Translations under genes and position numbers: made by a program
From: a virus
Taxonomy: Duplodnaviria > Caudoviricetes
Direction: 5' to 3' (one strand)
Virus record (IMG/VR): IMGVR_UViG_3300046779_001841
Location: 192,001 to 256,000 of that record
DNA length: 64,000 bases
In this document: in pieces, positions 1 to 64,000 of the stretch
How positions within the stretch are numbered: the stretch's first letter is position 1
Layout of the letters: each line of letters opens with the position of its first letter
The notes under the pieces: model-generated
The model's input: only the letters and a program-made list of their open reading frames with translations
Told to the model about the DNA's origin: nothing
The model's database searches: none

Positions 1-1351
1 GATTAGTAGATGTGTCATTTGAAATCTCTACTTCTCTTTCACTGGAAATATTATCTTCGATTAGGCTTTCCCAATCATCTTCTTTCTCAACTGTGACTTG
101 AAGATTTTGAAAGCTAAAAGAGATCGTATCATCAATTAAAATAGGTTCTGCTTTTTTAAGAAATTTAGACATCAAATAAGCATTAGCTTTCATTTCTTGA
201 TAAATTTGATAAGCATTTTTATCCGCAGTGCTTTGAATTTTGCCAAAATTTTCACTATATAGAACTGCTATGTTCTTATTGTTTTCTTCTTGGATCTTTT
301 TAACTTCTTCAGTCATCTCTGGACTGTTAGTGAAAGATACCGAATCATAATATGAAAGTTCATTAACAAGATCTTTAACTTGTTGAAAAACAAATTCATC
401 GTCTACATCCAATTCATTTATTGATGATGGTGTTAAACTTAAAAAAATATCAGTAGAGATAAAAACACCACTTTCTATTTCAAAATGAGAACTCGTTTCA
501 TCAAAACCAGAAAACTTTTCCATAAGTTTCTTAATTTTAGCTTTCTTGATAATCTCTTGTTTATCACTTTTATTTGGAACAAAAGATGTATGATATGCGA
601 CTTCTAAAGTATCATCTGTTTCTTTTATCGTTTCTGTGAAAGCACCATTTTTTGACAATTCTAGTTTCATTAATGATTTTTCATATTCTATATACTTTTG
701 TTTGATCTGCTGGATATTTTCAGATTGAACTTTTAAATTACTCTTTTTAGGTTTGATTGTGAAAATATCATATTTTAAACCTTGTAGTGTTGTTCTTGAT
801 TCCACTTCAATATTTAAATCTCTAATTTTAGCAACTACTTGTATCCATTTAGATACAAGTTGCATAGTCTTTTTGAAAAAGGATTGCAACATCAATTCTT
901 TGTTCATTTTGATTGCATCTAAATAAACTTTTTCAAAATAAGTATCTTCATCTTTCATTGCTTGTTCGTGTGATGCTTTCATCTTTTCTTCAACAAAAGA
1001 ATCTGTTCGTCTAGCAAGTAAATTTAATTCTTCCCAGATCGCATTTAATTCACTTTCAAGATCACCTTTTTGTAGTTTGATACGATAATAAATAAAGCAA
1101 GATTTCAAATCTTCATAAAAATCCCATTTAATCACATCGTCTTTTTTAGATTGCATTTTTTCTTTGAAGTAATTCACAACATAGTCATCTAAGCCAATTA
1201 GTTGTTCATAATATGTGAAAACAAATTTGCCTTCTTTAGGTAAACGACCTTTAAGAACATTGCTACCATGATTATAAATTTGAATTAAAAATTGTCCCTT
1301 AAAAGGGTTCATACTTCTATTTGGATTATTTACAAGTTTTACCACTGGCAT
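1..1351 (-). CDS. Giant SNF2-family polyvalent protein, paralog C (N-terminal ~450 aa; runs off the left edge, absent from the ORF track)
   Basis: ATG at 1351 gives MPVVKLVNNPNRSMNPFKGQFL, matching the starts of 1682..8107 and 8193..14465. The frame is open in the stretches I translated and ends ...VTVEKEDDWESLIEDNISSEREVEISND, aligning with VTVEKLSDEMVDAIPGVEREIELSDD of paralog A. Confidence 0.85.
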   Translation of the reverse strand, partial: MPVVKLVNNPNRSMNPFKGQFLIQIYNHGSNVLKGRLPKEGKFVFTYYEQLIGLDDYVVNYFKEKMQSKKDDVIKWDFYEDLKSCFIYYRIKLQKGDLESELNAIWEELNLLARRTDSFVEEKMKASHEQAMKDEDTYFEKVYLDAIKMNKELMLQSFFKKTMQLVSKWIQVVAKIRDLNIEVESRTTLQGLKYDIFTIKPKKSNLKVQSENIQQIKQKYIEYEKSLMKLELSKNGAFTETIKETDDTLEVAYHTSFVPNKSDKQEIIKKAKIKKLMEKFSGFDETSSHFEIESGVFISTDIFLSLTPSSINELDVDDEFVFQQVKDLVNELSYYDSVSFTNSPEMTEEVKKIQEENNKNIAVLYSENFGKIQSTADKNAYQIYQEMKANAYLMSKFLKKAEPILIDDTISFSFQNLQVTVEKEDDWESLIEDNISSEREVEISNDTSTN

Positions 1352-1410
1352 TTTTATCAAATCCTTTGTTTTGTTTTTAATAACATACAAAGGATTTGAT
1401 AATTTAAAAA

Positions 1411-1680
1411 CTATTCACCATCTTCTGGCAAGATAGGATTTAAAAGTGCTTTATAATCTACAAGAATATCATCATACATTGGAATACGAAATCCATTATC
1501 TCTAAACTTTAAAGCGAAAGCCTTATGAATAGTTGTGATCTCATCCATTGTTAAACCATCTTCTGTAAGCATATCAATGAAGTTTTGTGTACCTGCAAAC
1601 TTTGCTTGAACAATTAAATCTTCATCTGCAATTTGGGAAACATATAAAACCCATTCTTTAAGTGTTTTTGGTTCTGACAT
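1411..1680 (-). CDS. Small acidic hypothetical protein (89 aa)
   Basis: ORF starts 1 nt after the stop of the 2141-aa gene and fills the gap before paralog C. Confidence 0.75.
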   Translation of the reverse strand: MSEPKTLKEWVLYVSQIADEDLIVQAKFAGTQNFIDMLTEDGLTMDEITTIHKAFALKFRDNGFRIPMYDDILVDYKALLNPILPEDGE

Positions 1681-1681
1681 T

Positions 1682-4600
1682 TTATTTGCCTTTCTTTTTA
1701 GTAAATGGATTTGAAACAGGTTTCAAATCACCTTTTAATACAGAAATTTCTTTTTGAATTTCTTTAACTTTTTCTTCATTTGCAAGTTCTTGATCAATAG
1801 AAGAAAGAAGTTCGCTATCTTGTTCTGCACTCTCAGCCATCATTTGTTCATAGGATTGAAATTCTTCATCTGCAAATTTCTTTTTTGCCACACGAATATT
1901 TGATGCTTCAGGATTTCGTTCTTTCCATGTTCTAATTTTCTTTAACAACTCTATTCTTTTACTTTCTTCCATTTTTAAAAGAACATCTTTCAAGTCTTTA
2001 CTATAAGACTTGAGAATTTGAATTTGGTCAGATTTTGGTAAACGACCAACACTTGGCAAATCGTCTTCAAAAAATCTTCTCCAGCAATTTTCTCTTGTTG
2101 TGTTAAAAGGTTCGACTGGTGATGCTAGATATTGTTCTAGTGTTTCAAATCCTGCTTCTTTAGCTTTTTGGTTCATATATTTTGTTAGTTTCTTATATGA
2201 CTTAGAATTTGAATTTAAATCTAGTTCATAATGTTGTGAAGATCCATATCTCTTCCAATATTCTTCACCTGCTCTAAAAGTTTTACCATTCTCATCTCTT
2301 GATGTTATATCATATAAATCTACAATATCAATATAACCATTGGGTGAGATTTTACCTGATTTTTGAATAATATAGGCCGCCTTAGCATATCTTACATCAT
2401 AAGCAGTTGCACCATCATTTCCCAACCAATTTTTAATCTCTGATGAATAGACACCTGCCTGAATATCAGATCTAATTTCTTTTAGATCTAGCGAAAACGC
2501 ATTTATAAATTTATATGATTCAGCTTCAAATCTTTGCTTTTCAGCATCATAATTTGCAAGACTTTGATTATAAATCACCATTGCTTGATTGTACTCTTCC
2601 ATTTTCACTTCATATTCAGCTAACTTTCTTGAAAAATCAATATTGGCTTCTTCTGTTCTTTGAACAGCAAGATCATATACATCTTGAATCTCTGCTTGAT
2701 CCAAGGGTCTTTTTGTGTCTTGAATCTTATTAAAGAGTGTTATTAATACAGAATTTTGTTGAGTCAATAGAGGTGTTACAAACTGATTAAAAAGATTTAA
2801 TCGGTTTGTAAATTCATTCAACGCACCTTGTCTTTGAGTATTATTATAATGAACCATATAAGCACGATCTCTATGGTCATAAAATCTACCACTTCCTGGT
2901 TCTAGTGTCATTGGATCGATTGTATTAAATGTTGTAAGAGGATATAAATTGTTTCTATATGCTTGATTGATAACAAGTCTTAGATTAATATGTTTTTCTT
3001 TTTCTTCATCTATATTTCTTTTGGCGAAATACATATAATTAAGAAAATCAGAAACATTTGATCCAAGACTACGCTCAATGCGTCTTTTTAATTCATCATA
3101 ATTACTCACACCAAAAATCCCTATTGCTAAAGATTTTTTTTGTTCCAACATTGCATCACCTGTAGATCTTTGTCCAATCAAAGTATTTGGATCTATACCA
3201 GTAGTTATTCTTTCGGGTCTTACAGGTTTTTGTGGTTGAACAGGTACAACCAAATTAAATGTAGTATTACTAACACTCGAAGATCCTAATTTTTCTATTA
3301 CCATCTTTTCAAACTTTTTTGCTCTTTCTTTCATAGAATCCACCTGTATTCCAACTTGAGCATTATAACCGAATTTTGGCCATACATAATATCCTATAAA
3401 CTCATTAGTTTCTGATAGACCTGTTTCTGGATTAAAAGAACCCCAACCACCTGCACCTAAAGTTTTTAAAGTAGATTTACCTTCTTTTTTCATGGATATA
3501 AGTTGAGTGAATAAAGCACGATTGCCTATACTATTTGGCGCACACTTAGATGTTTTAAAGATGTTGTTCTTTACATAATCATTATTAATAGTTCTTTCCA
3601 TAGTAAGAATCCAATCACCATAACTAGAAGCATTCCCATAGTTAAATTGAATATGTTCAGGTGCGACATTTGCAATACCAGAAAGACCCATTAAATCTAC
3701 AGTTTTCTTTGAAGATGCACTTAAATTTTGGAAACTTGGATGATTAAAACGATTTGGATCTAGTTGTGTATATTTGACTGGATCTTCTCTTAATCCTCTT
3801 TCTCTTTCTTCTATCTTTAATTGCATTTCTCTAGTAGGTGCTAATGCTCTAGCAAAATTTTCCAAGTTTGGTTTAGTTGCCTTTTCAGTAACTTTACTAT
3901 GTTCAATACTATCATAATTTGCAGATAAATTAATCGCACCACTTGTAGTGATAATATCACTGAAAAACTTTTGATCTACTTCATGTACAAGTCCTCTTAA
4001 TTTATCTATTGTAATATCTCCTGCCATCTCTTGTGGCATCACTGCATCTACCATTACTTCAATTACTGCATCTTCTTGTCCTTGTCTAAAAGCACGAGCA
4101 GTCCTTTGCTTTAATTCTTCACTATCCCACCCATCTCTATCTAAATGCACAACAGCCTTAAATTGTTGTAAATTAAATCCTCTTGCATAAGATGAGTTCG
4201 CTACCATTGTTGAAACTTGATTATTCTTAGCAATAAATTTCTTTACTGTATTTACTGCCCAAGTCATATCTTCTTCTTGTGGTTCAACTGTTGCGGCCGC
4301 AGTTCTTCCCATTCTCTTTTCAATTTGTTCTGTAGTCAAACCTGCTTGTTCTAATCTTTCTTTGATTTGTTCTTCAGTAAGTTCTTTTACCATGAAATTT
4401 TGAATCTTGGTCTTCTTTGTTACACGACCTTTTGTTAAAGGCTTACCTGCTTGATAGAACACAATCGCATTTGATAAACAAAGAGCATGGACTTTGGTTG
4501 GGATTCTTAAAGACAATTTAATAACTGTTTTCTTTGCAACATCATTATCTTCTGTGAAATACAATGTTCTCTTAGGTGCATTCCCTGTTAAGAATTGAAC

Positions 4601-7600
4601 TGCAAGTTCTTCAGCTTGATCTATCTTTGGATTACTGAAAGTGTATTCTTTAGGTGGATTACCTTTCATCTTATTAAACTTTTCCATTGCTTTATGTGGG
4701 TTCAAACTGAACATATGCAAGAGAGAAATCTTATCTTTCAAATTACCGACTGCAAAATCTTTTTCTCTTTGTACAGATGCTGGGATTTCTTCTATTGGTG
4801 TGTCCGCCAATAATAAAGAATATCTATCTTTAATCTGGTTCATTTGAACAGAGATAATATCTGAAATTTCTTTATAAGCAACTGCCACTTCTTTTGGCAT
4901 ATTCACATTTGTTGTCAATTTTTGTAATGGTTGTAAAGCTACTTGACCTGCTTCTTCATAATCAACATCCATCTTATCTGCAAAATAAGCATTTTGTTTC
5001 ACCCAGTTATTAAATTGATGTCTTACTTCAGGTTTAACACCTACAAACTTGCCACCAATATTTACTGCATACTTATCCATAAATGCTTTTTCTTTAGTAG
5101 GATCGACTGGATTACCTGTTGATAAAGAAACAAATCTAAACAAATCCATAGGTGATTTTTCTAAAGCACTACCTGTTAATAAAATCTTTCTTGGATGTTT
5201 TACATTACTGATAGCTTGTGCTTTCTTTCCTTTAAGTGCTTCATTGACTTCATCAAAGATCATGCAATAATATTGTTTGAAATCAGCACCTTCTTCATAC
5301 ATTCTAACAAATTCGGTATATCCAATTTCTGTTGTTCGATTTGTTAAATTTTCAGCTACTGCTTCTTCTAAGAAGAATTTCAATTCACCCATGAAGTTAC
5401 CAACAAGACGATCTGGACCCACAATTAAAAACTTTGCATTTGGTTTTTCTTTACTTGCAAGTTGCATAGATGCAACACCAACTAAAGTCTTACCAACACC
5501 AGTATCTAATGCCATCACACCTTTAAGACCATTAGATTGTAACCATGCTAATGCTTCAATTTGTTTATTGTTAAACTTTAATGGTTTATTTGGCAATACT
5601 TCTGCTTTGAAACCACCGATTGCTTGTGGTGTAAATTTTGCTAAATTCTCTGGTTGTAAAGCACGATCTTTTTGTAAAAGCATCTTGTAGTATTTTTGTA
5701 ATTCTTCATGTGCTTTCTTAGACATTAAGCATGAACCAAGACAATCCTTGATAGCTTCATAATCATCACCTTCAAAATAGAAAGACCACCTGCGTTTTTC
5801 ACTACCAGGAACTACTTCCATTGATGCTCTTGTGTCGGATAATTTTTTAATCGCTTTTCTTTCTGGAGTATGTTTAATATCATTTGGCAAACCAATTAAG
5901 AAACGATCTCTTGCCCATGTAATATATGGTTCTTCTAAAGCATCATAATTTACTTTTACTTCACCACTATCTGTTTCGATACTTTCATAAATAGATACAA
6001 TCTCACCATTTGAACTTACAGAATAACATTTACCATCACCTGTTAATCTACCTGTTGCATTTGCCAAGTCTTCAACAGAAAATCCTTTAAAGGGTCCTCT
6101 AGTAATAATATCTTTAGTGATACCATTAATAGTAGTAGTCTTTACTTTGACCATGTGTGCAAATTTTAATGGATTTGTTCTTTTAACTGCAGTATCGTCT
6201 GATAATTCAATTTCTCTTTCAACACCAGGAATAGCATCTACCATTTCATCAGATAACTTTTCTACAGTTACAGATGGTATATTTAATTTAACTTCTGTAA
6301 AGATTGGAATAGTGTTGTTTAAAGAATCCAACTTTGGATTGCCATCACTACCCATTTCAATTTCTTGAACTGGTTGTCCATCTACCATTAAAACATTTCC
6401 TGCATTGTCTTTCTTATATACAGGCACTTTTTTAATATGTTTAAAGACGAGTTCGTGTTTCTTTACTCTTTGACCTGCTTCATTTGTAACAGTTCTTGTA
6501 ACAATCTCTGGCAAAGCATCTCTTATACTCTTATTCTTCAAATCGCTTTCTAAACGCTTTTGTTGATAAACTTCATAAGCACTTAAACGATTTTCACCTT
6601 CTATAGTGCCAAGATGTTGACTATAAATGATATTTGCTTTCTTTAAAAACTCTTCTTGTTTTTCTTTGATTTCTTGTTGAAGTGTTTTCCCATTCACGAT
6701 AGAATTTGGTTTTTCTAATTCTTTTAATTTTTTATAAGCATCAGAAATGTTTTTCTTCTTATCGTTTAACCATTCTTGTCTTTCTTGTTTTTTGGCTTGT
6801 GCAAAATTTACCCAAGACATAAGATCTTCATATCGTTCTTCTGTCTTAAGAACAGCAGAAAGGTTATTAAAAATCTCTTTATATGGTTCAAGTTCAATAT
6901 CAAAGCCCTGTGCATTAAACCATTGTTTCAAAATAAATTGATATTTACTCGCACTATCAATCTTTGATTGTTTCAATTTAGTCAATAAAGATTTTAGTGA
7001 AAATTGAACACCTGTTGGAATGCGAGGAGATATTAGATAATAATTCATTTCAATATAATTATAGATTGTTAAATCAAATTTATCGTTTTTCTCAATAATT
7101 GATTGGATGAATAAGCCTACTTGAGAATACCTTCTTTCAGTTTCTTCTTTAAGACTTCTTGTTATGGCTTTTTGATTAAAAGATAGTGCTTTATCAAGTG
7201 CAACAGATTCAGTGTCTGTAGTAAAATCTATACCTGTACCTGCTCTTGTCATGAGAGCAAGTACAGCATCGTTTTCTATAAACTTTTTCTTTCTTTGTTT
7301 TAAAACATCAGATGGAGAGATATTTTGTTCTTTATTGTTGAAATAGAGATCTAACATATCACCATCAACAGATTTATAATCTGTATATGCACCACTTCTT
7401 GATAGTTTGTCTTTAATCAAAGATTGTTCATATTGTGAATACTTTTCTTTGAGTTCTCTTACTCGTTCAAGTTGTAATACTGCATCTGTTTTTGTTTCAT
7501 GTAATGTGAAAACATCAAATTTAGCACCACTTGTTGTAAATTTCTCACTAATTTCATATGGAATATTTTTAGCTTTACAAACTAACTGAATCCATGCAGA

Positions 7601-8107
7601 CAATAATCTTAAACTTTCCTTGAAGAATGGCTTCTTATTCAAGGTCTTGATCATTTCATATGCAGGTGATGTAACAGTTTCTAATTTTGCATCTGGATCG
7701 TTTGTAAAATTTGTCCAAATCTTCTTTAATTCTTCTTCAATAAAAGCATCCACTTTATTGACTTGAATACGCAAATCAGTCCAAATATCTGTTAAGACAT
7801 CATCATCTTCTCTATTGATGAAAAAAGTCTTATACCACAAATATGCTTTTGCCAAATTCTCATCCAAAGGATACTTGGAAAAAGAAGTATCTATCTTTTT
7901 AGATGCTACTTTTTCTGTTAATTCATCAATCAGATATTCTTCAAGTTCAATCAATTCTACATAATGATTAAACAAATAAGCACCTGCACCTTGTACTTTA
8001 CCTTTGGTTTGGTCATTTCGACTTGGATTTTTGACATACCATAAGAATTGACCCTTAAATGGATTTCGACTTCTATTTGGATTACTGATAAGTTTTACAA
8101 CAGGCAT
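1682..8107 (-). CDS. Giant polyvalent protein, paralog A: SNF2/SF2 helicase-ATPase with intact motifs plus GNAT-like domain (2141 aa)
   Basis: Motif I ALDTGVGKT, II FDEVNE, III LLTGS, V SSYARGFNLQQ, VI QRTARAFRQGQ. Downstream is APNSIGNRALFTQL...IGYYVWPKFGYNA, a GNAT-like pattern. Confidence 0.8.
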   Translation of the reverse strand: MPVVKLISNPNRSRNPFKGQFLWYVKNPSRNDQTKGKVQGAGAYLFNHYVELIELEEYLIDELTEKVASKKIDTSFSKYPLDENLAKAYLWYKTFFINREDDDVLTDIWTDLRIQVNKVDAFIEEELKKIWTNFTNDPDAKLETVTSPAYEMIKTLNKKPFFKESLRLLSAWIQLVCKAKNIPYEISEKFTTSGAKFDVFTLHETKTDAVLQLERVRELKEKYSQYEQSLIKDKLSRSGAYTDYKSVDGDMLDLYFNNKEQNISPSDVLKQRKKKFIENDAVLALMTRAGTGIDFTTDTESVALDKALSFNQKAITRSLKEETERRYSQVGLFIQSIIEKNDKFDLTIYNYIEMNYYLISPRIPTGVQFSLKSLLTKLKQSKIDSASKYQFILKQWFNAQGFDIELEPYKEIFNNLSAVLKTEERYEDLMSWVNFAQAKKQERQEWLNDKKKNISDAYKKLKELEKPNSIVNGKTLQQEIKEKQEEFLKKANIIYSQHLGTIEGENRLSAYEVYQQKRLESDLKNKSIRDALPEIVTRTVTNEAGQRVKKHELVFKHIKKVPVYKKDNAGNVLMVDGQPVQEIEMGSDGNPKLDSLNNTIPIFTEVKLNIPSVTVEKLSDEMVDAIPGVEREIELSDDTAVKRTNPLKFAHMVKVKTTTINGITKDIITRGPFKGFSVEDLANATGRLTGDGKCYSVSSNGEIVSIYESIETDSGEVKVNYDALEEPYITWARDRFLIGLPNDIKHTPERKAIKKLSDTRASMEVVPGSEKRRWSFYFEGDDYEAIKDCLGSCLMSKKAHEELQKYYKMLLQKDRALQPENLAKFTPQAIGGFKAEVLPNKPLKFNNKQIEALAWLQSNGLKGVMALDTGVGKTLVGVASMQLASKEKPNAKFLIVGPDRLVGNFMGELKFFLEEAVAENLTNRTTEIGYTEFVRMYEEGADFKQYYCMIFDEVNEALKGKKAQAISNVKHPRKILLTGSALEKSPMDLFRFVSLSTGNPVDPTKEKAFMDKYAVNIGGKFVGVKPEVRHQFNNWVKQNAYFADKMDVDYEEAGQVALQPLQKLTTNVNMPKEVAVAYKEISDIISVQMNQIKDRYSLLLADTPIEEIPASVQREKDFAVGNLKDKISLLHMFSLNPHKAMEKFNKMKGNPPKEYTFSNPKIDQAEELAVQFLTGNAPKRTLYFTEDNDVAKKTVIKLSLRIPTKVHALCLSNAIVFYQAGKPLTKGRVTKKTKIQNFMVKELTEEQIKERLEQAGLTTEQIEKRMGRTAAATVEPQEEDMTWAVNTVKKFIAKNNQVSTMVANSSYARGFNLQQFKAVVHLDRDGWDSEELKQRTARAFRQGQEDAVIEVMVDAVMPQEMAGDITIDKLRGLVHEVDQKFFSDIITTSGAINLSANYDSIEHSKVTEKATKPNLENFARALAPTREMQLKIEERERGLREDPVKYTQLDPNRFNHPSFQNLSASSKKTVDLMGLSGIANVAPEHIQFNYGNASSYGDWILTMERTINNDYVKNNIFKTSKCAPNSIGNRALFTQLISMKKEGKSTLKTLGAGGWGSFNPETGLSETNEFIGYYVWPKFGYNAQVGIQVDSMKERAKKFEKMVIEKLGSSSVSNTTFNLVVPVQPQKPVRPERITTGIDPNTLIGQRSTGDAMLEQKKSLAIGIFGVSNYDELKRRIERSLGSNVSDFLNYMYFAKRNIDEEKEKHINLRLVINQAYRNNLYPLTTFNTIDPMTLEPGSGRFYDHRDRAYMVHYNNTQRQGALNEFTNRLNLFNQFVTPLLTQQNSVLITLFNKIQDTKRPLDQAEIQDVYDLAVQRTEEANIDFSRKLAEYEVKMEEYNQAMVIYNQSLANYDAEKQRFEAESYKFINAFSLDLKEIRSDIQAGVYSSEIKNWLGNDGATAYDVRYAKAAYIIQKSGKISPNGYIDIVDLYDITSRDENGKTFRAGEEYWKRYGSSQHYELDLNSNSKSYKKLTKYMNQKAKEAGFETLEQYLASPVEPFNTTRENCWRRFFEDDLPSVGRLPKSDQIQILKSYSKDLKDVLLKMEESKRIELLKKIRTWKERNPEASNIRVAKKKFADEEFQSYEQMMAESAEQDSELLSSIDQELANEEKVKEIQKEISVLKGDLKPVSNPFTKKKGK

Positions 8108-8192
8108 TTTAAACCCCTTTTCTTTCTAAAAAAAAGTAATCTTTCTATGATACATACATTCCATAAATTTAATAATTATTAAACCACCAACA

Positions 8193-11100
8193 CTATTTCT
8201 TTTTTCCAAATGGATTTGTTACTGGTTTCAAATCACCTTTTAATACTGATATTTCTTTTTCTACTTGTTTCACTTTTTCTTCATTCGCTAGTTGTTCATC
8301 TAAAGCAACCATCATATCGCTATCTTGCTCTGCCATTTCATACATCATTTGTTCATAAGTCTTTGTACCACTCTCTATTGAAGCAAAACGAATATTTTCA
8401 GTAATGCGATTGAGCATCTTCCATTTTTTAAAAGTTTCTAAAAACTCTCCTACATAATATTGAGTTTCATTCATAAGAACATATTTTAAATCATTGCGAT
8501 AAGCCTTAATTACTTGTAACTTTTCTTCTCTGTTCATTTTAATATTGCCATCATTCAAGAAAGAAATCCAGCAAGTAATCTTTTTAGTATTAAATGGTTC
8601 AATAGGTAAGGATAAGTATTCTTCCAAGTTTTCACAACCAGCTTCTTTGACTTTATGATTCACATACTTTGTTAGTTTTTTATATGACTTGGAATTTGGA
8701 TCTACACTTAACTCGTATTCTGTACCCGTACCTACAAATTTCCACCACTCTTCTCCTGCTTTAAAGATTTTCCCATCGGATTCTTTAAATGTTATTTCAT
8801 ATAAGTCTAAGATTTCTATCAAACGACTTATTTTATTTGATAATTTTAGATAGAACGCAGACTTAGCATATCTTACTTTCCACCAATCTTTACCATTTCC
8901 CAACCATGATTTAATTTCTGATGTATATACATCTGCATCAAGATCTGCTTGAATTTCTTTTTTATCTATTTTGAAACTTGAGATGTCATTAATTTTTTGT
9001 TGAAAAAATCCATTAAATTCTTTCTCATATCTTGCATGAATTTGTTCATATACACTCACTGCTTGATTATACTCTTCTAAATCTTTTTGATATTTCTCTA
9101 CTCTCTCATCATAGATTTTCATCGTTTCTTCATATTCAATATTATTTTCTATTTGCACTTGCTTCATGTCTTCATAAATAGGTTGCATTTCTTCTACCGA
9201 TAATGGCATATCGGTATCTTGGATCTTATTGAATAATGCTATTTTTTCTGGATAATTTTTCATCAATGGTGTTGCAAAAAAATCCCATTGACTATTTAGT
9301 CTTTTTTCCCTTTCTATATCCTGTAAAACAGCATTGTGTAATTGCCAATCTACCATATCTTGAGGATATTTAGGTGTTTCTGTTTTTTTGAGATTCTTTT
9401 TATGAAAGGGAAAAAATTGTATTTCAAATCCAGAATAATAAGCAATTCTATTTTCTATATGATATGCTACATCTTCTGAATAGTTCTTTTTTTTAAAATA
9501 TCCATAATCTCTTACAATTTTAAAATCATCTTTTGCAAATTGAGAACCCATAGCACCTAGTCTTTGATCAACATATAAAGCAAATGCACGAACAGTTTTT
9601 TGTGGTGTAGTCGAAGCCAGTATCGCTTTTAATTGTAATTGTTTTCTTTCTTCACTAGAACCACTATTTGTCATCAATTCTTCTATGTCTAAATCTAATT
9701 CATAGTTTTCTTTGTATGGTCGTTCTCCTACATCTAGTGGATCAGGTGCTATGGGTTTTACTCCATCTGTAATCGCTTCAGTCCATTTTAATTTTTGGCT
9801 TACCATCTTTGCAAAGATGTTCGCAAATTCTTCTATTTGATCTAAATTAAGAAGAACTTCAGCATTATAACCAAATTTCGGCCACACATAATATCCTATG
9901 TAATTTTGACCTTTTGCTTCTCCTGTTTCAGGATCAAAAGAATTAAAACTACCTGCACCTAAACAAGCGATAGCATCTAATTTAGCTTTTTTGACTGCAA
10001 CAAGTTGACTAAATAACACATGAGTTCCTAATCCATTTGGCGCACAATAATTTGTTGTAAAAGCATCATTCCAAATATAATTCTCACCATAATATTTTCT
10101 TCTATCTGTACCATGTAGTGTAGTAATCCAATCTCCAACAGATTTCATTTCATTTTCTCTATCCGATGTCAATCTAAATTTAATATGTTCTGATGCAATA
10201 TTCGTAATACCTGTAAATCCTGTTAAATCTAGCATTTCTTTTTCATGTTCTGATAGATTTTCCATCGATGGATGGTTAAAACGATTTGGATCTAATTGTG
10301 TATATTTAATTGGATCTTCTCTTAATCCTTTTTCTCTCTCTTCTATCTTTGCCAACATTTCTCTTGTTGGCAATAATGCTCTAGTAAAATTCTCTAAATT
10401 CACTTTCTTGCTTGTTGTTAATTTTTCTATCGCTTCATATTTTTTTGTCAAATCCAAAGCACCACTTTCTCTAAGAATTTCACTAAAGAACTTTTGATCT
10501 ACCTCTTGCACTCGATCTCTTAGTTCATCTATTGATGTTGATCCTCCTACCACTGCATCCAAGATATATTCTGTTACAGGTTCTTCTTTTCCTACACCTT
10601 GTAGTCTTGCAGTTCTTTGCTTTAATTCTTCGCTATCCCATCCATCTCTATCTAAATGCACCACTGCATTGAATTGTTGTAAATTAAATCCCCTTGAATA
10701 AGATGAATTGGCAACCATCGTTGCGACTTGATTATTCTTAGCAATAAATTCCTTTACAGTCTTTACTGCCCAAGTTACATCTTCTTCTCCTATTTCATCT
10801 TCTTCTCTTGCCACTCTTCTCATTCTATCGTCTATCTCAACTTGTGATAATCCAGACCTTGACAAATTCTTTAGAATTTCTTCATCTTTAAGTTCTTCCA
10901 ACATAAAATTTTGAAGTTTGGTATTCTTATTCACAACACCTTTCTTTAAAGGCTTTCCTGCTTGATAAAAGACAATACTATCAGATAAACATAGTGCATG
11001 GATCTTGGTCGGTATTCTTAATGAAATCTTAATGATTGTCTTTTTTGCCACATCTGCATCTTCAGTGAAATATACTGTTCTCTTTGAATTTTCTACTAAA

Positions 11101-14100
11101 TGAACTGCAAGTTCTTCAGCTTGGTCAATTTTAGGATTACTGAATGTATATTCTTTTGGTCTATTTCCTTTTAATCTATCATACTGCACCATTGCTTTAT
11201 GTGGATTTAAACTAAATAGATGTAGTAATCCAATCTTATCTTTCAAGTTTCCTAATGCAAAATCTTTTTCTTTTTGTAAATCAGCTGGCATATCCATCTG
11301 GTTGAAAGAAAGATTAGAATATCTAACTGACATCTCTGTTAAAACTTCTTGAATTTCTTGAGCAATATCTTGATATGCACTCGCTACTTCGTCTGGCATA
11401 TTTACAGTTTGTGTTGTTTTATATAGATTTGTATAAATATACTTTTCCATAAAATGAATGTTTTGTTTCATCCATGTATAAAACTCATCTTTCACTTCAG
11501 GTTTAATGCCTACAAACTTACCACCTATCTCAACTGCATATTTCTCAACAAATGCTTTCTCTTTGTCTTTATCTACTACATTTCCAGTCGATAAATATAC
11601 AAGCCTAAATAAATCCAAAGGTGAAGATTGAATTGCACTATCTGTTAATAAAATCTTTCTTGGATGTTTTACATTTGTAATCGCTTCAACTTTATCACTA
11701 TTCATTTCTATATTCGCATCATCTAACACTAAACAATAATATTGTTTGAAATTAAAGTTTTGCTTATATCTCTGGATATATTCCGAATATCCTATCTCTT
11801 CTATGCTTTGTCTTAAATTAAAAATATAAAGATATTCTATATATTCTTCTATTCCAGAGATATATGAACCTACAAAACGATCTGTATTTACTATTAAAAA
11901 CTTCACATCAGGTAGCTTCTGTGTTGCAAGTATCAAACTTAATATAAAAAAAATCTTATTCTCTCCATATTCTCTAGGTAGTGATACAACTCCTTTGTAA
12001 TCATTTTTCTCTAACCATGCTAAAGCATTAATCTCACCTGTTGAAAACGCTAAGTATGGATTAATTCCTTTTAATTTTTCTTCTTGATAGTTTTCTCTCT
12101 CAGTAATACTTAATTTTAATTTTAACATCTCATAATACTTACGCAACTCTTCATGTGCTTTCTTAGACATTAAACATGAACCTAAACTATCTTTTATCAC
12201 TTCATAATCACTACCACCAAAATAAAAAGATAGATGACTACCTGCAACCATCTCCATTGATGTTCTATACCGAACTAAATTTTTTAATGTCTTAATTTCT
12301 GGTGCATACTTCTTATCTTTTGGCAAACATATCAAGAAACGATCTCTTGCCCAAGTAATATATGGTTCTTCTAACACATCAATATTTACTTTTACTTCTC
12401 CACTATCTATATCTATACTCTCATACCTAGACACTATCTCACCTTTTGTATTCATAGAATAACTTTTACCATCACCTATGATGCGACCTGTAATATTTGA
12501 TAAATCTTCAACAGAAAATCCTTTGAAGGGTCCTCTAGTAATAATATCTTTAGTGATACCATTAATAGTGGTGGTCTTTACCTTCACCATGTGTGTAAAT
12601 CTTAATGGATTATCTGTATGATCGTCTGATAACTCGATTTCTCTTTCTACACCAGGAATAGCATCTATCATTTCATCAGATAGTCTATCTACTGAATATG
12701 ATATTGTATCTAAGACTACATCTTTAAATACTGGTATAAGATTGCCTTTACTATCAAGTATGGTTTCTTGAACAGGTTGTCCATCTACCATTAAAACATT
12801 TCCTGCATTGTCTTGCTTATATACAGGTATCTTGTTTAAGTTTCTAAATACCAATTCATGTTTCTTTACTTTTTGACCTGCTTCATTAACTGTTCTTGTA
12901 ACAATCTCTGGCATATTGTTTTTTGAAAATGTTTTTCGTAATTCACTTTTCAATTTAATTTGCAGATAAACATCATAGGCACTTTGATTATAGTCAGGTT
13001 CGATCACACCAAATTTTTCACTATATATAGTTTTCGCTTTCTTTAAATACTCTTCTTGTTTCTCTTGAACTTCTTGTTGAAGTGTTTTCCCATCTACAAC
13101 AAGACTTGAATTTTCAAATTTTTTCAATTTTTGATAGAAGGATTGTACATTTTCTCTTACTTCATTAAACTTTTCATCTTCTCTTGCTTTTACACTACGA
13201 GCATAAGATTGCATATCAAGAAGGATTAAAAAATCATCTTGTGATGGTATTATATCTTTCAACATTAACCAAGTATTGGTATGTGGTTCTTGATTTATAT
13301 TCCAACCTTGTTCTGCCATCCATTCTGTTAAAATATCATAATAAGCATCTGCACTACCTATTTTAGATTTTCTCAATTTACCCATCAAAGATTTTTGTGC
13401 GGATACACTACTAAGTAGTTTTTTATTGACTATCCTATATTCAATAAAATTGAGAATGGACACAAACATTTTATTTTGTATCGCAAATCTTAGATTTTTA
13501 GTCATTTCACTATCTTGTTTTGAACCTATTTCACCTATACAAGCCGACCAAACTCGTTCGTTCTTTTCTCTTTCTAAAAATGAAATTGCTTCTTTCTCAC
13601 TAGATAATAATCTTTCAGATGTCATTCTATATTCATTTGAAAAATCTATTTCATCTCTTTCATTTACTAGATTGCTAATATATGTTTGTTTTCTTTCTTT
13701 GATTAGATCTTCTCTTTTCACTTGAATATTCGTTTGATCAAAATACAATTCCAAGAAATCATCATCAAGTCTTTTTGTTTGTGTAAATGCACCTGTTCTT
13801 AATAATTTCTCTTTAATCAAAGATTTCTCATACTCACTATATTTCTTTTTGATCTCTTTTACTTGTTTTACTTGCACATCCACAGGCACTGATTTACTTG
13901 ATACCTTGAAAGTATCAAATTTTGCACCACCAGGTAAAATTCTTTCGGTAATCTCATATTGAATATTTTTATATTTGCATACCAACTGAATCCATGCAGA
14001 CATCAGTTTTAAACTTTCCTTGAAGAATGGCTTCTTATTCAAAGTATTGATAAAAGGATAGATCTTCTCTTTTATATAATTATCACCAGTCCAAATCTTC

Positions 14101-14465
14101 TTCAATTCTTCTTCAATGAAAGCATCTACTTTGTTGATATTGATTCGCAAATCAGTCCAAATATCTGTTAATTCATTATCGTATTCTTCATTCTTAAAGA
14201 AAGTCTTATACCATAGATATGCCTTAGACATATCTTCATCCAAAGGATACTTTGAAACATTTGTAAAATCACCATTTTCTACTTTTTTTGTTAAGTAGTC
14301 ATTAAGATGATCTTCAAGTTCAATCAATTCTACATAATGATTGAATAAGAAATTCCCAGCACCTTGCACAACACCATTATTATGGTTTCGCATAGCGAGT
14401 AGGAATTGACCTTTAAATGGATTTAAACTTCTATTTGGATTACCAATAAGTTTTACAACAGGCAT
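8193..14465 (-). CDS. Giant polyvalent protein, paralog B: degenerate (pseudo) SNF2 ATPase plus GNAT-like domain (2090 aa)
   Basis: Collinear with paralog A. Motif I reads SLPREYGENK, II LDDANI, III LLTDS and VI QRTARLQGVGK. APNGLGTHVLFSQL...IGYYVWPKFGYNA is retained. Confidence 0.8.
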   Translation of the reverse strand: MPVVKLIGNPNRSLNPFKGQFLLAMRNHNNGVVQGAGNFLFNHYVELIELEDHLNDYLTKKVENGDFTNVSKYPLDEDMSKAYLWYKTFFKNEEYDNELTDIWTDLRININKVDAFIEEELKKIWTGDNYIKEKIYPFINTLNKKPFFKESLKLMSAWIQLVCKYKNIQYEITERILPGGAKFDTFKVSSKSVPVDVQVKQVKEIKKKYSEYEKSLIKEKLLRTGAFTQTKRLDDDFLELYFDQTNIQVKREDLIKERKQTYISNLVNERDEIDFSNEYRMTSERLLSSEKEAISFLEREKNERVWSACIGEIGSKQDSEMTKNLRFAIQNKMFVSILNFIEYRIVNKKLLSSVSAQKSLMGKLRKSKIGSADAYYDILTEWMAEQGWNINQEPHTNTWLMLKDIIPSQDDFLILLDMQSYARSVKAREDEKFNEVRENVQSFYQKLKKFENSSLVVDGKTLQQEVQEKQEEYLKKAKTIYSEKFGVIEPDYNQSAYDVYLQIKLKSELRKTFSKNNMPEIVTRTVNEAGQKVKKHELVFRNLNKIPVYKQDNAGNVLMVDGQPVQETILDSKGNLIPVFKDVVLDTISYSVDRLSDEMIDAIPGVEREIELSDDHTDNPLRFTHMVKVKTTTINGITKDIITRGPFKGFSVEDLSNITGRIIGDGKSYSMNTKGEIVSRYESIDIDSGEVKVNIDVLEEPYITWARDRFLICLPKDKKYAPEIKTLKNLVRYRTSMEMVAGSHLSFYFGGSDYEVIKDSLGSCLMSKKAHEELRKYYEMLKLKLSITERENYQEEKLKGINPYLAFSTGEINALAWLEKNDYKGVVSLPREYGENKIFFILSLILATQKLPDVKFLIVNTDRFVGSYISGIEEYIEYLYIFNLRQSIEEIGYSEYIQRYKQNFNFKQYYCLVLDDANIEMNSDKVEAITNVKHPRKILLTDSAIQSSPLDLFRLVYLSTGNVVDKDKEKAFVEKYAVEIGGKFVGIKPEVKDEFYTWMKQNIHFMEKYIYTNLYKTTQTVNMPDEVASAYQDIAQEIQEVLTEMSVRYSNLSFNQMDMPADLQKEKDFALGNLKDKIGLLHLFSLNPHKAMVQYDRLKGNRPKEYTFSNPKIDQAEELAVHLVENSKRTVYFTEDADVAKKTIIKISLRIPTKIHALCLSDSIVFYQAGKPLKKGVVNKNTKLQNFMLEELKDEEILKNLSRSGLSQVEIDDRMRRVAREEDEIGEEDVTWAVKTVKEFIAKNNQVATMVANSSYSRGFNLQQFNAVVHLDRDGWDSEELKQRTARLQGVGKEEPVTEYILDAVVGGSTSIDELRDRVQEVDQKFFSEILRESGALDLTKKYEAIEKLTTSKKVNLENFTRALLPTREMLAKIEEREKGLREDPIKYTQLDPNRFNHPSMENLSEHEKEMLDLTGFTGITNIASEHIKFRLTSDRENEMKSVGDWITTLHGTDRRKYYGENYIWNDAFTTNYCAPNGLGTHVLFSQLVAVKKAKLDAIACLGAGSFNSFDPETGEAKGQNYIGYYVWPKFGYNAEVLLNLDQIEEFANIFAKMVSQKLKWTEAITDGVKPIAPDPLDVGERPYKENYELDLDIEELMTNSGSSEERKQLQLKAILASTTPQKTVRAFALYVDQRLGAMGSQFAKDDFKIVRDYGYFKKKNYSEDVAYHIENRIAYYSGFEIQFFPFHKKNLKKTETPKYPQDMVDWQLHNAVLQDIEREKRLNSQWDFFATPLMKNYPEKIALFNKIQDTDMPLSVEEMQPIYEDMKQVQIENNIEYEETMKIYDERVEKYQKDLEEYNQAVSVYEQIHARYEKEFNGFFQQKINDISSFKIDKKEIQADLDADVYTSEIKSWLGNGKDWWKVRYAKSAFYLKLSNKISRLIEILDLYEITFKESDGKIFKAGEEWWKFVGTGTEYELSVDPNSKSYKKLTKYVNHKVKEAGCENLEEYLSLPIEPFNTKKITCWISFLNDGNIKMNREEKLQVIKAYRNDLKYVLMNETQYYVGEFLETFKKWKMLNRITENIRFASIESGTKTYEQMMYEMAEQDSDMMVALDEQLANEEKVKQVEKEISVLKGDLKPVTNPFGKKK

Positions 14466-14536
14466 TTTACCAAGTCCTTGAATTTTATACTTGAATGAAG
14501 ATTATTTTAAACAATAGGATATAAATATAAATAGTA

Positions 14537-14917
14537 TTAAATCTTTTCGATCTCATTTGTAATGGATAATTTATCTGTTCTATCCATCATAAACCATTCA
14601 ACACTCACTGGTTCAAATTGTGCAAATTTACCAAATACTGTTTCTTTATCAAATTCTTTACATGAATATACATCTAATTGAATAAGACCAGGACTATCTT
14701 CATCCCACACATGAATTGCAATATGTGATGTTTCAATAATTGTAACAGCTGTTAAACCTCTGTTGCCTGCTTTGTCTAAATACACTGCATGGGGTCCACT
14801 TAAAATTTTCATATCAATCGCATTGATTAAATCTTTTAACCATGTTTCAATAATATCTGTTGCCATAGGTGGCTTATTTACATAAGCACGGATTACGATA
14901 TGTTGATGTTGTAACAT
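14537..14917 (-). CDS. speD: S-adenosylmethionine decarboxylase proenzyme family (pyruvoyl-dependent)
   Basis: GLTAVTIIETSHIAIHVWDE (self-cleavage Ser) and IQLDVYSCKEFD; 126 aa fits class 1b AdoMetDC. Confidence 0.85.
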   Translation of the reverse strand: MLQHQHIVIRAYVNKPPMATDIIETWLKDLINAIDMKILSGPHAVYLDKAGNRGLTAVTIIETSHIAIHVWDEDSPGLIQLDVYSCKEFDKETVFGKFAQFEPVSVEWFMMDRTDKLSITNEIEKI

Positions 14918-14976
14918 CTATACCTTCTTTCTTAAAAAATGTTTTTTTAAGATATACAAAAAAGTTTTAATCATTA

Positions 14977-15408
14977 TTAAAATTCTAACATTCTTACTAC
15001 AATATATCCTCGCCTCCATGCTTCAATTAAATTTCTCTTTATTAAATTCATATCACCATCTACAATAAAACACTCTGGACAATCTTTATTCCTAAAATCA
15101 CACTTATTCGTATATGATGGACAACCTTTCTTTTCTACACATACACTATTCTTTATAGGCACTAATTTCAAACATCCTTTTGGATCTCTTAATCCACTCT
15201 GCATTAAACTTTTTGCATCACCTCTTAATGCACGATCTATATCTTCTTCTGATAGAACAGGCACTAACTTTTCCCAATCTTTTTCTTTTTCTAAGTCTTT
15301 ATACTCACCCCAATTACTATCATCTTTTGGTATTATTCTAGCTAGTTTTGGATTGCCATATCTTTCATCTGGTATCACACAAAAGATCATTCCATTTTCT
15401 CTATACAT
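14977..15408 (-). CDS. Hypothetical protein with Cys cluster
   Basis: 143-aa ORF in a tight operon, with C-terminal CLK..CVEKKGCP..CDF..CPEC. Confidence 0.7.
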   Translation of the reverse strand: MYRENGMIFCVIPDERYGNPKLARIIPKDDSNWGEYKDLEKEKDWEKLVPVLSEEDIDRALRGDAKSLMQSGLRDPKGCLKLVPIKNSVCVEKKGCPSYTNKCDFRNKDCPECFIVDGDMNLIKRNLIEAWRRGYIVVRMLEF

Positions 15409-15777
15409 TTAATTGTATCCTTTTTTCTTTTCTTCTATTTCTTTTACTGATTGCTCCACCATGTCTTGATCAAATATATCATGATCTGTAATTTGTTCTA
15501 AGACTTTCTTACTCGCACATAAGATATAAGATAAAATCTTTGTTTGATTTTCATCATTATTCACAATCAGTTTATGGTGTGGCAAAATATGAAACACATT
15601 TAATAACTGACCAATCTTAATCCATACTTTTAAAAGATCTTCTTCATTATCAAAATCGTTTGAACCAAAATAATATGTTTGTGCGAGTTGGCTTATTAGA
15701 TACTCAAATCCATCTTGATTAAATACATTGCTTGGCAATAAATCTCTATCATCTTCATTCTTGTCTTTCATTTTCAA
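15409..15777 (-). CDS. Hypothetical protein (probable ATG start at 15771)
   Basis: ORF overlaps the end of the primase zinc-finger gene and abuts the next gene. Confidence 0.7.
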   Translation of the reverse strand: MKMKDKNEDDRDLLPSNVFNQDGFEYLISQLAQTYYFGSNDFDNEEDLLKVWIKIGQLLNVFHILPHHKLIVNNDENQTKILSYILCASKKVLEQITDHDIFDQDMVEQSVKEIEEKKKGYN

Positions 15778-16279
15778 GTTTCCTGTATATCTTTAACCAT
15801 AGTTCTGGATCTGTTTTTTTGGCAAACAATAAAAAATCGACTGCTTCCCACAACTTTAAACATTCCTTTAAAGATAATACTTTTTCTTTTGAGATTCTTG
15901 ACAATTTATTTATTGTTTTTGTTTGCCAATCTACATCTTCATCTTCAAGATCGGTATCTTGAAACACATCTGGCTTTTCATATTCTTTCCATTCGCTTAA
16001 TCCAAATTTCTTTTCTAGCATCCTACAAGCGATACCAAAATCTACACCTTCTTTTTCCATTACTGTTGAAACAACATCTCTTACTTTTCCACAAGCAAAA
16101 CAATACCATGTTTTTGTTGAATGATAGTATCTAGCACTTGGCTTTGTATCTACACCACTACCATGCAAATCACATGAAAATTGTTGATCTGCACCATTTG
16201 TTCTTACATTATATCCATATGCACTTAGAATTTGGTCTAGTGGTACTTGATTTTTAAGTCTTTCTGCTCTTTTACTCAT
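15755..16279 (-). CDS. DNA primase CHC2 zinc-finger domain protein without TOPRIM domain
   Basis: FSCDLHGSGVDTKPSARYY...WYCFACGKVRDVVSTVMEKEGVDFGIACRML is the CHC2 pattern; the protein is only 174 aa. Confidence 0.8.
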   Translation of the reverse strand: MSKRAERLKNQVPLDQILSAYGYNVRTNGADQQFSCDLHGSGVDTKPSARYYHSTKTWYCFACGKVRDVVSTVMEKEGVDFGIACRMLEKKFGLSEWKEYEKPDVFQDTDLEDEDVDWQTKTINKLSRISKEKVLSLKECLKLWEAVDFLLFAKKTDPELWLKIYRKLENERQE

Positions 16280-16523
16280 CTTCCCTTCCTATAAATACAT
16301 TGTTAGAATTGACCCATGTGTGTTTTGGCAATGATCTTATACTAAATAAGATCATAGACTTTCTTATATTATCAGAATATATATAATAACCTTTTCCTTG
16401 TATATCACCAATACCATTTCTTTTTTGTGTAGATGATGTACTTGATAGAAATGTTGTAAATTGTTTAGCTGAATACAAACTATTAGTATCCCAATAAATA
16501 AAACAAAAAGGGTAGTTATCCAT
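16272..16523 (-). CDS. Tandem ~82-aa paralog 3 (FIGRE family)
   Basis: Shares RKSMILFSIRSLPKHTWVN..FIGREDE with both neighbours. Confidence 0.8.
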   Translation of the reverse strand: MDNYPFCFIYWDTNSLYSAKQFTTFLSSTSSTQKRNGIGDIQGKGYYIYSDNIRKSMILFSIRSLPKHTWVNSNNVFIGREDE

Positions 16524-16796
16524 TCACTCATCTTCCCTTCCTATAAATCTATCATGGTCAGTTATCCATGTGTGTTTAGCTAAAGACCTTATGGCAAATA
16601 AAGTTATTGATCTTCTTAGGTTTTCTATATTATTCTCATATATAAGGACACCTTTACCTTTAATCCTATTATCTTTATGTTGCATAGTATGGGTAGAGAA
16701 GATACTTGTATATTTTTTAGCATGGTATATGTCGTTATTCTCATAATACACAGAGAAGATAGCTTTAGACATAGGTGTTATTCCCTTCCTATAAAT
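16274..16796. repeat. Direct repeats at the 3' ends of the three tandem paralogs (~250-bp period)
   Basis: actcatcttcccttcctataaat at 16274-16296 and 16526-16548; ttcccttcctataaat at 16781-16796. On the minus strand the repeat encodes FIGRE and provides a GGAAGG Shine-Dalgarno for the next gene. Confidence 0.85.
16524..16772 (-). CDS. Tandem ~82-aa paralog 2 (FIGRE family)
   Basis: RRSITLFAIRSLAKHTWITDHDRFIGREDE. Confidence 0.8.
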   Translation of the reverse strand: MSKAIFSVYYENNDIYHAKKYTSIFSTHTMQHKDNRIKGKGVLIYENNIENLRRSITLFAIRSLAKHTWITDHDRFIGREDE

Positions 16797-17023
16797 TTGT
16801 TATTGTCATTTATCCAATTATGCTTAGGTAGAGATCTTGCACTAAATAATGCGATTGATCGCCTTATGCTATCTGTATTTGTCTTGTATATAAACACACC
16901 ATTTGTATAGCTTGACTGTTTGGCGTGTGTAGTATGGTTATTTGAAAAAAGACAAGTCCATTGTTTTGCCTCAAATAAACCATTAGCATTGCAATAAAAG
17001 AAAGCAATAGGATGATTATCCAT
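16778..17023 (-). CDS. Tandem ~82-aa paralog 1 (FIGRE family)
   Basis: RRSIALFSARSLPKHNWINDNNKFIGRE. Confidence 0.8.
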   Translation of the reverse strand: MDNHPIAFFYCNANGLFEAKQWTCLFSNNHTTHAKQSSYTNGVFIYKTNTDSIRRSIALFSARSLPKHNWINDNNKFIGRE

Positions 17024-17043
17024 AGTGTTTATTCACTTTCTCA

Positions 17044-18552
17044 TTAAATCACATCTGTTAATGGATCTGCTTTTGCATTACCTGTTAATGGCAATAAAGT
17101 CAAATTATCACTATTCGTGATTTTACCTGCTGGAAATAAAATGTTCGCATTAAATGTTGGAAATCCTGCTTGATCTCTACTCTTTAAACATTGATACTTA
17201 ATTTGCTTCTGCTCTCTTACATCATTCCCAAACCAATTCGCTATCACTATATCTGCACTTCTTTCTGCTTCATTCGCATAAGACAAGTGTGTTAATTGAT
17301 ACTCTCCATTCTTTTTAAGTGCATCATTATAACCATCACGACTGATTTGGAATAAACATAAAACAGGTATTCCTTGACCACGATTAAAATTCATTGCCAT
17401 TCTCTTCAAATCTCTAATCACTTCATTTAATCGTTCTGTAGTAGATCCATATTTTGTTCTACTTGCCAATAACAAAGCATGATCGACTACTATCAAGTCT
17501 ATCTTTTCTTTTTGACTTAACAATTCTGCTTTTGCTCTTAAATCTTCTACTGTAAAATCAAAGCTATCTGGATTATCACCTTCAATATGGATTGCTCCAT
17601 ATTCTCCACTTTCTCTACATTTCTTTAAATCTGGTACAACATGATTAAAAAAGAAATCTTTTTCTTCTGGTGTTAATTTACCACCACGAACTTTAGATGG
17701 GTCAATACCTTCATAGACTTCTACATTAGGTTTTTGTAAACCTAATGCTATTCTTACATTCTTAAATTTCGCATGACAAGAATGAATACAATAGATAGAT
17801 CGTCTTACTTGTGGATAGTGCATTTCTAATGAGAAATATAGTGTATTGGTTTTATCCCAAGTTGCTTGACTATATGCCCAATTTAATGCTGTTTTAGATT
17901 TAGCATGACCTGTAAATCCTGCAAGAATATACAATTCTTTCTTTCTAAATCCACCTATCGCATCATCTATGATTTTAATTCCTGTTGTAGGAATAACTTC
18001 TCTACCGGCCTCTTCAGCTTTGGTATATTCTTCTGCAAGATCATCTACATCTGTTAAAACTTCACCACCTAATTTTGATCCAAATGTTGGGGTCATAACA
18101 TCTACAAGTTTATTCGATAAGAAACGACCAGCATCTCTTGCACCTTTAAGTAGTGTTTTATGATTGCCTTTTTCTTTAATTTCCAATCCACTTTTAATAA
18201 TGGTTTTCACATCTGTGATGGTATTAGAAAGTTTAATAATTCTTGCTTCTTCTACATGGTTTTCGATTTCTGTTAAAAAATTTCCTTTGTAGATAGGTGT
18301 TATTGATGCTAATGCACGAACACGATCTGAACATTCAAATTCATTTTGTGTTTCAAAAAATTGAATAATGGTTTGATGATCTGGCAAATGTCCATGATTT
18401 GACATAAATCCTTTGATATAAGACCAAATCGCATTATCTTCTTTTGCTTCAAAATTAAATATGCTCTCTCTCAATGCCATGTAATTCATTTGCATTTGAT
18501 TAATATCATCACCTAGTCTTTGATCAGGTAAAATACTTCTTAAGATTTTCAT
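17044..18552 (-). CDS. dnaB: Replicative DNA helicase, DnaB-like
   Basis: IPTTGIKIIDDAIGGFRKKELYILAGFTGHAKS (variant Walker A), YFSLEM, LIVVDHALLL, LCLFQISR, ERSADIVI, CLKSRD. Confidence 0.88.
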   Translation of the reverse strand: MKILRSILPDQRLGDDINQMQMNYMALRESIFNFEAKEDNAIWSYIKGFMSNHGHLPDHQTIIQFFETQNEFECSDRVRALASITPIYKGNFLTEIENHVEEARIIKLSNTITDVKTIIKSGLEIKEKGNHKTLLKGARDAGRFLSNKLVDVMTPTFGSKLGGEVLTDVDDLAEEYTKAEEAGREVIPTTGIKIIDDAIGGFRKKELYILAGFTGHAKSKTALNWAYSQATWDKTNTLYFSLEMHYPQVRRSIYCIHSCHAKFKNVRIALGLQKPNVEVYEGIDPSKVRGGKLTPEEKDFFFNHVVPDLKKCRESGEYGAIHIEGDNPDSFDFTVEDLRAKAELLSQKEKIDLIVVDHALLLASRTKYGSTTERLNEVIRDLKRMAMNFNRGQGIPVLCLFQISRDGYNDALKKNGEYQLTHLSYANEAERSADIVIANWFGNDVREQKQIKYQCLKSRDQAGFPTFNANILFPAGKITNSDNLTLLPLTGNAKADPLTDVI

Positions 18553-18564
18553 TTGTAAAAAGCC

Positions 18565-19233
18565 TTAGATTTTAAGTGTTGTCACTTTTTTGTTTTCTGT
18601 TTCTTGTTGTTCTACAAGTCTTATATTATTCCATCCTAATAATACATCATCTACACCTCTTGACCATGCAATATGTCCTTCACATAATGGTCTGTTTGGA
18701 TCAACCACAATCCAAGTAGGTTTATTTAGATGTTGTCTTAACTCGATTGTTTCTATCAACACTTCTGGCATTGCTGAATTTCTTGCCATCTTCACACCTA
18801 ATCTTACTATCAAGAGTGCTGGTGCTTCTGCCATATCTTCTAAACCACGAACTGTAATTTCTCTTGTGAAATCTGGATCTACTATTTCAGATTGTGATGC
18901 AGAAATATTAGAAAGCCATGCACTCATTAAATTCGCATCAGATACTACTTTAATAAACAATGCTGGATTTTTTTCTAAGAAAATTGCACCTTTTAAATGA
19001 GAACACAATTCTGTTTTCTCTGCATGAATAATGATGTTCTCTTTTAATTTGCCTTTTAGTGGTGTTGTCTTTTTCGCAGGAAATTGACTTAACCCAGTCC
19101 ATGCTTTTTCACATTGGTTTTTCAAATGTATTTTAAACACACAAGAACATTGTGACATGATAGGTTCATCTCTATAAAATTGACCACTTGGAACTATTCC
19201 TATACCACCACATTTTTCACAAACTTTACTCAT
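18565..19233 (-). CDS. DnaC/IstB-like helicase loader homolog with degenerate ATPase motifs
   Basis: N-terminal CEKCGGIG..QCSC zinc knuckle, position just upstream of DnaB, and LLIVRLG..EVLIETIELRQHLNKPTWIV resembling the loader core. No GxxGxGK[TS]. Confidence 0.6.
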   Translation of the reverse strand: MSKVCEKCGGIGIVPSGQFYRDEPIMSQCSCVFKIHLKNQCEKAWTGLSQFPAKKTTPLKGKLKENIIIHAEKTELCSHLKGAIFLEKNPALFIKVVSDANLMSAWLSNISASQSEIVDPDFTREITVRGLEDMAEAPALLIVRLGVKMARNSAMPEVLIETIELRQHLNKPTWIVVDPNRPLCEGHIAWSRGVDDVLLGWNNIRLVEQQETENKKVTTLKI

Positions 19234-20834
19234 TCTTTTGCATCCTCTAGTAGACCATTGAAAATATCTTTGAGTTCTGTATCAGACACTCCTTGTATCT
19301 TATCACTTTCTTCATCATTTTTTAGTCTTTTTCCTAAAACATTTTCAATTAAATCCATTTTATTTGCTAATGCTTTCATTACTCGATCATCTATTGTCTT
19401 TGGACAAACTAAATGATAGCAAAATACACGATCATGTATACTACCAATACGAATCATACGACCAATAATCTGTAAATAATCTCCTGCACTCCAAGGACTA
19501 TCATAAAAAATCACTGCTTTTGCTAATTGTAAATTTACACCTTCTGCGGCCGCCATCGTAATTAACACCACTTTCACATCTGATTTCTCATCTTGAAATG
19601 CTTCTTGTGATTTCTTCCTCTCATCATCTTTCTCACCACCAGTAATTCTTACACTTTTAATTTTCTTCGCAGTCAATTCTCTTTCTAAAATATCTACCAT
19701 CTTTCTAAATCTTGAGAAAATGATAACTTTCTCACCATCCAATTCATCTTCTAGTAATTCAAACAAAGCATCTATTTTTCCACTATCACCTACACCATCT
19801 ACAAGTTCAAGATGATTTACTATCTGTTGGCAATACATGACTGCTGTTAGTTTTGTTACTTCTTTTTGTTTAATTTCACCAGTATTCGCATCATATTGTT
19901 CTAGTAATCCACTTAATGCTTCTTTATATTTTGATCTTTGAACATCTGATAATTCACATTCAATTCTCTTAGTAGTCAATGGTGGTAATTCACTCGCTAC
20001 TTCATGTTTTGGTCTACCTACAAAGAATGGATCTATCTTATCTTTAAATGCTTCAATATCTGATTTACGATGTCCAACTACAAACTTAATTCTTTTTCTA
20101 CCTATTTGCTTATCTACACATACACAATAGTTAGACATGAAAACATTTTTACTTGGCATAAGACCAGGTACAGTCACCTTGTAAATTGCCCAAGCCTCCA
20201 TAAGTCTATTCTTAATAATCGTTGCAGATAAAGACCAAACCTTTTCTGCACTACCAGATAAATGAGAACACACTTGATGAATTTGAGATGTATCATTTTT
20301 AAATGCAGTGGCTTCATCAAATACCATAACATTGCCAGTGATATTTTGTAGATTTTCAAAATCTATAACTGCAGTACGATAACCTAAGATCAAAACTTTA
20401 ATGGATGTACAAGCAAAGAAAGCATCATAAGTCTTTTGTCTTTTCTTTTTATCACCAGTAACAACAAAGCAATTAATACCACCATTGGTAAATTTTTCAA
20501 ATTCACTCGCCCACTGATTTAATGCAGATTTAGTAGTGCATATAACTGCTGGCATATCTGGTTTCTTTTCCCAAACATAACACAATGTAGCAATAACCTG
20601 CAAAGTTTTACCTAAACCCGTATCATCGCCAAGAACAAATCGTGGCATTGCAAGTAAATGTAAAATACCTTGTAGCTGGTAGTTTCTCAAAGTTAAAGGT
20701 TTGCCATTTGATAAGTGTGTTCTCAAGAAAGAATTTGCTGGCATCTTGATTTCTTGTTTAACACGGACTTCTCTTAATTTTTCAATAGTGGCAAGAAGTT
20801 TTGGATCTTTTAAATAATTCATATAAGTAGTCAT
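19230..20834 (-). CDS. SNF2-family helicase (534 aa)
   Basis: LRNYQLQG, LGDDTGLGKT, VFDEAT, LSAT, EKVIIFSRF, AAAEGVNLQ, SPWSAGDYLQIIGRMIRIG. Confidence 0.92.
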   Translation of the reverse strand: MTTYMNYLKDPKLLATIEKLREVRVKQEIKMPANSFLRTHLSNGKPLTLRNYQLQGILHLLAMPRFVLGDDTGLGKTLQVIATLCYVWEKKPDMPAVICTTKSALNQWASEFEKFTNGGINCFVVTGDKKKRQKTYDAFFACTSIKVLILGYRTAVIDFENLQNITGNVMVFDEATAFKNDTSQIHQVCSHLSGSAEKVWSLSATIIKNRLMEAWAIYKVTVPGLMPSKNVFMSNYCVCVDKQIGRKRIKFVVGHRKSDIEAFKDKIDPFFVGRPKHEVASELPPLTTKRIECELSDVQRSKYKEALSGLLEQYDANTGEIKQKEVTKLTAVMYCQQIVNHLELVDGVGDSGKIDALFELLEDELDGEKVIIFSRFRKMVDILERELTAKKIKSVRITGGEKDDERKKSQEAFQDEKSDVKVVLITMAAAEGVNLQLAKAVIFYDSPWSAGDYLQIIGRMIRIGSIHDRVFCYHLVCPKTIDDRVMKALANKMDLIENVLGKRLKNDEESDKIQGVSDTELKDIFNGLLEDAKE

Positions 20835-20891
20835 CCTTTAGAATAATGAACAATCTACTTATAAGATATTTATCTATGTTTTACATATAAA

Positions 20892-21338
20892 TTATAGAAC
20901 TTGTTTTTTCACAACACCAGTAAATGGTTTCCAATTCTCAATAAGATTAAATAAGATCGCATATTGTATATGTAGAGGCTTACCAGAATTTAAAAGTTTA
21001 GTCGTCTGTAAGCGAATGTTTTCCGAATTAAGTTGGATTTGTAAATGTCTTGCTTTCATCCATGTTCTTTGTATCCAGATAACAATTTTGCGAACTGCTT
21101 TCATGGCTTTCAAATAGACTTCACCTGTATATACAGGTTTTCTTTTTACTGAACCAAATTTAAGTTTAGCAATTCTTGTTAAAACTTTATATGTTTCTGT
21201 TTGATAGTTAAGACCAATTTTTCTTTTAGTAAAGAAATACCAAGCTACATTTGCTGATTCTGTATCACGATTAAAAAATTCTAAAATAAAATCAAATAAA
21301 GAATCTGTATGTTCATCTATATAAGTCATTACATTCAT
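20892..21338 (-). CDS. Hypothetical protein
   Basis: 148-aa ORF coupled to the upstream gene. Confidence 0.7.
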   Translation of the reverse strand: MNVMTYIDEHTDSLFDFILEFFNRDTESANVAWYFFTKRKIGLNYQTETYKVLTRIAKLKFGSVKRKPVYTGEVYLKAMKAVRKIVIWIQRTWMKARHLQIQLNSENIRLQTTKLLNSGKPLHIQYAILFNLIENWKPFTGVVKKQVL

Positions 21339-21339
21339 T

Positions 21340-21837
21340 TTAAGCTACCATCCTTAATCCAAGTTTATTGATAAATCGAATATAAAGATTTTTTACTTCG
21401 ATCACGACTTCTTTACTTTTTGGATGATCTGCTTGATCTAATGCTTCATCCCATTCACCAGCTAGTAAAAGTTGAATAACTACATCACCATTCATAGGTT
21501 CATGTATCATAATCTTATTTTGTCTTTTTTCATTAAGTATCATTGCAATAATTTTATCTCTTGCTTGTTTTACTCTTGCACTATGTTTTATTAAACTACC
21601 AATTAGATTTCTACTTGTCTTATGACTTGCCATTTTTAATGCAGTATCATAGTCATTTTCCATTAAGACATCTACTATCTTTGGATCATCAAATTTTTCT
21701 ATGGTTGCATATATATCTAATAAGGTAGCAATATTTTCTTCTGCATTTCGTGTTGGCAAAGAATGTGTTGAATATCCACCATAAGATTTATCTGATTTGT
21801 TCATTTTAAAACTCCTTTTACACAAATAGCTTTTCAA
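21340..21837 (-). CDS. Hypothetical protein (probable start ATG 21804, MNKSD)
   Basis: AAGGAG Shine-Dalgarno upstream of 21804; diverges from the tail operon. Confidence 0.7.
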   Translation of the reverse strand: MKSYLCKRSFKMNKSDKSYGGYSTHSLPTRNAEENIATLLDIYATIEKFDDPKIVDVLMENDYDTALKMASHKTSRNLIGSLIKHSARVKQARDKIIAMILNEKRQNKIMIHEPMNGDVVIQLLLAGEWDEALDQADHPKSKEVVIEVKNLYIRFINKLGLRMVA

Positions 21838-21895
21838 TAAATATTTTATTATTTTTTAAGTATAAAGATACTCTTATTTAAAAGGATAGATCATC

Positions 21896-22669
21896 ATGTC
21901 TAAAAATCCAGATCAAAATCCACAAAATGTTGGTGGCTTTGATGTTCAAGGTACTAGTGAACTTTACAAATTTAATACATCACCAAATACTCGTGTTGCT
22001 CTTTCTCAAAAGGTTAGAATACTTGCACCTTCTTATGGTAAAACAGGTCAATCTGCTTTAAAGAAATATCAATTAGGTGTTGTAGAATCTTTTTCTTATG
22101 AAGGTAACAGTAGATCTACTGAAGCTAGACGCGGTATTGGTTTCGGTGATCAAATTGCAGAACTTGTTCCAGGTTTAACAGACCCACCAACCATTTCTTT
22201 TACTCGTGCTTTATTCTATCTTTCAAATGCTTTTCAAACTATTGGTTTTGCTGGTGGTGTTGATGGACCCGTAAGAAGTGTAAAACATACAAGATGGCCG
22301 TTCGATGTTGAAGAACAACTTGTATTTAGTGATATTGCAGATAATCAATCAGATGGTACTGATGGCAACACTTATACACAAGGTATTGTTAAAGTAGATT
22401 ACTCTGCTCAAAATGTTACCGAACCTGATGTAGAAGCATTTAAATATAAGCAAAAAGTCCATAAAGCAATCTTAACTTATTTTGAAACTTGCTGGTTACA
22501 TTCTATCGACCACTCTGTTGATATTGGTACTGCACATATTATGGAAAGTGTTGCTTGTGGTGTTACAGATGTTCATGATGGTCTATCTACTTATGGTGAA
22601 TTTTTATCCACAGGTAATAATCCATATCTTGGTCAAGTCGCATCTAAACGATTCCCAGGCACTCGTTAA
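21896..22669 (+). CDS. Putative contractile tail tube protein
   Basis: First gene of the structural operon. The beta-rich pattern LGVVESFSY..RGIGFGDQIAELVPG..ISFTRALFY..YFETCWLHS resembles T4 gp19-like tubes. Confidence 0.6.
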   Translation: MSKNPDQNPQNVGGFDVQGTSELYKFNTSPNTRVALSQKVRILAPSYGKTGQSALKKYQLGVVESFSYEGNSRSTEARRGIGFGDQIAELVPGLTDPPTISFTRALFYLSNAFQTIGFAGGVDGPVRSVKHTRWPFDVEEQLVFSDIADNQSDGTDGNTYTQGIVKVDYSAQNVTEPDVEAFKYKQKVHKAILTYFETCWLHSIDHSVDIGTAHIMESVACGVTDVHDGLSTYGEFLSTGNNPYLGQVASKRFPGTR

Positions 22670-22718
22670 TATTTTTTTGTATGATTAAGATGACGATCTA
22701 TAAACGGAGAATATTAAA

Positions 22719-23324
22719 ATGTTTTTAAATGAAATCGAATCAGCTTTTAATGATCTTATTCAAATTGGCAATCTTGAAAAACAAGTTTCCATTGGCAATA
22801 TTTCTTTAGTGCTTAAAACACTCACACCTTCTGATGAAATTGAAATCCAAAAAGTCATTTCTTCTTTTAGAAATGATGATACACTCGCAGTTGAGTTTAT
22901 TGATCTTTTTAGAAAAGAAACTCTTTCCAGAGGAATTGTTGAAGTCAATGGTAAAAACTTGAGAAATGTTAGTGTTGTAGAAACTGATGAAAAATTAGAT
23001 AATGGTGTTTCTATTAAGATTACCAAACAAGAAGCACTTTATAAAATGCTGGATAAAATGCCTAAAGGTATTCTTGCACATCTTTTTAGTGAAATGACTG
23101 CTTTAACAGAACTTTCCGAAAAACAAGTAGAAAAATTGTTAAACATTAAAGAAAAAGACAATCTTGTTGAAGCTGACATTCTGGAAACTCGTGCAAATAA
23201 TTTAAGACAAGAAGATACTATTAAAAAGAATGAAGAAAAAACTAAACAAAGTCTGGCAACTTTGAATAATGTTAAGCAACCAAATTTTAGTGATGCTTTA
23301 AAGGAAATTGGATCTGTTGAATAA
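22719..23324 (+). CDS. Putative tail assembly chaperone
   Basis: Lies between tube and tape measure; LVLKTLTPSDEIEI..LSRGIVEVNG..ILAHLFSEM pattern. Confidence 0.55.
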   Translation: MFLNEIESAFNDLIQIGNLEKQVSIGNISLVLKTLTPSDEIEIQKVISSFRNDDTLAVEFIDLFRKETLSRGIVEVNGKNLRNVSVVETDEKLDNGVSIKITKQEALYKMLDKMPKGILAHLFSEMTALTELSEKQVEKLLNIKEKDNLVEADILETRANNLRQEDTIKKNEEKTKQSLATLNNVKQPNFSDALKEIGSVE

Positions 23325-23326
23325 AA

Positions 23327-24382
23327 ATGATAGATCATTATCAAGATTTAAGACAAGTCATTGAACAAGGCTTTCTTTCTTTTAAAATTCTTGTCAATCA
23401 CAAATATATTGTTTTCCGATCTCCATCTCTAAAAGATTTAGAAATTATGGAATCCTATTCTCTTAGACCTATGAGAGATATTATTCTCATGGCAAGATGT
23501 ATCTATTCTATTGGTTATGTTAAAATCAATCAAGATCGAGATTTCTACTATCTGATTGATTTCTGTAAAACTATTCCTATGTCTTGTTTTAATAAGATTG
23601 TGTTTTATCTTTATTCCATTACAAATAGATTACGAAGTGCTGGTACTTTACTTGAAGGATTTTGCTATGAAACAGAATCAAGACAAATTTGGAAAACATG
23701 GTTATCTAAAAATAAATTTCATAAATCCATAACCACTGATGAATTTGATACACTCCAAATCGCTTGGATTATCTGGAATGAAAGTGAAGATACTAAACAA
23801 ATTGAAGATGCACACTGGCAAAGGTCTTTATTTGTAGCAAGTGCTATGGCTTCTGGTGTAGATAAAATTAAAAAGAAATGGAAAGACCAAGAAGATTTAG
23901 AAAACAAGAGAAGAGAAGAAGTTAAGAAATATGCAAGGATGGGAAAGCCTATGCCTAAAGATGCCAAAGATATTATGTTAGACAATAATGAGAAATTAGT
24001 AGAAGAAATGAGAAGATGGTTAGCTGGTGAAGAAGATGAACATGATCGAGTGATAAGAGAACATAAAGAGTTTATGAAAGAACAGATCAATAATGCTAGA
24101 GTATATGCAGAAGAACAAAGGCAAATGGCAATAGAAAGAAAAGATGAAATACAAGCGATACCGATAGTCGGATATACTTTAGATGATATTAAACAAAAAG
24201 TAGTTACACAATCCACAACGATAGGTATTCAATTTGGCAAAGATACAGAAGCAGTATTGAATAAAATCATGGCAGATGTGATAGCACCAGAACCATTAAA
24301 TCCAGAACAAGATTCAATTTTCAATCAATCAAAAACATCTTTAATGGATAAAATTACACAAAGGCAACCTAAGATAGAATAA
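23327..24382 (+). CDS. Hypothetical tail-module protein (chaperone-like, coiled-coil C-terminus)
   Basis: 351-aa ORF immediately before the tape measure gene. Confidence 0.6.
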   Translation: MIDHYQDLRQVIEQGFLSFKILVNHKYIVFRSPSLKDLEIMESYSLRPMRDIILMARCIYSIGYVKINQDRDFYYLIDFCKTIPMSCFNKIVFYLYSITNRLRSAGTLLEGFCYETESRQIWKTWLSKNKFHKSITTDEFDTLQIAWIIWNESEDTKQIEDAHWQRSLFVASAMASGVDKIKKKWKDQEDLENKRREEVKKYARMGKPMPKDAKDIMLDNNEKLVEEMRRWLAGEEDEHDRVIREHKEFMKEQINNARVYAEEQRQMAIERKDEIQAIPIVGYTLDDIKQKVVTQSTTIGIQFGKDTEAVLNKIMADVIAPEPLNPEQDSIFNQSKTSLMDKITQRQPKIE

Positions 24383-24385
24383 AAG

Positions 24386-27300
24386 GTGGTATTTCAAATG
24401 GCAATTCCACAAATGCAATTAACAATAGATGAACTTAGAAAATTAGCAGACACTATCAGTAAAACAGATGATTCTCTTGCTAAAGTAATGGGTAATTTGG
24501 TTAAACAAACTGAAATTGTGGATCAATCAAAAACATCTTTTCAAACTACACTTGCCAAAGTTGCTCAACGAACTTTAGGTGATTATAAAGCACAAAAGAA
24601 ACAACTTGATGTAATCAATGCAAAAAATGAAGAATTTCGTAAAAGAGAAATTGAACGACTACAAGAAATCAATAGACTTCAAGATGCTGGTGCGGAAGCT
24701 AATAAAAATGAAATCCAAAATCAAAAAAGATTACTTGAGAGTTTACATAAAGAACATAAATTAATGCTTCAAGAAGAAAGAAAAATCTATGATGATATTG
24801 CGAAAAAAAATCTCAAGATAATTAAAGATTTTGAAATCGGTATTGAAAATATAAGAGATGATTTAGATAAAGCATTAACAGGTGGTAGTGTTTTTAAGAA
24901 AATATCATATATTGGTGGTGAATTACAAGAAACTTTAGAATCTGCTATGGAAGGTGGTGTTCGAGGTTTACAAACAATTCTTAAAAGTTCTTTAAGTGGT
25001 GTTACTCAAATTTTTCAAATGCAGGCTTTAAAACTAGCTGAACAAGGTCAAAAAGATATTGCTAGAATTGAAGAATTAAAATCTAAAGGTGCTGTTGCTG
25101 GTGGTGGTACTGATGAAGATAAAGAATTAACAAATCTTGAAACTAGAAGAGTTAGTTCTGAAAGTTCTGCTCAAGGCTTTCTTGCTATGAGTAAAGGATT
25201 GCAAGTTTTAAGCACCAGTATCATGGGTGTGGTTAGTGTTTTCCAAATGCTGATTGATGCAGAAGCTAAAGTTAAAGAATTTAATAAAGATATGTTAGAA
25301 GATGCTGGTGGTTCTTTATCTTTTCTTCGTTCTGGTCAAGAAAGTTTAGCTGAAAGTCTTAATACCTATCGTGAAGGGTTTGCTTCAATGTCAAACACTG
25401 TAGGTATGAAAGCTGAAGAAATTAAATCTCAATTTATTGCACTACAAGATACTAATTTATTCAATAAAGAAAAACTTAAAGATTTTGGTGGTTTTGAAAG
25501 AGCATTTAAAACTCTCTCTACTTATTCCAAAGGTTTTGGTCTTAGTATCACTGAAACCACAGAACTTACCGAATCTTTTGCTAGTAGTCTTGCTATTGAT
25601 ACTTCTACTCAACATGGTATGGAAACAATATCTGATAGTTTTCAAAATATCGGTTTCTATGCTAGTAAAACAAATATCTCTACTAAAGCATTTGCCAACC
25701 AACTTAAAGAAGTCAATGAGAAATCTACCACTTTCAATAAGTCCATTACTCAAACTGCTTCTGTTATGTTTAAATTAAATAAAACTCTTGGTGCAAGTAG
25801 AGCAAAAGATTTTTTTGAAGGTTTTGAAGATCTTAAAGAAAAAGAATTTGGTGATTTAATTAAGATGTCTGCTATGGCTGGTGGACCTGGTGGTGAAACT
25901 ATACAAAAAATCTTAAAACAAAATGCTTTAACTGCAACATCTGCACTCCAAAAGACTTTAGGTGGTAAAGAAGAAAAAGAAGCATTTGCCAAAGCATCTG
26001 CAGAATCAGGTCTTAATATTGATTTCACTTTGCCACTCGAACAAATTGTGGATCAACTTAAAGGTGTAGATATGAGTGGTGATGCTTTTATTAAATTATC
26101 TGGTAGCTTAGAAGATTCTGGATTATCAAATGCACCACAAATTCTCGAAAAACTTAAAGCATCCATAACTGCTACTCAAGGTTTAGGTAAAGAGAAAGGT
26201 TATGAAGAAGTTGCACCTGCATTAAAAGAATTAAGTATTGGTGGTCAATATGCTATGAAATTTGCTGAAATTAAAGCGATCATTGAAGCTGGAACAGATA
26301 AAGGTAAAACGATTAGTAATCTTGGACAAAAAAATTTAGAAATCGTTAAAACTGCTCTTAAAGGTACAGGTAAAACAGAAAAAGAAATCAATTCTTTAAT
26401 TGCTTTAGATATGAGAGCAAGAAGTGATTTTATGAAAGCACAAGATTTACAAAAAAAGTATGCAGGTGCTTCAAATGAAGATCGTAAAAAAATTGATGAA
26501 GAATTAAGTAAAATAGGTGTTATGATTAATGATGAAGGCAAACTTGTTACTAAAAACACTAAAGAACTTGTTTCTAATGTAGAAGATATGTATGTCGCAA
26601 CAGGTGAAATTTTTAGTGAAGAAGAAAAACTTAAACAACCACAAGTTAAATCTGAACAAGAACTTATGCAAGATCAAGTTGATGCTACTTGGGGTGTAGG
26701 TGATCGTCTTTCTGCATCTTTTGGTGTTTATCTTGAACAACTTAATTCTTATGTTGCTCGTATTTTAAGTTATATTTCTTCTTGGTTTGGTTCGCAATCA
26801 AATGAAGAAATGAAAACACAACAAAGACTTCAAGAAGAAAAAATTAAAGAACAAGAAAATATTAGAGATCAGATGAAAGCTGAAAAGAGAAAGATTGATG
26901 AACTTAATAAAAAAGGCAAAAATTTAACAGATCAAGAGAAAGCACAATTACAAGAAAGCACTGATAAATATAAAGCACTCGAACAACAATCTTTAGCGAG
27001 TGAAAAATCTTTAGAAATGTTGAAAAAAGGTATTGAACTTAAAGGTAGTAAAATAGCACAAGAACAAGAACTTGCTACTTCAAGTAAAGCATTAGCAGAA
27101 TTAGAATATGGTAAAGGTAGTACAGGTGCGGGTATTGGTCAATTAAAAGAATCTCTTGGTGTTAGTAGTAATGAACAAATTCTAAAAACACTCGATCAAA
27201 TGAGAGATATTTTTGAAGCACAAAGATCTGGTAAAGCTAGTGAAGGAGAAATTAAACTTCTTGATGAATTTAAAAAGAAAGTATCAGGTGCGGGTTTAGA

Positions 27301-28171
27301 ACTACAATTAGATAAAACATTGTTAGGTACTGATTATGCTAAAATCAAATCCAAAGAAGGCAAAGACTTATTTGAATCTATTGAAGGAACTATTTCTGAT
27401 ACTAATAAAACAAAAGTTAATTTAGGTGCTACAAAAACTCAAAAAAACAAACTCGCTTCTTTCTATAAAGACTTAGGTATTACTAATCAAGATGAACTCA
27501 GATCTAAAATTGAAGAGTATAGACAAATTCTTGAACAAGAAAATGATCTCATTTTTAATGATTTAACTGAAGAACAAAAAAAGAAAAAAACTCAAATCGA
27601 AGAAGCGATGGCAAAACATAATATCACTAAGTCTTTTGAATCGGGTTTGACACAATCAGATCTTGAATTTAGAACCGATGGTATGAGAATAGGGTATGCA
27701 GGTATTGGTAGTGGAAAAATAGAACAATATGGTGCGGATGCTTTCACTTCCGAAAATATTAATGCTCAAGCACAAGCTAATGCCAAAGCACAATCTGAAG
27801 AAGATAAAAAAAATGAACAAGCTAAAATAGATGCTAATGCTAAAGGTGTTCAACAAGGTCTTGAACAACATGATTTAGCTAAATCTACTATGATGATGCC
27901 TACTACACCTATGAACGATTTTATTTGGCGTGAAAAAGGTGGTCTTCAATCTTTCTCTCCACAAGATAATGTTATTGGTTTTAAAGATAATGGTATCATG
28001 GGTCAAGCTGTAAATAATATGATGGCTGGCAATACTACTACTAACAACAATAATAATAGAGCATTGTTTAATATCAATATTAATGGTGGTAATAAAGATG
28101 AAGTTCTTAAAACTATCACTGATGCTCTTAAACGAGCAGGTGTTGTTACCGAACGAACTTCCTATGCTTAA
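24386..28171 (+). CDS. Tape measure protein-like (probable ATG start at 24398)
   Basis: 1261 aa, helical/coiled-coil, rich in K/E/A/S/G; canonical position; C-terminal NDFIWRE..FSPQDNVIGFK..NININGG tail. Confidence 0.7.
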   Translation: MVFQMAIPQMQLTIDELRKLADTISKTDDSLAKVMGNLVKQTEIVDQSKTSFQTTLAKVAQRTLGDYKAQKKQLDVINAKNEEFRKREIERLQEINRLQDAGAEANKNEIQNQKRLLESLHKEHKLMLQEERKIYDDIAKKNLKIIKDFEIGIENIRDDLDKALTGGSVFKKISYIGGELQETLESAMEGGVRGLQTILKSSLSGVTQIFQMQALKLAEQGQKDIARIEELKSKGAVAGGGTDEDKELTNLETRRVSSESSAQGFLAMSKGLQVLSTSIMGVVSVFQMLIDAEAKVKEFNKDMLEDAGGSLSFLRSGQESLAESLNTYREGFASMSNTVGMKAEEIKSQFIALQDTNLFNKEKLKDFGGFERAFKTLSTYSKGFGLSITETTELTESFASSLAIDTSTQHGMETISDSFQNIGFYASKTNISTKAFANQLKEVNEKSTTFNKSITQTASVMFKLNKTLGASRAKDFFEGFEDLKEKEFGDLIKMSAMAGGPGGETIQKILKQNALTATSALQKTLGGKEEKEAFAKASAESGLNIDFTLPLEQIVDQLKGVDMSGDAFIKLSGSLEDSGLSNAPQILEKLKASITATQGLGKEKGYEEVAPALKELSIGGQYAMKFAEIKAIIEAGTDKGKTISNLGQKNLEIVKTALKGTGKTEKEINSLIALDMRARSDFMKAQDLQKKYAGASNEDRKKIDEELSKIGVMINDEGKLVTKNTKELVSNVEDMYVATGEIFSEEEKLKQPQVKSEQELMQDQVDATWGVGDRLSASFGVYLEQLNSYVARILSYISSWFGSQSNEEMKTQQRLQEEKIKEQENIRDQMKAEKRKIDELNKKGKNLTDQEKAQLQESTDKYKALEQQSLASEKSLEMLKKGIELKGSKIAQEQELATSSKALAELEYGKGSTGAGIGQLKESLGVSSNEQILKTLDQMRDIFEAQRSGKASEGEIKLLDEFKKKVSGAGLELQLDKTLLGTDYAKIKSKEGKDLFESIEGTISDTNKTKVNLGATKTQKNKLASFYKDLGITNQDELRSKIEEYRQILEQENDLIFNDLTEEQKKKKTQIEEAMAKHNITKSFESGLTQSDLEFRTDGMRIGYAGIGSGKIEQYGADAFTSENINAQAQANAKAQSEEDKKNEQAKIDANAKGVQQGLEQHDLAKSTMMMPTTPMNDFIWREKGGLQSFSPQDNVIGFKDNGIMGQAVNNMMAGNTTTNNNNNRALFNININGGNKDEVLKTITDALKRAGVVTERTSYA

Positions 28172-28189
28172 CAGAAAGGATTTGTTTAA

Positions 28190-28783
28190 ATGCCTAGCTT
28201 ATTAGATCTCAATAATGGATCTGGTGTTAAACCTGTTATTTTTGATATTGTTGCTCCAGATGGATACACTTCTCTCTTAAATGATGGTCAATCAGATCTT
28301 AGACTTGTTCTTCAAGTCAATCCCACTTCACTTAAATTCTCTTACACTAAAAAAATCACTCGTACTCAAACATTCGGTGGTTTTATTGAAACTCATTGGG
28401 GTGATGAACCTATTACTACTACTATTGATACTGCTACTGGTGGTTTTATTCGTGTTGGCACTGGTCTTTCTGCTATCACTGGTTCAGTCCCAAGTGTTGG
28501 TGGTTCTGATAAAAATGATGGCACTCGCATGGATACTTTAGCTTATGATAAATACCTAGATTTCCTTGCTCTTTTCCATAACAATGGTGCTTTATATGAT
28601 GCTTATGGCAATATCGTTGTTCATGGTCGCATTAAAATGTCTTTTAATGGTGGTACTTGGTTTGGTTGGTTTCAATCTTTTACTGTTACTGATAGTGCAG
28701 AAACTCCTTTTAGTTTTGCTTTAAGTGCTAATTTCCAAGTCGAAAGAGAAGTCCATGAAATTAGAACACAGATGGGAATATAA
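28190..28783 (+). CDS. Putative tail tube initiator / baseplate protein
   Basis: LVLQVNPTSLKFSYTKKITRTQTFGGFIETHWGDEP motif; follows the tape measure gene. Confidence 0.55.
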   Translation: MPSLLDLNNGSGVKPVIFDIVAPDGYTSLLNDGQSDLRLVLQVNPTSLKFSYTKKITRTQTFGGFIETHWGDEPITTTIDTATGGFIRVGTGLSAITGSVPSVGGSDKNDGTRMDTLAYDKYLDFLALFHNNGALYDAYGNIVVHGRIKMSFNGGTWFGWFQSFTVTDSAETPFSFALSANFQVEREVHEIRTQMGI

Positions 28784-28786
28784 AAT

Positions 28787-29854
28787 ATGAAACCTACTCT
28801 TGATATTAGTCAATTTACTCAACTCGCTACAGGCGAACTTTTTCAAATGTACAGTAATGAAGTTTCTAATGGTGCTTATCCTGTTGATACTTCTGATCCT
28901 GTTGCTCGATCTTATTCTCCTTTTGTTCTTTATATTGAACCACCAGATGTTATCTTTCCTAGAGTAGTTAGGAAACAAAGTGAAATCTCTTCTACTAAAA
29001 TTCCACCTTTTGCATCACCTTTACGAAATCGTGCTTATCTTGCCACGAATGTTAATTCTCTCAATGGTGCTTCTATTTCTTCTAATGCTAGAAATCCTAT
29101 CTATTCTTTTAATAGTCAAGTTACTGAAAATAATACTTCTCAAGCTGGGCTTTCCGATAGAGATGTTGCACTAGATATTATTGATCAATACAAACAACTT
29201 AGAGATTTACCTCCAATGGTCTTTTTAGTCAATCCACAATCTTTAGGCTTGTCATATAATAAAGTTCAACAATATAGTGAAAGAACTCGATTTGGTTATG
29301 TCTTTCAAGCATGGGGTGAAGAATTACCTGATCTTGATGTTCAATGTAAATCAGGTGCTTATATTGCTTATGGTGATTCTAGTAAAACTGCTACTGGTTT
29401 ACAATTCGCATCTATGAGAGATAGTGCTAGTTTTAGACAAATCCTTGCTATCCTTGCCATGTATCGCAATGGTGCTACTATTCGTGATCGTGTTGGTAGA
29501 TCTGAAGTCATACATGAAGTCGGTCGCTTTGTTATTGAATATGATGGTACTCGATATAAAGGCACTCTTGAATCCTTTGAATATGGTTATGATGAAACAC
29601 AAATGTTAGGTGGTATGGATTTTTCTTTTAAAATGAAAGTCCATGAAATGACTTATTTTGAACCAACTAAGATACAGAATAAAGCTACACCTAAAATTTC
29701 TTTTGATTCAGAAAACATCGAACTCAATCAAGATATTCTTGAAGATAATCAAACTACTAAACCTGTTGGTACAGGTGTTTTACTTCCTACTGAAGAAAGC
29801 CAACAAACTCAAGTTAATGCTTTGTTTAATTCTTCTTTCCAACAAGGACAATAA
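28787..29854 (+). CDS. Putative tail tube initiator / baseplate protein, paralog of 28190..28783
   Basis: MVFLVNPQSLGLSYNKVQQYSERTRFGYVFQAWGEE aligns with the previous gene. Confidence 0.55.
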   Translation: MKPTLDISQFTQLATGELFQMYSNEVSNGAYPVDTSDPVARSYSPFVLYIEPPDVIFPRVVRKQSEISSTKIPPFASPLRNRAYLATNVNSLNGASISSNARNPIYSFNSQVTENNTSQAGLSDRDVALDIIDQYKQLRDLPPMVFLVNPQSLGLSYNKVQQYSERTRFGYVFQAWGEELPDLDVQCKSGAYIAYGDSSKTATGLQFASMRDSASFRQILAILAMYRNGATIRDRVGRSEVIHEVGRFVIEYDGTRYKGTLESFEYGYDETQMLGGMDFSFKMKVHEMTYFEPTKIQNKATPKISFDSENIELNQDILEDNQTTKPVGTGVLLPTEESQQTQVNALFNSSFQQGQ

Positions 29855-29855
29855 T

Positions 29856-32800
29856 ATGAGTACAACCACTAAAGGCACTAGCTTTATCAATACTTCAAGA
29901 ATTGAAAATAGACCTTATGCTGGATCTTGGAAACCTAATTTTAGAAAAGTCCATACTTGGTCACCCGATGCTCTTGTTTATATTAATGGTGATACTGCTT
30001 TAATTGGTTGCCAAGAATGTAAAAACAAAATCGATTTTCAACCTTTCATCACTTCTGTTAATGTTGAAGCTGGTAACACATCTTCATCTTCTTCATCTTC
30101 TATTAATTTCTCTATTCCCAAGCATCATGGTGATAGCATTTTTAAAGATGGTACTTTTATCTTATGTGTTGGTCTTGAAGTCAATGTTTATTATCGTGGT
30201 TATTTTAATGTTCAAAACCTTTTAGAATCCGAAACACTTGATTATGGTGATGAAGTTTATGATTTAGCTGATCTACAAATGAAACCTTATTATCCTGTTT
30301 TTCATGGTGTTGTCACTAATGTTTCTTATTCTTATAGTGGTGGCTTTTATACTGGTTCTCTTTCTTGTAATGGTTTGTTACACTTTTGGCAATATCAACA
30401 TATTGTCACTCAAGCGGCCGCACTCGAATCTATTCCAAATGCTCAAATGCAACCAACAGGTCATGTTTTCACTGGATGGACACCACATCAAATTATCAAA
30501 TATTTGTTTAAAGATCGTGGTGGCGCTCAAAAAAATGATCTTGGCTTTGGTATCAATAATGCTACTAATTTGTCTTCTCAAGGTGGTGATGAACTTTGGC
30601 AACAAGCACTTCAATATTGGGAAACTAGATTTTCTCAAGGTCTTTATAATTTAAGAATGTATGGTGCAAGTGGTAATCTTCTTTCTAATGGTGCAGATGC
30701 TTATATTGATACTCTTATTGTTCAAAGTGGTGCTTTAAGTCCAAGATCTCAAAATGGTCTTCCATCTATGAACTCGCAACAAAAAATTGAAAATACACTC
30801 GATCCTAAAGTTCTTAGACAATATGATTTAATTGAAATTCCTTTGACTGGTACAGATCCAGAACAAATCCAACCTTTCACTTTAGATGTTGGTCAAGTTG
30901 GTCAATTAGATTCTTATCAATCTACTTATGAAACTAAACTTGGTATTGCAGATACTGTTGTTGAAAAAACTAATTGGGAATTTTTTCAAGATGTAGATGG
31001 TGATCTTGTCTTTAAACCACCTATGTTTAATCTTAATGTTAAAGGCAATCGTGTCTATACTATTAAACCTGAAGATATTATTGATATTGGTTTTTCACAA
31101 AAAGAACCTAATGCTACTTATGTTGTTTGTAAAGGTAGTGTTATGGGAAACATGGGTGGTGTTGTAGATAATCAACAAATTACACCACAAGCACAATATG
31201 TTGATTATCGTCTTGTTGCTAAATTTGGTTGGCGTGAAAACCAATTCGATGCTACTCATATCAAAGATCCTAAATCTGCTTTTTATATGGCAAGTGCAAG
31301 ACTTGATCTTTTAAATAAAGATGTAGAAGGTTGTACTTTAACTATTCCACTTAGACCAGAATTAAAACCAGGCTATCCTATCTATATTGAACACATTGAT
31401 TGTTTCTATTATGTAGATTCAGTCAGTCATTCTTTTTCATTTGGTGGTGATTGCAATACATCTTTAACACTTGTATGTAGACGAAAGAAATTTATATTGC
31501 CTGGTAGTGCAAATACATCTTATGCACAAGATAGCAGTAAAGCGATTGATCTTGCTAATATTTCTCAACCAAGTAAATATCTAAACACTTTAGATTCTGA
31601 AGGTAATATTCGTGTTACTGGATTTCCTAATGTTGTTATGGCAATAGATCAAACTAAAATCAATCCTGCATCTTTACCTAGTGGTCAAGATAATATTGAA
31701 ATCACTACTCCAGAACATCTTAATATGCTTATTCTTGAAGCACACAATGCTGGTATTTTACAAATCGCACCACAAGCAAGTAGTGATTTAGGTAAAGGCA
31801 ATCCTTTATTTACGGGTCCATTCTTTGTTAGAAATCCTGCATCTACAGATGGTGAAGGTGAAATCATTGGTATTCTTGATCTTAAAGACACATCAAATCA
31901 AATATCATCACAAGCGAACATAACACCAAATAGTAATAATAATGCAGTGCAACCTAAAGACACTTCTATTAAAGCGAATGATAAAGATCTAAATGAAATC
32001 AGTGCAGAACAACTTAAAGTTCAAAATGTAGAACCTATCGAACTTATCAATAATAGTGATACTACAAGTGGATTAGGTCAACAACAAACAGTCGCAAATC
32101 AAAAAGTAACATTAAAACAATTAATCGAACTTGTTAAGTCATATAGATCTTCTAACACCACTGCTTTTGGTCAAGGTAGTAAAGCAAATATTCTTGCCAA
32201 TCTTGCTACACGAAAATCTACTTTTGGTGGTGCGATTGCTGGTCATTATAGATATTATAGTTGCTCTCATCCAGATGTTCAAATGCAAGGTGCTATTGAA
32301 ATTTCAGTAAAGAAAGGCAAGATTGATTTTAAACAACCACCTTTAATAGAACCTAAACCTAATCTCAAAAATGTGAATGTTGTTTTACCAGATCCTACTA
32401 CTGCTAATGATGGTAATCTTATTGAATTTGTAGACGATCCAAATTTTGTTAAAACAGGTATTCGCATTTTTAAGAATATTGGCGAACCACAAGAAATTGT
32501 ACCTACAAGTGAAATCAAAGGTCTTGCTTTTCAAAAAGTCGATTTGGAATATCCTACTACTGTTATTACAGATCAAACACAAGGCACTCCTATGGGAAAA
32601 ATGCTTGGCATTTCTTATTCTCAAATTGCCAAAATTGTTCGTGATCAATTATTCAGTAATGGCAGACCTTTACTTAGACAAAATAAGATTAGTGTTAATG
32701 ATCCACAAATCAATAAAAAAATCACTGAAGCATTATTTGATCCAACCAAAATAGATGATGTCAGTGAAGATATTTTAAAAGCATATGCAGATGGTTCTTT

Positions 32801-34322
32801 ATGTGATGGTGATGGTTCTTCTCTTGTAGGTGATTACATAGAAGTTAATGGTGAAGGTATTCAAAGAATAATGTCTGTTGCGATAAGAGAATGGTCAAGA
32901 AATATTTATGATGCACCTGTTGCAAATGAGAATGGACTTAGTAAAGAACAAGCTAGAAATCATCCAGCTAATATACAATGGAGTACAACACCAAGTAAAC
33001 AGTATATAGATATATATACAGGACAAGATTATCGTTTTGATTGTCAAGTCGCATGGTGTGGCTTATTTGCACAATATTGTATTAAAGAAAGTGGTGCAGT
33101 TAAACCAAGTGTTTATAGTGGTGGTTTTCTTGGTGGTTGTAGTGGTATCTATTCTAAATGGGGCAACACACCTAGATTTTTTAATTTCTATCAAAACAAA
33201 AACACTGAAATCAAAGTGGGTGATATTGTCATCTTTAATGGTATTGATAGTAACACTGGACTACCTACTCAAAATTCAAGTGATTATGGCAAACATATCG
33301 CTTTATGTGCAGAAGTACATAAAGATTTTATTATCTGTATAGATGGTAATTCTCTTGGTGAACATCCTGATGGTAAAAAAGGTTCTGGTGTTGTTAAAAC
33401 TAAAAGAAGTAAAGATATTATATGGTATCTTTATCGTTTCCTACCTGAAGATTTTATTCCACTAACACAAACAAATCAATCTAATCCAAATGATAGTGTA
33501 TATAAGATTAAACTTAACAATGTTGTTACCAATCTTATGACTAAACTTGAATCAAAACATACTGTTCTTGCAGATCTTAAAAAAGCTAAAGAAAATACAC
33601 AAGCCATTCAAAAGATTTTTAATGATCAAGGTGTAAATATAGAGAAACTACAAACAGATTTAAAAATTCTTTTAGATCGCATTGGTGGTTTCAAACTTAC
33701 ACCAAGCAATAGTTTTACTGCAGGTGAAGGTCAATATAATAATGATCCTACTGTTATGCCAGTATTTCCTGTTTCTGATGAAAATGGTTATGAAGTGTTT
33801 GGTAGTTATCCTTATGGTCGTGGTCTTACTTTAAGAAAAGGTGGTACTTTTGAAAAACTTTTAAAGAAAGATAAAACATCATCTGTATCTTTAGAAGATA
33901 CAAAAGAAGATATAGCTGGTAGTGAATTGGCAAATATCACTATTCAAGAAAGCAATAACACAATAAAAAATGCAGTCAGTTCGGATGTCAATCTCAATAA
34001 AGAAATGGCATCAAATATAATTGATAGTGGTCTTGCTAATCAGCCAGTCAATCAAACTGCAGTGGATCAAGGTCTTATTATTGAAACAGTGCCAAAGCGA
34101 CTACAAGATATTATTCCAAACTATGATAAAAAAGGTGCAGTTTGTGATTGCAGATCTTATGATAGAGATTTACAACTTTTAGGTATCAGTTTAGATGGTG
34201 CATATAATTATGTAAATGTTGGTCAAGAACAACTTGTAAAGAAAATGGCAAATGATAATTTCTCTAAAGCAGAAGTTTGGATTTCTAACCAAAAACAATT
34301 AATAGGCGGTGAAAAGAAATGA
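29856..34322 (+). CDS. Baseplate hub (gp27/gpD-like) with inserted CHAP/NlpC-P60-like cell-wall hydrolase domain
   Basis: ATG 1 nt after the upstream stop. Hub pattern WEFFQDVDGDLVFKPP..GCTLTIPLRPELKPGYPIYI; AWCGLFAQYC..KVGDIVIF..GKHIAL..IDGNS gives a Cys/His amidase signature. Confidence 0.7.
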   Translation: MSTTTKGTSFINTSRIENRPYAGSWKPNFRKVHTWSPDALVYINGDTALIGCQECKNKIDFQPFITSVNVEAGNTSSSSSSSINFSIPKHHGDSIFKDGTFILCVGLEVNVYYRGYFNVQNLLESETLDYGDEVYDLADLQMKPYYPVFHGVVTNVSYSYSGGFYTGSLSCNGLLHFWQYQHIVTQAAALESIPNAQMQPTGHVFTGWTPHQIIKYLFKDRGGAQKNDLGFGINNATNLSSQGGDELWQQALQYWETRFSQGLYNLRMYGASGNLLSNGADAYIDTLIVQSGALSPRSQNGLPSMNSQQKIENTLDPKVLRQYDLIEIPLTGTDPEQIQPFTLDVGQVGQLDSYQSTYETKLGIADTVVEKTNWEFFQDVDGDLVFKPPMFNLNVKGNRVYTIKPEDIIDIGFSQKEPNATYVVCKGSVMGNMGGVVDNQQITPQAQYVDYRLVAKFGWRENQFDATHIKDPKSAFYMASARLDLLNKDVEGCTLTIPLRPELKPGYPIYIEHIDCFYYVDSVSHSFSFGGDCNTSLTLVCRRKKFILPGSANTSYAQDSSKAIDLANISQPSKYLNTLDSEGNIRVTGFPNVVMAIDQTKINPASLPSGQDNIEITTPEHLNMLILEAHNAGILQIAPQASSDLGKGNPLFTGPFFVRNPASTDGEGEIIGILDLKDTSNQISSQANITPNSNNNAVQPKDTSIKANDKDLNEISAEQLKVQNVEPIELINNSDTTSGLGQQQTVANQKVTLKQLIELVKSYRSSNTTAFGQGSKANILANLATRKSTFGGAIAGHYRYYSCSHPDVQMQGAIEISVKKGKIDFKQPPLIEPKPNLKNVNVVLPDPTTANDGNLIEFVDDPNFVKTGIRIFKNIGEPQEIVPTSEIKGLAFQKVDLEYPTTVITDQTQGTPMGKMLGISYSQIAKIVRDQLFSNGRPLLRQNKISVNDPQINKKITEALFDPTKIDDVSEDILKAYADGSLCDGDGSSLVGDYIEVNGEGIQRIMSVAIREWSRNIYDAPVANENGLSKEQARNHPANIQWSTTPSKQYIDIYTGQDYRFDCQVAWCGLFAQYCIKESGAVKPSVYSGGFLGGCSGIYSKWGNTPRFFNFYQNKNTEIKVGDIVIFNGIDSNTGLPTQNSSDYGKHIALCAEVHKDFIICIDGNSLGEHPDGKKGSGVVKTKRSKDIIWYLYRFLPEDFIPLTQTNQSNPNDSVYKIKLNNVVTNLMTKLESKHTVLADLKKAKENTQAIQKIFNDQGVNIEKLQTDLKILLDRIGGFKLTPSNSFTAGEGQYNNDPTVMPVFPVSDENGYEVFGSYPYGRGLTLRKGGTFEKLLKKDKTSSVSLEDTKEDIAGSELANITIQESNNTIKNAVSSDVNLNKEMASNIIDSGLANQPVNQTAVDQGLIIETVPKRLQDIIPNYDKKGAVCDCRSYDRDLQLLGISLDGAYNYVNVGQEQLVKKMANDNFSKAEVWISNQKQLIGGEKK

Positions 34323-36541
34323 GTAATACTGCACTCACTAATAACCTAAGAAATGAACTATCACCTAAATCATCTTCTCAAGGATGGACTAAACTTTCTA
34401 TTTCACTCGCAAGTATCATTAAAGTTTATGCTGAAGAACTTAGATGTGATATTAAAGTTGTTCAAGGTGAAAAAGATGAACCTATCTATTCTGGTGTTGA
34501 AATCATTTTACCAGCATTTGGTGCTAGACATTTTCTTGGTGCTATTCCAGATGTTAATGATCTTTGTATCGTTGGCTGGATGGTCGTTGATCAAGATGGT
34601 AAAAGAAAACCTGCTATCTTAGGTTGGTTTCCTAAAACTCCTTTTCTTGGTCATGACTGGTTGCCTACTCAATCTACTACTACCGAAGAAGGTATGCTTA
34701 ATACACCAAAAGATAGACTTGAACTTAAAGGTATCTCTCATCGTATCAGAAATAAATTAAGACACTTTCAAGCTGGTAATATTGGTGCTTCTTCTTCTCA
34801 AGGTGCTGATCTTGTTTTAGATGAAAGTGTTTTATTATCTAACAGAAGAGCAAATGAAATTCGTTTAAGAGATCAAGATCAAGCACTGGTTGTTAGATCG
34901 CAACAACAATTTCACACAATGAGTGGTGCTAGAATTTATGGTGGTATTGTTCAAAGAGATGCTAGAACTTTACCTAAAGAACTTATTTCCGATGGTAGTG
35001 ATTGGGCTGATCCTTATCAATTAGATGTAGATGGTAAACCTAAACGAAATTTTAAAAACGATAATGTTTCTCAAGATAACTACAAACCACATAATCTTTT
35101 TAGAAAAGAAAGTCTTAAAGAAAAGAGCAACTTTGAAAAAGATGGTGGCTTTATCACTTTAGATCCTTATAAATTCGTTTATAATGCAAATCTTGTTAAT
35201 GAGTTTTTTGAAAATGAAAGCGAAACAAGAAGTCTTGTTTATGGTGGTAAAGCTATTCTTAGACTTAATACAGAAGGCAAACCATCTTTTAACACAAACA
35301 TGGCAACTGAATATCGTATTGAACTTAATCATCTCACTGATGGTACTTTACCTGTTAGCGAACAAACAGATGGTTTTGATGTTGATCGTTTATCCGAAGT
35401 AAAAGAAAGCAAAGACAAACTACCTTTTGTCGAATTTGTTTTAGGTTCTGTTGTTGGCAATGAAGCATTTACTCTCACTGGTAAAGATTTATATGGCAAA
35501 CCATTATCACCTAAAATTGAATTTGGTGCAGGTTCTTCTCTTGTAGATGCTTCGGTTTTAGATTTAGAAGAACATTCTGCAACACTTATAAAAGTCCAAC
35601 CTGTTGTTGGCGATGACCCAGCATCTTTTATTTCTTTTACCAAAGGTGGTGCTTTAAGAGCATTTATTGGAAATTCCACTACTGAATATGGTGTTAAAGC
35701 CAAAGTAAATAGTGGTGTTGGTCTTTCTGCACAAAAAGTTAATGTACAAACAACATCTAATTTAGATATGGTTGTAGGTGGTCAAGCCAATATCAATGCA
35801 AATAACAATATAAGTGTTTCATCCAATAAGACTATCAATATCAATGCAGTCAATACGATCAATCTTAATTCAAGTGAAAGAATAAATCTATCAGCACCTG
35901 TAGTGTCTTTAGCAGATGCAGGACAAGTAGTTCTTAAATCTCAAAGTGCTTTAAATTTTAATAGTAGTGAAACGATCAATTTATCATCTAAAGGTAAAAA
36001 TGAAACTATCATGGGTGGTTCAAACACTACTATTAGTGGTCCCAAAGATTTTAATATGTTATCGGGTCCACCAAGATCGACTAAAATCTTGGCATCACCA
36101 GCAACAGGTCAAGTCGCTGGGATTGTAGATGAAAAAATAGTAGCTTATGGTGATGAACTAAATACCTATTTAACAACAAGCAATATCACTGATCTTATTA
36201 CATCTGGAACAAAAAACATTGTGATTGGTGCGGGTGCTTTAAATATGACTGTTGGTACAAATGCTATCAATCTTACACCAGCGACTGCAATTATTAATGC
36301 TACTACTGGTGTTGCATCTGTAAATGCTTTAAGTGGTATTGCGAGTATGGTAGGTATAGGTGGTGCTGTTGTTAGTAGTGAAGCAGTTACTACTATTCGT
36401 GGTGGTGGTGCTTTAATTTTAGCAAGTAAAGGCACGAGTGTTGGTTTTATTATGTGTGGTTCAGATAGAGATACTATTACAGGTTTGCCATATACTGCAT
36501 TAGGTTTAATTCCAAGAGGACAAGTTTTAAGTGTTGGTTAA
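34319..36541 (+). CDS. Putative baseplate central spike / gp5-VgrG-like protein
   Basis: N-terminal OB-fold-like IIKVYAEELRCDIK..IPDVNDLCIVGW; C-terminal beta-helix-like low-complexity repeats (NINANNNISVSSNKTININAVNTINLNS). Confidence 0.6.
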   Translation: MSNTALTNNLRNELSPKSSSQGWTKLSISLASIIKVYAEELRCDIKVVQGEKDEPIYSGVEIILPAFGARHFLGAIPDVNDLCIVGWMVVDQDGKRKPAILGWFPKTPFLGHDWLPTQSTTTEEGMLNTPKDRLELKGISHRIRNKLRHFQAGNIGASSSQGADLVLDESVLLSNRRANEIRLRDQDQALVVRSQQQFHTMSGARIYGGIVQRDARTLPKELISDGSDWADPYQLDVDGKPKRNFKNDNVSQDNYKPHNLFRKESLKEKSNFEKDGGFITLDPYKFVYNANLVNEFFENESETRSLVYGGKAILRLNTEGKPSFNTNMATEYRIELNHLTDGTLPVSEQTDGFDVDRLSEVKESKDKLPFVEFVLGSVVGNEAFTLTGKDLYGKPLSPKIEFGAGSSLVDASVLDLEEHSATLIKVQPVVGDDPASFISFTKGGALRAFIGNSTTEYGVKAKVNSGVGLSAQKVNVQTTSNLDMVVGGQANINANNNISVSSNKTININAVNTINLNSSERINLSAPVVSLADAGQVVLKSQSALNFNSSETINLSSKGKNETIMGGSNTTISGPKDFNMLSGPPRSTKILASPATGQVAGIVDEKIVAYGDELNTYLTTSNITDLITSGTKNIVIGAGALNMTVGTNAINLTPATAIINATTGVASVNALSGIASMVGIGGAVVSSEAVTTIRGGGALILASKGTSVGFIMCGSDRDTITGLPYTALGLIPRGQVLSVG

Positions 36542-36585
36542 TAACCATTTTATTCTTTTTTGTTTCTAAGAAACGAGGTCAAAAA

Positions 36586-37617
36586 ATGAATAAATATGCC
36601 ATCCAACAAATCTATCAATTAGCTTTGCATGAACAACATTCTAATACTTTAAGAATGGCTTGTATTAAAGCACTTAAAACATCATCTAAAATTCAAAAAT
36701 TCGGTAGTGATGAAAGTCATGCAAATGCTTTGAATAATCTATCACCATCTGAACAACAAGAAGTGAAAATTGGTATCTTTACACAAATCACAAATAAAAT
36801 TAAATCACTTGTTGAAACAGAAATTGGTCAAGATGTTTTGGAAACGATTACTGATTTAATCAACACTTCTGGTATTTCACATAAGATCAACAAGATCGAA
36901 ACAAAATTGAAAGCACCTAGCAATGAATTTGAAAAGATGATAAGTAATAAAGCGAAATCTTATGCTAAGGCATCAGATGCTTTAGCTTTTATTGCTAGAT
37001 TAACACAAGCTGAGAAACCAGAAGATATTGTTAAAGCCTTAGATGTATCTATGGATGAATTAGAACAAACTATTATGAATGTCACTGGTGAAAGTGTTGG
37101 TGGTTTTATTAAAGAGAAACCTGCTAATTGGTATAGACATTTTTATAAAGCTATTGCAGATATTAAAGAAGTATCTAAACTTTACACAGTAGAGTTGGCT
37201 GTTACTTTATTAGAGATTTCTATTGTTGGTGGTATTGGTATGTTTTTAGCAGGCAATCATGATGTTATGAGTATTTTTGGAAACTTATGGCATGGTGTAA
37301 AAGAAGTAATCACTTTAGTGATTGTGTCTGTAATACTCATGGATGTAAAAGACTCTGCTCAATTTATTAGAAAACAAGATATTTTTATCAAAGCGATACC
37401 TGTTGTTCTTATGAATGATCTTATTCGTGTTTTAAAATGGTCTTGGTCTAAAGTTGTTAGTTTCTTTAGTGATAAAATAGACGATGTTTCTGATTTCTTT
37501 TCTGATTGGTTAGGCAATGATAGTAAGACTGCATCGAACAAAGTATTTTTAGAAACTTTAAAATTAGCTAAACAAAATCCACATTTCCAAAACCAACTTC
37601 TACAAGTCATTTCTTAA
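36586..37617 (+). CDS. Hypothetical membrane-associated protein, paralog of 55998..56984
   Basis: Hydrophobic segments LAVTLLEISIVGGIGMFLAG and VITLVIVSVILM; IPVVLMNDLIRVLKWSWSKVVSFF matches LPLAILNDAISVLRWGFSEIKSFF. Confidence 0.7.
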   Translation: MNKYAIQQIYQLALHEQHSNTLRMACIKALKTSSKIQKFGSDESHANALNNLSPSEQQEVKIGIFTQITNKIKSLVETEIGQDVLETITDLINTSGISHKINKIETKLKAPSNEFEKMISNKAKSYAKASDALAFIARLTQAEKPEDIVKALDVSMDELEQTIMNVTGESVGGFIKEKPANWYRHFYKAIADIKEVSKLYTVELAVTLLEISIVGGIGMFLAGNHDVMSIFGNLWHGVKEVITLVIVSVILMDVKDSAQFIRKQDIFIKAIPVVLMNDLIRVLKWSWSKVVSFFSDKIDDVSDFFSDWLGNDSKTASNKVFLETLKLAKQNPHFQNQLLQVIS

Positions 37618-38182
37618 CAATTTTAGCTTGAACTTTCTTTTTTCTTTGTAGATTTAATTTAGCTTCTCGCTTCATCAAATCATAAGCATGGAACTTTTGC
37701 TTGGCATCTAATTTCATATTGCCTTCTATTGTTGCAAATCCACTATCTTTATCTATTCTTCTGGATGTTAAACCTAACACATTTGGCATAAGTGTCTTGA
37801 TAAGTTTAGGATCTATCATGTTAATAGAAATATCCCAAACCATAGCTAAGATCATAGGCGCACATACTTTTAATGGTTTTCCATCATATTCGCATGGCAT
37901 CTTTTCTTTATATAAAGAAACACCACTTTGTGTTTTTAATTCCATATCAAAGAAATAAACATCTTTAGGTTCTTGATTAAAAAATTCAAAATTGAAATGT
38001 AGATGTAAATTCTTATCACCAAAGATTGGTTTAATTTCTGTAATCGTTTGCCAACCATGTATCACGATTTGCAAATCTCTTGATTCGACTAAACGACTAA
38101 TAAATTCTTGTTCGATTTCTGTTAGTGGAATATATAAAGAATTTTTATTTCCACCACCAAACAAATTAGTGTCTTTACTCAT
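37607..38182 (-). CDS. Hypothetical protein
   Basis: 191-aa ORF coupled to the upstream small gene. Confidence 0.7.
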   Translation of the reverse strand: MSKDTNLFGGGNKNSLYIPLTEIEQEFISRLVESRDLQIVIHGWQTITEIKPIFGDKNLHLHFNFEFFNQEPKDVYFFDMELKTQSGVSLYKEKMPCEYDGKPLKVCAPMILAMVWDISINMIDPKLIKTLMPNVLGLTSRRIDKDSGFATIEGNMKLDAKQKFHAYDLMKREAKLNLQRKKKVQAKIVKK

Positions 38183-38406
38183 TTGTTTAATCCTTCTGGT
38201 CTTTCATCAAAATCACAAGTTTCTGGATTTACATCACATTGGTTATTGCAATCACATTTTGTAGTCGCATCACACCTAAATGGTGAATCTAAATGTTTTT
38301 GTTTTTCATCTTTAGATAATGCACACCAATCTGCTTTAGATCTTACTTCTTTATGTTGCACATGACCAATATTCAGTATCATTAAAAATAAGATTAAGTT
38401 TTTCAT
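38179..38406 (-). CDS. Small Cys-rich putatively secreted peptide
   Basis: Hydrophobic N-terminus MKNLILFLMILNIG, six Cys, upstream AAAGGG Shine-Dalgarno-like site. Confidence 0.55.
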   Translation of the reverse strand: MKNLILFLMILNIGHVQHKEVRSKADWCALSKDEKQKHLDSPFRCDATTKCDCNNQCDVNPETCDFDERPEGLNK

Positions 38407-38477
38407 AGATATTTACCCTTTCTTTGTATATATATTATACACTACAATATAAATAATTTCTTATTTATATTTTTTAT

Positions 38478-38550
38478 GGACTCGTAGCTCAATGGTTTGA
38501 GCAATGCTCTCATAAAGCAGAGGTTCTGGGTTCAATCCCCAGCGGGTCCA
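38478..38550 (+). tRNA. tRNA with CAT anticodon, probably Ile2 (lysidine-type); elongator Met not excluded
   Basis: Acceptor GGACTCG/CGGGTCC, D arm GCTC/GAGC, anticodon loop CTCATAA, T arm CTGGG-TTCAATC-CCCAG, discriminator A, no encoded CCA. G1-C72 excludes initiator; A3-U70 and C4-G69 resemble Ile2 tRNAs. Confidence 0.9.
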
Positions 38551-38565
38551 CTTTCTTAAAAAAGG

Positions 38566-38763
38566 ATGGTTATTATGGCAATGATGAAAACAGGCACACC
38601 TGCAACACAAGTAAATACTGAAACTATTCGTGGTTATCAAGATGGACTACAAGGCAATTCCAATCCACCAGAAGATAATGTACAACTTCAATTCTATAAT
38701 CAAGGATATGAACTTGGTCAAAAAGTTAAAAATGGTCAAGCACAAGCACCTATTTGGGCTTAG
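38566..38763 (+). CDS. Hypothetical protein (65 aa)
   Basis: AAGGA Shine-Dalgarno; GYQDG..YNQGYELG pattern. Confidence 0.65.
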   Translation: MVIMAMMKTGTPATQVNTETIRGYQDGLQGNSNPPEDNVQLQFYNQGYELGQKVKNGQAQAPIWA

Positions 38764-38795
38764 TTCAATAGTTTATTTATATTAATATATTAAAT

Positions 38796-38880
38796 GTAGT
38801 CACCTCCTGCAATTAGGTGTTCCTTGTTCGTGCGCACGAAACGATCCTACAAAAATTCGTGCAATTATCTTCTTTTCTTT
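38796..38880. ncRNA. Candidate structured non-coding element 1
   Basis: GC-rich island in an AT-rich spacer: outer GTAG/CTAC, hairpin CACCT/AGGTG, palindrome TTCGTGCGCACGAA (38827-38840), then AAAAA-TTCGTGC-AATTATCTT and a T-run. Confidence 0.4.
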
Positions 38881-38917
38881 GTATATCTTATTAAATTCTT
38901 AAAGAAAGGAATGACTT

Positions 38918-39316
38918 ATGAAATATCTTATCTTTTTCTCCTTGTTGCTTAATCATCTTTCTCTCTTTGCTCAAGAAGATAACCAACAATTATTATTGCC
39001 AGAATATCAACTTGTTAAGACTGCAGAAACAATTAAAGAATCTGCTAAAGTAGATCTAAGCACAATGGCAATTTTGCCTTTCTTAAATGATAATGTTAAG
39101 AAACTTGAATCGCTTTTAAAAGAAAAAGACAATCTTTTAAGAGAAAAAGATGCAGAGATATTAAAACTTATTCGTGCAAATACTCAACTTTCTCTTGAGA
39201 AAAAAGAATGTGAAGTAGATTATAAACATTGTAAAAATAGCACTTATCTACAATTAGGTATCACTGCACTTTCTACTGTTTCATCTGTATATGCAGGTGT
39301 TAAATGCACTCAATAA
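38918..39316 (+). CDS. Hypothetical exported coiled-coil protein
   Basis: Signal-peptide-like MKYLIFFSLLLNHLSLFA, coiled coil, hydrophobic C-terminus. Confidence 0.65.
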   Translation: MKYLIFFSLLLNHLSLFAQEDNQQLLLPEYQLVKTAETIKESAKVDLSTMAILPFLNDNVKKLESLLKEKDNLLREKDAEILKLIRANTQLSLEKKECEVDYKHCKNSTYLQLGITALSTVSSVYAGVKCTQ

Positions 39317-39360
39317 ATAAAAAAAGAGTGGATTTATTTTAAAGAATAATATAATCTGTA

Positions 39361-40488
39361 TTGCAGATACAATCATTTACACAAAAGGTTATAAATGTCG
39401 TGGATACTACCAAAAAATTTAATCACATCTCTTTATGCGCAGGATACGGAGGCATTGATCTTGGATTGTCAAGAGTTATCTCAAACTTGCGAACCATTGC
39501 TATTTGTGAGATCGAACTATATCCAATCCAAAACTTGGTTGCAAAAATGGAAAAAGGAATGTTACCTCCAACCCCCATTTGGCCGGATGTTAAAACTTTC
39601 CCATACCAAGACTTTTATGGAAAAGTGGATTTCTTTAGTGGAGGATTCCCATGTCAACCTTTTTCCAGTTCAGGAAAAAGAAAAGCAGATGACGACCCAA
39701 GACATCTCTTCCCTTATTTCAAAATGGGAATCCAGTTATGTAGACCTGCCTTTGTTTTTCTTGAAAATGTCAGAGGAATCATCTCAAGTACCATCAACAA
39801 TGATGGATGGTCAGATCCCAAAGGAACTCCAGTTTTGCTTCATGTCTGCAGGGAATTGGAAAGAATTGGTTATCAAGTTAAGTGGGGATTGTACACTGCG
39901 AGTGAAACAGGCTTGCCACATTCAAGACACCGAGTTTTTATCTTGGGTGCAAGAAATGACATCAAACAAGACCAATTCAAAGAATTTTCAAAATACTTCT
40001 CTTCTACCGAAAACAGTCAAGAATCAAACTTACAAAGAATTGGACAAGATTTTGCAGGTGTCGAAACCATCAAATCTAAGTACATTGCCACACCTAGAGG
40101 AAGAAACAGACAACAAGATAGACTTGAACCAAGAAGAACAAGATTACGAACTTCTAATGGAAGCGAATTGGGTAACACCAACCAAGAGCGATCCAGTGAA
40201 CATAGGCTTCGAGTATGTGATGAGAAGGTATCTGAACAACAGACAATTAATGGTAGCGGAACAGATAGCATTAGACATGAAACATCAATATCAGAGCCAA
40301 GAGAAATTAGATGTGAATCCACGATGGGTAGAAATGTTAATGGGTCTTCCGATTGGCTGGACTATGAAAGACTCTGCAACAGTTTTTCAAATATACAAGA
40401 TGAAATAGCTTTGCTTGGTAATGGTGTTGTCCCTGCTACTGCTGAAGTTGCTTTTAGAGATTTATTTAAACAACTGCTCGATGAATGA
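39361..40488 (+). CDS. C5-cytosine DNA methyltransferase, alpha polypeptide (probable GTG start at 39400)
   Basis: Motif I SLCAGYGG, IV GGFPCQPFS, VI FLENVRG, VIII HSRHRVFILG, X LLGNGVVP. No motif IX in this frame. Confidence 0.9.
   Translation: MQIQSFTQKVINVVDTTKKFNHISLCAGYGGIDLGLSRVISNLRTIAICEIELYPIQNLVAKMEKGMLPPTPIWPDVKTFPYQDFYGKVDFFSGGFPCQPFSSSGKRKADDDPRHLFPYFKMGIQLCRPAFVFLENVRGIISSTINNDGWSDPKGTPVLLHVCRELERIGYQVKWGLYTASETGLPHSRHRVFILGARNDIKQDQFKEFSKYFSSTENSQESNLQRIGQDFAGVETIKSKYIATPRGRNRQQDRLEPRRTRLRTSNGSELGNTNQERSSEHRLRVCDEKVSEQQTINGSGTDSIRHETSISEPREIRCESTMGRNVNGSSDWLDYERLCNSFSNIQDEIALLGNGVVPATAEVAFRDLFKQLLDE
39395..40408 (+). CDS. C5 methyltransferase beta polypeptide in an overlapping frame (carries motif IX)
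   Basis: 337-aa ORF almost wholly inside the alpha gene; ends VNPRWVEMLMGLPIGWT (motif IX-like); its ATG is 5 nt before the alpha GTG. Confidence 0.75.
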   Translation: MSWILPKNLITSLYAQDTEALILDCQELSQTCEPLLFVRSNYIQSKTWLQKWKKECYLQPPFGRMLKLSHTKTFMEKWISLVEDSHVNLFPVQEKEKQMTTQDISSLISKWESSYVDLPLFFLKMSEESSQVPSTMMDGQIPKELQFCFMSAGNWKELVIKLSGDCTLRVKQACHIQDTEFLSWVQEMTSNKTNSKNFQNTSLLPKTVKNQTYKELDKILQVSKPSNLSTLPHLEEETDNKIDLNQEEQDYELLMEANWVTPTKSDPVNIGFEYVMRRYLNNRQLMVAEQIALDMKHQYQSQEKLDVNPRWVEMLMGLPIGWTMKDSATVFQIYKMK

Positions 40489-40549
40489 AACTCAATAATT
40501 TATTTATATATCTTCTATTAATAGATTTTTCTAAAAAAGGGTTTCTAAA

Positions 40550-40829
40550 ATGAGATTTACTAGCTAAATTCTTTGTAGGTTGGTTATTAGAATCTGATTG
40601 CATTATTCAATATAAAAACAATAAAACTACCTTTAAAGATAATGTTTGGAATGGTGGTATCAAATATTACGATTGGACAAGACAAGCTGAACAAAAGTTG
40701 GCTAAAATTCATCAAGAACTTGATGAATTTCAATATGATTTAATCAAGTCTTTTTGTGAAGATATAGGTAAGTATCTTATGAGTATGATTGATGAATTAA
40801 TCAGATTAACAGCACTTTTTCAATCTTAA
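40550..40829 (+). pseudogene. Frameshifted small ORF (91 codons open from 40554)
   Basis: ATG at 40550 after an AAGGG site stops after 5 codons. The frame from 40554 reads DLLAKFFVGWLLESD...LTALFQS* with no start codon near its 5' end. Confidence 0.5.
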
Positions 40830-40847
40830 AAAGATGAATCTAATGGT

Positions 40848-41843
40848 TTAATAAAATATATGTGCTTGGCTTTCTGCATAAGCCTGATTACTAATTTCCA
40901 CCCATTTCGCTTTAAATTGTAATTCTCTTATTGTTCTTGCTCCACTATAACTCAATCCACTTCTTATATTGATTGCTATCTCATCCAATATATCATCTAC
41001 AGATCCTTTATATCCTACTTGATGACTTACACCTTCTACTGATCTCACTGTTCCTCTCCATTGTGATTGTGCTTCTTTACTTGCCATTCCTACATACTTC
41101 TTATATTTATTTCCATGTTCATCTGTATGCACTTTACCTGGTGCTTCATCTGTACCTGCTAAATATGAACCTAGCATTACAAAATTCGCACCACCTGCTA
41201 GACACTTAACCATATCACCTGTTGTCTTAATCCCACCATCTGCAATAATTGGCATCTCATAAGTTGAACTTGCACAATCAAATACACTCGCAAGTGTTGG
41301 AATACCATGTCCTGTTTGTATTCTTGTTGTACAAATAGAACCACCACCTATTCCTACACGAACTGCATTTGCACCAGCATCTATTAAAAATTCATAACCA
41401 TCTTTAGTCGCTACATTTCCAGCGATTACATATACTTTACCATAACCATATCTTCTTCTGATCTCTTTTAAAGCATCTCCTACAACTTTTGTATGTCCAT
41501 GTGCAACATCCAAACAAAAATCTGTAATTCCCATTTCTACAAATTTATCCAAATCATTGATCTCATTACAACCTATCGCAACACATGAACTTCTTGATCT
41601 GGATGAAAGTGAAATTCTTTCTTCTATGGTATTATATCTATGAATAACACCATAACCACCTTTTTTATTCATTGCCAAAGCCATTTCATCTTCTGTTACT
41701 GTTGTCATTGGTGATGACATAACAGGTAAAGATAAAGAACGATCACCTAGTTTAGAAGATAAATCTATTTCATCTCTGGATGCTATATCTGAATATTGTG
41801 GTGAAATAAGATAGTCATTGAAAGTTTTTAAAAGCATTTGCAT
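40848..41843 (-). CDS. guaB: IMP dehydrogenase / GMP reductase family protein without CBS domains
   Basis: [84 protein letters not shown]. Confidence 0.85.
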
Positions 41844-41909
41844 ATTCCTTATATAAAAGACAAACCAAATAATTATACTATCTATTTCTATCCTACAAGC
41901 ACGAATTTT

Positions 41910-44900
41910 TTATTGATTTTTAAAATACCTTCTTGTGAATAAGACCAAGATCATTAGCATAAACAATAAATTCGCTGTGTGATCTATATTCTGGCAACTA
42001 CCACCTTGAAATTTTGTCTTTTTAGTTGTGCCTTTGTCTTCATACATTATAGGATACATATCATCTAGTGGTTGCACTTTCATGTCTTTAATCATTTGAT
42101 CTAAAAGCATATCAATATCTTTATCTACTCGCATATCATTTTCTATACTCATATCATTTTCTTGAACATTAAGATTATTGTCACTTAACACTCGTATTCT
42201 AAATGACTGTTCTGTTCTACCACCATCATATAGATAATGATCATCACTTCCTTGATAATCTAATGCGATCAAATTTACACTCGCTTCTGTTCCTGCTAAA
42301 TTTGATGCTACTCTCCATTCTAATCTAAATAAATTCTCATCTATCTGTTCGATTGTCATTTCTGTTGGTGACCCTGCACCTAATTTCACTTCAATCAAAT
42401 CAAACTTTCCTTGATCTTTCACTTGTATATCATATTTATATATCCTACCTGCATAAGCTATTGTATCTGGCAAACTAATAAATACTGGTGCAGTGTTTGT
42501 GACATGAACTCTAATCTTGTTATAGTAACCAAATGGTGAAATCATTTTAATCGTGTAAATACCATCATCTTCAAATAAATATGATACTTCTTCTCCATGC
42601 TTATCCACTTCATTTTCCAGCAACCATAAATAATCACTCGTTTCATCTGTTTCAAGATTACAATTTTCCAAATTCACTTTTGGATTATCTATTTCTGTTG
42701 CACTTAATACTACACAACGACCTTCTTCACTTTGAATATTATCCACTGTTAATAACCATGCTTCTACATCTACTTGCTTGATTATTTCTGTTGTTGTATT
42801 TGACCACTCATCATGTATTAATATTTTCACTGGCATTACACCTGCTCTATGTGCTTCATATATTTGATTACCACTCCAACTTCTTTCTCTCTCAAACACA
42901 CCATCATTCTCAAAATCTATCGTATATAACAAGTCATCTACATCTATGTCATTTGCCATAACATTTAATGTTAATACACCATCATCTTGCCATACTTGAA
43001 CTTCATTTAATTCTGTTGGATGATTTACTACTTGGATTTCTTTTGTAAAAATTTCCGATTGTCTGTTTGATGTGAAACCTTTAATCTTTACTAGATATGG
43101 TGTTTCTTTCCACTCATATTTATGTTCAAGAGAATTATTGACTACACCATCATTCCAATCCACTTCATAGTTAAGAAATAAAGTATCACTGATTACTCTT
43201 AAATTTACTAATCCACCTGCACCTATCTCTACATCTACATCCGAAATCAAAGGTGTTGGTTGTGGTTCAATTACAATAGAAATCTCTGTTTCTACATTTG
43301 ACCAAGTATCTTTGACTTTAAGATATAAGGTATGTTGCTGATTTACATCTAAATCAAAGATCTCTAAATTTGTTCTTTCTTCATATTCTTGATCTGCATT
43401 TACTTTCCAATAATATTTTAAGACACTTGTATCTGGATCTGTTGCATTTACTACAATTAGATAACTACCACCTGCTAATAAATGTTTATTCATGTTTAAG
43501 ATTGTAGGTGCATCTGGAATAATAATCTCTGTAATTCTTGAAGTGCTTAAACCATTTGTGTCTTTAACTGTTATTAAAGCAGGATAAGGTTCTGTTCGAT
43601 AAGGTAAATCAAAATCTAATTGTGTATATGTATTACCATTCACTTCTACTATATAAGATAACTCATCATTGTTTGGATCTTTGGCATCTACAATAAGCCA
43701 ACATTTACCTGCATATCCTATGAGATTTGTGATCGAATTAATCATAGGTGCTTGGTTTTCCATGAAGTTTAATGTTTCTAATATTTGTTGTGATTGCGAA
43801 CCACGACTATCCATTACACTCACACTTGGAGTAAAACTACCATAAGATGTATATGTATACACAAATATGCCAGTGTTATTTGTTATAGACGAACTACCAT
43901 CACCTGCATTAAATACATATTGCAAACTATCATTATCCATATCAGTCGCATTTACAAACACTGTTATCGTATTTGTGTTTTGTGTTACATCTACATCTAA
44001 AACTAATGGTGCTTGATTAAAAGTATTTAAATTGACTTGATATTCTCTCTCTAAACCTAAATTGTCTTTTACTATAATGCGAACTGGTGTTTCATCACTT
44101 GTAGCTTTAAATGTATATGTATTCAAACTACTATTCACTACTTCTACATAAGCAATATCATTTATATCTATTGTGTAAGATAAGCTATTCGCCTTGTTAA
44201 ATGAATATGCTTGACTATATAGACTACTTGTATCTGAACCATCAAATGCACTTACTGTAAAAATACCAGTGTTTAGACTTACTATATATGGTGTAATAAA
44301 TGGTGGTGTATCTACAACAATATTGTCATTAAAAGTAGCAGTGATGAATGGATCAAAATCTGTTATTGTTGCAATACCTTTTACTTCGATCATTGGATTT
44401 GGTTCTGCATAGATTTGTATCTCATAGAAACCATTACCTTGTTTTTCTATTTCTACTGATGAAATAATTGGACTTAAATTTCTATGCTCAACTAAAAGAC
44501 TTTCTATCACTGGTGGAATATTTGGCACTTCTACATATATACTTTTTGTTGATACTAGACCACCACTATCAGTAGCAGTCACTTTAATCGTATCTATTCT
44601 ATAACCATCGCCTACAGGTATATATTCATACACACCTGTTGCGATTTCATTAAAACTACCTTGACCTGATATAACTTCTACTTGATAAGACACATTTAAA
44701 TTCTCAGGATCAAAAGATTGATTAAGATCTATGAGATTATTCGATACTGTTTCTACAATGACTGGTGGTTGAGTATTTGGCAAAATATTTACGATCACCG
44801 AACCAAAAGAACATAAAGAACAATCTGTTTTTTCTACACCATCAAGACAACTATCTGTCCATTGACCATCATCACAAATTTTAAAAGGAATAGATATTTT

Positions 44901-47063
44901 AGATAGATTACTTGGTAAAACATAAGATGCTTCTTGTTGTGTAAATACACCATCAAGATTGCTATCAAATTCCACTGATGAAATGAAATCTCTTGGATGA
45001 TTACCAAAAGGATCTTGATTTACATCTGCATCATAAGAAGAGTTAGCATTTAAAGTTAAAGTTTGACCTGTATATCCAGTAAAGATTTCAGTGATTGGAA
45101 CAGGTGCATGATTATATTTGCTTATGCTTATAGATACTGCATCTACATCATCTACAATTCGATTAAGATTATCTATTGTTCTAAGTGTTACTTTTTGTTT
45201 AAGTGTTTGACCCCAATCTACATTATTTGTGTAGGTATATGTAAATTTTTCATTGATGTCATTTGTTGTGAAATCCCAGATTGTTTCATTTTCGTCAACA
45301 ATAAGGTTCTTATTTATATCTTCATTGCAGTTATTAATCTCATTTATGGAACAATCGGGTAAAGTATGATCTATATGGTCGATCACATTCCATTTAAATG
45401 TAGTAATGCTTACTTCTGGATCAAGAACATAAGACCATGAATGATCAAAAGTAACAGTATTGTTAGGTGAAATAAGTTGTGGTGTTGCTTTGGCATAAGG
45501 TTGAACTTCTAACCAAGATTGAATAATTTGTGTAATAACAGATGTTCTTTCATTAGTAGAGAAAGAACCACTCCAAAGCCAATTACCAGTCCAAGTCCAA
45601 GTACCATTTGTTTGTTGTTTAGAAGAACCATTAGAATTTTTATTTGGATTTTTTCCAGTGATAAAGAAATCAGTAAATTCATTTGACCAATGAATACCAT
45701 TTGGCAAATAAGTTATTTCTGGTGAAAAAGATCTAAGACCTTTTGTAGAAGCGTAGATATAGTAAAGACCCCAATGGTTACTATCAGTAAGATACCAAGA
45801 TTGGATAGCATTAATAGAATTATTAACTTGTGCATTTGTGTTTAAGTCCTCGTTTTCAGTCCATCCATAACCAACAAGTGTATTACCTGCTAGTTTGCCA
45901 TTACCATTACCATCATAATAACATATACCATTTGGACAATAAAGTGACAACCAATCTCTTTGTTTTGTTTTAAAAGTTTCATAATCTACATTATTAAATT
46001 TTCTTTTAAGAATACGAATAGCTTCTGGTGCCCAACCATTTGTTGAAGCATCATCTGTTGCACCAGCAAGATTACTGCAAGTATAAAACCATGCACCATC
46101 TGAAGTAGTGCATTGTAAAAGACCATCAATAATATCTTGACCAATATTTTTAAGATCTACACCAAAGATACCTTGCCTACCTACAGGTGAAATATAAGAA
46201 GAATTACCAAAATTTGCCAAAGGTTCTGACCATGCAGTCGATTCATAACTTGACCAAAAGAAAGCATTAAGATTATTTAATGCTACAAATTCCATTCCTT
46301 TACCTGCATTACCTAAAACATCAGTATCTGTAAATCCTATGTTCTTTAATTGCATTGTAGATAAAATAGAATGTAATCCACATTGTGTAAGATGTCTATA
46401 ATATGGATCGTTATCTTTATTTAAACCAAAACCATGTCCTCGTCTTAGAAAAGCATTTAAAGCCATACCTGTAGAATATAATGTTTGATTGCCAGGTACA
46501 TAACATAGGTGTTCATTATGACCAAGAGAATCATTTCCTTTATGAATAGCTTGTCTAAACAAATACCATAAAGCTATATCTACTGCACGACTAGAATAGA
46601 TTTGTCTTGTTAAATTAAGATTGCCATCGTTCGCATTACAATTCGCATTTAAAGGATCGTTGTAGTAATTATTGCAAATACGATCTACATGGATAAGAAC
46701 AGGCATGATAGCAGATGCAATTTCATTACCACAAGACACTTCTACTTTAGGATATATATAAGTGTTACCTAAAACATTTGGATATTGATATGAGAGATGA
46801 AGTGGTGCAAAAAAAGGATTGCCAGTGATTGAGATACTTGTTTCACTCGCATCATCAAAATCACCATCACCATTTACATCCCATCGATAAGAATAAGATG
46901 CACAATTACCACCTTCAACAATAGCTTGTAAATGAGTAGGCAAACCATTTAGTGCGATATGTGGAATATCTGGATTAGATTGCACATAAGGAATAGTAGA
47001 TACTTTTAAAGGTTCAGCATAAAGAGAACTGAATAAAAGTAGGAATATAAGCAGGTATTTCAT
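41910..47063 (-). CDS. Large secreted cell-surface protein: prenyltransferase/squalene-cyclase-like barrel, PKD/Ig-like repeats, MYXO-CTERM-like anchor
   Basis: Signal peptide MKYLLIFLLLFSSLYA; AVDIALWYL, DGAWFY, YYIYASTKGL, QQTNGTW motifs; repeated NQAP/YxWxxxxDG/GDGSS units; DM-rich linker; GGSCQ plus hydrophobic helix plus RR at the C-terminus. Confidence 0.7.
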   Translation of the reverse strand: MKYLLIFLLLFSSLYAEPLKVSTIPYVQSNPDIPHIALNGLPTHLQAIVEGGNCASYSYRWDVNGDGDFDDASETSISITGNPFFAPLHLSYQYPNVLGNTYIYPKVEVSCGNEIASAIMPVLIHVDRICNNYYNDPLNANCNANDGNLNLTRQIYSSRAVDIALWYLFRQAIHKGNDSLGHNEHLCYVPGNQTLYSTGMALNAFLRRGHGFGLNKDNDPYYRHLTQCGLHSILSTMQLKNIGFTDTDVLGNAGKGMEFVALNNLNAFFWSSYESTAWSEPLANFGNSSYISPVGRQGIFGVDLKNIGQDIIDGLLQCTTSDGAWFYTCSNLAGATDDASTNGWAPEAIRILKRKFNNVDYETFKTKQRDWLSLYCPNGICYYDGNGNGKLAGNTLVGYGWTENEDLNTNAQVNNSINAIQSWYLTDSNHWGLYYIYASTKGLRSFSPEITYLPNGIHWSNEFTDFFITGKNPNKNSNGSSKQQTNGTWTWTGNWLWSGSFSTNERTSVITQIIQSWLEVQPYAKATPQLISPNNTVTFDHSWSYVLDPEVSITTFKWNVIDHIDHTLPDCSINEINNCNEDINKNLIVDENETIWDFTTNDINEKFTYTYTNNVDWGQTLKQKVTLRTIDNLNRIVDDVDAVSISISKYNHAPVPITEIFTGYTGQTLTLNANSSYDADVNQDPFGNHPRDFISSVEFDSNLDGVFTQQEASYVLPSNLSKISIPFKICDDGQWTDSCLDGVEKTDCSLCSFGSVIVNILPNTQPPVIVETVSNNLIDLNQSFDPENLNVSYQVEVISGQGSFNEIATGVYEYIPVGDGYRIDTIKVTATDSGGLVSTKSIYVEVPNIPPVIESLLVEHRNLSPIISSVEIEKQGNGFYEIQIYAEPNPMIEVKGIATITDFDPFITATFNDNIVVDTPPFITPYIVSLNTGIFTVSAFDGSDTSSLYSQAYSFNKANSLSYTIDINDIAYVEVVNSSLNTYTFKATSDETPVRIIVKDNLGLEREYQVNLNTFNQAPLVLDVDVTQNTNTITVFVNATDMDNDSLQYVFNAGDGSSSITNNTGIFVYTYTSYGSFTPSVSVMDSRGSQSQQILETLNFMENQAPMINSITNLIGYAGKCWLIVDAKDPNNDELSYIVEVNGNTYTQLDFDLPYRTEPYPALITVKDTNGLSTSRITEIIIPDAPTILNMNKHLLAGGSYLIVVNATDPDTSVLKYYWKVNADQEYEERTNLEIFDLDVNQQHTLYLKVKDTWSNVETEISIVIEPQPTPLISDVDVEIGAGGLVNLRVISDTLFLNYEVDWNDGVVNNSLEHKYEWKETPYLVKIKGFTSNRQSEIFTKEIQVVNHPTELNEVQVWQDDGVLTLNVMANDIDVDDLLYTIDFENDGVFERERSWSGNQIYEAHRAGVMPVKILIHDEWSNTTTEIIKQVDVEAWLLTVDNIQSEEGRCVVLSATEIDNPKVNLENCNLETDETSDYLWLLENEVDKHGEEVSYLFEDDGIYTIKMISPFGYYNKIRVHVTNTAPVFISLPDTIAYAGRIYKYDIQVKDQGKFDLIEVKLGAGSPTEMTIEQIDENLFRLEWRVASNLAGTEASVNLIALDYQGSDDHYLYDGGRTEQSFRIRVLSDNNLNVQENDMSIENDMRVDKDIDMLLDQMIKDMKVQPLDDMYPIMYEDKGTTKKTKFQGGSCQNIDHTANLLFMLMILVLFTRRYFKNQ

Positions 47064-47166
47064 ATTTACCTCGTCAAAGAAAAAGTCTTAAACAAAGTAA
47101 AAACATTTAAAGTTTAATAAATGATTTATTTTAAAAGTCTTTGTTAAAAAACATTTAAAATAAAGG

Positions 47167-48168
47167 ATGGTAAAAATGGCTGTTCATTATGTAGATATAA
47201 CCAAAGACGATTTAGAGAATTGGTTGGATAGTTTAGGTAAAAAATGGACAAAAGATGTCACAAAAGCAGGTATTTATTACATACATTTATCAAATACTGT
47301 TGCTGTTAAACTATCAAGTACTTTGTCTGGCACTCAAACAACAATGGATTATGCCAAAGCATCAATGAAGTTATCTTTAGTAAGTTTGGTAACAAAGAAA
47401 CTCTTAAATAAGAAAGATGCAGATCGTTCGCATTTTAAGAGAACTACAAATTGGAAAACAACATGGAAAGAAGGTGTTGATCATTGGGAATCCGTGTATA
47501 AAAATGCCAAAGGTTTTTATGATCGTATATCAGTAGTAGAAGACCAAGAGCAATATAAAGAAAATTGGTTATCTAAAATAGAGAGTGTTCAAAATTGGGA
47601 AAGTGTTTCTATCTTATCTCAATTACATAATAAGGTGCAAACAGGCACGATTTTAAGTCCAAATCAAGAAGGTGCGATTCTTAAATTTGTTAAGAATGTA
47701 AGATCAGTGCCAACACCTGTTGTGGAAGAATCAAGAACACCAGTATCATCTTATAAAGAAGAATGGTTATCTAAGATAGAAATTGTTCCAAATTGGGAAG
47801 ATATAGATTTCTTATCACAAGTACATGATAAAGTGTTAAGAGGTGTGAGATTAAGTCCAAATCAAGAAAATGCCATTCTTAAATTTGTTAATAATGTAAA
47901 ATCAAGGTCAAGACCTGTCCATGTAGAACAACAAAGACCTGTAATGCAACAAAGACCTGTTCATGTAGAGCAACCTGCAACACAAGTACATTTTACACCA
48001 GAGCAACAAAGAGCAATGGCAAGATTAGAAGCATTAGTAGAAGTAGCAAGTCCAGTGGATTCAACTTTTACACTGATCATGATCAATAAAGCTAAAAAAG
48101 GCATTAAGTTGTCTGATGAAGAAAAACAAAAACTTATTGGCTTATTAAGACAATATAACATTCAATAA
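47167..48168 (+). CDS. Hypothetical protein with two ~66-aa internal repeats (start may be 47176)
   Basis: YKENWLSKIE..LSPNQEGAILKFV and YKEEWLSKIE..LSPNQENAILKFV. Confidence 0.75.
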   Translation: MVKMAVHYVDITKDDLENWLDSLGKKWTKDVTKAGIYYIHLSNTVAVKLSSTLSGTQTTMDYAKASMKLSLVSLVTKKLLNKKDADRSHFKRTTNWKTTWKEGVDHWESVYKNAKGFYDRISVVEDQEQYKENWLSKIESVQNWESVSILSQLHNKVQTGTILSPNQEGAILKFVKNVRSVPTPVVEESRTPVSSYKEEWLSKIEIVPNWEDIDFLSQVHDKVLRGVRLSPNQENAILKFVNNVKSRSRPVHVEQQRPVMQQRPVHVEQPATQVHFTPEQQRAMARLEALVEVASPVDSTFTLIMINKAKKGIKLSDEEKQKLIGLLRQYNIQ

Positions 48169-48179
48169 GGAGAAGATAA

Positions 48180-51100
48180 ATGGCTAAGAGTAGAAAAATA
48201 GCTATGTCTGATGAACAAGAAGAAGTCTTAGATAAAAAGACTTTACTCGATCTAACAAGATTTCTTTTAATTTTAAAGAAGTGTGTTGATCTTCAGTTGC
48301 CTGAAAACATTATAAATGATGGTTTAGATCTATATCGTTTAAATATTTCTAAGATTCAAGAAATAGGCGATATGCTCTTTGATGAGATCGTAGCTAATAG
48401 TTCTCGTCTGAATCCTTTTTATACCAAATATCGTTTAGCTAAAAAAACCTTTGATGTAGAATCCTTAAATAACAGGATTCCTTTAATAGAAGGTTGTTTT
48501 AAGTATTTGCATTTAAATCAAGTTTCTTTAATAGAATTTGCAGAAAATGAACCAGTATTGGTATTGAACCTTAAAGATATTATTCAAGGTATTTTAGAGA
48601 ATAATTTGAATGAGAGTTTAAAGCTACTATTGAACATTCCATCATTCTTATTTTTAAAGTCTGGTGCAAGATCACCACAAAATTGGATTGAGGCTTTAAT
48701 TAAAGCAAATATTACAGGTGCAAGTAAGACACAAAAAGTCGATGCAATCTTGGCAATCAATCAAAGCTATGTAAATCTTGCTAAAGATATTAGAACTCTT
48801 GATACACAGATTAGAAGTTTCACTCCAAATTCAAGAGAATTTATAGAGAAACAAGAGCAAAGACAAGAGTTATTAACAAAACTTATAAATGAAGTTCAAG
48901 ACAAAGAAGGTAATGATGCTAAGAATATCTTGTCAAATTTGACAAGTATCATTCATAGTAGTGAAACACATCAAACTGTAGTCGGTGCTAGATTAAAATT
49001 AACACCTGAACAAGAAAATGCCATGATGGTAGATGGTAAATCAATTATCGCGGCTGGTGCAGGTTCTGGTAAAACTCGTGTCTTGGCTGGTCGTGTTGCT
49101 TGGCTGATTCAAGAAAAAGGTGTTCCTGCATCAAGTATCATGGCAACATCCTTTACAGCCAATTCTGCAACAGAATTAAAAGAAAGAATTGAAAAACCAG
49201 AATTTGCAGGTGATGGTGCAATTCAAGGTAAAGGTTTTGGTACTTCACACTCAATCGCATTTAGTATCTTGCAACAATTTAGTCCAGTATCAAATGTAGA
49301 TTTCAATTTAGATAGTAAGTTGATGATTTTAGCTTTAAAGCAAGTACAAATGTCACCTACAAGTGGAGTACCTTTAGGCAAGATGTCTAATAAGCCAATC
49401 TTTAATCAATATACACAAAACGATATTGATAACTATATTAAGATGGTCAATACCTTTATGGACTATGCAAATTATTTTCTTTCTCAATCTAGTACACCAC
49501 CAGATGCAAAAGAAGATTTGAAAAAAGATATTGTTGTTTTGAACCAAATTATTCAAAACAAGTTATTGCCTTATGATCTTTCTAAAGATCAAAAAGACCA
49601 TTTAAATAATATGATTGCATCACCTAGAGGCAAACAAGTTTTTAATAGGTTAATAGGTGAATATAAACTTACTCATTTAGAGAGATTACAAAAAATAGGT
49701 TCAGAAGAAGAGAACCAACCATATAGAGATTTACAGCGTGAATCTGATAAAAGACAAAAAGGCAAATCTCCAAAAGATTCACCTTATAACACTGAACCTG
49801 CGAATATGTGGTTTAATTTAGGATTAAATCAAGAAGGAATAGAAGCACAAGCTAGTCTATTAAAAAATGCTGGTTTATTTGATAAGGCAGATAATTTACA
49901 AGATGATTTTGAAGAATTTTTAAAAAAGGCACATGGCGAATCCAAGTTCTTCCAAAAGCAAGTTTCTAAATGTTATAACAATGTGATGTCTGTAAAACAA
50001 CTTAAAGATTCTTTAAAGCCTAATTTCTTGAATAATGCTTTAGTTGCAGTTTATGGTGCTTATTTGTGGCTAAAAGAAAATGATCTTACTTTTGCTAATA
50101 CTATCAGTGGTGATGATATGTTAATTAAGGCAATAGGTTTGATGTTAGAAAAGCCCAGTGTTTTAAGTGCATTACAAACTCAATATAAACATATCATGGT
50201 AGATGAAGCACAAGACTTAAATAAATCACAACATATCTTCTTTGGATTGATCGCAGGGACAATCAATCCTGGTAATTTATTACCATATACAGATGGTAGA
50301 CCAATGAGAGCAAAATCTTTTGTTTTGATTGGTGATGATAAACAAGCGATTTATGAATTTAGAGGTGCTACACCACAAACATTTATTGAGAAGTCTGATT
50401 TATTACAAGGTGATTTTAAGACTGCTATTATTCCTACAAACTTTAGAAGTGGAAATAGTATTGTAGATTCAGCTAATAAATTGATTGCATATAATGATCA
50501 AATTCCTATGACTTGTGTATCTGTACCATCCAAAGGATTGGGAACAATCTATACAGAAAAAACACCAGATCCATCATTTACTGCACCTGCTATTCATTTG
50601 ATGGCTGAGATTAAAACACATATTGGATTAGGTGGTAAAATAGAAGATTATGGTGTGGCAACAAGAAGTAAAAAACAAGCATTCCCATTCTTATTAGAAG
50701 CATTAAAAGAAAAGATACCATTTAGATCACAAATTAATCCTTTATCTAAAGAAAACTTTCAAGCTATTTTTAGATGGCTTGAATTTATCAGTCTTCCAGA
50801 TAGTGATGTTTCTAAATTAAATAGTTTGATTTTAGAACTATATAAGGGCGGTACTGTTTTCTATTTAGGTGAAAAGAACTTTACTGAACCTTTAAAAGAA
50901 TATCTACAAGCTAATAGAAATGCCAATCTATTAACAAATATGCCACTTCATTTATTCCCACAAACATCAACTTCTTTTGTGAAGAGTAGTGTTGAGAAAT
51001 ATTTGAATGTTTTAGTATCTGCAAGACAAATTCAAGGTAGTGCGACTGATTGTCTTGTGAAATTATTAAAACTTAAAGATTTAAAGAAACATACTTTTGC

Positions 51101-51662
51101 AGAAGTTTTCTTTCCTATACAAGAAGATGATGGCAAAGAAAAAGATGATGAAGAAGAAGATAAATCAAAAGATTATGAGATCATGTTATCTTTATTAGAT
51201 TTTACAGATAATCCAGCAGTAGTAACTTTAGCAGATGTTATTGTAGAGATTAAAAAATTCACTAAAACTGTAGAAGAAGGTAGAAAAGAAAACAAAGGTA
51301 TGTTGATAGACACTATGCACCAATGGAAAGGTTTAGAGTGTAAATATCTCACCACTATTTTTGCTGATAATTTCCCAAGAATGAAAGGTGATGATATGAC
51401 TGATGAAGAGTATGAAGCAGAATTAGCAAGTGAAAGAAGACTTGCTTATGTTGCTTTAACTCGTGGTCAAGATCAAGTGCGTGTTATATCTAATACTCAA
51501 GTTAAAGTATGGGATAGTACTGTAAAAGATTGGAAAATGAAAAATGTTACACCATCTAGGTTTATTGAAGAGGCTTGTATTCCACAAAAATTTAAAGTAG
51601 AAAAACAATCTTCATTGGAAATTCATGTAGAAGATATATTGCATTTCATGATTAAAAAATAA
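48180..51662 (+). CDS. uvrD: UvrD/REP-family SF1 helicase with long N-terminal extension
   Basis: LTPEQENA, AAGAGSGKT, VDEAQDLN, IGDDKQAIYEFRGA, NFRS, TMHQWKGLE, ERRLAYVALTRG. Confidence 0.9.
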   Translation: MAKSRKIAMSDEQEEVLDKKTLLDLTRFLLILKKCVDLQLPENIINDGLDLYRLNISKIQEIGDMLFDEIVANSSRLNPFYTKYRLAKKTFDVESLNNRIPLIEGCFKYLHLNQVSLIEFAENEPVLVLNLKDIIQGILENNLNESLKLLLNIPSFLFLKSGARSPQNWIEALIKANITGASKTQKVDAILAINQSYVNLAKDIRTLDTQIRSFTPNSREFIEKQEQRQELLTKLINEVQDKEGNDAKNILSNLTSIIHSSETHQTVVGARLKLTPEQENAMMVDGKSIIAAGAGSGKTRVLAGRVAWLIQEKGVPASSIMATSFTANSATELKERIEKPEFAGDGAIQGKGFGTSHSIAFSILQQFSPVSNVDFNLDSKLMILALKQVQMSPTSGVPLGKMSNKPIFNQYTQNDIDNYIKMVNTFMDYANYFLSQSSTPPDAKEDLKKDIVVLNQIIQNKLLPYDLSKDQKDHLNNMIASPRGKQVFNRLIGEYKLTHLERLQKIGSEEENQPYRDLQRESDKRQKGKSPKDSPYNTEPANMWFNLGLNQEGIEAQASLLKNAGLFDKADNLQDDFEEFLKKAHGESKFFQKQVSKCYNNVMSVKQLKDSLKPNFLNNALVAVYGAYLWLKENDLTFANTISGDDMLIKAIGLMLEKPSVLSALQTQYKHIMVDEAQDLNKSQHIFFGLIAGTINPGNLLPYTDGRPMRAKSFVLIGDDKQAIYEFRGATPQTFIEKSDLLQGDFKTAIIPTNFRSGNSIVDSANKLIAYNDQIPMTCVSVPSKGLGTIYTEKTPDPSFTAPAIHLMAEIKTHIGLGGKIEDYGVATRSKKQAFPFLLEALKEKIPFRSQINPLSKENFQAIFRWLEFISLPDSDVSKLNSLILELYKGGTVFYLGEKNFTEPLKEYLQANRNANLLTNMPLHLFPQTSTSFVKSSVEKYLNVLVSARQIQGSATDCLVKLLKLKDLKKHTFAEVFFPIQEDDGKEKDDEEEDKSKDYEIMLSLLDFTDNPAVVTLADVIVEIKKFTKTVEEGRKENKGMLIDTMHQWKGLECKYLTTIFADNFPRMKGDDMTDEEYEAELASERRLAYVALTRGQDQVRVISNTQVKVWDSTVKDWKMKNVTPSRFIEEACIPQKFKVEKQSSLEIHVEDILHFMIKK

Positions 51663-51697
51663 TTGCAAATTTAGAATTTCTGTGTAATGTAATAATC

Positions 51698-51780
51698 GTG
51701 ATTGCTAAAGTGGACTTAGCTTTTTCCACCTGTATGACATAGGCAGGTATCACAAAAACTATGTCAATTATCTTTTTTTT
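51698..51780. ncRNA. Candidate structured non-coding element 2
   Basis: Outer GTGAT/ATCAC, hairpins GCTAA/TTAGC and ACCTG/CAGGT, then AAAAA-CTATGTC-AATTATCTT and a T-run. The tail CTATGTCA is complementary to internal TGACATAG. Confidence 0.45.
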
Positions 51781-51785
51781 ATATA

Positions 51786-51834
51786 TGTTGCAAAGATAGC
51801 TAAACCACAAGTGTTATATATATGTCGATAATGA
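51786..51834 (+). promoter_or_regulatory. Duplicated promoter-like element, copy 1
   Basis: tgttgcaaagatagct-aaaccac-aagtgttatatatatgtc-ga-taatga is near-identical to 53738-53786 and lies ~28 nt before an ATG. Confidence 0.65.
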
Positions 51835-51861
51835 CAAACTCTCAAAAAAGGAAAATGAGAT

Positions 51862-52083
51862 ATGAAAACTTTTACTCACAATGAAATTTTAGCAATGATA
51901 CAGGAAGCATTTCTTAAACCAATGTCTGAGATACTTGAAACAATCACAAAACTTGAAGCAAATGAAGTAAGAGATGAAGTAAGAATTGCTTATCTTTATA
52001 AAGAATACCATTCTAAAAACTCTGAAAGAGAAAAAGCAGTAAAAGCTATGGAAGACTACTATTTTAGAGAAGGAAAAAAATAA
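51862..52083 (+). CDS. Hypothetical protein (73 aa)
   Basis: AAGGA Shine-Dalgarno; downstream of the duplicated promoter. Confidence 0.7.
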   Translation: MKTFTHNEILAMIQEAFLKPMSEILETITKLEANEVRDEVRIAYLYKEYHSKNSEREKAVKAMEDYYFREGKK

Positions 52084-52367
52084 TGACTATCATCTATGAA
52101 ACTACCAATCCAATGTTTGAAACTATCTGTTCAAATATTGAACATTCTCATTCAATAGCTATAGTAACATATATTCAGAATATTGATGGTGGTGTTATTG
52201 TAAAACTTGATGATGTAGAAAGTATCTATGATAAGATAACTATCTTAGAAAAAGATGACAAGTATGATGTTTGTTTTGAATATCATGGTTCAAAGCCACA
52301 TACTGAAATCATAGAAAAAGAAAACTTAGGAATGTATTTAAGAAAAAAGACCACCATGTTTGTTTAG
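52083..52367 (+). CDS. Hypothetical protein (94 aa)
   Basis: TAATG stop/start overlap with the previous gene. Confidence 0.7.
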   Translation: MTIIYETTNPMFETICSNIEHSHSIAIVTYIQNIDGGVIVKLDDVESIYDKITILEKDDKYDVCFEYHGSKPHTEIIEKENLGMYLRKKTTMFV

Positions 52368-52813
52368 CAAGGTGTCACTTTTAAAGGATATTTGAAAGTA
52401 TAATAAGTTGCCATGCAACCATGAATAGTTTTATGAACATATTCATGATCGTCTGGATTATCACTTTCAAAATAAAAGCGAACATAATCATAAGTTGTAC
52501 GATAGACACATAGAAAAAGAATTACATCTTCTCTCTTTCTATATTTAGAAAGCAATTCTTCATATATAGAAAAAGCACAATCATATTCCGATCTACCGAA
52601 AAGAACAGATTCGTATTTAGTATCATCATCAAAACGAAAAGGTGTGATCTGATTTTTTTTACAGAATGGGTAAAAAAACTTATTTCTTTCTTTAGCATTT
52701 AAATCTTTCACATCAAATCGGTATTCATCACCATATTTTTTTATGAGATTTTTATCAGTGCTATTTGCCAGTGCATCTAGCAGTATGTCTTTATCTTTAA
52801 AATAGAGATACAT
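52364..52813 (-). CDS. Hypothetical protein
   Basis: ATG at 52813 with AAGGA Shine-Dalgarno; the ORF-track start at 52870 is probably overextended. Confidence 0.65.
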   Translation of the reverse strand: MYLYFKDKDILLDALANSTDKNLIKKYGDEYRFDVKDLNAKERNKFFYPFCKKNQITPFRFDDDTKYESVLFGRSEYDCAFSIYEELLSKYRKREDVILFLCVYRTTYDYVRFYFESDNPDDHEYVHKTIHGCMATYYTFKYPLKVTPC

Positions 52814-52872
52814 TTTTAATAATCCTTTTATATGTTGATAAATATATTGAAAGAATACAAAGGACTTCAATT

Positions 52873-53121
52873 ATGTTTAAACGATTCGCTAGAAATCTTA
52901 AAATAGAAAATGCTATTCATAATATAGATGATATGCTTGATGATATTATGGAAATAAAAGTATCTTTTCAAGATACCGAATCAATAGCATATACTGAAAT
53001 TCAAAATAGTAATCTCTTTCAACAAAACATTGGTGGTGTAATGCCAGCACTTAAAGCGATTTCCGAAGCAGAAAAACAACTTAATATTGCTAAAAACCTA
53101 TTGTTAAGACAAGGTAGATGA
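52873..53121 (+). CDS. Hypothetical protein (82 aa)
   Basis: AAGGA Shine-Dalgarno; helical composition. Confidence 0.65.
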   Translation: MFKRFARNLKIENAIHNIDDMLDDIMEIKVSFQDTESIAYTEIQNSNLFQQNIGGVMPALKAISEAEKQLNIAKNLLLRQGR

Positions 53122-53122
53122 A

Positions 53123-53722
53123 ATGAGAAAATTAAGAATTTTAAGAGCAAAACTCGAATTTGTTAAAAACAAATTTATGGATCTTGATAATGCAACATTG
53201 CAAAATCACCCAGAAGATCAAGAAGAAATTTGGAATATGTATGAACAATCATACAAGAATATTGGTATGCACTTAAACAAGACTAAATTATTGACTAAGT
53301 ATGATGATTGGGCTTTAGAAGATGTGGATGAAGATCCATATGCAGACATTTTCATTACATTTACAGATACACCACATGGTAAAAAATTAGGTGTTGCTGG
53401 TAATGATGGTGGTTCTGAAGCTAAAACTGCTATTAAAAATGCTATTGGAAAATATCTTACAAAGCCAGGATATTATGCAGAACTTTCTTTAACTTTAGAA
53501 TACATTGCACAAAAACGCGGAGTGCCTTTCATTGATAATGAAGAAATTGTTACCGAAGTTTTAGGTGGCAAAGCGATTGAATGGGAAGGTGATGGTTATT
53601 ATTCAAGACAATTAGGTGAAATGGGTCGTGTTTCTAAAAGACTTTATGGTTATCCAAAAGGTGTAGATCAAGCATTATTACAAGATAGTCTTAGATTTAA
53701 AGGTGAAGTTAGAAATCATTAA
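53123..53722 (+). CDS. Hypothetical phage protein
   Basis: 199-aa ORF; YEQSYKNIG..KKLGVAGNDG..GYYAELS..GYYSRQLG pattern recalled from large-phage hypotheticals. Confidence 0.7.
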   Translation: MRKLRILRAKLEFVKNKFMDLDNATLQNHPEDQEEIWNMYEQSYKNIGMHLNKTKLLTKYDDWALEDVDEDPYADIFITFTDTPHGKKLGVAGNDGGSEAKTAIKNAIGKYLTKPGYYAELSLTLEYIAQKRGVPFIDNEEIVTEVLGGKAIEWEGDGYYSRQLGEMGRVSKRLYGYPKGVDQALLQDSLRFKGEVRNH

Positions 53723-53737
53723 AATATTTTTCATTTC

Positions 53738-53786
53738 TGTTGCAAAGATAGCTTATCCAGAAGTGTTATATATATGTCAGTAATGA
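53738..53786 (+). promoter_or_regulatory. Duplicated promoter-like element, copy 2
   Basis: tgttgcaaagatagct-tatccag-aagtgttatatatatgtc-ag-taatga. Confidence 0.65.
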
Positions 53787-53811
53787 ATAACAAAACACAA
53801 AGGAAAAAAAA

Positions 53812-54102
53812 ATGATTGCACAAGAAATCTTAAATCAATTAGGTGGTGGTAGAAAATTAAGTTTCATGATTGGTCTTAAAAATGCTATTGGTAAACCTAA
53901 TGGACTTGATCTCAAGTTTCCTAAATCACCAAAAAAAATAAACTATGTCAAGATCACTTTGAATGAAAAAGATTTATATGATCTTGAGTTTTGTACTTTA
54001 CATAATAGTGTTCTTAAAACTATCTCTGTTGAAAATGACATCTATGCAGAAGATTTGAAAAGATGTTTTGAAAGAAACACTGCATACTATTTAACTTTTT
54101 AA
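53812..54102 (+). CDS. Conserved hypothetical phage protein (ILxQLGG family)
   Basis: EILNQLGGGRKLSFMIG..NYVKITLNEKDLYDLEF..IYAEDL..FERNT. Confidence 0.75.
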   Translation: MIAQEILNQLGGGRKLSFMIGLKNAIGKPNGLDLKFPKSPKKINYVKITLNEKDLYDLEFCTLHNSVLKTISVENDIYAEDLKRCFERNTAYYLTF

Positions 54103-54152
54103 TTTATCAATTTTCTTATCCTATATATATAACATCTAAAAAAGGATAAGTC

Positions 54153-55148
54153 ATGTTTAAGCATATATCTAAAGAACGATCTGATGAAGAAAAAAAAGAA
54201 ATCTATGACAAATGGAAAAAACTTATTAATATGTCTGAGAAAGAACTTAAAGAATGGGGTGATAATCCAGATCATCTTGAAGCATCTTTAAATAGAGAAG
54301 AAGCTAAAGATAATGGCAAAATCCAATCAGGTTATGATTCTTTTCATCGTATCAAAAGAAGAAAAGACAAACCATTTGAAGAATGGACTGCACAAGATTT
54401 TGATAATGCAAGTCAAGAGAATGGTTTTAATGGTCGTATGCTTGGTGGTAATCCAGGTAAACCTGTAGGTTCAACAGGTAGAAGTAAATGGGAAATATCT
54501 TTAAGAAATTGGGGTCATGATCCAAGTAAAGCAAATAGTCCTGGTCATAGTAAATGGAAAAAATGGAAAAAAGATAATGAAGAAGAAATTAAAAAATCTA
54601 AAGCTAAAAAAGAAGCATCTCTTGTTATGCGTGCCTATGAATTAAGCTACCTTTTTGAGAATACTAATGATCTTAGAACTGCTTGTGTGAATTGCCTTTT
54701 ACAATCCAATCCACAAACAAAAAACGAATTTAAAAAAGAACTTTTAAGAGTAGCTAGTAGAAACCATGTATTTAATGAAAGCATAGTTTCTAATACTTTT
54801 GCCATGCGAAAAGCAACAACAATCAATCAAATCAAATCTGCATTAAATCCATCTATTGTACCTAGCACAAAACAAATCATTGGTGAATACACTGGCAAGA
54901 ATAAAGTAAACACTTTTCAAGTCGGTGAATATCAAGTAAATGTTTTACTTGATGCAAATGATAATGTGTTTGTAAATTGTGATTGTGGTTTCTGGAAATA
55001 TCAAGGTGCAGAATATCATGCGAAACAAGATGGTTATTTACTTGGTAATCCAAAAGGCACTGCAGAAAAGCCACAAGTAAAAGATCCAAATGGAAATAAT
55101 AAAGTTTGCAAACATATCTTAGCAGTCTTAGAGAAAATAAAAAGTTAA
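54153..55148 (+). CDS. DUF3140-like domain fused to a SWIM-like zinc finger
   Basis: KWKKLINMSEKELKEW..SKWEISLRNWGHDP (DUF3140 pattern); VNCDCGFWKY..VCKHILAVL. Confidence 0.7.
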   Translation: MFKHISKERSDEEKKEIYDKWKKLINMSEKELKEWGDNPDHLEASLNREEAKDNGKIQSGYDSFHRIKRRKDKPFEEWTAQDFDNASQENGFNGRMLGGNPGKPVGSTGRSKWEISLRNWGHDPSKANSPGHSKWKKWKKDNEEEIKKSKAKKEASLVMRAYELSYLFENTNDLRTACVNCLLQSNPQTKNEFKKELLRVASRNHVFNESIVSNTFAMRKATTINQIKSALNPSIVPSTKQIIGEYTGKNKVNTFQVGEYQVNVLLDANDNVFVNCDCGFWKYQGAEYHAKQDGYLLGNPKGTAEKPQVKDPNGNNKVCKHILAVLEKIKS

Positions 55149-55183
55149 GATCTCTTGTATAATAAATAAAAACAGGAGTTATT

Positions 55184-55576
55184 ATGCCTACATATACATA
55201 TCAATGTAAAGAATGTGAATTAGAATTTAATGTCACAAAAAAGATGTCTGAATCTTCAACACCAGAAAATTGTCCAGATTGTTCTGCGAGTGATTGTGTT
55301 AAAATACCATCTATGCCACAAGTCATGTTTAAAGGTGATGGTTGGATTGATAAAAACAATCGTATAAGTAAACAAATGGAAAGTAAAAATAAGAAACTCG
55401 AAGTAAGAGAAAATGAAATGAAAAGAGATGCACCTAGTGTTAAACTTGTACCTAATGTAGATGGTGAAAGAGTAGATTCATGGTCTGATGCTCAAAAGTT
55501 GGCAAAAGACAAAGGCAAGAATACAGAAAGCTATAATGATCTTGTTAAGAAAGAAGATACTTTAAAGAAAAATTAA
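55184..55576 (+). CDS. FmdB-family zinc-ribbon protein
   Basis: MPTYTYQCKEC..CPDC..PSMPQVMFKGDGW. Confidence 0.85.
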   Translation: MPTYTYQCKECELEFNVTKKMSESSTPENCPDCSASDCVKIPSMPQVMFKGDGWIDKNNRISKQMESKNKKLEVRENEMKRDAPSVKLVPNVDGERVDSWSDAQKLAKDKGKNTESYNDLVKKEDTLKKN

Positions 55577-55601
55577 TACATATTCTATAAGTATTTCATA
55601 T

Positions 55602-55937
55602 ATGAACATAAACACAAAAGGATTAAAAATGAAAAAGCTATCATCTCTTAAAAGAAGATTAAAGAAAGCCAGTGAAATGCTTTCACACACCATGTTTGAA
55701 GAATATGATTTTAATGAAGATCAAATGATTGGTCGTGATGAATGGGAAGGTGAAGATGAAGTATTTTCTTTATTAGATACTAATAAAGATGAATATCTGG
55801 ACAATGATGAAATAGGATATGGTGTTGGTCAATCCTTTGCAAGACAAGCGAGTGATGAAGAATATTTAACACCACAAGAAATTGCAGATATTTTAGGTGG
55901 AACATTAATGTCTGTTAGAAGAAATGAAAGACCTTAA
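55602..55937 (+). CDS. Small EF-hand calcium-binding protein (probable start 55629)
   Basis: DFNEDQMIGRDEW and DTNKDEYLDNDEI both fit the 12-residue EF-hand loop. Confidence 0.7.
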   Translation: MNINTKGLKMKKLSSLKRRLKKASEMLSHTMFEEYDFNEDQMIGRDEWEGEDEVFSLLDTNKDEYLDNDEIGYGVGQSFARQASDEEYLTPQEIADILGGTLMSVRRNERP

Positions 55938-55997
55938 ATATCAATAATCTTTTTATTTTCTATCTTTGTTTGTTAATAAAAACCACAAGGATTAAAA

Positions 55998-56984
55998 ATG
56001 AATAGATCACAAACTATCGCTACATTATATAAATTATCTTTCCAATCACCACAAGGTCATAATTTAAGACAGGCTTGTCTTATGGCAATGGGTAAAATTC
56101 GTCTTGCAAATGAACAAGACAAAGTAGAAACTATTGTTGAAGATTTGGAAAATGCACCTAAAAATGTTCAAGATGAAACTAAGCTAAATATAGTTAGTGA
56201 ATTGGCAATCAAAACTATTGAAGAAGAAACCAAAAGACTTGCACCTAAAGGTTTGAACTTAATTAAAGCATGGATTAAGAAACATAGTGTTCAAATAAAA
56301 GATATTCAAAACAAAGCATTTGCAATAGCGACTTCTCCTATTGATGCAGTTTCCATCGCTTTTGATGTTATACAATTTAATCTAAACAAAAAGAAAGATG
56401 GTGGTGATCTTGTAGGCACTATTGGTTTTATTGCATCTGTTCTTTCTGCTGATTCTCCAGAAGATCTTGTTGAATCAGAAAGTAAAGAATGGGAAAAATT
56501 TAAACCTTATTTACCAGCATTTTTAGGTTTGGGTGCGGCCGCTGTTGATGAACATTGGATTCATATTCAAAAATATGTTTTGAAATATGGATATGAAACA
56601 ATGACTGCAGTTAAGATGTGGATAAAAGGTGCATCTTGGTTAAAAATTGTAGGTACTGTAGCAGGTTCTTTTACAATCATTTTAGCACTATGTGTTCTTT
56701 TTGGCACACATAACATTTATATGTTACTTAAAAAAATCGCAACACTTGTCTTTGGTTTACCTTTAGCTATTCTTAATGATGCTATTTCTGTTTTGAGATG
56801 GGGATTTAGCGAAATTAAATCTTTCTTTAATAATGCTGGTAAAAAAGTTCAAGACTGGTGGGATGAAGAAGAAGGTGAGATTGTTAAAAAAACTGCCAAT
56901 CGTATTGTCCTTCGTGAATTTAAAAAACTTGCTTTACATGATGAAAGATTTTATCGTCTTGCAAATAAATCCTTTGGTCTTTAA
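55998..56984 (+). CDS. Hypothetical membrane-associated protein, paralog of 36586..37617
   Basis: IVGTVAGSFTIILALCVLFG and IATLVFGLPLAIL hydrophobic segments; shared terminal modules. Confidence 0.72.
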   Translation: MNRSQTIATLYKLSFQSPQGHNLRQACLMAMGKIRLANEQDKVETIVEDLENAPKNVQDETKLNIVSELAIKTIEEETKRLAPKGLNLIKAWIKKHSVQIKDIQNKAFAIATSPIDAVSIAFDVIQFNLNKKKDGGDLVGTIGFIASVLSADSPEDLVESESKEWEKFKPYLPAFLGLGAAAVDEHWIHIQKYVLKYGYETMTAVKMWIKGASWLKIVGTVAGSFTIILALCVLFGTHNIYMLLKKIATLVFGLPLAILNDAISVLRWGFSEIKSFFNNAGKKVQDWWDEEEGEIVKKTANRIVLREFKKLALHDERFYRLANKSFGL

Positions 56985-57041
56985 TATTTTTTTAATTAAA
57001 TCCTTTCTTGTATATGATACTCATTTTTAAGGATTTATTTT

Positions 57042-57758
57042 ATGTCAAGAGGTAGATTAGCACCAAGTCTTAACACTAGATCTAAAGGTCTAGTCGATAT
57101 GTCATTGCGAAATGATTTATTACGAGGTATGGATCAAATTGAAATTGCTGGTGCGAGTAATATCACTACTGCATATAATGCACCTAAATCCATGTTCACT
57201 GTTAAAGTAGGTTCTTCTTTTAGATCTGTTACTATTAAAACTACTAAAAGTTTAGCTGATGAAAATAATAGAGATTTAACACGATGGATTTTTGATCCTA
57301 ATGATTATGCAGATACTATTCCTGTTGATCCTGCTGATACTAAATTACCACCAGATACTGATGTTCTTTATATTCGTGTTCGTGGTAAATATAGACATAA
57401 TCAACAATGGTCGGATTACGGACCCATTATTTGTATTCCACCTTTTGATTTCTTTACTACTGCACATCCTGTTTTTACTTTCACTGGTACTGCACCTGCT
57501 TTAGCAACTGAACCTGATGTTATGGATTTTGGTTCTATGAATATTCATTTACCTTATTTCTCTCATACAATTAGTGTTGCCAATTTAGATGATACCGATT
57601 CAGGTTATGTTGCTTTTCATCCTGGTATGAATCCTACGATAATAAGACCTTATGGTGAAATTGGTTTAACTGGTGGTGGTGCGCCTGAATTGTTTATTGC
57701 AGGTGCTGGTGCTGAAATTCGTTTCACTGTTAGAATGGTTTTAGTAAATCATTCTTAA
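57042..57758 (+). CDS. Hypothetical, putative virion structural protein
   Basis: 238 aa, beta-rich composition, first gene of a structural-looking operon. Confidence 0.6.
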   Translation: MSRGRLAPSLNTRSKGLVDMSLRNDLLRGMDQIEIAGASNITTAYNAPKSMFTVKVGSSFRSVTIKTTKSLADENNRDLTRWIFDPNDYADTIPVDPADTKLPPDTDVLYIRVRGKYRHNQQWSDYGPIICIPPFDFFTTAHPVFTFTGTAPALATEPDVMDFGSMNIHLPYFSHTISVANLDDTDSGYVAFHPGMNPTIIRPYGEIGLTGGGAPELFIAGAGAEIRFTVRMVLVNHS

Positions 57759-57814
57759 TAAACATTTAATAATTATTCTTTAATAAGAAAGATTATACAA
57801 AAGGAGATACCGAA

Positions 57815-58495
57815 ATGCCTTATGTGCTACCAAGAAGAACTGACTTGCAAGATGGTGCAATTCAAATCAAAGATTTATTTTTCAATAAATCTCAATACAA
57901 AGCAACTACCGAACCTTATGCACAGGGTCCCTTATATGTGAGAGCATCCGATTTGAACAAATCAGGTCATACTGCACCTATGATTGTTTCAAATGGTGAT
58001 GAAAGATCATTTTTAAGAGCAACACATGGTCTATTAGCTTATGTTTTAGTTTATGTCGATAATAATGGTGTTGCATTAACAAAAGCACAAGCTATTGAAG
58101 TTGTAGATGCTATTCAACAAGAACTTGTTGATGGTAATGTTTTAAATAATTTACAAGCAGTTGTAACAGCGATTGATGCAGATTATGATTTCAATGGTGA
58201 AGTAGAAGATGTTCTTCGTATTTTATCAGGCGATAAGTTTGAATTTAATGCTGGTGTTACATTCCAAGATGATGCAGGTGCTTATGTAGTTCCTGTAGGT
58301 GTTGGTAGTTTCTCAACACCTAATGATAGAAGATTGATCACTGGTGATACTACTTGGGAAACTTCTCTTGCAAGTGGTGAATTGTATCAATATTCAACAA
58401 ATGTTACTACTTATGCTGGATCTAAACAAAAAGATTCAGCTAATAACGATATTCCTTTAATCATTGTTTATAAAAACGATGGCACTTTAGCTTAA
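57815..58495 (+). CDS. Putative virion structural protein, paralog of 58508..59212
   Basis: RRTDLQDGAIQIKDLF.NKSQY..QGPLYV..LIIVYKNDGTL. Confidence 0.65.
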   Translation: MPYVLPRRTDLQDGAIQIKDLFFNKSQYKATTEPYAQGPLYVRASDLNKSGHTAPMIVSNGDERSFLRATHGLLAYVLVYVDNNGVALTKAQAIEVVDAIQQELVDGNVLNNLQAVVTAIDADYDFNGEVEDVLRILSGDKFEFNAGVTFQDDAGAYVVPVGVGSFSTPNDRRLITGDTTWETSLASGELYQYSTNVTTYAGSKQKDSANNDIPLIIVYKNDGTLA

Positions 58496-58507
58496 TAGGA
58501 GATTCAA

Positions 58508-59212
58508 ATGGCTAATGTATTTATTACTCTTAAAAGAACAGATATTCCAAATGGTACTATGATCATTCGTGATCTATGGCCTAATCCTTCTCAATACAAT
58601 CCTGTTATTGATCCACTACCACAAGGACCCTTTTATCTTAGCAATGTATCTAATGGTTCTGTTACTGTTGTTGTTAATGGTGAAGTTCGTACTTTGAAGA
58701 AAGCATCAACAGGTTTAACAGCTTATTTACTAGCTACCATGAATGGTGTATCTAATGGTGTTGCAGATTTTAATTCTTTGACACAAGCAGAAGCTACATC
58801 GATTGCAACAGCTATTATCACTCGTATGCAAAATGGTTTGAAATTAGAAGATACTGATATTGAAACTTTGGCACAAGCAGTTCAAGCTGATGTTGATCTA
58901 GCTGAAAGTACAATTAGTGTTGCTAATATTCTTGCTATTCTTTCAGGTGCAGTCTTTACTTTACCTGCAGGTCATCAAATTCAACAAGCAGGTGCTGGTA
59001 CTGGTATTTTCACATCACTATCAGTAAATAATCAAGCACAATATTTTGTAGGCGATACACATCAACGATTAGTAACTAGCGATTTGGCAGTATCAAGTGC
59101 AGAAGGTGCTTTATCTGTTATGCTTACAGATGCCTTTACTTATAAAGGTATTGAAGCACAAGCAGTTGTCATTTATAATGATGATGGTACATTGTACGAT
59201 CCTAATGCTTAA
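58508..59212 (+). CDS. Putative virion structural protein, paralog of 57815..58495
   Basis: KRTDIPNGTMIIRDLWPNPSQY..QGPFYL..AVVIYNDDGTL. Confidence 0.65.
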   Translation: MANVFITLKRTDIPNGTMIIRDLWPNPSQYNPVIDPLPQGPFYLSNVSNGSVTVVVNGEVRTLKKASTGLTAYLLATMNGVSNGVADFNSLTQAEATSIATAIITRMQNGLKLEDTDIETLAQAVQADVDLAESTISVANILAILSGAVFTLPAGHQIQQAGAGTGIFTSLSVNNQAQYFVGDTHQRLVTSDLAVSSAEGALSVMLTDAFTYKGIEAQAVVIYNDDGTLYDPNA

Positions 59213-59244
59213 TTGAGATTTTAAAGTTATAAAGGAAATAACTG

Positions 59245-59454
59245 ATGAAATTAAATTTAGAAGATAAGAAAGTGATACAGGCTTTCTTCAATAAAAAGAA
59301 ATTTGAATCAAGATGTTTTACATCTGATGGTTTCAAATTAAATGCCACTTGGGGCGAACAAGTTGCTGAATGGAAAGATAATAATATTGTCTATAATACA
59401 GAAAGCAAGAAAACTAAACAAATCCTTGATCAAGTAAAAAGTCTTTTAAAATGA
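59245..59454 (+). CDS. Hypothetical protein (69 aa)
   Basis: AAGGA Shine-Dalgarno; coupled to the next gene. Confidence 0.65.
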   Translation: MKLNLEDKKVIQAFFNKKKFESRCFTSDGFKLNATWGEQVAEWKDNNIVYNTESKKTKQILDQVKSLLK

Positions 59455-59687
59455 TTTATAAAACATCAGATCTGTACTTTGCATCTTTTCTTAAAGCCAA
59501 AGGTATTATCCTTCAAGCTACCGAAAAAAATGACTACAAAGTTACTTTTCTTTTCCAAGATGATGGTTCAATTAAAGATTTGAAAAAAGAATATTTTAAC
59601 AGACAAGCTACTATCACTGCTCTTGATCTTGTAGATGAAATTCGTTCTATGAAATCTTTAACATATATGTCTAAAAAGGAATCTTAA
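59451..59687 (+). CDS. DUF5659-like small winged-helix protein
   Basis: YKTSDLYFASFLKAKG..KVTFLF..EYFN pattern. Confidence 0.6.
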   Translation: MIYKTSDLYFASFLKAKGIILQATEKNDYKVTFLFQDDGSIKDLKKEYFNRQATITALDLVDEIRSMKSLTYMSKKES

Positions 59688-59688
59688 C

Positions 59689-60018
59689 ATGGCAATTTAT
59701 CCAAATGATGTATATGCACATAATGTCTTTTTTACTTCACCTGAAGGTATTCCTATTGTTGCCACTGATACTACATATACCTTATATAGATTTACTGATG
59801 AAAATGTCATTGAAAAGTTAATTGAGAATGAACCTATGGAATTGCTTGATGAAGATGAACCATCTAGCTGGACTGCTTTTATTACTATTCCTAGCGATAC
59901 TGCAGGTCAAACTCTATATATAAAAGTGAATGCTTTAAATCTGGATGAAGAAAGAATTGTAAGAGAATCTACAATCAATATAGATTCTGTTCGTGGTATG
60001 AAAATTAGTTTTGTATAG
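59689..60018 (+). CDS. Hypothetical Ig-like structural protein
   Basis: 109-aa beta-strand pattern. Confidence 0.55.
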   Translation: MAIYPNDVYAHNVFFTSPEGIPIVATDTTYTLYRFTDENVIEKLIENEPMELLDEDEPSSWTAFITIPSDTAGQTLYIKVNALNLDEERIVRESTINIDSVRGMKISFV

Positions 60019-60051
60019 TAGTTAAACTTTTTCCCAACAAAGGAATAAAAA

Positions 60052-60372
60052 ATGACTATTGATTTAAGCACTCAAATGAAACCTGTTTTTGAATGTCTAA
60101 AAGACAAACTATCTTTCACTGATGAAGATATTCAACATCTTAGAAATAATGGCAAGATCATTTTTAATGATTTAAAGATCAAATACTATTTCAATCATGC
60201 AGGTCAAACTCGATTTAAAGTTAAATCCAGTAAAACCAAAGATGGTATTACTTTCTCATGTGAAGAAATCTTTTTCAAACCAAGTATTGTTACAGATAAA
60301 GACATCAAGAAATTTGAAAAGAAGCTATCCAAATTTCTTGGAAATAAATATGAAAACCATATTGTAGATTAA
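60052..60372 (+). CDS. Hypothetical protein
   Basis: AAGGA Shine-Dalgarno, 106 aa. Confidence 0.65.
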   Translation: MTIDLSTQMKPVFECLKDKLSFTDEDIQHLRNNGKIIFNDLKIKYYFNHAGQTRFKVKSSKTKDGITFSCEEIFFKPSIVTDKDIKKFEKKLSKFLGNKYENHIVD

Positions 60373-60373
60373 A

Positions 60374-60523
60374 ATGTTCGCACAAGCACTCAAAGATTTA
60401 CTAGAGAAAAAAATCATCGTTAAATATGATCTCACTAAAGATGAACTTTTACTTATCTGGGATATTGCTTTTGCTTTAGGTTACACTACAGAAACCAAAG
60501 AAGAATTTTTAAAGAATTTATAA
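60374..60523 (+). CDS. Small hypothetical protein (49 aa, below the ORF-track cutoff)
   Basis: ATG 1 nt after the upstream stop; MFAQALKDLLEKKIIVKYDLTKDELLLIWDIAFALGYTTETKEEFLKNL. Confidence 0.55.
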   Translation: MFAQALKDLLEKKIIVKYDLTKDELLLIWDIAFALGYTTETKEEFLKNL

Positions 60524-60561
60524 ACTGCACTTTGTTGATTATTTGAACAAGGATAAAGACA

Positions 60562-60867
60562 ATGGCAGTCATATTTAAACAAGGTGATACACCTACTAAA
60601 TGGGATTTAAGAATTTATATTCGTGATGACAAGAATAGATTTTTTGACCCTTATTCTATCACTTATGCTTTTTATTCAGTAGCTGGAAAAAATAGAATAG
60701 GTATGGCAGAAAGAACACCTATCAAGGAAAGCACTGGATATTACTTTGTAGGTGAGAAATTTAACACTGCATTTATAAAAGGCGATCATTATGTTGAATG
60801 GTCGATACAAAGAGATCCAACATCACCAATAGAAGTTGCAAGACAAGAATTTGCTATTGTTGGTTAA
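60562..60867 (+). CDS. Hypothetical Ig-like structural protein
   Basis: IFKQGDTP..DLRIYI..GYYFV..GDHYVEWSI pattern. Confidence 0.55.
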   Translation: MAVIFKQGDTPTKWDLRIYIRDDKNRFFDPYSITYAFYSVAGKNRIGMAERTPIKESTGYYFVGEKFNTAFIKGDHYVEWSIQRDPTSPIEVARQEFAIVG

Positions 60868-60870
60868 GAC

Positions 60871-61605
60871 TTAATATGGAGGATCAAAATCATCTTCTCT
60901 ATAACCAGATACATCATATAACACTTCAACATCAAAAAGAAAATTGAGTTTATTGCCACTCCAATCTACATCTTTAAAAGTAACAAAGGCTTCCGCCAAA
61001 TACTGTTCTCCTTTTTCTAAATTACGATTAAGAGATACATAATCTTTATCCAAATCATGATTCACTAAAAAATCTTCTATATCTTCACCTGTAAATTCAA
61101 CTTTTGATTTCTTAATTTCTTGCTTAATAAACATTGCGACTGCATTTAAATAAGAACCTTCTTTAAGACTTTTTAGAATACCAGCAGGCAAGATCTTACC
61201 ACTTAAGAATGATTTGGCTTTTTCATTTAAATCTTTAGATAATTCTTCTGCTACTTGTTGTAAGTCTACACCCACATTTAATGTTAAAAATTGACCCATC
61301 GGACCCCTTTGTGTGTCTTGTTCCCAACCTGTATCACGCCAATATTTACCTTCTCCTATAAGCACTACTTCATCTTCAATAATTTCTTGCTTTACAACTT
61401 TCAAATCATAATTATAATCTGAATAAAAATGCAGAATATTAGGATAAATGTTTGCAAGACTTTCAACAATCACATCAGATACATGATCTTTAGCTTGATT
61501 GGATAATTCTTTTAATGCGAACATTACACTGGGAAATGCAAGTAAAGAACCATTACCTGCTTGTTTTTGCATATATAACTTAGCAATCTTTTGATTTAAT
61601 CTCAT
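60871..61605 (-). CDS. Hypothetical protein
   Basis: 244-aa ORF with an AAAGG site upstream. Confidence 0.7.
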   Translation of the reverse strand: MRLNQKIAKLYMQKQAGNGSLLAFPSVMFALKELSNQAKDHVSDVIVESLANIYPNILHFYSDYNYDLKVVKQEIIEDEVVLIGEGKYWRDTGWEQDTQRGPMGQFLTLNVGVDLQQVAEELSKDLNEKAKSFLSGKILPAGILKSLKEGSYLNAVAMFIKQEIKKSKVEFTGEDIEDFLVNHDLDKDYVSLNRNLEKGEQYLAEAFVTFKDVDWSGNKLNFLFDVEVLYDVSGYREDDFDPPY

Positions 61606-61694
61606 TTTTAAAACCTTTCGTTTAGTTTCTTTAATAACAAATTTATAAATACTTTATTGCAGAGATTACTTTAATTTTTATAAAGGAATGAAAA

Positions 61695-62126
61695 ATGGCA
61701 AAGAAGAAAGCTACATTACCACCATCACCATATACCTATTATGCAGATGTCTTAGAAGTCTATGATGGTGATACACTCACTGTTACTATTGATCTTGGTT
61801 TTAGTTTAACTGTTAAAACTAAAGTTCGTCTTATGGGTATTGATACTGCTGAAATGAAATCAGAAGATCCAGAAGTTAAGAAACTCGCTATTGCTAGTAG
61901 AGATTTTATTCGTTCTCAAGCACTCGATAAGAAAGTTTTATTGAAAAGCCATAAGCCAGATAAGTATGGTCGTGCTTTAGCTGATATTTGGACTTTAGAT
62001 GCTCAATGGCAACCAGCACCTAAGACTTTAAGTGAAATGATGATTGAACAAGGATTTGCCAAAGCATATGATGGTGGTACTAAAGATCAATTTACTGCAG
62101 ATGATGCACTCAATGGTGTTAAATAA
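61695..62126 (+). CDS. Thermonuclease (staphylococcal nuclease-like) family protein
   Basis: VLEVYDGDT, VRLMGIDTAE, DKYGRALA, MIEQGFAKAYDGG. Confidence 0.88.
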   Translation: MAKKKATLPPSPYTYYADVLEVYDGDTLTVTIDLGFSLTVKTKVRLMGIDTAEMKSEDPEVKKLAIASRDFIRSQALDKKVLLKSHKPDKYGRALADIWTLDAQWQPAPKTLSEMMIEQGFAKAYDGGTKDQFTADDALNGVK

Positions 62127-62202
62127 AGTGTAATTCTTTTTTTAGAAAATATAAGTGTTTTTGTCTATGTAGACAAAACACATTTCTTAAAAAGGATAAA
62201 CC

Positions 62203-62463
62203 ATGTCTTTAAGTTCGCATTATGAAATCTTTTCTTATGTTAAAGAAAACTTTAGTGATATATTGAGTAATATTGACCATCTTGCTGGTGATATATTTGG
62301 ATATGTAAAGAATACACATAAACCTATTATCTTCTTTTATGCACATGATACAGATGATTGTATTGGTATTAGTCTAGTGTATGATGATAGAACTTTAAAA
62401 ACTCATTTTCCATGCAATGATTTAGAAAGTATTAAAAAGTATTTAATCGAAGAATGTGCATAA
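62203..62463 (+). CDS. Hypothetical protein (86 aa)
   Basis: AAGGA Shine-Dalgarno. Confidence 0.65.
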   Translation: MSLSSHYEIFSYVKENFSDILSNIDHLAGDIFGYVKNTHKPIIFFYAHDTDDCIGISLVYDDRTLKTHFPCNDLESIKKYLIEECA

Positions 62464-62550
62464 TCAAAAAAAATCATAATCTTGTGTAAAATTTAAGAAT
62501 AAAAATATAAGTAAATACAACATTAAATCACTTAAAAAAGGATAGTAAAA

Positions 62551-63063
62551 ATGGCAAGAGCTATATCTAAAGATCTTGTTGTTCTTGAAAGATTATATCG
62601 TAGGCTTTCAGGACATAAATGTAATAAAGGTCGTGTTCATACATATCATCTAGGCAATCTTTATTGTAGATTTTGGGGTTATGGTCAATGGGCAGGATTA
62701 GGTTCAGTACAACCTATTGAACCTAAGGAAAAACTTAGTGATGCTACTCGTCAAGAATATGAAAAAATGGCTAATGAAGCTATTAAACTCCAAAACACGA
62801 TTGATACATCTGTGGTACGATTGAACACACTCAGACAAGAAATTTCAACATACCTTTGTAGTAAAGGTGTTGAACCAGAACACATCCACAAAGATTTTTT
62901 TGTTGTTGACGATTATGAAAACTATAAAACAATAGAAACAAAAATCAAAGATTTAAGAAAGCAACTTAAACCCTTACCTAAAGACAAAACAACACTTTCA
63001 CTAAGAAAATCCTTAAAACTTGAAATTAAAAACTTACAAAACCAACTGGCAAAACTTAAATAG
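62551..63063 (+). CDS. Tandem ~170-aa paralog 1 (LERxYxxxSGH family)
   Basis: LERLYRRLSGHKCNKG..YCRFWGYG..HIHKDF, then a coiled coil. Confidence 0.8.
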   Translation: MARAISKDLVVLERLYRRLSGHKCNKGRVHTYHLGNLYCRFWGYGQWAGLGSVQPIEPKEKLSDATRQEYEKMANEAIKLQNTIDTSVVRLNTLRQEISTYLCSKGVEPEHIHKDFFVVDDYENYKTIETKIKDLRKQLKPLPKDKTTLSLRKSLKLEIKNLQNQLAKLK

Positions 63064-63074
63064 GAGCAAATATC

Positions 63075-63584
63075 ATGAGAGTTATTTCCAAAGCAAAAGC
63101 TACTCTTGAAGAAAAATATCGTCAAATCACAGGTCATCCATCTAATGATGGTTATGTCGAAAATTATATCATCAATAATATGTATGAAAGATTTATTGGA
63201 TATGGTCGTAGTGTATGGTTAGGTGCATATTATTGGCTTCCCAATGATCATGGTTTAAGTCCAGAAGTTGAAGCTGAATACAATGCTCTTTATAAGAGAT
63301 TTCAAGAATTAGATCGCGCTCTTGATTCTACTGTTAAAGAAATGAACAACCTTAGAATTGAAGGTGTTGAATTTCTTCAAAGACAAGATATTGATAGAAA
63401 AGACATCCACAAAGAGTTTATTGTCATCAATGATTTTGAAACATATACTGCACTTGAAACCAAGATTAAAGCACTGAAACAAATTCTAAAAGAAACACCA
63501 AAGAATAAATCTACTCTTGCAGATAGAGAACACTTAACACAACAAATCACTGACTTAGAAACACAACTAAGACAAGTGAAATAG
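63075..63584 (+). CDS. Tandem ~170-aa paralog 2
   Basis: LEEKYRQITGHPSNDG..YERFIGYG..DIHKEF. Confidence 0.8.
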   Translation: MRVISKAKATLEEKYRQITGHPSNDGYVENYIINNMYERFIGYGRSVWLGAYYWLPNDHGLSPEVEAEYNALYKRFQELDRALDSTVKEMNNLRIEGVEFLQRQDIDRKDIHKEFIVINDFETYTALETKIKALKQILKETPKNKSTLADREHLTQQITDLETQLRQVK

Positions 63585-63596
63585 GAGTTATAAATC

Positions 63597-64000
63597 ATGG
63601 GAAGAAAAAGAGGCATTACTCAAGAAAGAGCAACACTTGAAAGAGTATATCGTAATCTCAGTGGTCATAAATGTAATGATGGCTGGGTTATGGACTGGAA
63701 ATCTTGGAACTGCAGTTATAGATTTTGGAGTTTTAATCGCAGTGCTTGGCTAGGAGAATTTTATCCTATTGAAAAAGATGAACACATCAGTGATGAACTT
63801 CGTGCTGAGTATGAAGCCATTCAAAAACAAGCTACTGAACTTCAAAGAACTATCGATTATTCTATTTCTACATTAAACGATCTTCGTAGGCAAGGTGTTG
63901 AGTTTTTTACCAAGCATGGTATTGATAGAAAAGACATCCATAAACCTTTTGAAATTCGTCAAGATCCAGATTACGAACAAAAGTACCAAGCACTTGAAAC
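63597..64000 (+). CDS. Tandem paralog 3 (partial, runs off the right edge; absent from the ORF track)
   Basis: ATG 63597 after AGGAG: MGRKRGITQERATLERVYRNLSGHKCNDGW..YRFWSF..DRKDIHKPF. Confidence 0.8.
   Translation, partial: MGRKRGITQERATLERVYRNLSGHKCNDGWVMDWKSWNCSYRFWSFNRSAWLGEFYPIEKDEHISDELRAEYEAIQKQATELQRTIDYSISTLNDLRRQGVEFFTKHGIDRKDIHKPFEIRQDPDYEQKYQALE

Follow-up and report, generated by a model that had tools for sequence, protein, structure and literature searches.

Why should one phage carry, side by side, three very large genes of common origin, of which only one encodes an apparently intact ATPase? This question is raised by one end of a 64,000-nucleotide stretch of viral DNA, referred to here as the window, which lies within the 316,221-bp genome of a freshwater jumbo phage. 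On the minus strand, the genes occur in the order B, A, a gene for an 89-residue protein, and C (Table 1). The original prediction, that three consecutive genes share a start and that the two complete products of 2141 and 2090 residues are collinear, holds upon translation: all three begin with MPVVKL..NPNRS.NPFKGQFL, and A and B align from end to end with 49% identity across 2185 columns. Where at least three paralogs had been proposed, the whole genome contains exactly three, and the N-terminal peptide has no further occurrence in the rest of the genome. Near-identical copies of B, A and C were recovered from contigs of four other metagenome runs, so that faulty assembly of a single sample does not account for the array. 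The array closes a series of replication genes in the same orientation, which encode an SNF2 helicase, DnaB and a primase Zn-ribbon protein, with a gene resembling AdoMet decarboxylase directly upstream of the array.

Table 1. Positions in the window of the array genes, their predicted domains and motifs, and one flanking gene
Feature	Position (nt)	Strand	Basis or remark
Paralog C, open-ended in the window (ORF 2-1390)	1..1351 (first 450 of 1871 residues)	-	gene continues outside the window to G000:187736
Acidic protein, 89 aa, pI 4.3	1411..1680	-	begins 1 nt past the A stop
Paralog A, 2141 aa, ~245 kDa, pI 8.4	1682..8107	-	ORF, Pfam SNF2 matches; predicted intact SNF2 plus GNAT-like giant
A residues 1921-2141: last GNAT-like part (DL..G..WW..G..), helical C-terminal region, tail GDLKPVSNPF	1685..2347	-	family consensus
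A hypervariable helical (coiled-coil-like) insert, ~290 residues, splitting the GNAT-like domain	2348..3217	-	model secondary structure
A GNAT-like domain, first part, residues 1436-1630 (CAPNSIGNRALF ... GYYVWPKFGYNA)	3218..3802	-	model ma02880f99aea, pLDDT 80; profile search
A SNF2 ATPase core, residues 841-1400	3908..5587	-	Pfam, motif alignment, PDB sequence matches
A motif VI (QRTARAFRQGQ)	4076-4108	-	alignment with 14 intact relatives
A motif II (DEVN)	5243-5254	-	alignment with 14 intact relatives
A motif I (DTGVGKT)	5486-5506	-	alignment with 14 intact relatives
A N-terminal 840 residues	5588..8107	-	predicted model m205efc4f71d8, pLDDT 72
Paralog B, 2090 aa, ~243 kDa, pI 5.7	8193..14465	-	ORF, 49% identity to A; predicted pseudo-ATPase
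B GNAT-like domain, first part	9738..10334	-	contains CAPNGLGT and WPKFGY
B motif VI remnant QRTARLQGVGK (family QRTARAFRQGQ)	10587..10619	-	alignment with 14 intact relatives
B motif II remnant DDAN (family DEVN)	11712..11723	-	alignment with 14 intact relatives
B motif I remnant PREYGEN (family DTGVGKT)	11958..11978	-	alignment with 14 intact relatives
AdoMet-decarboxylase-like gene, 126 aa	14537..14917	-	Pfam PF02675 E 2.4e-12; TIGR03330; context only

By its motifs, its Pfam hits and its PDB sequence matches, A is a canonical SNF2 ATPase. The criterion applied was the presence of motifs Q, I, Ia, II, III, IV, V and VI across two RecA-like lobes, and A alone among the three paralogs carries the full complement (NNKQ..AWL, DTGVGKT, FLIVGPDRL, DEVN, LLTGSA, NSSYARGFNLQ and QRTARAFRQGQ), including the three motifs that had been reported as intact, I, II and VI. 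The core matches PF00176 (SNF2-rel_dom) with 29.9 bits against a cut-off of 24.9, PF00271 (Helicase_C) with 24.1 against 23.5 and PF04851 with 22.6 against 22.5, and its PDB sequence matches are HELLS and SsoRad54; neither flank of the core has a PDB sequence match. In the model of the N-terminal region, a disordered conserved peptide is followed by a four-helix bundle (residues ~35-183), helical regions and a beta-rich segment (~531-740), for which fold searches gave no informative match. The giants are not in PHROGs by name, and in Pfam the family has only the generic SNF2 matches on A.

In B and C, by comparison, the ATP site has been lost while most of the remaining protein is kept. Both belong to the SNF2 family by descent (49% and ~35-40% identity to A) and not by profile: in Pfam, the only SF2 hit of B is to Helicase_C, at 17.1 bits and under the cut-off; the first 463 residues of C show no SF2 family match in a Pfam scan, and NCBIfam gives no match at E<=0.01 to the whole of C. 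The losses claimed for B by the original prediction (PREYGEN, DDAN and a motif VI arginine) are all present. The Walker A lysine and threonine are gone from motif I, the Q-motif has given way to STGE where A has NNKQ, and in motif VI it is the second arginine, together with the glutamine, that is missing, the first being retained. Retrieval of the rest of C from the genome, beyond the window, gives a protein of 1871 residues (L007:9736-15351) with similarly degenerate motor motifs. It has SDNYDKM at motif I, where the glycines and threonine are lost, and DH at motif II; motifs III and VI are lost as well. In both B and C, the GNAT-like module described below is intact, as are the terminal peptides of B.

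Degenerate motifs of this kind might simply mark duplicates in decay that serve no function and are on the way to becoming pseudogenes. Apart from the motif losses in both paralogs, such a view could draw on the long branch of B, which is the sister of A in the tree (SH-aLRT 99) with a branch of 0.72 compared with 0.22 for A, and on the restriction of B to this phage and near-identical strains. The distribution of the changes points the other way. Invariant residues of the family are retained in B at 5/5 positions of the first GNAT-like part, 9/9 of the C-end (as in C), 38/42 of lobe 2 and 26/42 of lobe 1, and those that are lost fall exactly in motifs Q, I, II and VI. Relative to A, lobe 1 of the ATPase has evolved 16 times as fast in B, compared with 1.2 times for the N-terminal 200 residues and 1.1 times for the C-end, so that the parts outside the ATP site have changed at the rate of the intact copy. 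The cofactor loop of the B module, within CAPNGLGT, agrees better with the AP.G.GT consensus of the wider family than does that of A. Because no B-type orthologue was found in any diverged genome, selection on B is judged from rates along branches, from the residues retained and from a small sample of SNPs: among 40 listed population SNPs, 7 of 12 in B and 10 of 20 in A are synonymous, a share in B that is not below that in A, and the listed indels are mostly in-frame or paired such that the frame is restored. For C, orthologues exist. Disruption in relatives would have spoken for decay, but C-type copies are intact in three phages, including L012 (16802-22732) and L031 (P0021). The orthologues in the window phage and L012 have diverged by 0.62, compared with 0.54 for the intact giants that these two phages encode, and lobe 1 alone is faster (4.6 times). 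Moreover, frames of 2090 and 1871 codons have stayed open in a genome of 30% G+C after ~50% amino-acid divergence. Decay is thus already hard to hold and has hardly any probability left, and the kept residues and domain-specific rates support the proposed retention of B and C as pseudo-ATPase paralogs beside an intact A.

The module that all three paralogs retain lies C-terminal to the motor core, and its fold resembles that of the GNAT acetyltransferases. In the model of the C-terminal half of A, GNAT alignments cover model residues ~31-565. Matches in afdb_clusters named GNAT or N-acetyltransferase have probabilities of 0.96-0.99, PDB matches to 3tcv, 1yre, 2z0z and 1y9w reach a Z of 5.2 across 103-134 residues, and atlas Acetyltransf_1 clusters give a TM by hit of 0.50-0.54 with an rmsd of 3.5-4.5. 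As in the GNAT superfamily, which includes phage Rac and Mu Mom, the predicted strands and helices follow the GNAT order, with a motif-A-like segment (AP.G.G..L..Q) and a motif-B-like segment (GYY.WP.FGY). A GNAT fold is therefore assigned to the giants with moderate confidence, on fold matches with middling structural scores. Unlike members of that superfamily, the giants are matched by no GNAT profile (Pfam GNAT models match none of 16 giants), and their domain is interrupted by a helical insert of ~300-340 residues (~290 in A), such that the spacing from WPxxGY to WW is 338-377 residues in the giants and ~39 in short family members. The loop corresponding to the GNAT cofactor motif (Q/R-x-x-G-x-G/A) reads APNGLGT in B, and in A and C takes the non-canonical form APNS[IL]GN. 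The helical insert of A, together with residues 201-480, is the fastest-evolving part.

The same domain is found well beyond the giants. A profile search with clustering at 50% recovered 474 members at E<=1e-3, of which three reach Pfam Acetyltransf_1 (PF00583). Among the 120 members that were scanned, nine also contain Phage_Mu_F, five SNF2, three ADPrib_exo_Tox and two ATLF, and single members contain each of three portal families, Zeta_toxin, DRAT, InPase, Peptidase_C39, Peptidase_C70, Peptidase_M91 and SprT. In two of them (P0100 and P0140), a true MuF minor head domain is followed by the GNAT-like domain as C-terminal cargo.

Relatives of the giants were found in freshwater and marine jumbo phages. 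All 14 that were recovered by sequence have intact motifs, as do the 14 of 14 IMG/VR loci, for motif I, each of which contains one giant ORF of at least 600 aa. Four IMG/VR records searched whole, including one complete 376-kb genome, hold a single copy each; the number of giants among phages thus ranges from one to three, and most relatives have one intact giant. At roughly 1,950-2,260 residues (1871 in C), these proteins form a jumbo-phage family that had not been annotated before. Directly after the intact giant, in 12/12 relative loci in which that end could be read, is a homologue of the 89-residue protein, of 84-90 residues. The homologues extend to the distant marine clade (28-31% identity), and the protein matches no family in profile searches of Pfam and NCBIfam. 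On this conserved linkage, the small gene qualifies as a partner gene of the intact giant. Comparison of sequences also indicates that the giants evolve far faster than the neighbouring replication genes: between phages, giants are 53-60% identical, whereas the DnaB, SNF2 helicase and AdoMet_dc-like proteins of the same phages are 88-96% identical.

The genomic neighbourhood nonetheless fits an intracellular role in DNA metabolism as well. The giants could be replication, recombination or transcription machinery, neither injected nor effectors: for example, a remodeller of forks or RNA polymerase akin to RapA or a substitute for UvsW, in which the acyltransferase-like module regulates DNA-bound phage or host proteins and B and C are regulatory, non-catalytic subunits. 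A position beside DnaB, the primase Zn-ribbon and the SNF2 helicase is kept in the near clade; in the distant clade (~31% identity), the giant adjoins clamp-loader, KOW/NusG-like and Sigma70_r4-like genes. The array genes are co-directional with no predicted terminator between them, and in a survey of jumbo phages, SNF2 helicases are suggested to serve in recombination and in the recycling of RNAP (PMC7824862). Yet the core replication genes around the array are far better conserved between relatives than the giants, which also vary in copy number; the same operon already supplies a separate, well-conserved SNF2 helicase of 534 residues; and the other carriers of the GNAT-like domain are fusions of MuF, portal, ART and toxin type. 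Taken together, an intracellular role of this kind seems unlikely.

Another way to join a DNA motor to a GNAT fold would be a processive DNA-modification machine, in which the SNF2 motor moves a Mom-like enzyme that acylates phage bases, much as DarB pairs a methylase with a helicase. A product of the AdoMet-decarboxylase-like enzyme may be used in the reaction, and B and C might add or read other marks. Phage DNA modifiers with a GNAT fold have been described, namely Mom and an ABC ATPase-coupled GNAT predicted to acylate a nucleobase (PMC7824862), and the commonest pairing in polyvalent proteins is that of SNF2 with a DNA-modifying domain (PMC5512222). The AdoMet_dc-like gene is indeed kept directly upstream in the near clade, but it is not beside the giant in the distant clade. 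Specific similarity to Mom appeared in none of the searches, a DNA motor is missing from most proteins with the GNAT-like domain, which resemble effectors aimed at proteins, and fast evolution with a hypervariable insert fits changing protein targets better than invariant DNA. Base modification by the array is accordingly considered very improbable.

The preferred reading, to which we assign a probability of roughly one half, is that the giants are a family of conflict effectors of the polyvalent-protein type with motor-less paralogs. Polyvalent proteins, whose recorded components include both SWI2/SNF2 ATPases and GNATs (Iyer, Burroughs, Anand, de Souza and Aravind, 2017; PMC5512222), are likewise very large phage polypeptides that join unrelated enzymatic domains, evolve fast and vary in copy number. 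The proposed link to such proteins gains from the GNAT-like domain network, in which the fusions to MuF and portal domains, to ART and zincin (ATLF-like) domains and to InPase and toxin domains match those of that survey (PMC5512222). This link to virion and effector domains runs only through the GNAT-like homologues, as the giants themselves carry none: MuF, portal and peptidase domains are absent from A and B (PF04233 also from the 463-residue window part of C), and no methyltransferase family was detected in A or B with Pfam or in A, B or C with NCBIfam. Unlike polyvalent proteins, the giants reside in a replication-gene operon and not among late or structural genes. Neither tandem arrays of intact and dead ATPases nor a conserved small partner gene are described in the part of PMC5512222 considered here. 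Indirect signs of virion delivery are mixed: besides their place in this operon, A, B and C do not have the MISQKLASLEARIAKLE-type leader, a candidate capsid-targeting signal, that at least ten small proteins of this genome share.

Three better-known systems offer partial parallels. The virion-packaged anti-restriction protein DarB of P1, like the giants, exceeds 2,000 residues and joins an SF2/SNF2-like motor to a modifying enzyme, and P1 requires small accessory Dar proteins for packaging. The partner domain of DarB is an N6-adenine methyltransferase, however, DarB is single-copy and catalytically intact, and the giants have no detectable sequence relationship to it beyond the SF2 core; because no methyltransferase domain was found, they were rejected as DarB relatives. 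DarB is thought to act on incoming DNA (PMC5512222). Polymorphic toxins of the MuF type, which have immunity genes downstream (Jamet et al., 2017; PMC5576092), are comparable, as far as the accessible part of that article extends, in that the same GNAT-like domain serves as MuF cargo and a small gene follows the intact giant at the position of an immunity gene, although an SNF2 motor and an 800-residue N-terminus take the place of MuF in the giants. The pairing of an active SF1/SF2 motor with a duplicated dead copy, for its part, recalls the translocase complexes RecBCD and AddAB, in which one paralogous helicase subunit (RecC or AddB) is dead, and Brr2 with its inactive second cassette; in all of these, the dead copy persists for scaffolding or recognition. 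In polymorphic toxins generally, the immunity gene lies directly after the effector gene. RecBCD, AddAB and Brr2 are cellular SF1 or Ski2-like enzymes with solved complexes, whereas here SNF2 paralogs are encoded separately by a phage, each with an effector-like module.

Under the conflict-effector reading, each giant would comprise a conserved N-terminal peptide, a further region of ~800 residues, an SNF2 translocase of double-stranded DNA and a GNAT-like domain split by the hypervariable helical insert. A may track along DNA at the expense of ATP, carrying its GNAT-like module to DNA-bound targets, which could be proteins of the host or of its defences, or else the DNA. It would act at an early stage of infection, whether it enters together with the DNA or is expressed from the operon of replication genes, and the small acidic protein could be an inhibitor, an immunity factor or a chaperone of A. 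The gene was duplicated twice in this lineage, C being the older copy, common to at least two other phages, and B the younger. Having lost the ATP site, while purifying selection has apparently preserved their GNAT-like module, both terminal peptides and the greater part of the scaffold, B and C may therefore be motor-less effector or scaffold subunits of diverged specificity, working either alone or as partners of A in a hetero-oligomer. Conceivably, though this is quite unlikely, A, B and C, probably with the 89-residue protein, form an asymmetric machine with one live SNF2 motor and two motor-dead paralogs, a division of labour like that of RecBCD and AddAB that the SNF2 family would have evolved independently. 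Every subunit would contribute a GNAT-like module with a different hypervariable insert, and the delivered complex would strip and modify a number of DNA-bound proteins, of the host or its defences, simultaneously.

Overall, the array looks like a fast-evolving system for host takeover or anti-defence rather than a case of gene decay. Phage proteins that combine a DNA motor with a modifying enzyme, typified by DarB, rank among the most poorly understood means of anti-defence. In this phage the motor has been switched off twice while the rest was kept, which separates the role of the motor from that of the GNAT-like module, and A, B and C are ready-made test constructs that differ mainly in the ATP site and two hypervariable regions. 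The GNAT-like domain itself belongs to dark matter. Its more than 470 members include fusions to MuF and portal proteins and neighbours of ART and zincin domains, so that establishing what it does would allow annotation of many "cargo" proteins of phages.

The three giant SNF2-family paralogs, which lie in the gene order B, A, C, share the N-terminal start MPVVKL..NPNRS.NPFKGQFL, and A and B are collinear over their full length at 49% identity. The phage record G000:C1, of 316,221 bp with the window at 192001-256000, is rated complete by CheckV, and there is no fourth copy of the giant in this genome; the G+C content of the window is ~31%. Four further metagenome runs yielded contigs near-identical over B, A and C, and the array is thus real DNA in natural populations. 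The metagenomes containing it are labeled mostly freshwater or aquatic, and one marine. No public RNA run contains the stretch. Promoter and terminator consensus scans over 1-20000 performed no better than shuffles, and so no expression class is drawn from them. One contig from metagenome run X3 (depth 3.2) joins window position 3313 to 9855 with 39 other letters between, fusing A at about codon 1598 to B at about codon 1537 with one flank of just 35 letters; it could be an A/B recombinant deleting 6.5 kb or an assembly chimera of the paralogs.

Features of the array and its genomic surroundings (window positions unless prefixed G000, the whole phage record)
Feature	Position	Strand	Remarks
Paralog B	8193-14465	-	ORF, 2090 aa, first in gene order
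Paralog A	1682-8107	-	ORF, 2141 aa, after B
89-aa gene	1411-1680	-	start 1 nt past A's stop
Paralog C	start 1351, end G000:187736 (beyond window)	-	ORF, 1871 aa
S-adenosylmethionine-decarboxylase-like (AdoMet_dc-like) gene	14537-14917	-	126 aa, directly upstream of giants; PF02675, E 2.4e-12
Three small ORFs	16272-17023	-	83, 82, 81 aa; between DnaB and primase Zn-ribbon gene
Replication-operon SNF2 helicase	19230-20834	-	534 aa, conserved
Large-gene stretch	21896-37617, 41910-47063, 48180-51662	+, -, +	contains a run divergent from replication operon
Leader proteins	G000:C1 28367, 51904	-	same N-terminal leader, outside window
Leader proteins	G000:C1 42003, 42407, 44926, 45846, 46492, 85232, 151262, 152536		same N-terminal leader, outside window
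Repetitive stretch	G000:C1 ~103590-103760	-	overlapping ORFs of MIKMM/MIKIV units

When the giants are aligned with 14 database relatives, the SNF2 motifs are complete in A and in 14/14 relatives (NNKQ..AWL, DTG[VI]GKT, DE[VI]N, LLT[GA]S, NSSYARGFNLQ and QRTARA[FY]R.GQ), whereas B reads STGE, PREYGEN, DDAN and QRTARLQGVGK at those sites. The Pfam cut-offs for SNF2-rel_dom, Helicase_C and ResIII are passed by A and missed by B, and the core of A matches the HELLS, SsoRad54 and SMARCA5 chains of the PDB by sequence. The shared start, the collinearity and the contrast between an intact and a degenerate motor, as set out in the original prediction, are therefore confirmed by ORFs, translations and alignment. 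The remainder of C, which that prediction had left to be retrieved, shows a motor-dead protein as well: C and its orthologues contain S/N-D-N-Y-D-K-M-type remnants and DH or DY, and motif VI is absent, which makes C likewise a predicted pseudo-ATPase. B carries a net negative charge (-32 in total; pI 5.7, every ATPase segment negative) and A is basic (pI 8.4); the acidity hints that B would bind DNA more weakly than A.

Simple decay of B and C, in which the lost motifs would merely mark disused copies, is very unlikely. Among residues invariant across all intact family members, B keeps 5/5 in the first GNAT-like part, 9/9 at the C-end, 38/42 in lobe 2 and 26/42 in lobe 1 of the two RecA-like lobes, and its lobe 1 losses are the nucleotide-site motifs. 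C also keeps 5/5 and 9/9, together with 18/42 in each lobe. Branch rates calculated with the homologue P0006 as outgroup put B at 16 times the rate of A in lobe 1, 1.2 times in the first 200 residues and 1.1 times at the C-end. Between the window phage and its relative L012, the C-type copies have diverged by 0.62 and the intact giants by 0.54; the C-type/intact ratio is 4.6 for lobe 1, against 0.9 for the GNAT-like part, the insert and the C-end. At ~50% amino acid identity, A, B and C are saturated at synonymous sites, and these analyses were therefore used in place of dN/dS. Population variation is weakly supportive of retention, in a small sample: 7/12 (B), 10/20 (A) and 3/8 (C) of 40 listed SNPs from four other samples are synonymous, and the listed indels are mostly in-frame or paired with the frame restored. 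Two motor-dead paralogs thus appear to be retained under selection in one lineage.

Within the near clade, whose members share replication-gene synteny, the order is SNF2 helicase (~531 aa), a 225-aa gene, DnaB, primase Zn-ribbon, two small genes, the AdoMet_dc-like gene, giant and an 84-90-aa gene. One giant ORF with intact motif I is found in 14/14 IMG/VR loci, and the giant is single-copy in each of four IMG/VR records searched whole, among them a complete 376-kb genome. The order A-type, small gene, C-type occurs in three genomes (those of the window, L012 and L031), and only the window phage and near-identical strains have B in addition; an IMG/VR search with B alone as query yielded no B-type orthologues. 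A maximum-likelihood tree places B as the sister of A (SH-aLRT 99; branches 0.72 for B versus 0.22 for A) and the C-type copies in a separate clade with a long stem, which indicates two duplications, the older producing C and the younger B. A tblastn search of 50,697 phage records found no match to A or to its GNAT-like region, and the uncultured phage LR745208.1 (485 kb), whose SNF2 helicase is 56% identical, is without a giant. In the relative locus L014 (9938-15834), the frame of the giant is interrupted close to the 3′ end, leaving ORFs of 1891 and 74 aa, and is unbroken at 1969 aa in two near-identical records; the split is probably a frameshift error or recent lesion.

The C-terminal half of the giant resembles a GNAT acetyltransferase at the level of fold. 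In an AlphaFold2 model of A 1420-2141 (mean pLDDT 80), the alpha/beta core matches GNAT acetyltransferases in three fold searches: afdb_clusters (probability 0.96-0.99 for matches named as GNAT or N-acetyltransferase), pdb_via_wide (four GNAT structures at Z 5.2, 103-134 residues aligned) and Atlas (Acetyltransf_1 clusters, TM by hit 0.50-0.54). The alignments span model residues ~31-565, and the fold is therefore interrupted; the distance from WP.FGY to a later WW motif is 338-377 residues in giants versus ~39 in short relatives. The insert is helical and, together with residues 201-480, is the fastest-evolving part of the protein. No Pfam GNAT model matches the giants, so the assignment holds at fold level, and three homologues of the domain do reach PF00583. 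PDB searches by sequence profile were uninformative for both the N-terminal and the C-terminal half, as were fold searches with the N-terminal 840 residues (model pLDDT 72), which returned just a generic four-helix bundle. A PHROGs search with A, B, the 89-aa protein and the portion of C inside the window gave no more than two weak matches, to families of unknown function, and ten proteins homologous to the GNAT-like domain gave nothing.

Searched against 1.84 billion cluster representatives, a profile built on the GNAT-like region retrieves 474 proteins at E<=1e-3. A Pfam scan of 120 of these members found Phage_Mu_F in nine, SNF2 in five, ADPrib_exo_Tox in three, ATLF in two, and Portal_Mu, Phage_portal and Phage_portal_3 in one each; Zeta_toxin, DRAT, Peptidase_C39, Peptidase_C70, Peptidase_M91, SprT-like, InPase, LigT, RNase_T and HipA_C also occur in single scanned members. 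The same set of domains characterizes polyvalent proteins (PMC5512222). In the homologues P0100 and P0140, the GNAT-like domain is C-terminal to a true MuF domain, and the MuF half of P0140 matches proteins annotated as minor head proteins and encoded beside portal genes; this placement behind MuF is the layout of MuF toxins, the subject of PMC5576092. Two other carriers adjoin ADP-ribosylglycohydrolase, RtcB, Tpt1, an Acb2/Tad1-like gene and ClpS, which are accessory or counter-defence-type genes. On a 203,955-bp contig, P0022, a 976-aa protein with three tandem GNAT-like domains and no SNF2 motor, is encoded after clamp-loader, NusG-like and 202-aa genes, where the giant lies in the distant marine clade; P0022 may therefore correspond to the giant by position while lacking its motor.

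Genomic context bears on the two main rival readings. A replication- or transcription-linked role would suit the location of the array at the end of a co-directional run of replication genes, and that of the giant in the distant clade (~31% identical) after clamp-loader, NusG-like and sigma-like genes. Both locations count against a virion role, as does the lack on the giants of a candidate capsid-targeting leader, MISQKLASLEARIAKLE. This leader begins at least 10 small proteins of 124-221 aa that continue in unrelated sequence, and it resembles a capsid-targeting or propeptide signal of the T4 type, with L.E sites. The giants' own N-terminal peptide was rejected as a general targeting signal: it is confined to the three giants in a genome-wide check of ORFs, and its sequence is not that of the leader. 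The GQFL.. segment near the N-terminus, considered as a sliding-clamp-binding motif, is a loose match to QL.L.L-type motifs. A DNA-modification role, the other main rival, could draw on the upstream AdoMet_dc-like gene, for which polyamine synthesis and DNA or protein modification are possibilities; its TIGR03330 match is below that model's cut-off, and the distant clade lacks the gene next to its giant. Slow neighbours around a fast gene that changes in copy number are typical of genes in host conflict. Comparison of the window with its relatives gives identities of 96% for DnaB, 92-95% for the SNF2 helicase and 88-95% for AdoMet_dc (the last in three near-clade relatives), versus 53-60% for the giant and 72-82% for the small partner; in L010, which lies farthest out in the near clade, the three neighbours are 75%, 84% and 76% identical.

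Other features of the region also vary. In the 350-kb relative L008 (3816-5984), the replication-operon SNF2 helicase is 722 aa long with an Intein_splicing match, indicating an inserted intein. The three small ORFs after DnaB have no tblastn match in L008, L010, L012 or L013, and L031 has three small genes of 85, 84 and 67 aa at the same place; the segment appears to be a variable islet within the conserved operon. The large-gene stretch contains a run almost without family matches (1261 aa, a 1554-aa ORF with a weak CHAP match, and 740 aa), probably a tail or baseplate module, followed by a 1717-aa PKD/Ig-domain protein and a 1160-aa UvrD-type helicase. The 1261-aa protein is 53-58% identical in relatives, a variability like that of the giants. 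The repetitive stretch elsewhere in the record is probably no gene but a tandem DNA repeat.

Directly after the intact giant, an acidic 84-90-aa protein (pI 4.3) is encoded in 12/12 relative loci with that end read. Fourteen of its positions are invariant down to 28% identity, and Pfam, PHROGs and NCBIfam scans assign it to no known family. Its position matches that of immunity genes, which follow effector domains in polymorphic toxins. A complex prediction for A 1420-2141 with the 89-aa protein scored 0.00, which counts neither for nor against binding. As judged from sequence and models, the architecture is best read as an SNF2 motor with a split GNAT-like module and a small partner. Of the original interpretation, the retention of intact and dead SNF2 paralogs and the polyvalent, conflict-type class hold up; injection of the giants and their assembly into a multi-subunit complex are put forward as hypotheses. 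The favoured reading places the giants in a new architectural family inside the known class of polyvalent, conflict-type phage proteins.

Follow-up and report, generated by a model that had tools for sequence, protein, structure and literature searches.

The genome of a 316-kb freshwater (lake) jumbo phage has lost, wholly or almost wholly, at least 20 independent words of the restriction type, and the word absences seen throughout the 64,000-nucleotide stretch analysed here (the window), which is part of that genome, belong to a purge that spans the whole of it. In our reading, to which we give a probability of about 0.85, restriction pressure has cleared the genome of words recognised by many type II enzymes and by some of a type IIS-like kind. 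It is a complete, circularly assembled genome of 316,221 bp with 356 genes and 31% GC, and the phage occurs in lakes sampled by 11 studies. No close cultured relative was found; the PF17289 and PF03237 profiles detected no terminase, leaving the phage without a terminase-based tie to cultured phages, and its genome has no gene for ribosomal protein S21. Nothing specific was found in the literature on its family, or on the loss of dipeptides through restriction avoidance.

The preliminary description of the window had singled out GCWGC. We scanned the window and the whole genome for 600 REBASE-derived recognition sites from Biopython, and compared counts with nulls based on base composition, on Markov-1/2 models, on synonymous resampling on the real proteins and on codon shuffling within genes. 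The exact counts bear out the absence of GCWGC: the window holds 0 copies of GCAGC and 0 of GCTGC, far past chance given an expectation of 27 from base composition, 33-40 from the Markov-1/2 models and 62.5 ± 7.3 from within-gene codon shuffling (minimum 42 in 200 shuffles). AAGCTT and ATGCAT, which had been thought missing with less certainty, both stand at 0 as well (22.8-36 and 25.7-41 expected under the Markov and codon-shuffle nulls). The words missing from the window are as follows.

1..64000, no strand: GCWGC, AAGCTT, ATGCAT, ACGT, RCATGY, TCTAGA and GATATC absent
1..64000, no strand: CAATTG, GAATTC, TTCGAA, GWGCWC and GAGAC also absent

Across the 316,221 bp there is a sole GCWGC, intergenic at genome position 119860, where 160-187 are expected from the Markov models and 300 ± 17 from codon shuffling; coding DNA has 0, against 39.5 ± 3.7 under synonymous resampling with the proteins kept as they are. 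To treat GCWGC as the one purged site was nevertheless too narrow, as it is one among at least 20 purged specificities. Genome-wide, RCATGY occurs 0 times (276-289 expected), as do ACGT (118-245), ATGCAT (151-213) and AAGCTT (about 155); TCTAGA, GATATC, CAATTG and TTCGAA are also at zero, and there are three copies of GAGAC against 177-332 expected and one of GDGCHC against 129-169. The strongest depletions in the scan of 600 sites fall on those of NspI, NsiI/AvaIII, HindIII, XbaI, BsmAI, TseI/BbvI, MaeII, EcoRV, MfeI, BstBI, EcoRI and HgiAI. Of the 64 hexamer palindromes 31 do not occur at all in coding DNA, although for 16 of these the codon shuffle predicts 12-166 copies, and the missing sites, summed over 25 motifs under the codon shuffle, come to ~2,784, or about one removed per 110 coding bases. 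Survivors are scattered, and a search for foreign islands, as clusters of surviving sites, found none. Nor can a TseI/ApeKI-type enzyme be singled out, as had been done: since GCAGC and GCTGC are reverse complements, the palindromic (TseI/ApeKI) and type IIS (BbvI) readings predict identical absent words on double-stranded DNA, and the scan lists GCWGC and GCAGC with identical counts.

The restriction pressure proposed in the preliminary description is what we judge to be the best explanation: there is depletion under both composition and coding nulls, selectivity for palindromes, identity of the words with known recognition sequences, and variation among lineages. In an AT-rich genome words containing G or C are expected to be rarer, and many genomes are poor in CTAG and certain other words, which would suit an account in which the gaps reflect biased mutation, or an aversion to palindromes in general because they form hairpins or cruciforms. 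Yet under each of the nulls that keep composition (Markov-1/2, synonymous resampling and codon shuffle) the expected sites number from tens to hundreds, and AT-rich palindromes (CAATTG, GATATC, GAATTC and TCTAGA) are depleted as well while other palindromes are spared: GATC and TGCA each stand at 1.2 times expectation, TTAA at 1.0 and CTGCAG at 0.9, and AGATCT, TGATCA and TTTAAA occur at normal frequency. Depletion of at least 10-fold affects 11 of 35 testable hexamer palindromes; among 1425 non-palindromes it affects 31, the majority of which include GCAGC, GAGAC, GACTC or ACGT. As close relatives of equal composition also have different banned sets, we regard this account as barely credible for the purge as a whole. 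Some of the weaker depletions (CTAG, CCTC/GAGG and GANTC) may stem from something else, for instance general biases or the avoidance of words like ribosome-binding sites.

A helicase gene in the window served as the marker for fetching 33 related phage loci.

19230..20834, minus strand: SNF2-family helicase gene

A core purge of RCATGY, ACGT and ATGCAT is common to the 33 relatives and is present in five of five large genomes, which range from 31 to 48% GC. Other words vary by lineage (GCWGC, CAATTG, CTGTC, GCAAGC, CCWGG, CTGCAG, GATATC, TCTAGA and TTCGAA). GCWGC is patchy among the relatives, being near expectation in five loci (L004-6, L009 and L028); CTGTC and GCAAGC are purged in the 316-kb phage only, and CCWGG only in relative G001. 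When CTGTC is compared with G001, at about 80% nucleotide identity, just 5 of 204 aligned sites are conserved, where chance would leave roughly one third. As far as these sequences tell, the banned set is made of an old layer common to the whole family of phages and of young ones that vary from lineage to lineage. The 33 relatives thus offer a natural time series of old and new bans, and of the fate of bans once methylases arrive.

The pattern suggests that hosts with the matching enzyme cut those phage genomes that had the site, and that variants without it took over. The old and young layers would match hosts that, as a population, draw on a large and changing stock of restriction systems, and such a population-level pool is assumed because more than 20 specificities exceed the set of most single strains. 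The purge might instead be self-imposed, if the phage or a co-infecting element had one or more restriction-type nucleases without the matching methylase, turned them on the DNA of hosts or rivals and was itself protected by having no sites. Four small genes adjoining methylases have no recognisable family, and restriction nucleases often cannot be recognised from sequence; against this, Pfam and PADLOC show no nuclease family among the neighbour genes of any of the five phage methylases discussed below, the core purge is common to relatives of very different gene content, and it is implausible that more than 20 specificities should all be phage-borne. Self-avoidance, which would cover only a few of the purged words, seems to us unlikely.

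The purge extends to the proteins, where dipeptides whose codons spell banned words have turned rare: Ala-Ala in the case of GCWGC, while other words account for Pro-Trp, Gly-Pro, Met-His and Thr-Val. Ala-Ala is the most depleted dipeptide genome-wide, with 31 observed against 293 expected. The preliminary description was right that Ala is mostly encoded by GCA and GCT (2805 and 1945 codons, with 271 GCC and 363 GCG), but its view that Ala-Ala had been recoded holds only in part, for the 31 survivors are all encoded GCS-GCN whereas most Ala-Ala was lost by protein change. In orthologous genes of unpurged relatives, 19 of 19 GCWGC sites are in-frame Ala-Ala, and at those positions the phage has an amino-acid change in 14 cases, a synonymous GCS recoding in four and a gap in one. 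The ratio of observed to expected Ala-Ala tracks both the GCWGC purge and GC content: it is 0.06-0.11 in AT-rich purged genomes, ~0.45 in mid-GC purged genomes, with GCS as the first codon, 0.5-1.1 in unpurged relatives and 0.9-1.25 in three cyanophages. In this AT-rich genome most sites were probably destroyed by changes from G/C to A/T that altered the protein, and where Ala-Ala had to stay its first codon was switched to GCG or GCC. Defence systems can thus constrain protein sequence itself, beyond codon choice, to the point of bringing a common dipeptide down ten-fold.

Recoding of this kind also appears to account for the NotI sites of the window, GCGGCCGC, of which there are four against ~0.02 expected from base composition and 0.0 from codon shuffling. 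Their number and the first two positions were given correctly in the preliminary description, the last two being off by one; two isolated rare-codon Ala-Ala pairs that it had noted are also present, in agreement with its description.

2376..2380, minus strand: isolated Ala-Ala, GCCGC on the plus strand and GCG GCC on the gene strand
4293..4300, minus strand: GCGGCCGC as Ala-Ala-Ala (...GRTAAATVE...) in the 2141-aa SNF2-like gene at 1682-8107
19546..19553, minus strand: GCGGCCGC as Ala-Ala-Ala (...ITMAAAEGV...) in the SNF2 helicase gene at 19230-20834
30414..30421, plus strand: GCGGCCGC as Ala-Ala-Ala (...VTQAAALES...) in the 1554-aa gene at 29658-34322
49050..49054, plus strand: GCGGC, isolated Ala-Ala (GCG GCT) in the helicase gene at 48180-51662
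56535..56542, plus strand: GCGGCCGC as Ala-Ala-Ala (...GLGAAAVDE...) in the gene at 55998-56984

HIP1 is the iterated palindrome of cyanobacteria, and a similar role for GCGGCCGC, as a functional motif selected for binding, packaging or methylation, would fit its eight copies genome-wide where base composition predicts about 0.1. It would also fit the use of GCG GCC GCW, exactly, in all seven Ala-Ala-Ala tripeptides, and the milder depletion of these (seven observed against about 16 expected) than of Ala-Ala. But a HIP1-like motif is kept as DNA whatever the frame or peptide, and this is not what is seen: seven of the eight copies are in-frame Ala-Ala-Ala, in unrelated genes with unlike flanks. 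At the orthologous positions, relatives have Ala-Ala-Ala in other codons or other residues altogether, G001 having Gly-Ala-Val (GGT GCA GTA) at the site of 4293..4300, Ser-Ala-Ser (TCA GCA TCA) at that of 30414..30421 and Ala-Val-Ala (GCA GTC GCT) at that of 56535..56542. The tripeptide at 19546..19553 is conserved in five different codings across lineages, being GCG GCC GCA in the phage, GCT GCA GCT in the unpurged L004-L006, GCG GCG GCA in G001, GCG GCG GCT in G003 and GCG GCT GCC in G002. G001 can hold at most one copy of GCGGCCGC (its CGGCCG count is 1), and the word arises directly when GCWGC is banned and GGCC tolerated. Selection for GCGGCCGC as a motif is, on this evidence, very unlikely. 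The change from GCT GCA GCT to GCG GCC GCA upholds the earlier suggestion that the sites are a by-product: they occur because GCWGC is banned while GGCC is tolerated, and Ala-Ala-Ala recoded to GCG GCC GCW happens to spell NotI.

Tolerance of GGCC may be related to methylation. The preliminary description spoke of "the phage methyltransferase", where the 316-kb phage in fact has five C5-cytosine methylase genes (PF00145) and one adenine methylase.

39361..40488, plus strand: C5-cytosine DNA methyltransferase gene, one of the five (PF00145)

This gene lies in a 1590-bp segment in place of which G001 has 63 bp, and it is thus a lineage-specific insertion; by comparison with G001, two of the five methylases are cleanly inserted, the other three loci being outside the G001 fragment. 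Four relatives have no PF00145 genes, and the completeness of two of these is 93% and 100%. GCGC occurs 24 times in the 316-kb phage and 0 times in every relative (47-301 expected), and CTGCAG 77 times as against 9, 1, 0 and 0; relaxation at GCGC, CTGCAG and CCWGG is seen in the 316-kb phage only. Similarly, GCG-GCC makes up 16 of the 31 Ala-Ala in the phage and 1 of 13 in G001, where GGCC is still avoided. It seems, from a correlation with methylase gain in a single lineage, that GCGC, CTGCAG and CCWGG are shifting from avoidance to methylation, and GGCC is probably among the words making the same move. The five C5 methylases are, in our reading, a gain of this lineage. Comparison of the methylases with the PDB gives catalytic-domain matches only, to M.HaeIII and M.HhaI, which is too little to assign a site.

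As to the host, GCWGC makes a weaker handle than had been hoped, its purge being patchy among relatives and GCWGC methylases occurring in unrelated lake bacteria such as Chloroflexi. A Myxococcota host, as the preliminary description envisaged, found no support in anything tested: the idea came from a supposed MYXO-CTERM tag on a 1717-aa surface protein, which no curated (NCBIfam) sorting-tag model matches and in which Pfam recognises only PKD/Ig domains. Two genes were also tried as guides and rejected. Of the C5 methylases, the one with the best score is ~60% identical to relatives from many phyla and carries no lineage signal, its GTDB matches being only a Minisyncoccia MAG and a Bacteroidetes MAG (45% and 35%), and GMP reductase, an old gene of the phage family that is about 53% identical to those of many phyla, is equally silent.

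We compared the purge fingerprint with a published 6-mer table for Microcystis and with phages of known host. Among words under-represented in Microcystis aeruginosa PCC 7806 (Frangeul et al., 2008, Additional file 8; PMC2442094), 18 of 26 testable ones are purged in the phage as against 147 of 1885 others (p = 2.5e-14), and for palindromes only the figures are 11 of 16 and 10 of 33 (p = 0.012). The same enrichment appears in Nostoc phage N1 and Planktothrix phage PaV-LD and is absent in Flavobacterium 11b, LR745208 and Tunturi_5; N1 itself has RCATGY at 0 observed against 48 expected, GDGCHC at 0/36, ATGCAT at 0/19, TTCGAA at 0/18 and GGCC at 0/56. The fingerprint is therefore similar to the one seen in cyanobacteria and in phages that infect them, yet there is also evidence that conflicts. 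In Microcystis phage LMM01 hardly any words are purged (1 of 32), the cyanophage markers psbA (PF00124) and nblA (PF04485) are absent from the 316-kb phage, PF04485 being absent in four relatives too, and there is no excess of CGATCG (HIP1), with 0 observed against 3 expected in the phage and 0/22, 0/22 and 0/20 in relatives, where N1 has 35/4 and PaV-LD 28/6. It is tempting to speculate that the banned set is a fast-evolving record of the restriction systems met, with an old core that points to cyanobacterial hosts for a widespread phage family, in a lineage now switching strategy. The core words would then be RCATGY, ATGCAT, TTCGAA, GGTACC and GDGCHC, the hosts probably filamentous or colonial bloom formers, and GCGC, GGCC, CTGCAG and CCWGG would be drifting back after five methylase captures; taken jointly, these propositions are tentative, and we hold them more doubtful than probable. 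If a host is found, the banned list directly predicts its restriction repertoire, and it also names enzymes unable to cut the phage DNA in the laboratory.

Avoidance of restriction sites is a known strategy of which this phage is an extreme case. It is textbook matter, but to our knowledge few genomes of this size have been purged so deeply. There are coliphages free of GATC or poor in CCWGG, host enzyme sites are reportedly counter-selected in the Anabaena/Nostoc cyanophages A-1, N-1 and A-4L, and a survey of restriction-site avoidance is said to have been made by Rusinov et al. in 2018. As in such phages, type II words here lie far under the composition expectation while other palindromes are normal. 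The differences are the 316-kb genome, the at least 20 words, which include the 4-mer ACGT, with ~2,800 sites missing, the 10-fold loss of a dipeptide, the 33-member family with its old and young layers, and the one lineage in which methylase gain goes with relaxation at a few words. The likeness to Microcystis PCC 7806 lies in the rarity in both of RCATGY, GDGCHC, ATGCAT, TTCGAA, GGTACC, ACTAGT, GCTAGC and words containing ACGT, although there a bacterial chromosome avoids the sites of its own enzymes, and the Microcystis list lacks AAGCTT, TCTAGA, GATATC, CAATTG, GAATTC, GCWGC and GAGAC, all of which are banned in the phage. The Lake Biwa Chloroflexi lineage with M.AbaBS3I is presumably one of high GC. 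As with TseI and ApeKI (GCWGC) and BbvI (GCAGC), the recognition sequence of M.AbaBS3I, a GCWGC methylase shown experimentally in this lake bacterium (PMC6329791), is the banned word of the phage; the Lake Biwa GCWGC enzymes differ in being orphan methylases, and it is by the word only that the phage is linked to such an enzyme.

The window was described from inspection as lacking GCWGC, AAGCTT and ATGCAT while holding four NotI sites, and exact counts bear this out. Neither GCAGC nor GCTGC occurs in it, where 27 GCWGC sites are expected from base composition, 33-40 under first- and second-order Markov models, and 62.5 +/- 7.3 when codons are shuffled within genes (the lowest of 200 shuffles being 42). 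AAGCTT and ATGCAT are also at zero, with 23-41 of each expected under the Markov and codon-shuffle nulls. The four GCGGCCGC sites lie at 4293, 19546, 30414 and 56535 (~0.02 expected), and the only other GCNGC words are one GCCGC (2376) and one GCGGC (49050).

The absence of GCWGC belongs to a far wider purge. The phage genome, of which the window covers positions 192001-256000, is a single contig of 316,221 bp (31.1% GC), an IMG/VR virus record rated 100% complete; the record is classed as linear, and the recurrence of bases 1-20 at 316202-316221 points to a circular assembly. When 600 known recognition sequences were counted over this genome, RCATGY, ACGT, ATGCAT, AAGCTT, TCTAGA, GATATC, CAATTG, TTCGAA, GWGCWC, GTGCAC and GGTACC were at zero, GCWGC, GAATTC and GDGCHC survived once each and GAGAC three times, against expectations of tens to nearly 300. 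Coding DNA lacks 31 of the 64 hexamer palindromes, 16 of them with a codon-shuffle expectation of 12-166, and, summed over 25 motifs, the 299 kb of coding sequence falls ~2,784 sites short of expectation. An unbiased hexamer scan found at least 10-fold depletion in 11 of 35 testable palindromes versus 31 of 1425 non-palindromes, the majority of the depleted non-palindromic hexamers including GCAGC, GAGAC, GACTC or ACGT. The purge is selective among words: GATC, TGCA, TTAA, CTGCAG, AGATCT, TGATCA, TTGCAA and TTTAAA occur at least as often as expected. The few banned-word sites that survive genome-wide are scattered, which argues that there is no recently imported island. Outside the window, the sole GCWGC (genome 119860), the sole out-of-frame NotI site (119061) and an intergenic GCGGC (118604) share one largely non-coding stretch of 1.3 kb (118604-119860). 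CCTC/GAGG is depleted in this phage (203 observed, 929 expected) and over-represented in mid-GC relatives.

The effect on proteins is large. The GCWGC expectation is 300 +/- 17 after codon shuffling but 39.5 +/- 3.7 when synonymous codons are redrawn on the real proteins, so avoidance acts mostly at the amino-acid level. Ala-Ala is the most strongly depleted of all dipeptides (31 observed, 293 expected), and across this phage and its relatives its depletion tracks the GCWGC ban and GC content. The survivors always begin with GCG or GCC (GCG-GCC 16, GCC-GCT 8, GCC-GCA 5). Pro-Trp, Gly-Pro, Trp-Pro, Pro-Gly, His-Met, Met-His, Thr-Val and Val-Thr are also strongly depleted, and their codons probably spell other banned words, such as CCNNGG, GGNCC, ATGCAT/RCATGY and ACGT/GTNAC. 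GCG-GCW pairs are nearly unused (CGGCA 2 versus 30 expected), which hints at one further avoided word. Ala-Ala-Ala is far less depleted than Ala-Ala (7 versus ~16 expected).

That the NotI sites are by-products of Ala-Ala recoding, as had been proposed, is upheld: seven of the eight in the genome are read in frame as Ala-Ala-Ala, their genes and flanking sequences being unrelated, all seven coded GCG GCC GCW, and orthologs carry other codons or other residues. GCWGC sites in orthologous genes of relatives that do not avoid the word are in-frame Ala-Ala in 19 of 19 cases; at these sites this phage has an amino-acid change in 14, synonymous recoding to GCG or GCC in four and a gap in one. The conserved Ala-Ala-Ala of the SNF2 helicase (window 19546) is encoded in five ways across lineages, G001-G003 being related IMG/VR records:

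Unpurged clade: GCT GCA GCT
This phage: GCG GCC GCA
G001: GCG GCG GCA
G003: GCG GCG GCT
G002: GCG GCT GCC

At the remaining NotI positions G001 has Ser-Ala-Ser, Ala-Val-Ala, Gly-Ala-Val or Ala-Ala-Ala (GCG GCG GCA).

Using the SNF2 helicase, we collected 33 related IMG/VR loci (64-94% identity, 32-50% GC), and four relative records (G001-G004) were analysed over 196-200 kb each. A core ban is common to all five large genomes: in this phage and G001-G004, respectively, RCATGY stands (observed/expected) at 0/289, 0/187, 0/133, 0/166 and 0/157, ACGT is at zero throughout with up to 514 expected, and ATGCAT, AAGCTT, GAATTC, GCTAGC, GGTACC, CTCGAG and GRCGYC follow the same pattern. Other bans differ. 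GCWGC, in the same order, is at 1/187, 1/159, 33/259, 10/256 and 9/220, and it is at expectation in loci L004-L006 (18/15, 15/13, 10/11), L009 and L028. CTGTC (24/373) and GCAAGC (3/69) are banned in this phage only, GAGAC and GACTC in this phage and G001 only, and CAATTG is at 0/180 here versus 44/105 in G001. AATT is down 7- to 15-fold only in the mid-GC relatives G002, G003 and G004 (56/830, 122/1042, 175/1124; loci L055-L084), a four-base, AT-only ban comparable in scale to that on ACGT; its ratio in this phage and G001 is ~0.65. This phage and G001 share ~80% nucleotide identity across 72% of G001, and 5 of 204 aligned CTGTC sites are kept between them, where chance would keep about one third.

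Among the five genomes, this phage alone no longer avoids some C-containing words. GCGC occurs 24 times here versus 0 in all four relatives (47-301 expected there), CTGCAG 77 times versus 9, 1, 0 and 0, and CCWGG, banned only in G001 (1/116), is at 91/154. Ala-Ala is written GCG-GCC in 16 of 31 cases here versus 1 of 13 in G001; this coding creates GGCC, which G001 still avoids (6/143). The phage has five C5-cytosine methylase genes (PF00145) and no PF01555 or PF02086 enzymes; the four relatives, including those 93% and 100% complete, have no PF00145 genes. Relative to G001, two of the five are clean insertions, and the window copy lies within 1590 bp where G001 has 63 bp. Methylation appears to be replacing avoidance for a few words in this phage. 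Pfam and PADLOC showed no nuclease family next to the methylase at any of the five loci. The strongest-scoring methylase adjoins the following gene, inside a segment that differs from G001:

Genome 179187-179555 (-), locus L034:952-1320: small SWIM zinc-finger protein

The genome further encodes a DnaB helicase, SNF2 helicases and very large proteins that have no known function, and near-identical DNA occurs in lake and freshwater metagenomes (11 studies). A GenBank comparison with the SNF2 helicase found no close cultured relative, the top match being an uncultured 485-kb phage (56% identity), followed by an Acidobacteria jumbo phage (30%). Two further genes lie in the window:

Window 40848-41843 (-): GMP reductase (IMPDH/GMPR family, Pfam E = 9e-93), with 65-89% conservation among related metagenomic contigs and ~53% identity to enzymes of bacteria from several phyla
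Window 41910-47063 (-): 1717-aa secreted protein with PKD/Ig domains, its C-terminus reading GGSCQ, a hydrophobic helix, then Arg-Arg; no curated sorting-tag model matched (MYXO-CTERM, GlyGly-CTERM, PEP-CTERM, T9SS)

The ribosome-binding site AAGGA precedes 35-46% of the phage's genes (~30-fold enriched), and GGAGG hardly ever serves; the use of AAGGA in ~45% of genes argues against Bacteroidota hosts and was weighed in favour of a cyanobacterial one. The GCWGC ban, put forward in the preliminary description as a handle on the host, is not diagnostic alone, as Chloroflexi from Lake Biwa have been shown to possess a methylase for this word (PMC6329791); on double-stranded DNA, GCWGC and GCAGC (BbvI type) are an identical word set. 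The host test used the whole banned-word fingerprint. The 41 rarest 6-mers tabulated for Microcystis aeruginosa PCC 7806 (PMC2442094, Additional file 8) collapse to RCATGY, GDGCHC, ATGCAT, TTCGAA, GGTACC, ACTAGT, GCTAGC, ACGT-containing words and a few others. This phage has purged 18 of 26 testable words from that set versus 147 of 1885 others (p = 2.5e-14), or, among palindromes only, 11 of 16 versus 10 of 33 (p = 0.012). The same enrichment is seen in the four relatives, in Nostoc phage N1 and in Planktothrix phage PaV-LD, and the only three negative controls (Flavobacterium phage 11b, the 485-kb uncultured phage and an Acidobacteria jumbo phage) lack it. However, N1 and PaV-LD do not avoid ACGT, GCWGC or AAGCTT as this phage does, CGATCG is over-represented in both whereas the relatives purge it, and hardly any purge is seen in a true Microcystis phage. 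This phage lacks nblA and psbA, and its relatives also lack nblA. A cyanobacterial host is a tentative suggestion, and one less likely than not.

The purge was almost certainly caused by restriction pressure, as first proposed, but not by a single GCWGC system: it covers many words, in sets that differ among lineages, and the probable agent is a large, shifting pool of enzymes. Restriction-site avoidance is a known phenomenon, of which this phage is an unusually extreme and unusually well-documented case.

Follow-up and report, generated by a model that had tools for sequence, protein, structure and literature searches.

The window, a 64,000-nucleotide stretch of a jumbo-phage genome, encodes three proteins in which a helical module of about 25 residues lies beside short basic-x-Ala ([KR]-x-A) motifs. 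The initial annotation read module and motifs as a candidate code by which the phage tags diverse cargo for packaging into the capsid and for cleavage, and every string that it quoted was present at the gene named. The question raised by this locus is whether these elements form such a phage-wide label or belong to one protein lineage.

The module is restricted to one protein family

The proteins and module copies concerned were as follows.

36586..37617, + strand: P0001, 343 aa, a stand-alone member of the membrane-protein family (translation; paralogy with the 55998 product)
36601..36675, + strand: N-terminal module of P0001 (residues 6–30), a helix-turn-helix ending in R-M-A-C (residues 23–26) (module HMM)
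37525..37614, + strand: K-T-A-S (residues 314–317) and C-terminal helix of P0001 (site list, structural model, family alignment)
54624..54698, + strand: module copy in P0003 (residues 158–182), which holds R-T-A-C (residues 175–178) (module HMM)
55998..56984, + strand: P0002, 328 aa, the second paralog of the membrane-protein family

P0001 consisted of the N-terminal module, a helical body with an HTH-like motif, two to three hydrophobic helices and a C-terminal helix. P0001 and P0002 were full-length paralogs that aligned end to end (BLASTP 3e-13; family HMM 1e-109 and 2e-92), and the module of P0002 occupied residues 7–31, including R-Q-A-C (24–27). Eight homologues of P0001 were found at 46–99% identity, while orthologues of P0002 in two relatives (L001, 69% identity; L002, 38%) retained the gene order. 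The P0003 copy matched P0001 with E = 0.004 and P0002 with E = 0.097 in BLASTP. An HMM built on the three copies recovered exactly those three among the 365 ORFs of the whole 316-kb genome, the next-best match having E = 0.23. Sharing of a module was therefore real, but two of its supposedly unrelated bearers were paralogs over their full length, and all three bearers were linked by descent rather than being unrelated cargo with a common targeting peptide of the T4 type. As judged from these alignments, a single phage protein family has this module as its conserved N-terminal helix-turn-helix, inherited and not a general address label; because it forms the conserved start of that family, we read it as a feature of the family and not as a phage-wide address code. 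With three inherited copies in 316 kb, the proposal that it tags diverse cargo was not borne out.

The terminal helices had also been treated as one module. Instead, the family's N-terminal module differed from its C-terminal K-T-A-[S/N] helix, the two having no profile similarity (hhalign probability 0.5%). Neither resembled the canonical N-terminal leader of this genome (hhalign 0.3–0.4%), a cluster of 13 members with a K-x-A-S motif, and the leader HMM had no match among window proteins. Leader-bearing proteins and the module family share the genome, the K-x-A-S motif and the same proposed protease; they differ in their bearers, which are numerous small proteins without mutual relationship for the leader and a single family for the module.

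P0003 joins a DUF3140-like carrier domain to exchangeable cargo

P0003 carries, in order, a DUF3140-like domain, the module and a SWIM finger. Its features and those of an EF-hand gene downstream are listed below.

54153..54587, + strand: DUF3140-like domain of P0003 (about residues 1–145) (sub-threshold Pfam PF11338 match; homologues)
54609..54620, + strand: K-E-A-S junction (residues 153–156) between carrier domain and module (site list, homologues)
54747..54758, + strand: R-V-A-S (residues 199–202), the second flanking site, ahead of the SWIM part (site list)
54804..55145, + strand: SWIM zinc-finger cargo domain of P0003 (residues 218–331) (Pfam PF04434)
55602..55937, + strand: EF-hand protein, between P0003 and P0002 (Pfam EF-hand)

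The match of P0003 to PF11338 was below threshold (13.7 bits; cut-off 25) and spanned profile positions 2–91 of 92. A clade profile retrieved proteins scoring 27–43 bits for PF11338 across the same stretch, and a carrier-domain profile search returned 704 representatives, many of them above the PF11338 threshold. The carrier domain had 113 homologues at 50–100% identity and a pLDDT of about 90. It contained no [KR]-x-A, all five occurrences in P0003 falling within residues 153–231, and orthologues retained [KR]-[VT]-A at the place of R-V-A-S. The SWIM assignment rested on a PF04434 score of 27.3 bits (cut-off 19.6) at residues 260–285, with C-D-C and C-K-H in the translation, and on a structural match to ZSWIM8 (Z 5.5); in relative L007, SWIM was a separate gene of 131 aa.

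More than 100 relatives on phage contigs of 200–375 kb had the DUF3140-like domain joined via [KR]-x-A-[S/N/C] to exchanged cargo. The cargo comprised a 36586-type membrane protein, an Ntn hydrolase, a JmjC hydroxylase, DUF5661 or a SWIM finger, and all classes rode one carrier domain of 50–100% identity. Most relatives had the carrier first and the cargo behind it; a few had a GNAT acetyltransferase or NusA_N ahead of the carrier. P0001 and P0002 aligned over their full length with the cargo part of such fusions. By homology, related freshwater jumbo phages often have a 36586/55998-type protein as the part that follows a DUF3140-like domain in a fusion, and the 54153 protein is, on the same alignments, a fusion of this kind that has kept junction and module, with a SWIM finger where the membrane body would be. 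This architecture, together with its swapped-cargo relatives joined through [KR]-x-A-[S/N/C], was recognised in the present analysis.

In the Ntn-hydrolase class, which occurs in relatives only, a near-invariant K-x-A stood right before an invariant Cys (C154), with R171/D172 17–18 residues further on. The class scored 25.2 bits for Pfam AAT (AAT/peptidase C45; cut-off 23.2), and a sequence search against solved structures gave no match. C154 would be the nucleophile. The nucleophile Cys of Ntn hydrolases must become a new N-terminus, and such enzymes classically self-cleave to expose it.

Elsewhere, DUF3140 was found in polyvalent proteins of 1,000–2,900 residues with ART-PolyVal, LPD3/LPD23, ddrB-ParB, Zeta toxin, topoisomerase IB and Phage_Mu_F, and as the C-terminal part of the head protease in Haloarcula virus HCTV-6; one representative (P0155) had both DUF3140 and MuF. 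Cultured carriers of the DUF3140-like domain in the phage collection were two haloviruses only, and a full-text literature search for DUF3140 returned no paper, PMC5512222 included. These domain associations support placing the carrier in the world of virion-delivered polyvalent proteins.

Conservation of [KR]-x-A is positional, and its enrichment requires Ser

The initial annotation had listed [KR]-x-A as a boundary mark in several proteins, with the caveat that it is frequent by chance. Across the 63 window proteins, 138 occurrences were observed compared to 140.8 ± 11 in shuffled sequences, which is chance level, and [KR]-x-A-S was found 12 times (9.4 ± 3 shuffled). After exclusion of the leader, R-L-A-S-L and head families, [KR]-x-A followed by a residue other than Ser also occurred at chance in the genome (512 observed, 511.7 expected). 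Enrichment over background was thus absent for [KR]-x-A in the window but present for [KR]-x-A-Ser alone genome-wide, at about 2-fold overall: K-x-A-S was observed 71 times (30 ± 5.6 shuffled) and R-x-A-S 43 times (13.5 expected from composition). Since [KR]-x-A counts were at the shuffled expectation, most of the examples proposed as boundary marks (UvrD, 60871, the helicase insert) were indistinguishable from chance. In three giant SNF2 paralogs, R-[VF]-A occupied one aligned column ahead of the conserved C-tail. Three-residue motifs need testing against shuffles before being read as codes.

The motifs flanking the module fared differently. Within the family, [KR]-x-A recurred at four conserved positions near the module and the C-terminal helix, each shared by 9 or more of the 13 sequence groups; for 18 control tripeptide patterns, the number of such positions was zero or one. 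The R-x-A-C column of the module was kept in 11 of the 13 groups, and most family members had [KR]-x-A in the column of K-T-A-S. P0002 carried R-L-A-N (35–38) right after the module and K-T-A-N (298–301) ahead of its C-terminal helix; P0001 and its closest orthologue had K-F-G-S after the module in place of [KR]-x-A-S. Each single site was missing from three or four groups. The residue after Ala (P1′) varied among S, N, C, A, T and Y, and for this reason the family site is looser than the motif enriched genome-wide.

At the carrier junction, [KR]-x-A-[SCNGT] occurred 14–61 residues behind W-G-H-D-P in 91 of 111 clade members (most others had K-K-S-S), compared to 14 of 83 distant DUF3140 proteins; with Ser, the counts were 75/111 and 6/83. 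Because it is largely missing from the distant proteins, the junction motif is, on this comparison, specific to the jumbo-phage clade and not intrinsic to DUF3140.

The same motif is concentrated in head proteins

A candidate for the prohead protease that the initial annotation had sought was located outside the window, at genome positions 289836–291320 (phrog_18299, E 9.7e-15), with portal, scaffold-like and capsid genes adjacent. The assignment was made on PHROG profiles only, and searches of Pfam, NCBIfam and PDB gave no match. Four head-region proteins contained 21 [KR]-x-A-S motifs compared to 2.3 expected, an enrichment of 9-fold; outside them, 71 were observed and 38.7 ± 6.2 expected. 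The 694-aa scaffold-like protein and a 967-aa protein had nine each and the capsid protein one, at residue 27; the protease had two, at residues 25 and 267, which flank the stretch that matches the protease family (115–260). Over-representation in the scaffold, the capsid N-terminus and the protease was thus seen with Ser only. A basic-x-Ala specificity with cleavage before Ser was not found in the phage literature searched.

Proposed processing by the head protease and alternative explanations

The explanation we favour, to which we assign about an even chance, is that the family consists of cargo processed by the head protease, with DUF3140 as carrier, interchangeable cargo and a module bracketed by cut sites. 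The DUF3140-like domain is the constant part and its partner domains are interchangeable, and the module is both bracketed and split mid-way by conserved [KR]-x-A-[S/N/C] motifs, with one more such motif ahead of the C-terminal helix. These motifs match the [KR]-x-A-Ser concentrated in the scaffold-like protein, capsid protein and head-maturation protease, and the basic-x-Ala marks flanking the module are, from sequence, probably cut sites of the capsid protease. Family members would enter the prohead as precursors and substrates of the head-maturation protease, where cutting after Ala would part the DUF3140 domain from its cargo and shed two propeptides, the module and the C-terminal helix, much as leaders and long propeptides with several cuts are removed from head proteins of T4, phiKZ and SPN3US. 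From these patterns we infer cleavage and packaging in the capsid, as well as any targeting that the module may provide. The EF-hand protein, which has K-K-A-S (residues 21–24) after a basic N-terminal helix as well as R-Q-A-S (residues 81–84), and whose match to the leader HMM was not significant (E = 6), is a possible further substrate.

AlphaFold2 (AF2) models were examined for the context of the sites. The P0001 model had a mean pLDDT of 56.6, with both terminal helices at about 80. Its module formed helices 3–14 and 20–32 with a low-confidence linker behind them (35–46), and residues 310–315 formed a loop followed by helix 316–330; the post-module site fell in the linker and K-T-A-S in the loop, positions that favour processing. 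In P0003, helices 143–165 and 172–183 (pLDDT 85–95) belonged to a small helical bundle (143–214), and K-E-A-S and R-V-A-S lay inside confident helices, which speaks against processing; sites within a helical bundle fit a folded domain as well as a linker. Processing is also disfavoured by the distance of the three genes from the head module and by the hydrophobic helices, which would make unusual capsid cargo. The K-F-G-S of P0001, the groups that lack single sites, the variable P1′ residue and the protease assignment from PHROG profiles likewise count against it. No late promoter could be assigned to the three module genes.

A possible but less probable reading is that the module and C-terminal helix are simply folded parts, such as a helical hairpin or bundle, in which basic-x-Ala serves helix capping or packing, with no cleavage or packaging, and that DUF3140 proteins, with their swapped effectors, act inside the cell in host takeover or regulation. 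The confident bundle in P0003 with two sites in its helices would suit it, as would hydrophobic positions conserved in the module besides the motif sites, the location of the genes outside the head module among small regulatory-looking genes (Zn-ribbon, EF-hand), and the lack of motif enrichment in the window overall. It does not, however, account for a junction motif that distant DUF3140 proteins mostly lack, for [KR]-x-A kept in otherwise variable linkers to an extent unmatched by the 18 control patterns, for the 9-fold enrichment in head proteins or for K-x-A ahead of the Ntn nucleophile Cys, and the polyvalent-protein and head-protease associations of DUF3140 point to the virion.

Tagging of many unrelated cargo proteins (UvrD, the helicase insert, the giant proteins, the EF-hand protein and 60871) by module and [KR]-x-A now appears very unlikely. 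The aligned R-[VF]-A of the SNF2 paralogs, the two [KR]-x-A-S sites of the EF-hand protein and the existence of a different, genuine leader family elsewhere in the genome lend it something, but only three proteins, all of one lineage, have the module, [KR]-x-A matches chance expectation across the window and, where Ser does not follow, across the genome, the canonical leader is on no window protein, and module, leader and C-terminal helix are mutually unlike. Such a code was largely refuted by the motif and module counts. Equally little can be said for autoproteolysis (Ntn-type or similar) at the Ala-Cys and Ala-Ser junctions with no part played by the head protease, which we regard as highly improbable: the invariant Cys directly behind K-x-A in the AAT class would agree with it, yet SWIM, membrane and JmjC cargo keep the motif without an Ntn fold, the scaffold-like protein is full of the same motif, and near-invariant K and A before Cys are not required for self-cleavage.

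If processing by the head protease is correct, it would give DUF3140 its first functional context, define a compact group of effectors from uncultured jumbo phages, modular by nature and candidates for delivery in the capsid, and lend independent, homologue-based support to a head-protease specificity for basic-x-Ala before Ser. More tentatively, and with considerable doubt, the DUF3140-like domain might be a universal carrier that loads interchangeable effectors (a membrane-inserting protein, SWIM finger, Ntn hydrolase, JmjC hydroxylase or DUF5661) into the capsid throughout this freshwater jumbo-phage clade, a head protease with a previously undescribed specificity for Lys/Arg-x-Ala before Ser might release them, the module might be an excised docking or propeptide piece, and DUF3140 might generally be a docking domain of the capsid interior.

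Comparison with known systems

The proposed system resembles capsid targeting in T4 (IPI-III, Alt; gp21) and processing by phiKZ gp175 and SPN3US gp245 (PMC10052503, PMC5694885) in its phage-encoded head protease and in a short motif repeated in scaffold, capsid protein and the protease itself. Removable, multiply cut N-terminal propeptides (20–254 residues with several cuts each in SPN3US; PMC10052503), a C-terminal self-cut in the protease and enzymes delivered with the DNA would be further likenesses. It differs in that the site, here predicted from sequence, is basic-x-Ala before Ser rather than (L/I)-x-Glu or (A/S/G)-x-Glu with cleavage after Glu, in that the module is confined to one family and is no leader shared by unrelated cargo, and in the folded 145-residue DUF3140-like domain ahead of the site.

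Polyvalent proteins have been argued to be packaged in capsids (Iyer, Burroughs, Anand, de Souza, Aravind 2017, PMC5512222). They share DUF3140 with the present family, since this domain co-occurs with ART-PolyVal, LPD domains, ddrB-ParB and MuF, and they likewise combine effector domains freely and are predicted to be delivered with DNA and to have their domains released by proteolysis. P0003, with DUF3140, a helical module and SWIM only, is at the lower edge of the polyvalent definition (2–15 effector domains). In contrast to polyvalent proteins, the window protein has only two or three parts, a single constant N-terminal domain bears the varying cargo, and the proposal is that the head protease, not an embedded zincin peptidase, releases this cargo by cutting a motif specific to the clade.

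MuF-anchored polymorphic toxins of temperate phages, as reportedly described by Jamet et al. in 2017, have a constant N-terminal head-associated domain and highly variable C-terminal effectors. A constant N-terminal domain with variable effectors in related phages is common to both systems, but the constant domain here is DUF3140-like, not MuF, and the cargo is of other types.

Results

The module is a feature of one protein family

The ~25-residue helical module was present, as the initial annotation had stated, in the translations of the genes at 36586, 55998 and 54153 (P0001, P0002 and P0003, respectively).

Module copies and domains of the three proteins
P0001 (window 36586-37617; 343-aa membrane-type protein): module, residues 6-30
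P0002 (window 55998-56984; 328-aa membrane-type protein): module, residues 7-31
P0003 (product of the gene at window 54153): module, residues 158-182
P0003: DUF3140-like domain, ~residues 1-145 (Pfam PF11338, sub-threshold, full-length)
P0003: helical stretch containing the module, residues 143-214
P0003: SWIM zinc finger, residues 218-331 (Pfam above threshold; ZSWIM8 match)

The source contig is single, 316,221 bp long and 31% G+C, with the window at bases 192001-256000, and 365 ORFs (99,730 residues) called across the whole genome served as the working proteome. Here, an HMM built from the three module copies recovered exactly those three, with the next match at E = 0.23, which rules out the module as a genome-wide tag. 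Nor are its carriers unrelated, as had been claimed: P0001 and P0002 are paralogs alignable from end to end (BLASTP 3e-13; family HMM matches of 1e-109 and 2e-92, respectively), so their common N-terminal module and C-terminal K-T-A-[S/N] helix represent ordinary family conservation. The module is not the C-terminal helix (hhalign probability 0.5%), and neither resembled the canonical N-terminal leader of small proteins (0.3-0.4%), which was reproduced at other places in the genome as a cluster of 13 proteins and whose HMM found no significant carrier among the window proteins. These searches show that the module is a family feature rather than a general tag.

P0001 had no match in cultured phages, and in the ESM Atlas it matched only unnamed viral clusters (scores <0.8). 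The membrane family also contains a well-conserved helix-turn-helix-like stretch (A-x-T-P-E-x-I...; ~residues 135-165 of P0001, pLDDT up to 84) ahead of its hydrophobic helices, suggesting a membrane-anchored DNA- or protein-binding module. Upstream-region comparison and a scan for the G-T-T-T-A-A-T-A-type motif did not assign the three module genes to a late promoter; their CpG content places them outside the CG-free early class and shows nothing beyond that. Other window genes had the following features.

47167-48168 (+): 333-aa product with two tandem ~65-residue units (each W-L-S-K-I-E...S-P-N-Q-E...A-I-L-K-F-V; no family match), then a Q/P/V-rich linker
55602-55937 (+): 111-aa EF-hand protein whose gene is flanked by the DUF3140-SWIM gene and the membrane paralog, an order kept in relatives L001 and L002; N-terminal basic helix ending K-K-A-S, and a C-terminus resembling a sigma-70 region-4-type helix-turn-helix (Pfam E 0.036)
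57815-58495 and 58508-59212 (+): adjacent ~230-aa paralogs (30% mutual identity; 58-91% identical to relatives' counterparts; no PHROG match), which, with a highly conserved upstream 238-aa gene, could be structural proteins

Cargo is swapped on a DUF3140-like domain

Residues 1-152 of P0003 retrieved 113 homologues, mostly on contigs of 200-375 kb, across which the N-domain was 50-100% identical while the downstream part differed. The downstream cargo was a SWIM finger, a full-length P0001/P0002-type membrane protein, an Ntn hydrolase (Pfam AAT), a JmjC/Cupin_8 hydroxylase, DUF5661 or no more than a short helix. In a few homologues the partner, GNAT or NusA_N, was N-terminal to the DUF3140-like domain instead, and in relative L007 the SWIM part was a separate 131-aa gene. 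In a MAFFT alignment, the homology of P0001, P0002 and their stand-alone orthologues with the cargo of membrane-type fusions extended over the full length, module and C-terminal helix included. P0003 therefore has its module in common with P0001 and P0002 by descent and domain shuffling, not as one tag put on unrelated cargo, and cargo swapping on the DUF3140-like domain includes the module-bearing family. A more distant phage contig (L013:5680-8127) encodes a protein of >800 aa with a G-G-I-P-type N-terminal motif, a DUF3140-like domain and a PAPS-reductase-like domain (phrog_424).

The AF2 model of P0003 had a mean pLDDT of 78.7. Foldseek found nothing in the PDB at E <= 0.001 for this model, and VIA-align of residues 148-214 gave generic helical bundles only (Z <= 6.5); the DUF3140 part was barely covered by either comparison.

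Basic-x-Ala sites flank the module and the junction

In 91 of 111 clade members, [KR]-x-A-[S/C/N/G/T] lay 14-61 residues past the W-G-H-D-P motif that closes the DUF3140 domain, compared with 14 of 83 more distant DUF3140 proteins from a profile search; with Ser in the last position, the counts were 75/111 and 6/83. The remaining clade members had mostly K-K-S-S. Rarity in the distant proteins makes this motif a trait of the phage clade and not of the domain. In a proteome search with an HMM built on 87 junction peptides of relatives, P0003 alone was significant, followed by leader proteins at E = 0.08 or worse. In P0003 itself, [KR]-x-A is absent from the Lys/Arg-rich residues 1-152 and occurs five times within 153-231.

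Among 13 sequence groups of the membrane family, [KR]-x-A kept its position at four places (ahead of the module, within it as R-x-A-Cys, right after it, and at the C-terminal helix), every one occupied in at least 9 groups; of 18 control tripeptide patterns in the same groups, none gave more than one such place. The P0001 model places the post-module position in a low-confidence linker and K-T-A-S in a loop ahead of the last helix.

In the Ntn class of relatives, a near-invariant K-x-A stands immediately ahead of an invariant Cys, with an invariant Arg and Asp 17-18 residues beyond it. Ntn chemistry requires cleavage of precisely the bond that precedes the N-terminal nucleophile, so as to expose it, and the Cys with Arg/Asp would be the signature of such a nucleophile. 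Searches of the PDB by sequence and by profile returned nothing relevant to this class. The Ntn-like (Pfam AAT) fusions of jumbo phages in alignment A3 (P0026, P0027, P0029, P0034, P0063, P0076, P0089, P0096, P0108 and P0113) have an invariant R-D-R-N-Y after the Cys.

A four-residue motif marks head-assembly proteins

Motif counts, observed versus expected
[KR]-x-A, 63 window proteins: 138 vs 140.8 ± 11.3 (shuffled)
[KR]-x-A-(not Ser), genome minus leader, R-L-A-S-L and head families: 512 vs 511.7 (shuffled)
[KR]-x-A-S, same set: 71 vs 38.7 ± 6.2 (shuffled)
K-x-A-S, whole genome: 71 vs 30 ± 5.6 (shuffled)
R-x-A-S, whole genome: 43 vs 13.5 (composition-based)
[KR]-x-A-S, four head-region proteins: 21 vs 2.3 (shuffled)

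All basic-x-Ala strings quoted initially are present, and the three-residue motif they were taken to represent is statistically unsupported. The counts likewise lend no support to a wide code on UvrD, the helicase insert, the 60871 product and others, with the sole exception of three giant SNF2 paralogs (window 1682-14465 (-), genome 187736-193390), in which R-[VF]-A is common to one aligned column ahead of a conserved tail. This column lies ~60 residues from the end, and the tail is acidic and coiled-coil, ending G-D-L-K-P.

Eleven control permutations of the motif were at expectation, and [KR]-x-A-S, a four-residue relative of the flanking motif, is concentrated in the head-assembly proteins:

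694-aa coiled-coil scaffold-like protein: nine [KR]-x-A-S sites
967-aa head-region protein: nine sites
Major capsid protein (phrog_2522): one site, residue 27
Head-maturation protease (phrog_18299; genome 289836-291320 (-), outside the window): two sites, residues 25 and 267

The prohead protease, whose location the initial annotation had sought, is thus placed; its two sites flank the 115-260 stretch matching the protease family, and its class had no sequence match in Pfam, NCBIfam or PDB. Capsid-protein orthologues are 87-99% identical, too alike to show whether their site is conserved.

Four small proteins at genome 149825-152353 (-) (L017:9825-12353) start with one or two R-[LM]-A-S-L-R repeats, then K-K-A-S or K-S-S. 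This second leader-like family differs from the canonical leader family, and its genes have a common upstream motif containing G-T-T-T-A-A-T-A-A.

Associations of DUF3140 suggest a link to the virion

The clade profile search returned 704 representative proteins, among them proteins of 1,000-2,900 residues with DUF3140 above the Pfam threshold. Its partners there were ART-PolyVal, LPD3, LPD23, ddrB-ParB, Zeta toxin, NUDIX, topoisomerase IB, GNAT and RimK, and one such protein contained InPase and Phage_Mu_F. These are the 'polyvalent proteins' of Iyer et al. 2017 (PMC5512222), who argued that such proteins are packaged in the capsid and delivered with the DNA, their domains being released by proteolysis. 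Independently of these, gp10, the head protease of Haloarcula viruses HCTV-6 and HCTV-15, joins a protease domain (residues 1-209; phrog_15680) to a DUF3140-like domain at its C-terminus (pairwise E 2e-10). In HCTV-6 gp10 (MZ334519.1; L021:4329-5492), annotated as prohead protease, this domain occupies ~residues 225-330. This unrecorded fusion is a hint of a role for DUF3140 inside the capsid.

Discussion

We infer that the head protease cuts the module-bearing family, that the family travels in the capsid, and that the module and C-terminal helix are removed propeptides, a reading to which we give an about even chance. As removed propeptides, the two pieces might also have a docking role. The main rival takes both as no more than structural helices in host-takeover proteins that act inside the cell. 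Basic-x-Ala positions flank both the module and the C-terminal helix with a consistency above that expected by chance. Set against our reading, the model puts two P0003 sites within high-confidence helices of a small bundle, and some family sites are imperfect or missing; in addition, the three module genes map away from the head module, and capsid cargo does not usually contain hydrophobic helices.

What is new here is the DUF3140-centred cargo-swapping family, its clade-specific junction motif and the revision of the module from a general tag to a family feature. Removable targeting pieces marked by head-protease motifs are a well-known concept. SPN3US offers a good model for the processing proposed here: its head proteins are freed, in several cuts, of propeptides 20-254 residues long, and its protease takes off its own C-terminal piece (PMC10052503).

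What the first reader, a model, noticed from the sequence alone, without database searches (positions are those of the whole stretch)
38796..38880. Structured intergenic element 1: same architecture as the element at 51698, different sequence
Seen: outer stem, hairpin, 7-nt pyrimidine linker (TTCCTTG), second hairpin, closing stem, then ACAAAAA-N6-CAATTATCTT and a T-run. The element at 51698-51780 has the same order and an identically spaced ACAAAAA-N6-CAATTATCTT tail. In both, the segment after AAAAA is complementary to the second hairpin (TTCGTGC/GCACGAA here, CTATGTCA/TGACATAG there). That gives a mutually exclusive terminator-like stem before the U-run. The stems differ in sequence but pair in both copies, which looks like covariation. 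Inference: an undescribed phage ncRNA or riboswitch-like attenuator family. I could not match it to a known Rfam motif from memory.
Basis: partly seen in the sequence, partly recalled or inferred. Interest (0 to 1): 0.7.

Follow-up and report, generated by a model that had tools for sequence, protein, structure and literature searches.

The report
New pseudoknotted small RNA in jumbo phages
The element is real: it is one of two copies per genome of an undescribed ~70-120-nucleotide phage RNA that folds into a three-armed junction locked by a pseudoknot. The fold is kept by compensatory mutations across a small clade of freshwater jumbo phages, and its function is still unknown.

Summary
Confirmed and extended. 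The window is part of a 316-kb freshwater jumbo phage. E1 (38795-38880) and E2 (51698-51781) share one architecture: P1 (5 bp), one U, P2 hairpin, a pyrimidine-rich J2/3 (UUCC core), P3 hairpin, P1 closing strand, and 4-6 nt of mostly A. A 6-8-nt tail then pairs with the P3 loop, making a pseudoknot.

I found 13 distinct copies in about 8 related phage lineages. The three phage records scanned over all the DNA held each carry exactly one E1-type and one E2-type copy; only G000 is complete. In a hand-curated table of 12 copies about 253 cells are Watson-Crick, 14 are G-U, 3 are U-U and none is A-C. Ten of 22 pairs (E2-type) and 8 of 19 pairs (E1-type) change on both sides. Partners slid by 1-3 columns pair in only 24-46% of cells. 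No Rfam family matches.

Nine of the 11 copies examined have a sigma70-like promoter placed so that transcription would start at P1. Seven of 13 have a canonical terminator 3-18 nt after the pseudoknot. Downstream genes differ between loci, and one E1-type copy faces a convergent gene.

The best reading is a stand-alone small structured RNA. A riboswitch-like switch is only hinted at, in the E1 clade. Expression is untested. The scan's first-stage notes had flagged E2 on this genome, but nothing was found on other DNA.

The parts
38760..38788 (+). Putative sigma70-type promoter of E1: -35 TTAGTT (38760-65), 17-nt spacer, -10 TAATAT (38783-88). The predicted start is at or next to P1.
   Evidence: Upstream regions anchored at P1. 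The same geometry (TTGnnn at -36/-35, TAnnnT ending at -8/-7) is seen in 9 of 11 copies. The orthologue L172 has the better TTGATT-17-TAATAT. The generic scanner did not call it. This is an inference.
38795..38851 (+). E1 three-way junction. P1 is 38795-99 with 38847-51. J1/2 is U at 38800. P2 is 38801-05 with 38815-19 (loop 38806-14). J2/3 is UUCCUU at 38820-25. P3 is 38826-30 with 38842-46 (one U-U; loop 38831-41).
   Evidence: 96.8% of cells paired across 5 E1-type copies, 8 of 19 pairs changed on both sides, slid controls 27-46%.
38852..38862 (+). A-run linker (38852-55) and pseudoknot 3' strand UUCGUGC (38856-62), which pairs with GCACGAA at 38834-40 in the P3 loop.
   Evidence: The helix is kept in all copies with five different sequences: GCACGAA, GCACAGA, AUAUAGC, GACAUAG and AGUAUAU.
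38827..38840 (+). Alternative local hairpin of the E1 clade (UUCGU 38827-31 / ACGAA 38836-40, loop GCGC). It excludes both P3 and the pseudoknot.
   Evidence: 96% of cells paired and 2 of 5 pairs changed on both sides. E1 versus L172 shows the same TC/CT or GA/AG swap in all four interacting segments.
38863..38880 (+). U-rich tract directly after the pseudoknot (7 U in the first 12 nt). It is the likely 3' end or termination zone of E1.
   Evidence: the 6 copies without a hairpin terminator include 4 with 7 or more U in the first 12 nt. The 7 copies with a hairpin terminator have 2-6 U there. This is an inference.
51663..51690 (+). Putative sigma70-type promoter of E2: -35 TTGCAA (51663-68, abutting the helicase stop codon), 16-nt spacer, -10 TAATGT (51685-90).
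   Evidence: the position and spacing are conserved in all E2-type copies and in L178.
51698..51766 (+). E2, the paralogue. P1 is 51698-702 with 51749-53. P2 is 51704-08 with 51716-20. J2/3 is UUUUUCC at 51721-27. P3 is 51728-33 with 51743-48. The A-run is 51754-58. Tail CUAUGUCA (51759-66) pairs with 51735-42.
   Evidence: 100% of 129 cells paired in 6 E2-type copies, 10 of 22 pairs changed on both sides, slid controls 24-44%.
51767..51781 (+). U-run after the E2 pseudoknot (9 U in the first 12 nt).
   Evidence: It is followed at 51786-51835 by one copy of the genome's roughly 40-copy early-promoter cassette, so the next gene has its own promoter.

Best explanation
E1 and E2 are the two paralogous genes of a previously undescribed, clade-restricted family of small structured phage RNAs, about 70-85 nt here and 101-119 nt in relatives.

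Inferred sequence of events:
1. Host sigma70 RNA polymerase starts at the first base of P1.
2. The RNA folds as it is made into a three-way junction (P1, P2, P3).
3. After a 4-6-nt A-rich linker, the 3' tail pairs with the P3 loop and closes a pseudoknot, giving a compact, probably ring-like fold.
4. Transcription ends either at a canonical hairpin terminator a few nucleotides later (7 of 13 copies) or, as in E1 and E2, at the U-rich tract that directly follows the pseudoknot helix.

The helices and the P2 loop are free to change. The nearly constant parts are the single U between P1 and P2, a pyrimidine-rich J2/3 (UUCC in all but one copy) and the A-run. These junction nucleotides are therefore the likely recognition surface for a partner, a protein or possibly a small ligand. 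The RNA most likely acts as a stable stand-alone molecule rather than as the leader of the next gene.

Shown: the family, the fold, the coding strand and the independence from neighbouring genes. Inferred: the promoter, the 3' end, the intramolecular nature of the tail/loop pairing and any partner.
For: Copies and distribution:
- 13 distinct copies in about 8 related phage lineages were found through synteny.
- The three phage records scanned over all the DNA held each carry exactly one E1-type and one E2-type copy. G001 and G002 are estimated 14% and 63% complete, so further copies there are not excluded.
- No further family member turned up in IMG/VR (one extra contig, L282, carries a copy identical to L188's) and none in 185,579 bacterial and archaeal genomes, by two architecture patterns.

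Covariation:
- E2-type: 100% of 129 cells paired and 10 of 22 pairs changed on both sides.
- E1-type: 96.8% paired and 8 of 19 pairs changed on both sides.
- Slid controls pair in 24-46% of cells.
- The pseudoknot helix has five different sequences and always pairs.
- 14 G-U pairs and no A-C mismatch place the structure on the + strand.
- P2 loop lengths of 4-10 nt are not multiples of three, which argues against coding.

One family:
- The E1-type model finds L178, which sits at the helicase position, at 32.9 bits (E = 3e-5).
- It then ranks four E2-type elements as its next hits, in the correct register.
- The E2-type model aligns L178 full length at 11.9 bits.

A separate transcription unit:
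- Promoter geometry is conserved.
- Seven of 13 copies have their own hairpin terminator, and the others have U-rich tracts.
- E2 is followed by a separate early-promoter cassette.
- Downstream genes are not homologous between loci.
- In G002, L188 and L282 the E1-type RNA faces a convergent methyltransferase gene yet is 97% identical to E1, while the flanks are 58-59% identical.

Energetics: the nested junction gives -7 to -13 kcal/mol and the tail/loop duplex adds -5 to -10.5. The sum is roughly at or below the nested minimum of -9 to -14.
Against: - There is no transcript evidence of any kind.
- The promoters are inferred from conserved hexamers in AT-rich DNA. The generic scanner does not call them, and L186 and L188 lack a good -10.
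- Covariation cannot tell an intramolecular pseudoknot from pairing between two molecules.
- Eleven of 12 contexts still have a co-directional gene within about 100 nt, so a leader role is not excluded.
- In L174 no terminator separates the RNA from the next gene.
- The E1 clade keeps an alternative hairpin, which a simple stable RNA does not need.
- No partner or target has been identified.
Confidence: 0.5

Rival explanations
1. A cis-acting riboswitch or attenuator. The junction plus pseudoknot is an aptamer. Ligand- or factor-stabilised closure of the tail/P3-loop helix just before the U-tract terminates transcription. The alternative local hairpin (38827-31 / 38836-40 in E1) keeps the tail free and lets polymerase read into the downstream gene 38918-39316.
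For: - The layout is promoter, structured leader, U-tract or terminator, Shine-Dalgarno site, gene in 11 of 12 contexts.
- The conserved nucleotides sit in the junction, as in aptamers.
- In the E1 clade both the P3+pseudoknot fold and the competing hairpin are kept. Between E1 and L172 all four interacting segments carry the same dinucleotide swap.
Against: - Downstream genes are unrelated small ORFs with no common function.
- The competing hairpin is absent or not conserved in E2-type copies (hand check of A7).
- The hairpin terminators look constitutive, and no conserved antiterminator pairing was found. A candidate in L004 and L173 fails in L178.
- The E1-type copy in G002, L188 and L282 has no co-directional downstream gene yet is 97% conserved.
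- E2's downstream gene has its own promoter.
- The evidence for the alternative hairpin rests on essentially one informative comparison.
Confidence: 0.23
2. A nuclease-blocking or end-protecting fold analogous to viral exoribonuclease-resistant RNAs. The junction closed by the loop/tail pseudoknot forms a ring that stalls a host 5'-3' or 3'-5' exoribonuclease. This would stabilise a decay product of the upstream mRNA (helicase, or the 65-aa gene) or the downstream message.
For: - The topology is the same as flavivirus class 1a xrRNA as described in PMC8571300. That has a P1-P2-P3 junction, a long-range pseudoknot of 2-7 bp made by loop L3, a following helix P4, a conserved pyrimidine in J2/3 and two copies per genome.
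- No terminator lies between the helicase stop codon and E2, so read-through transcripts would carry the element at their 3' end.
Against: - J3/1 is 0-1 nt and the predicted start is at P1.
- No Rfam xrRNA family matches.
- The host and its nucleases are unknown.
Confidence: 0.08
3. A promoter-proximal RNA that acts in cis on the transcribing polymerase, in the manner of phage HK022 put RNAs, making it read through the terminator that follows.
For: There are two structured copies per genome, each directly behind a promoter and directly in front of a terminator and then genes. The comparison with put rests on my own knowledge.
Against: - The put RNAs are two stem-loops without a pseudoknot.
- The copy facing a convergent gene and the copy followed by another promoter make little sense for this role.
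- It is untestable here.
Confidence: 0.05
4. Ordinary intrinsic terminators of the upstream genes, or chance similarity between two AT-rich spacers.
For: Both elements end in T-runs after co-directional genes. Folding energy is no better than shuffles.
Against: - The terminator scanner does not call them.
- Relatives carry a separate canonical terminator after the element.
- The three junction helices plus a pseudoknot are kept by compensatory changes in 13 copies.
- The element is more conserved than the flanking coding DNA in the more distant phages.
Confidence: 0.03

Closest known systems
Flavivirus class 1a exoribonuclease-resistant RNA (xrRNA; PMC8571300)
   Same: About 70 nt. A three-way junction P1-P2-P3. 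A long-range pseudoknot between loop L3 and the strand just 3' of P1. A hairpin follows. There is a conserved pyrimidine in J2/3, and there are two copies per genome.
   Different: No PK1 or 5'-end threading is possible. There is no sequence or Rfam similarity. The element is in a DNA phage of bacteria, behind its own promoter. Nuclease resistance is untested.
phi29-family packaging RNA (pRNA) (own knowledge)
   Same: A phage-encoded RNA of about 120 nt with its own early promoter and a three-way-junction core. Loop complementarity and helices are kept by covariation with little sequence identity.
   Different: The pRNA loops pair between molecules to build a ring on the portal of small podoviruses, and the gene sits at the genome end. 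Here the phage is a 316-kb jumbo phage, there are two paralogues, and there is no link to packaging genes.
H-type pseudoknot riboswitches (preQ1-I, preQ1-II, SAM-II) (own knowledge; Rfam models tested)
   Same: A hairpin whose loop pairs with a 3' tail after an A-rich linker, located behind a promoter.
   Different: Here the closing strand of P1 is inserted between the hairpin and the A-run. There is no match to any Rfam riboswitch model and no coherent set of regulated genes.
Phage immunity and antisense RNAs P1/P7 c4 and P4 CI (Rfam C4, RF01695) (own knowledge)
   Same: Small structured phage RNAs in which a short segment can pair with two alternative complementary segments. Specificity changes through compensated substitutions.
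   Different: No Rfam C4 match. No identified target sites elsewhere. The architecture is different.

Membership tests
Any Rfam 15 family (4227 models, including riboswitches, ribozymes, xrRNA, C4 and tRNA-like) | Covariance-model score at or above the gathering threshold | tested here: not met
   The only hit in the window and in 9 related loci is tRNA. Permissive scans of E1, E2 and L178 give only chance hits far below threshold.
Intrinsic (Rho-independent) terminator | A G+C-rich hairpin with a 3-8-nt loop, followed directly by a U-tract | tested here: not met
   The scanner lists nothing at E1 or E2. The only helix next to the U-tract is the tail/P3-loop pairing, with about 16-20 nt between its two strands. 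Relatives have a separate canonical terminator.
Riboswitch | A conserved structured aptamer with covariation | tested here: met
Riboswitch | It lies in the 5' leader of genes with a common function | tested here: not met
   Downstream genes are unrelated. One copy faces a convergent gene. One copy is followed by another promoter.
Riboswitch | Mutually exclusive expression-platform structures | tested here: inconclusive
   The alternative hairpin is kept in the E1 clade but not in E2-type copies. No conserved antiterminator exists for the hairpin terminators.
Riboswitch | Specific ligand binding | not testable with these tools
   It needs in-line probing or ITC.
Stand-alone bacterial or phage small RNA gene | Its own promoter | tested here: inconclusive
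   Conserved -35 and -10 hexamers sit at a fixed distance from P1 in 9 of 11 copies. They are not called by the generic scanner, and there are no start-site data.
Stand-alone bacterial or phage small RNA gene | Its own terminator | tested here: met
   Seven of 13 copies have a canonical hairpin plus T-run 3-18 nt after the pseudoknot. E1 and E2 themselves have only a U-rich tract.
Stand-alone bacterial or phage small RNA gene | A discrete transcript is observed | not testable with these tools
   No RNA run holding the region was listed.
Flavivirus-type xrRNA | A three-way junction plus an L3/3'-strand pseudoknot (PK2) | tested here: met
   The definition is taken from PMC8571300.
Flavivirus-type xrRNA | PK1: the 5' end pairs into the junction and threads the ring | tested here: not met
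   J3/1 is 0-1 nt, the predicted start is at P1, and there is no conserved 5' partner.

The most novel reading that the evidence does not exclude
The fold is a bacterial-virus counterpart of the ring-like junction-plus-pseudoknot RNAs of eukaryotic viruses. Alternatively it is the aptamer of a new riboswitch class whose pseudoknot helix doubles as the terminator stem. Either way it would be a new functional class of phage RNA with a defined tertiary fold, not just another small RNA.
Probability: 0.15. Interest if true: 0.85.

Novelty: new variant of a known kind. Interest (0 to 1): 0.62.

Why it matters
Very few structured non-coding RNAs are known from jumbo phages. This one has unusually clean comparative support for so few sequences: four helices including a pseudoknot, all kept by compensatory change. 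It has two paralogues in each of the three records scanned over all the DNA held, and it evolves more slowly than its neighbouring genes in distant relatives.

It is small enough for direct structure determination and for in vitro transcription tests. It offers a tractable case of a pseudoknot placed directly before a U-tract, which may act as a terminator. If it binds a host or phage factor, it could reveal a new RNA-based takeover or anti-defence mechanism.

Tried and rejected
- Rfam at gathering and permissive thresholds: nothing.
- ARAGORN: only tRNA-Met at 38478-38551. The element is not a tRNA.
- Single-sequence folding: z-scores are not significant.
- BLASTN against 50,697 GenBank phage records: no match.
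- Two early pattern scans of IMG/VR (the shared tail, and a P2/J2/3 word) returned only chance matches without the architecture.
- Later architecture patterns found only contigs of the same phage clade in IMG/VR. In bacterial genomes they found nothing or only chance hits.
- Helicase relatives at or below 36% identity lack the element.
- The E2-type models R1 and R2 do not detect E1 itself. The link between the two types comes from R3 and from L178.
- The second pseudoknot noted for E2 (P2 loop GUGGA with UCCAC) is not conserved in any relative (by eye).
- A U-rich 5' leader pairing with the A-run occurs in L004, L174 and L176 only. It lies upstream of the predicted start, so I rejected it.
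- Antiterminator pairing between the P3 5' strand and the terminator 5' arm works in L004 and L173 but not in L178, so I rejected it as a family feature.
- The E1 P2 loop pairing with the helicase stop-codon region shows no covariation, so I rejected it.
- RNA evidence: no RNA holder was listed, and read laying was not run.
- Records behind the ENA, JGI and Logan loci could not be searched whole.

Full report
**Context.** The window is bases 192001-256000 of a 316,221-bp IMG/VR phage record (31% G+C, CheckV 100%). E1 lies between a 65-codon ORF (38566-38763) and a 132-codon gene for a protein with an N-terminal signal-like sequence (38918-39316). It sits about 250 nt downstream of a tRNA-Met gene. 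E2 lies directly after the stop codon of an 1160-residue UvrD-family helicase gene (48180-51662). All these genes are on the + strand.

**Observation.**
- The gapped tail ACAAAAA-N6-CAATTATCTT occurs exactly twice in the whole genome.
- A descriptor that asks only for structure finds exactly E1 and E2 on both strands of the genome. It requires a 5-bp P1, a 5-bp P2, a 3-6-bp P3 with a 7-13-nt loop, an A-run, and a tail of 7 nt or more complementary to the P3 loop.
- The same descriptor finds 0.28 sites per Markov-shuffled genome. This test is post hoc.
- Minimum free energies of the nested fold are unremarkable.

**Relatives.** I used the helicase and the 132-residue protein as anchors. This recovered orthologous spacers from related freshwater phage contigs whose helicases are 43-87% identical.

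E2-type copies, all directly after the helicase gene:
- L004:4010
- L173:13520
- L202:5020
- L174:7607 (identical in L175, L180 and L203)
- L176:4643 (identical in L205)
- L177:4514
- L204:2306

E1-type copies:
- L172:1896
- L186:2269 (identical in L187)
- L188:1497 (identical in G002 and L282)
- L178:4833, which has E1-like sequence but sits at the helicase position

Further points on distribution:
- A relaxed descriptor run over all the DNA held for G000, G001 and G002 finds one E1-type and one E2-type copy in each, plus only weak G-U-rich false positives. G001 and G002 are estimated 14% and 63% complete, so further copies in those phages cannot be excluded.
- Helicase relatives at or below 36% identity have no such element.
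- Architecture patterns find no further family member in IMG/VR and none in 185,579 prokaryote genomes.

**Structure.** All copies share the following order:
1. P1, 5 bp (6 possible in several copies).
2. An invariant single U.
3. P2, 4-5 bp, with a variable loop of 4-10 nt.
4. A pyrimidine-rich J2/3 of 5-8 nt, containing UUCC in all but one copy.
5. P3, 5-6 bp, with a loop of 8-11 nt.
6. 0-1 nt, then the closing strand of P1.
7. A 4-6-nt linker, mostly A.
8. A 6-8-nt tail complementary to the P3 loop.

Evidence for this fold:
- On the model-fitted alignment of six E2-type copies, all 129 cells pair and 10 of 22 pairs show changes on both sides. Partners slid by 1-3 columns pair in only 24-44% of cells.
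- On five E1-type copies, 96.8% of cells pair. The exceptions are three U-U cells at one P3 position. Eight of 19 pairs change on both sides, and slid controls pair in 27-46%.
- The tail/loop helix exists in five different sequence versions.
- In my hand-curated table of 12 copies there are about 253 Watson-Crick pairs, 14 G-U pairs and no A-C mismatch. The structure is therefore read on the + strand, as RNA.
- The nested junction is worth -7 to -13 kcal/mol and the tail/loop duplex a further -5 to -10.5.

**One family or two.** Models built from E2-type copies do not find E1.
- The E1-type model R3 finds L178 at 32.9 bits (E = 3e-5 in 68 kb).
- It then ranks the E2-type elements of L204, L176, L177 and L174 as its next four hits, full length and in the correct register.
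- The E2-type model aligns L178 full length at 11.9 bits.
- L178 has E1-like sequence at the E2 position and so bridges the two types. I treat them as paralogues.

**Transcription signals.** Anchoring upstream sequences at P1 shows TTGnnn at -36/-35 and TAnnnT ending at -8/-7 in all E2-type copies, L178, E1 and L172. L186 and L188 lack a good -10.
- This places the predicted start at the first base of P1.
- The generic scanner is uninformative in this AT-rich DNA: it finds 62 sites against 79 expected, and it does not call these promoters.
- Seven of 13 copies carry a canonical G+C hairpin plus T-run 3-18 nt after the tail, giving RNAs of about 101-119 nt.
- The other six copies have no such hairpin. 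Four of them, including E1 and E2, have 7-9 U in the 12 nt after the tail. The terminator-bearing copies have 2-6 U there.
- I infer that in E1 and E2 the tail/loop helix plus the U-tract serves as the terminator. This is not shown.

**Independence from neighbours.**
- E2 is followed at 51786-51835 by one copy of the genome's roughly 40-copy early-promoter cassette.
- Relative to L174, L176 and L177, a 73-codon gene plus this cassette has been inserted between E2 and the 94-codon gene 52083-52367. L004, L173 and L178 have unrelated downstream genes.
- In G002, L188 and L282 a methyltransferase gene on the opposite strand ends right at the E1-type tail. The RNA is nevertheless 97% identical to E1, while the flanks are 58-59% identical.
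- These facts argue against a role as the leader of a particular gene and for a self-contained RNA.

**A possible switch in the E1 clade.**
- It is also maintained: 96% of cells pair and 2 of 5 pairs change on both sides.
- Between E1 and L172, the P3 5' strand, the loop segment, the P3 3' strand and the tail all carry the same dinucleotide swap.
- That is what a two-state element would need. However, it rests on essentially one informative comparison, and I estimate it could arise by chance about one time in ten.
- It is not seen in E2-type copies.

**Evolutionary oddity.** In the closest lineage (G001, L173, L202) both RNAs differ more from the window's copies (66-75% identity) than the flanking coding DNA does (82-87%). 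In more distant phages they differ less (78-97% against 58-75%). Both paralogues therefore went through a burst of compensated change in one lineage. I have no explanation for this.

**Comparison with known systems.**
- No Rfam family matches.
- The topology equals that of flavivirus class 1a xrRNAs as described in PMC8571300: a junction, an L3/3'-strand pseudoknot, a following hairpin, a J2/3 pyrimidine and two copies. The defining 5'-end pseudoknot cannot form here.
- The phi29 pRNA, H-type pseudoknot riboswitches, HK022 put RNAs and the c4/CI immunity RNAs each share some features. These comparisons rest on my own knowledge, and none fits as a family.

**Verdict.** The element is a new, narrowly distributed family of small pseudoknotted phage RNAs.
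- Most likely it is a stand-alone unit (confidence about 0.5).
- A cis-acting switch is the main rival (about 0.23).
- Expression, the RNA ends, the partner and the function remain untested. No RNA run holding the region was listed.

Noticed in passing
window 38800-38808: UCACCUCCU in the P2 5' strand and loop of E1 matches 9 of 9 bases of the anti-Shine-Dalgarno 3' end of 16S rRNA (own knowledge). It is kept in L186, is CGCCUCCU in L188, and is lost in L172 and L178. It is probably chance.
   Followed up: partly
window 51786-51835 and about 40 other sites in the genome: A repeated promoter cassette of about 50 bp (GTTGCAAAGrTAGC...AAGTGTTATA...GTCGATAATGAC) directly follows E2. Earlier notes of this scan had already described it.
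   Followed up: partly
window 51862-52083: A 73-codon gene plus one promoter cassette is inserted here relative to L174, L176 and L177. In those relatives the homologue of 52083-52367 follows the RNA directly.
   Followed up: partly
L188:1574-2473, also G002 and L282: An N6/N4 DNA methyltransferase gene on the opposite strand is inserted between the E1-type RNA and the gene for the 132-residue secreted protein.
   Followed up: no
L004, L172, L173 and L202 compared with the window: Both RNA paralogues of the closest phage lineage are more diverged than the flanking coding DNA. In distant phages they are less diverged. This is a lineage-specific burst of compensated substitutions in both copies.
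   Followed up: partly
window 40848-41843 (-): A gene of the GMP reductase / IMP dehydrogenase family (Pfam PF00478, E = 9e-93). It is conserved next to the 132-residue protein gene in L186 and L188.
   Followed up: no
L176, L177, L204, L004, L173 (terminators after the RNA): The hairpin terminators are homologous to one another (GCARTC ... GATTGC). The CAATTATCTT shared by E1 and E2 may be a remnant of the terminator's 5' arm (GGCAATCTTT).
   Followed up: no
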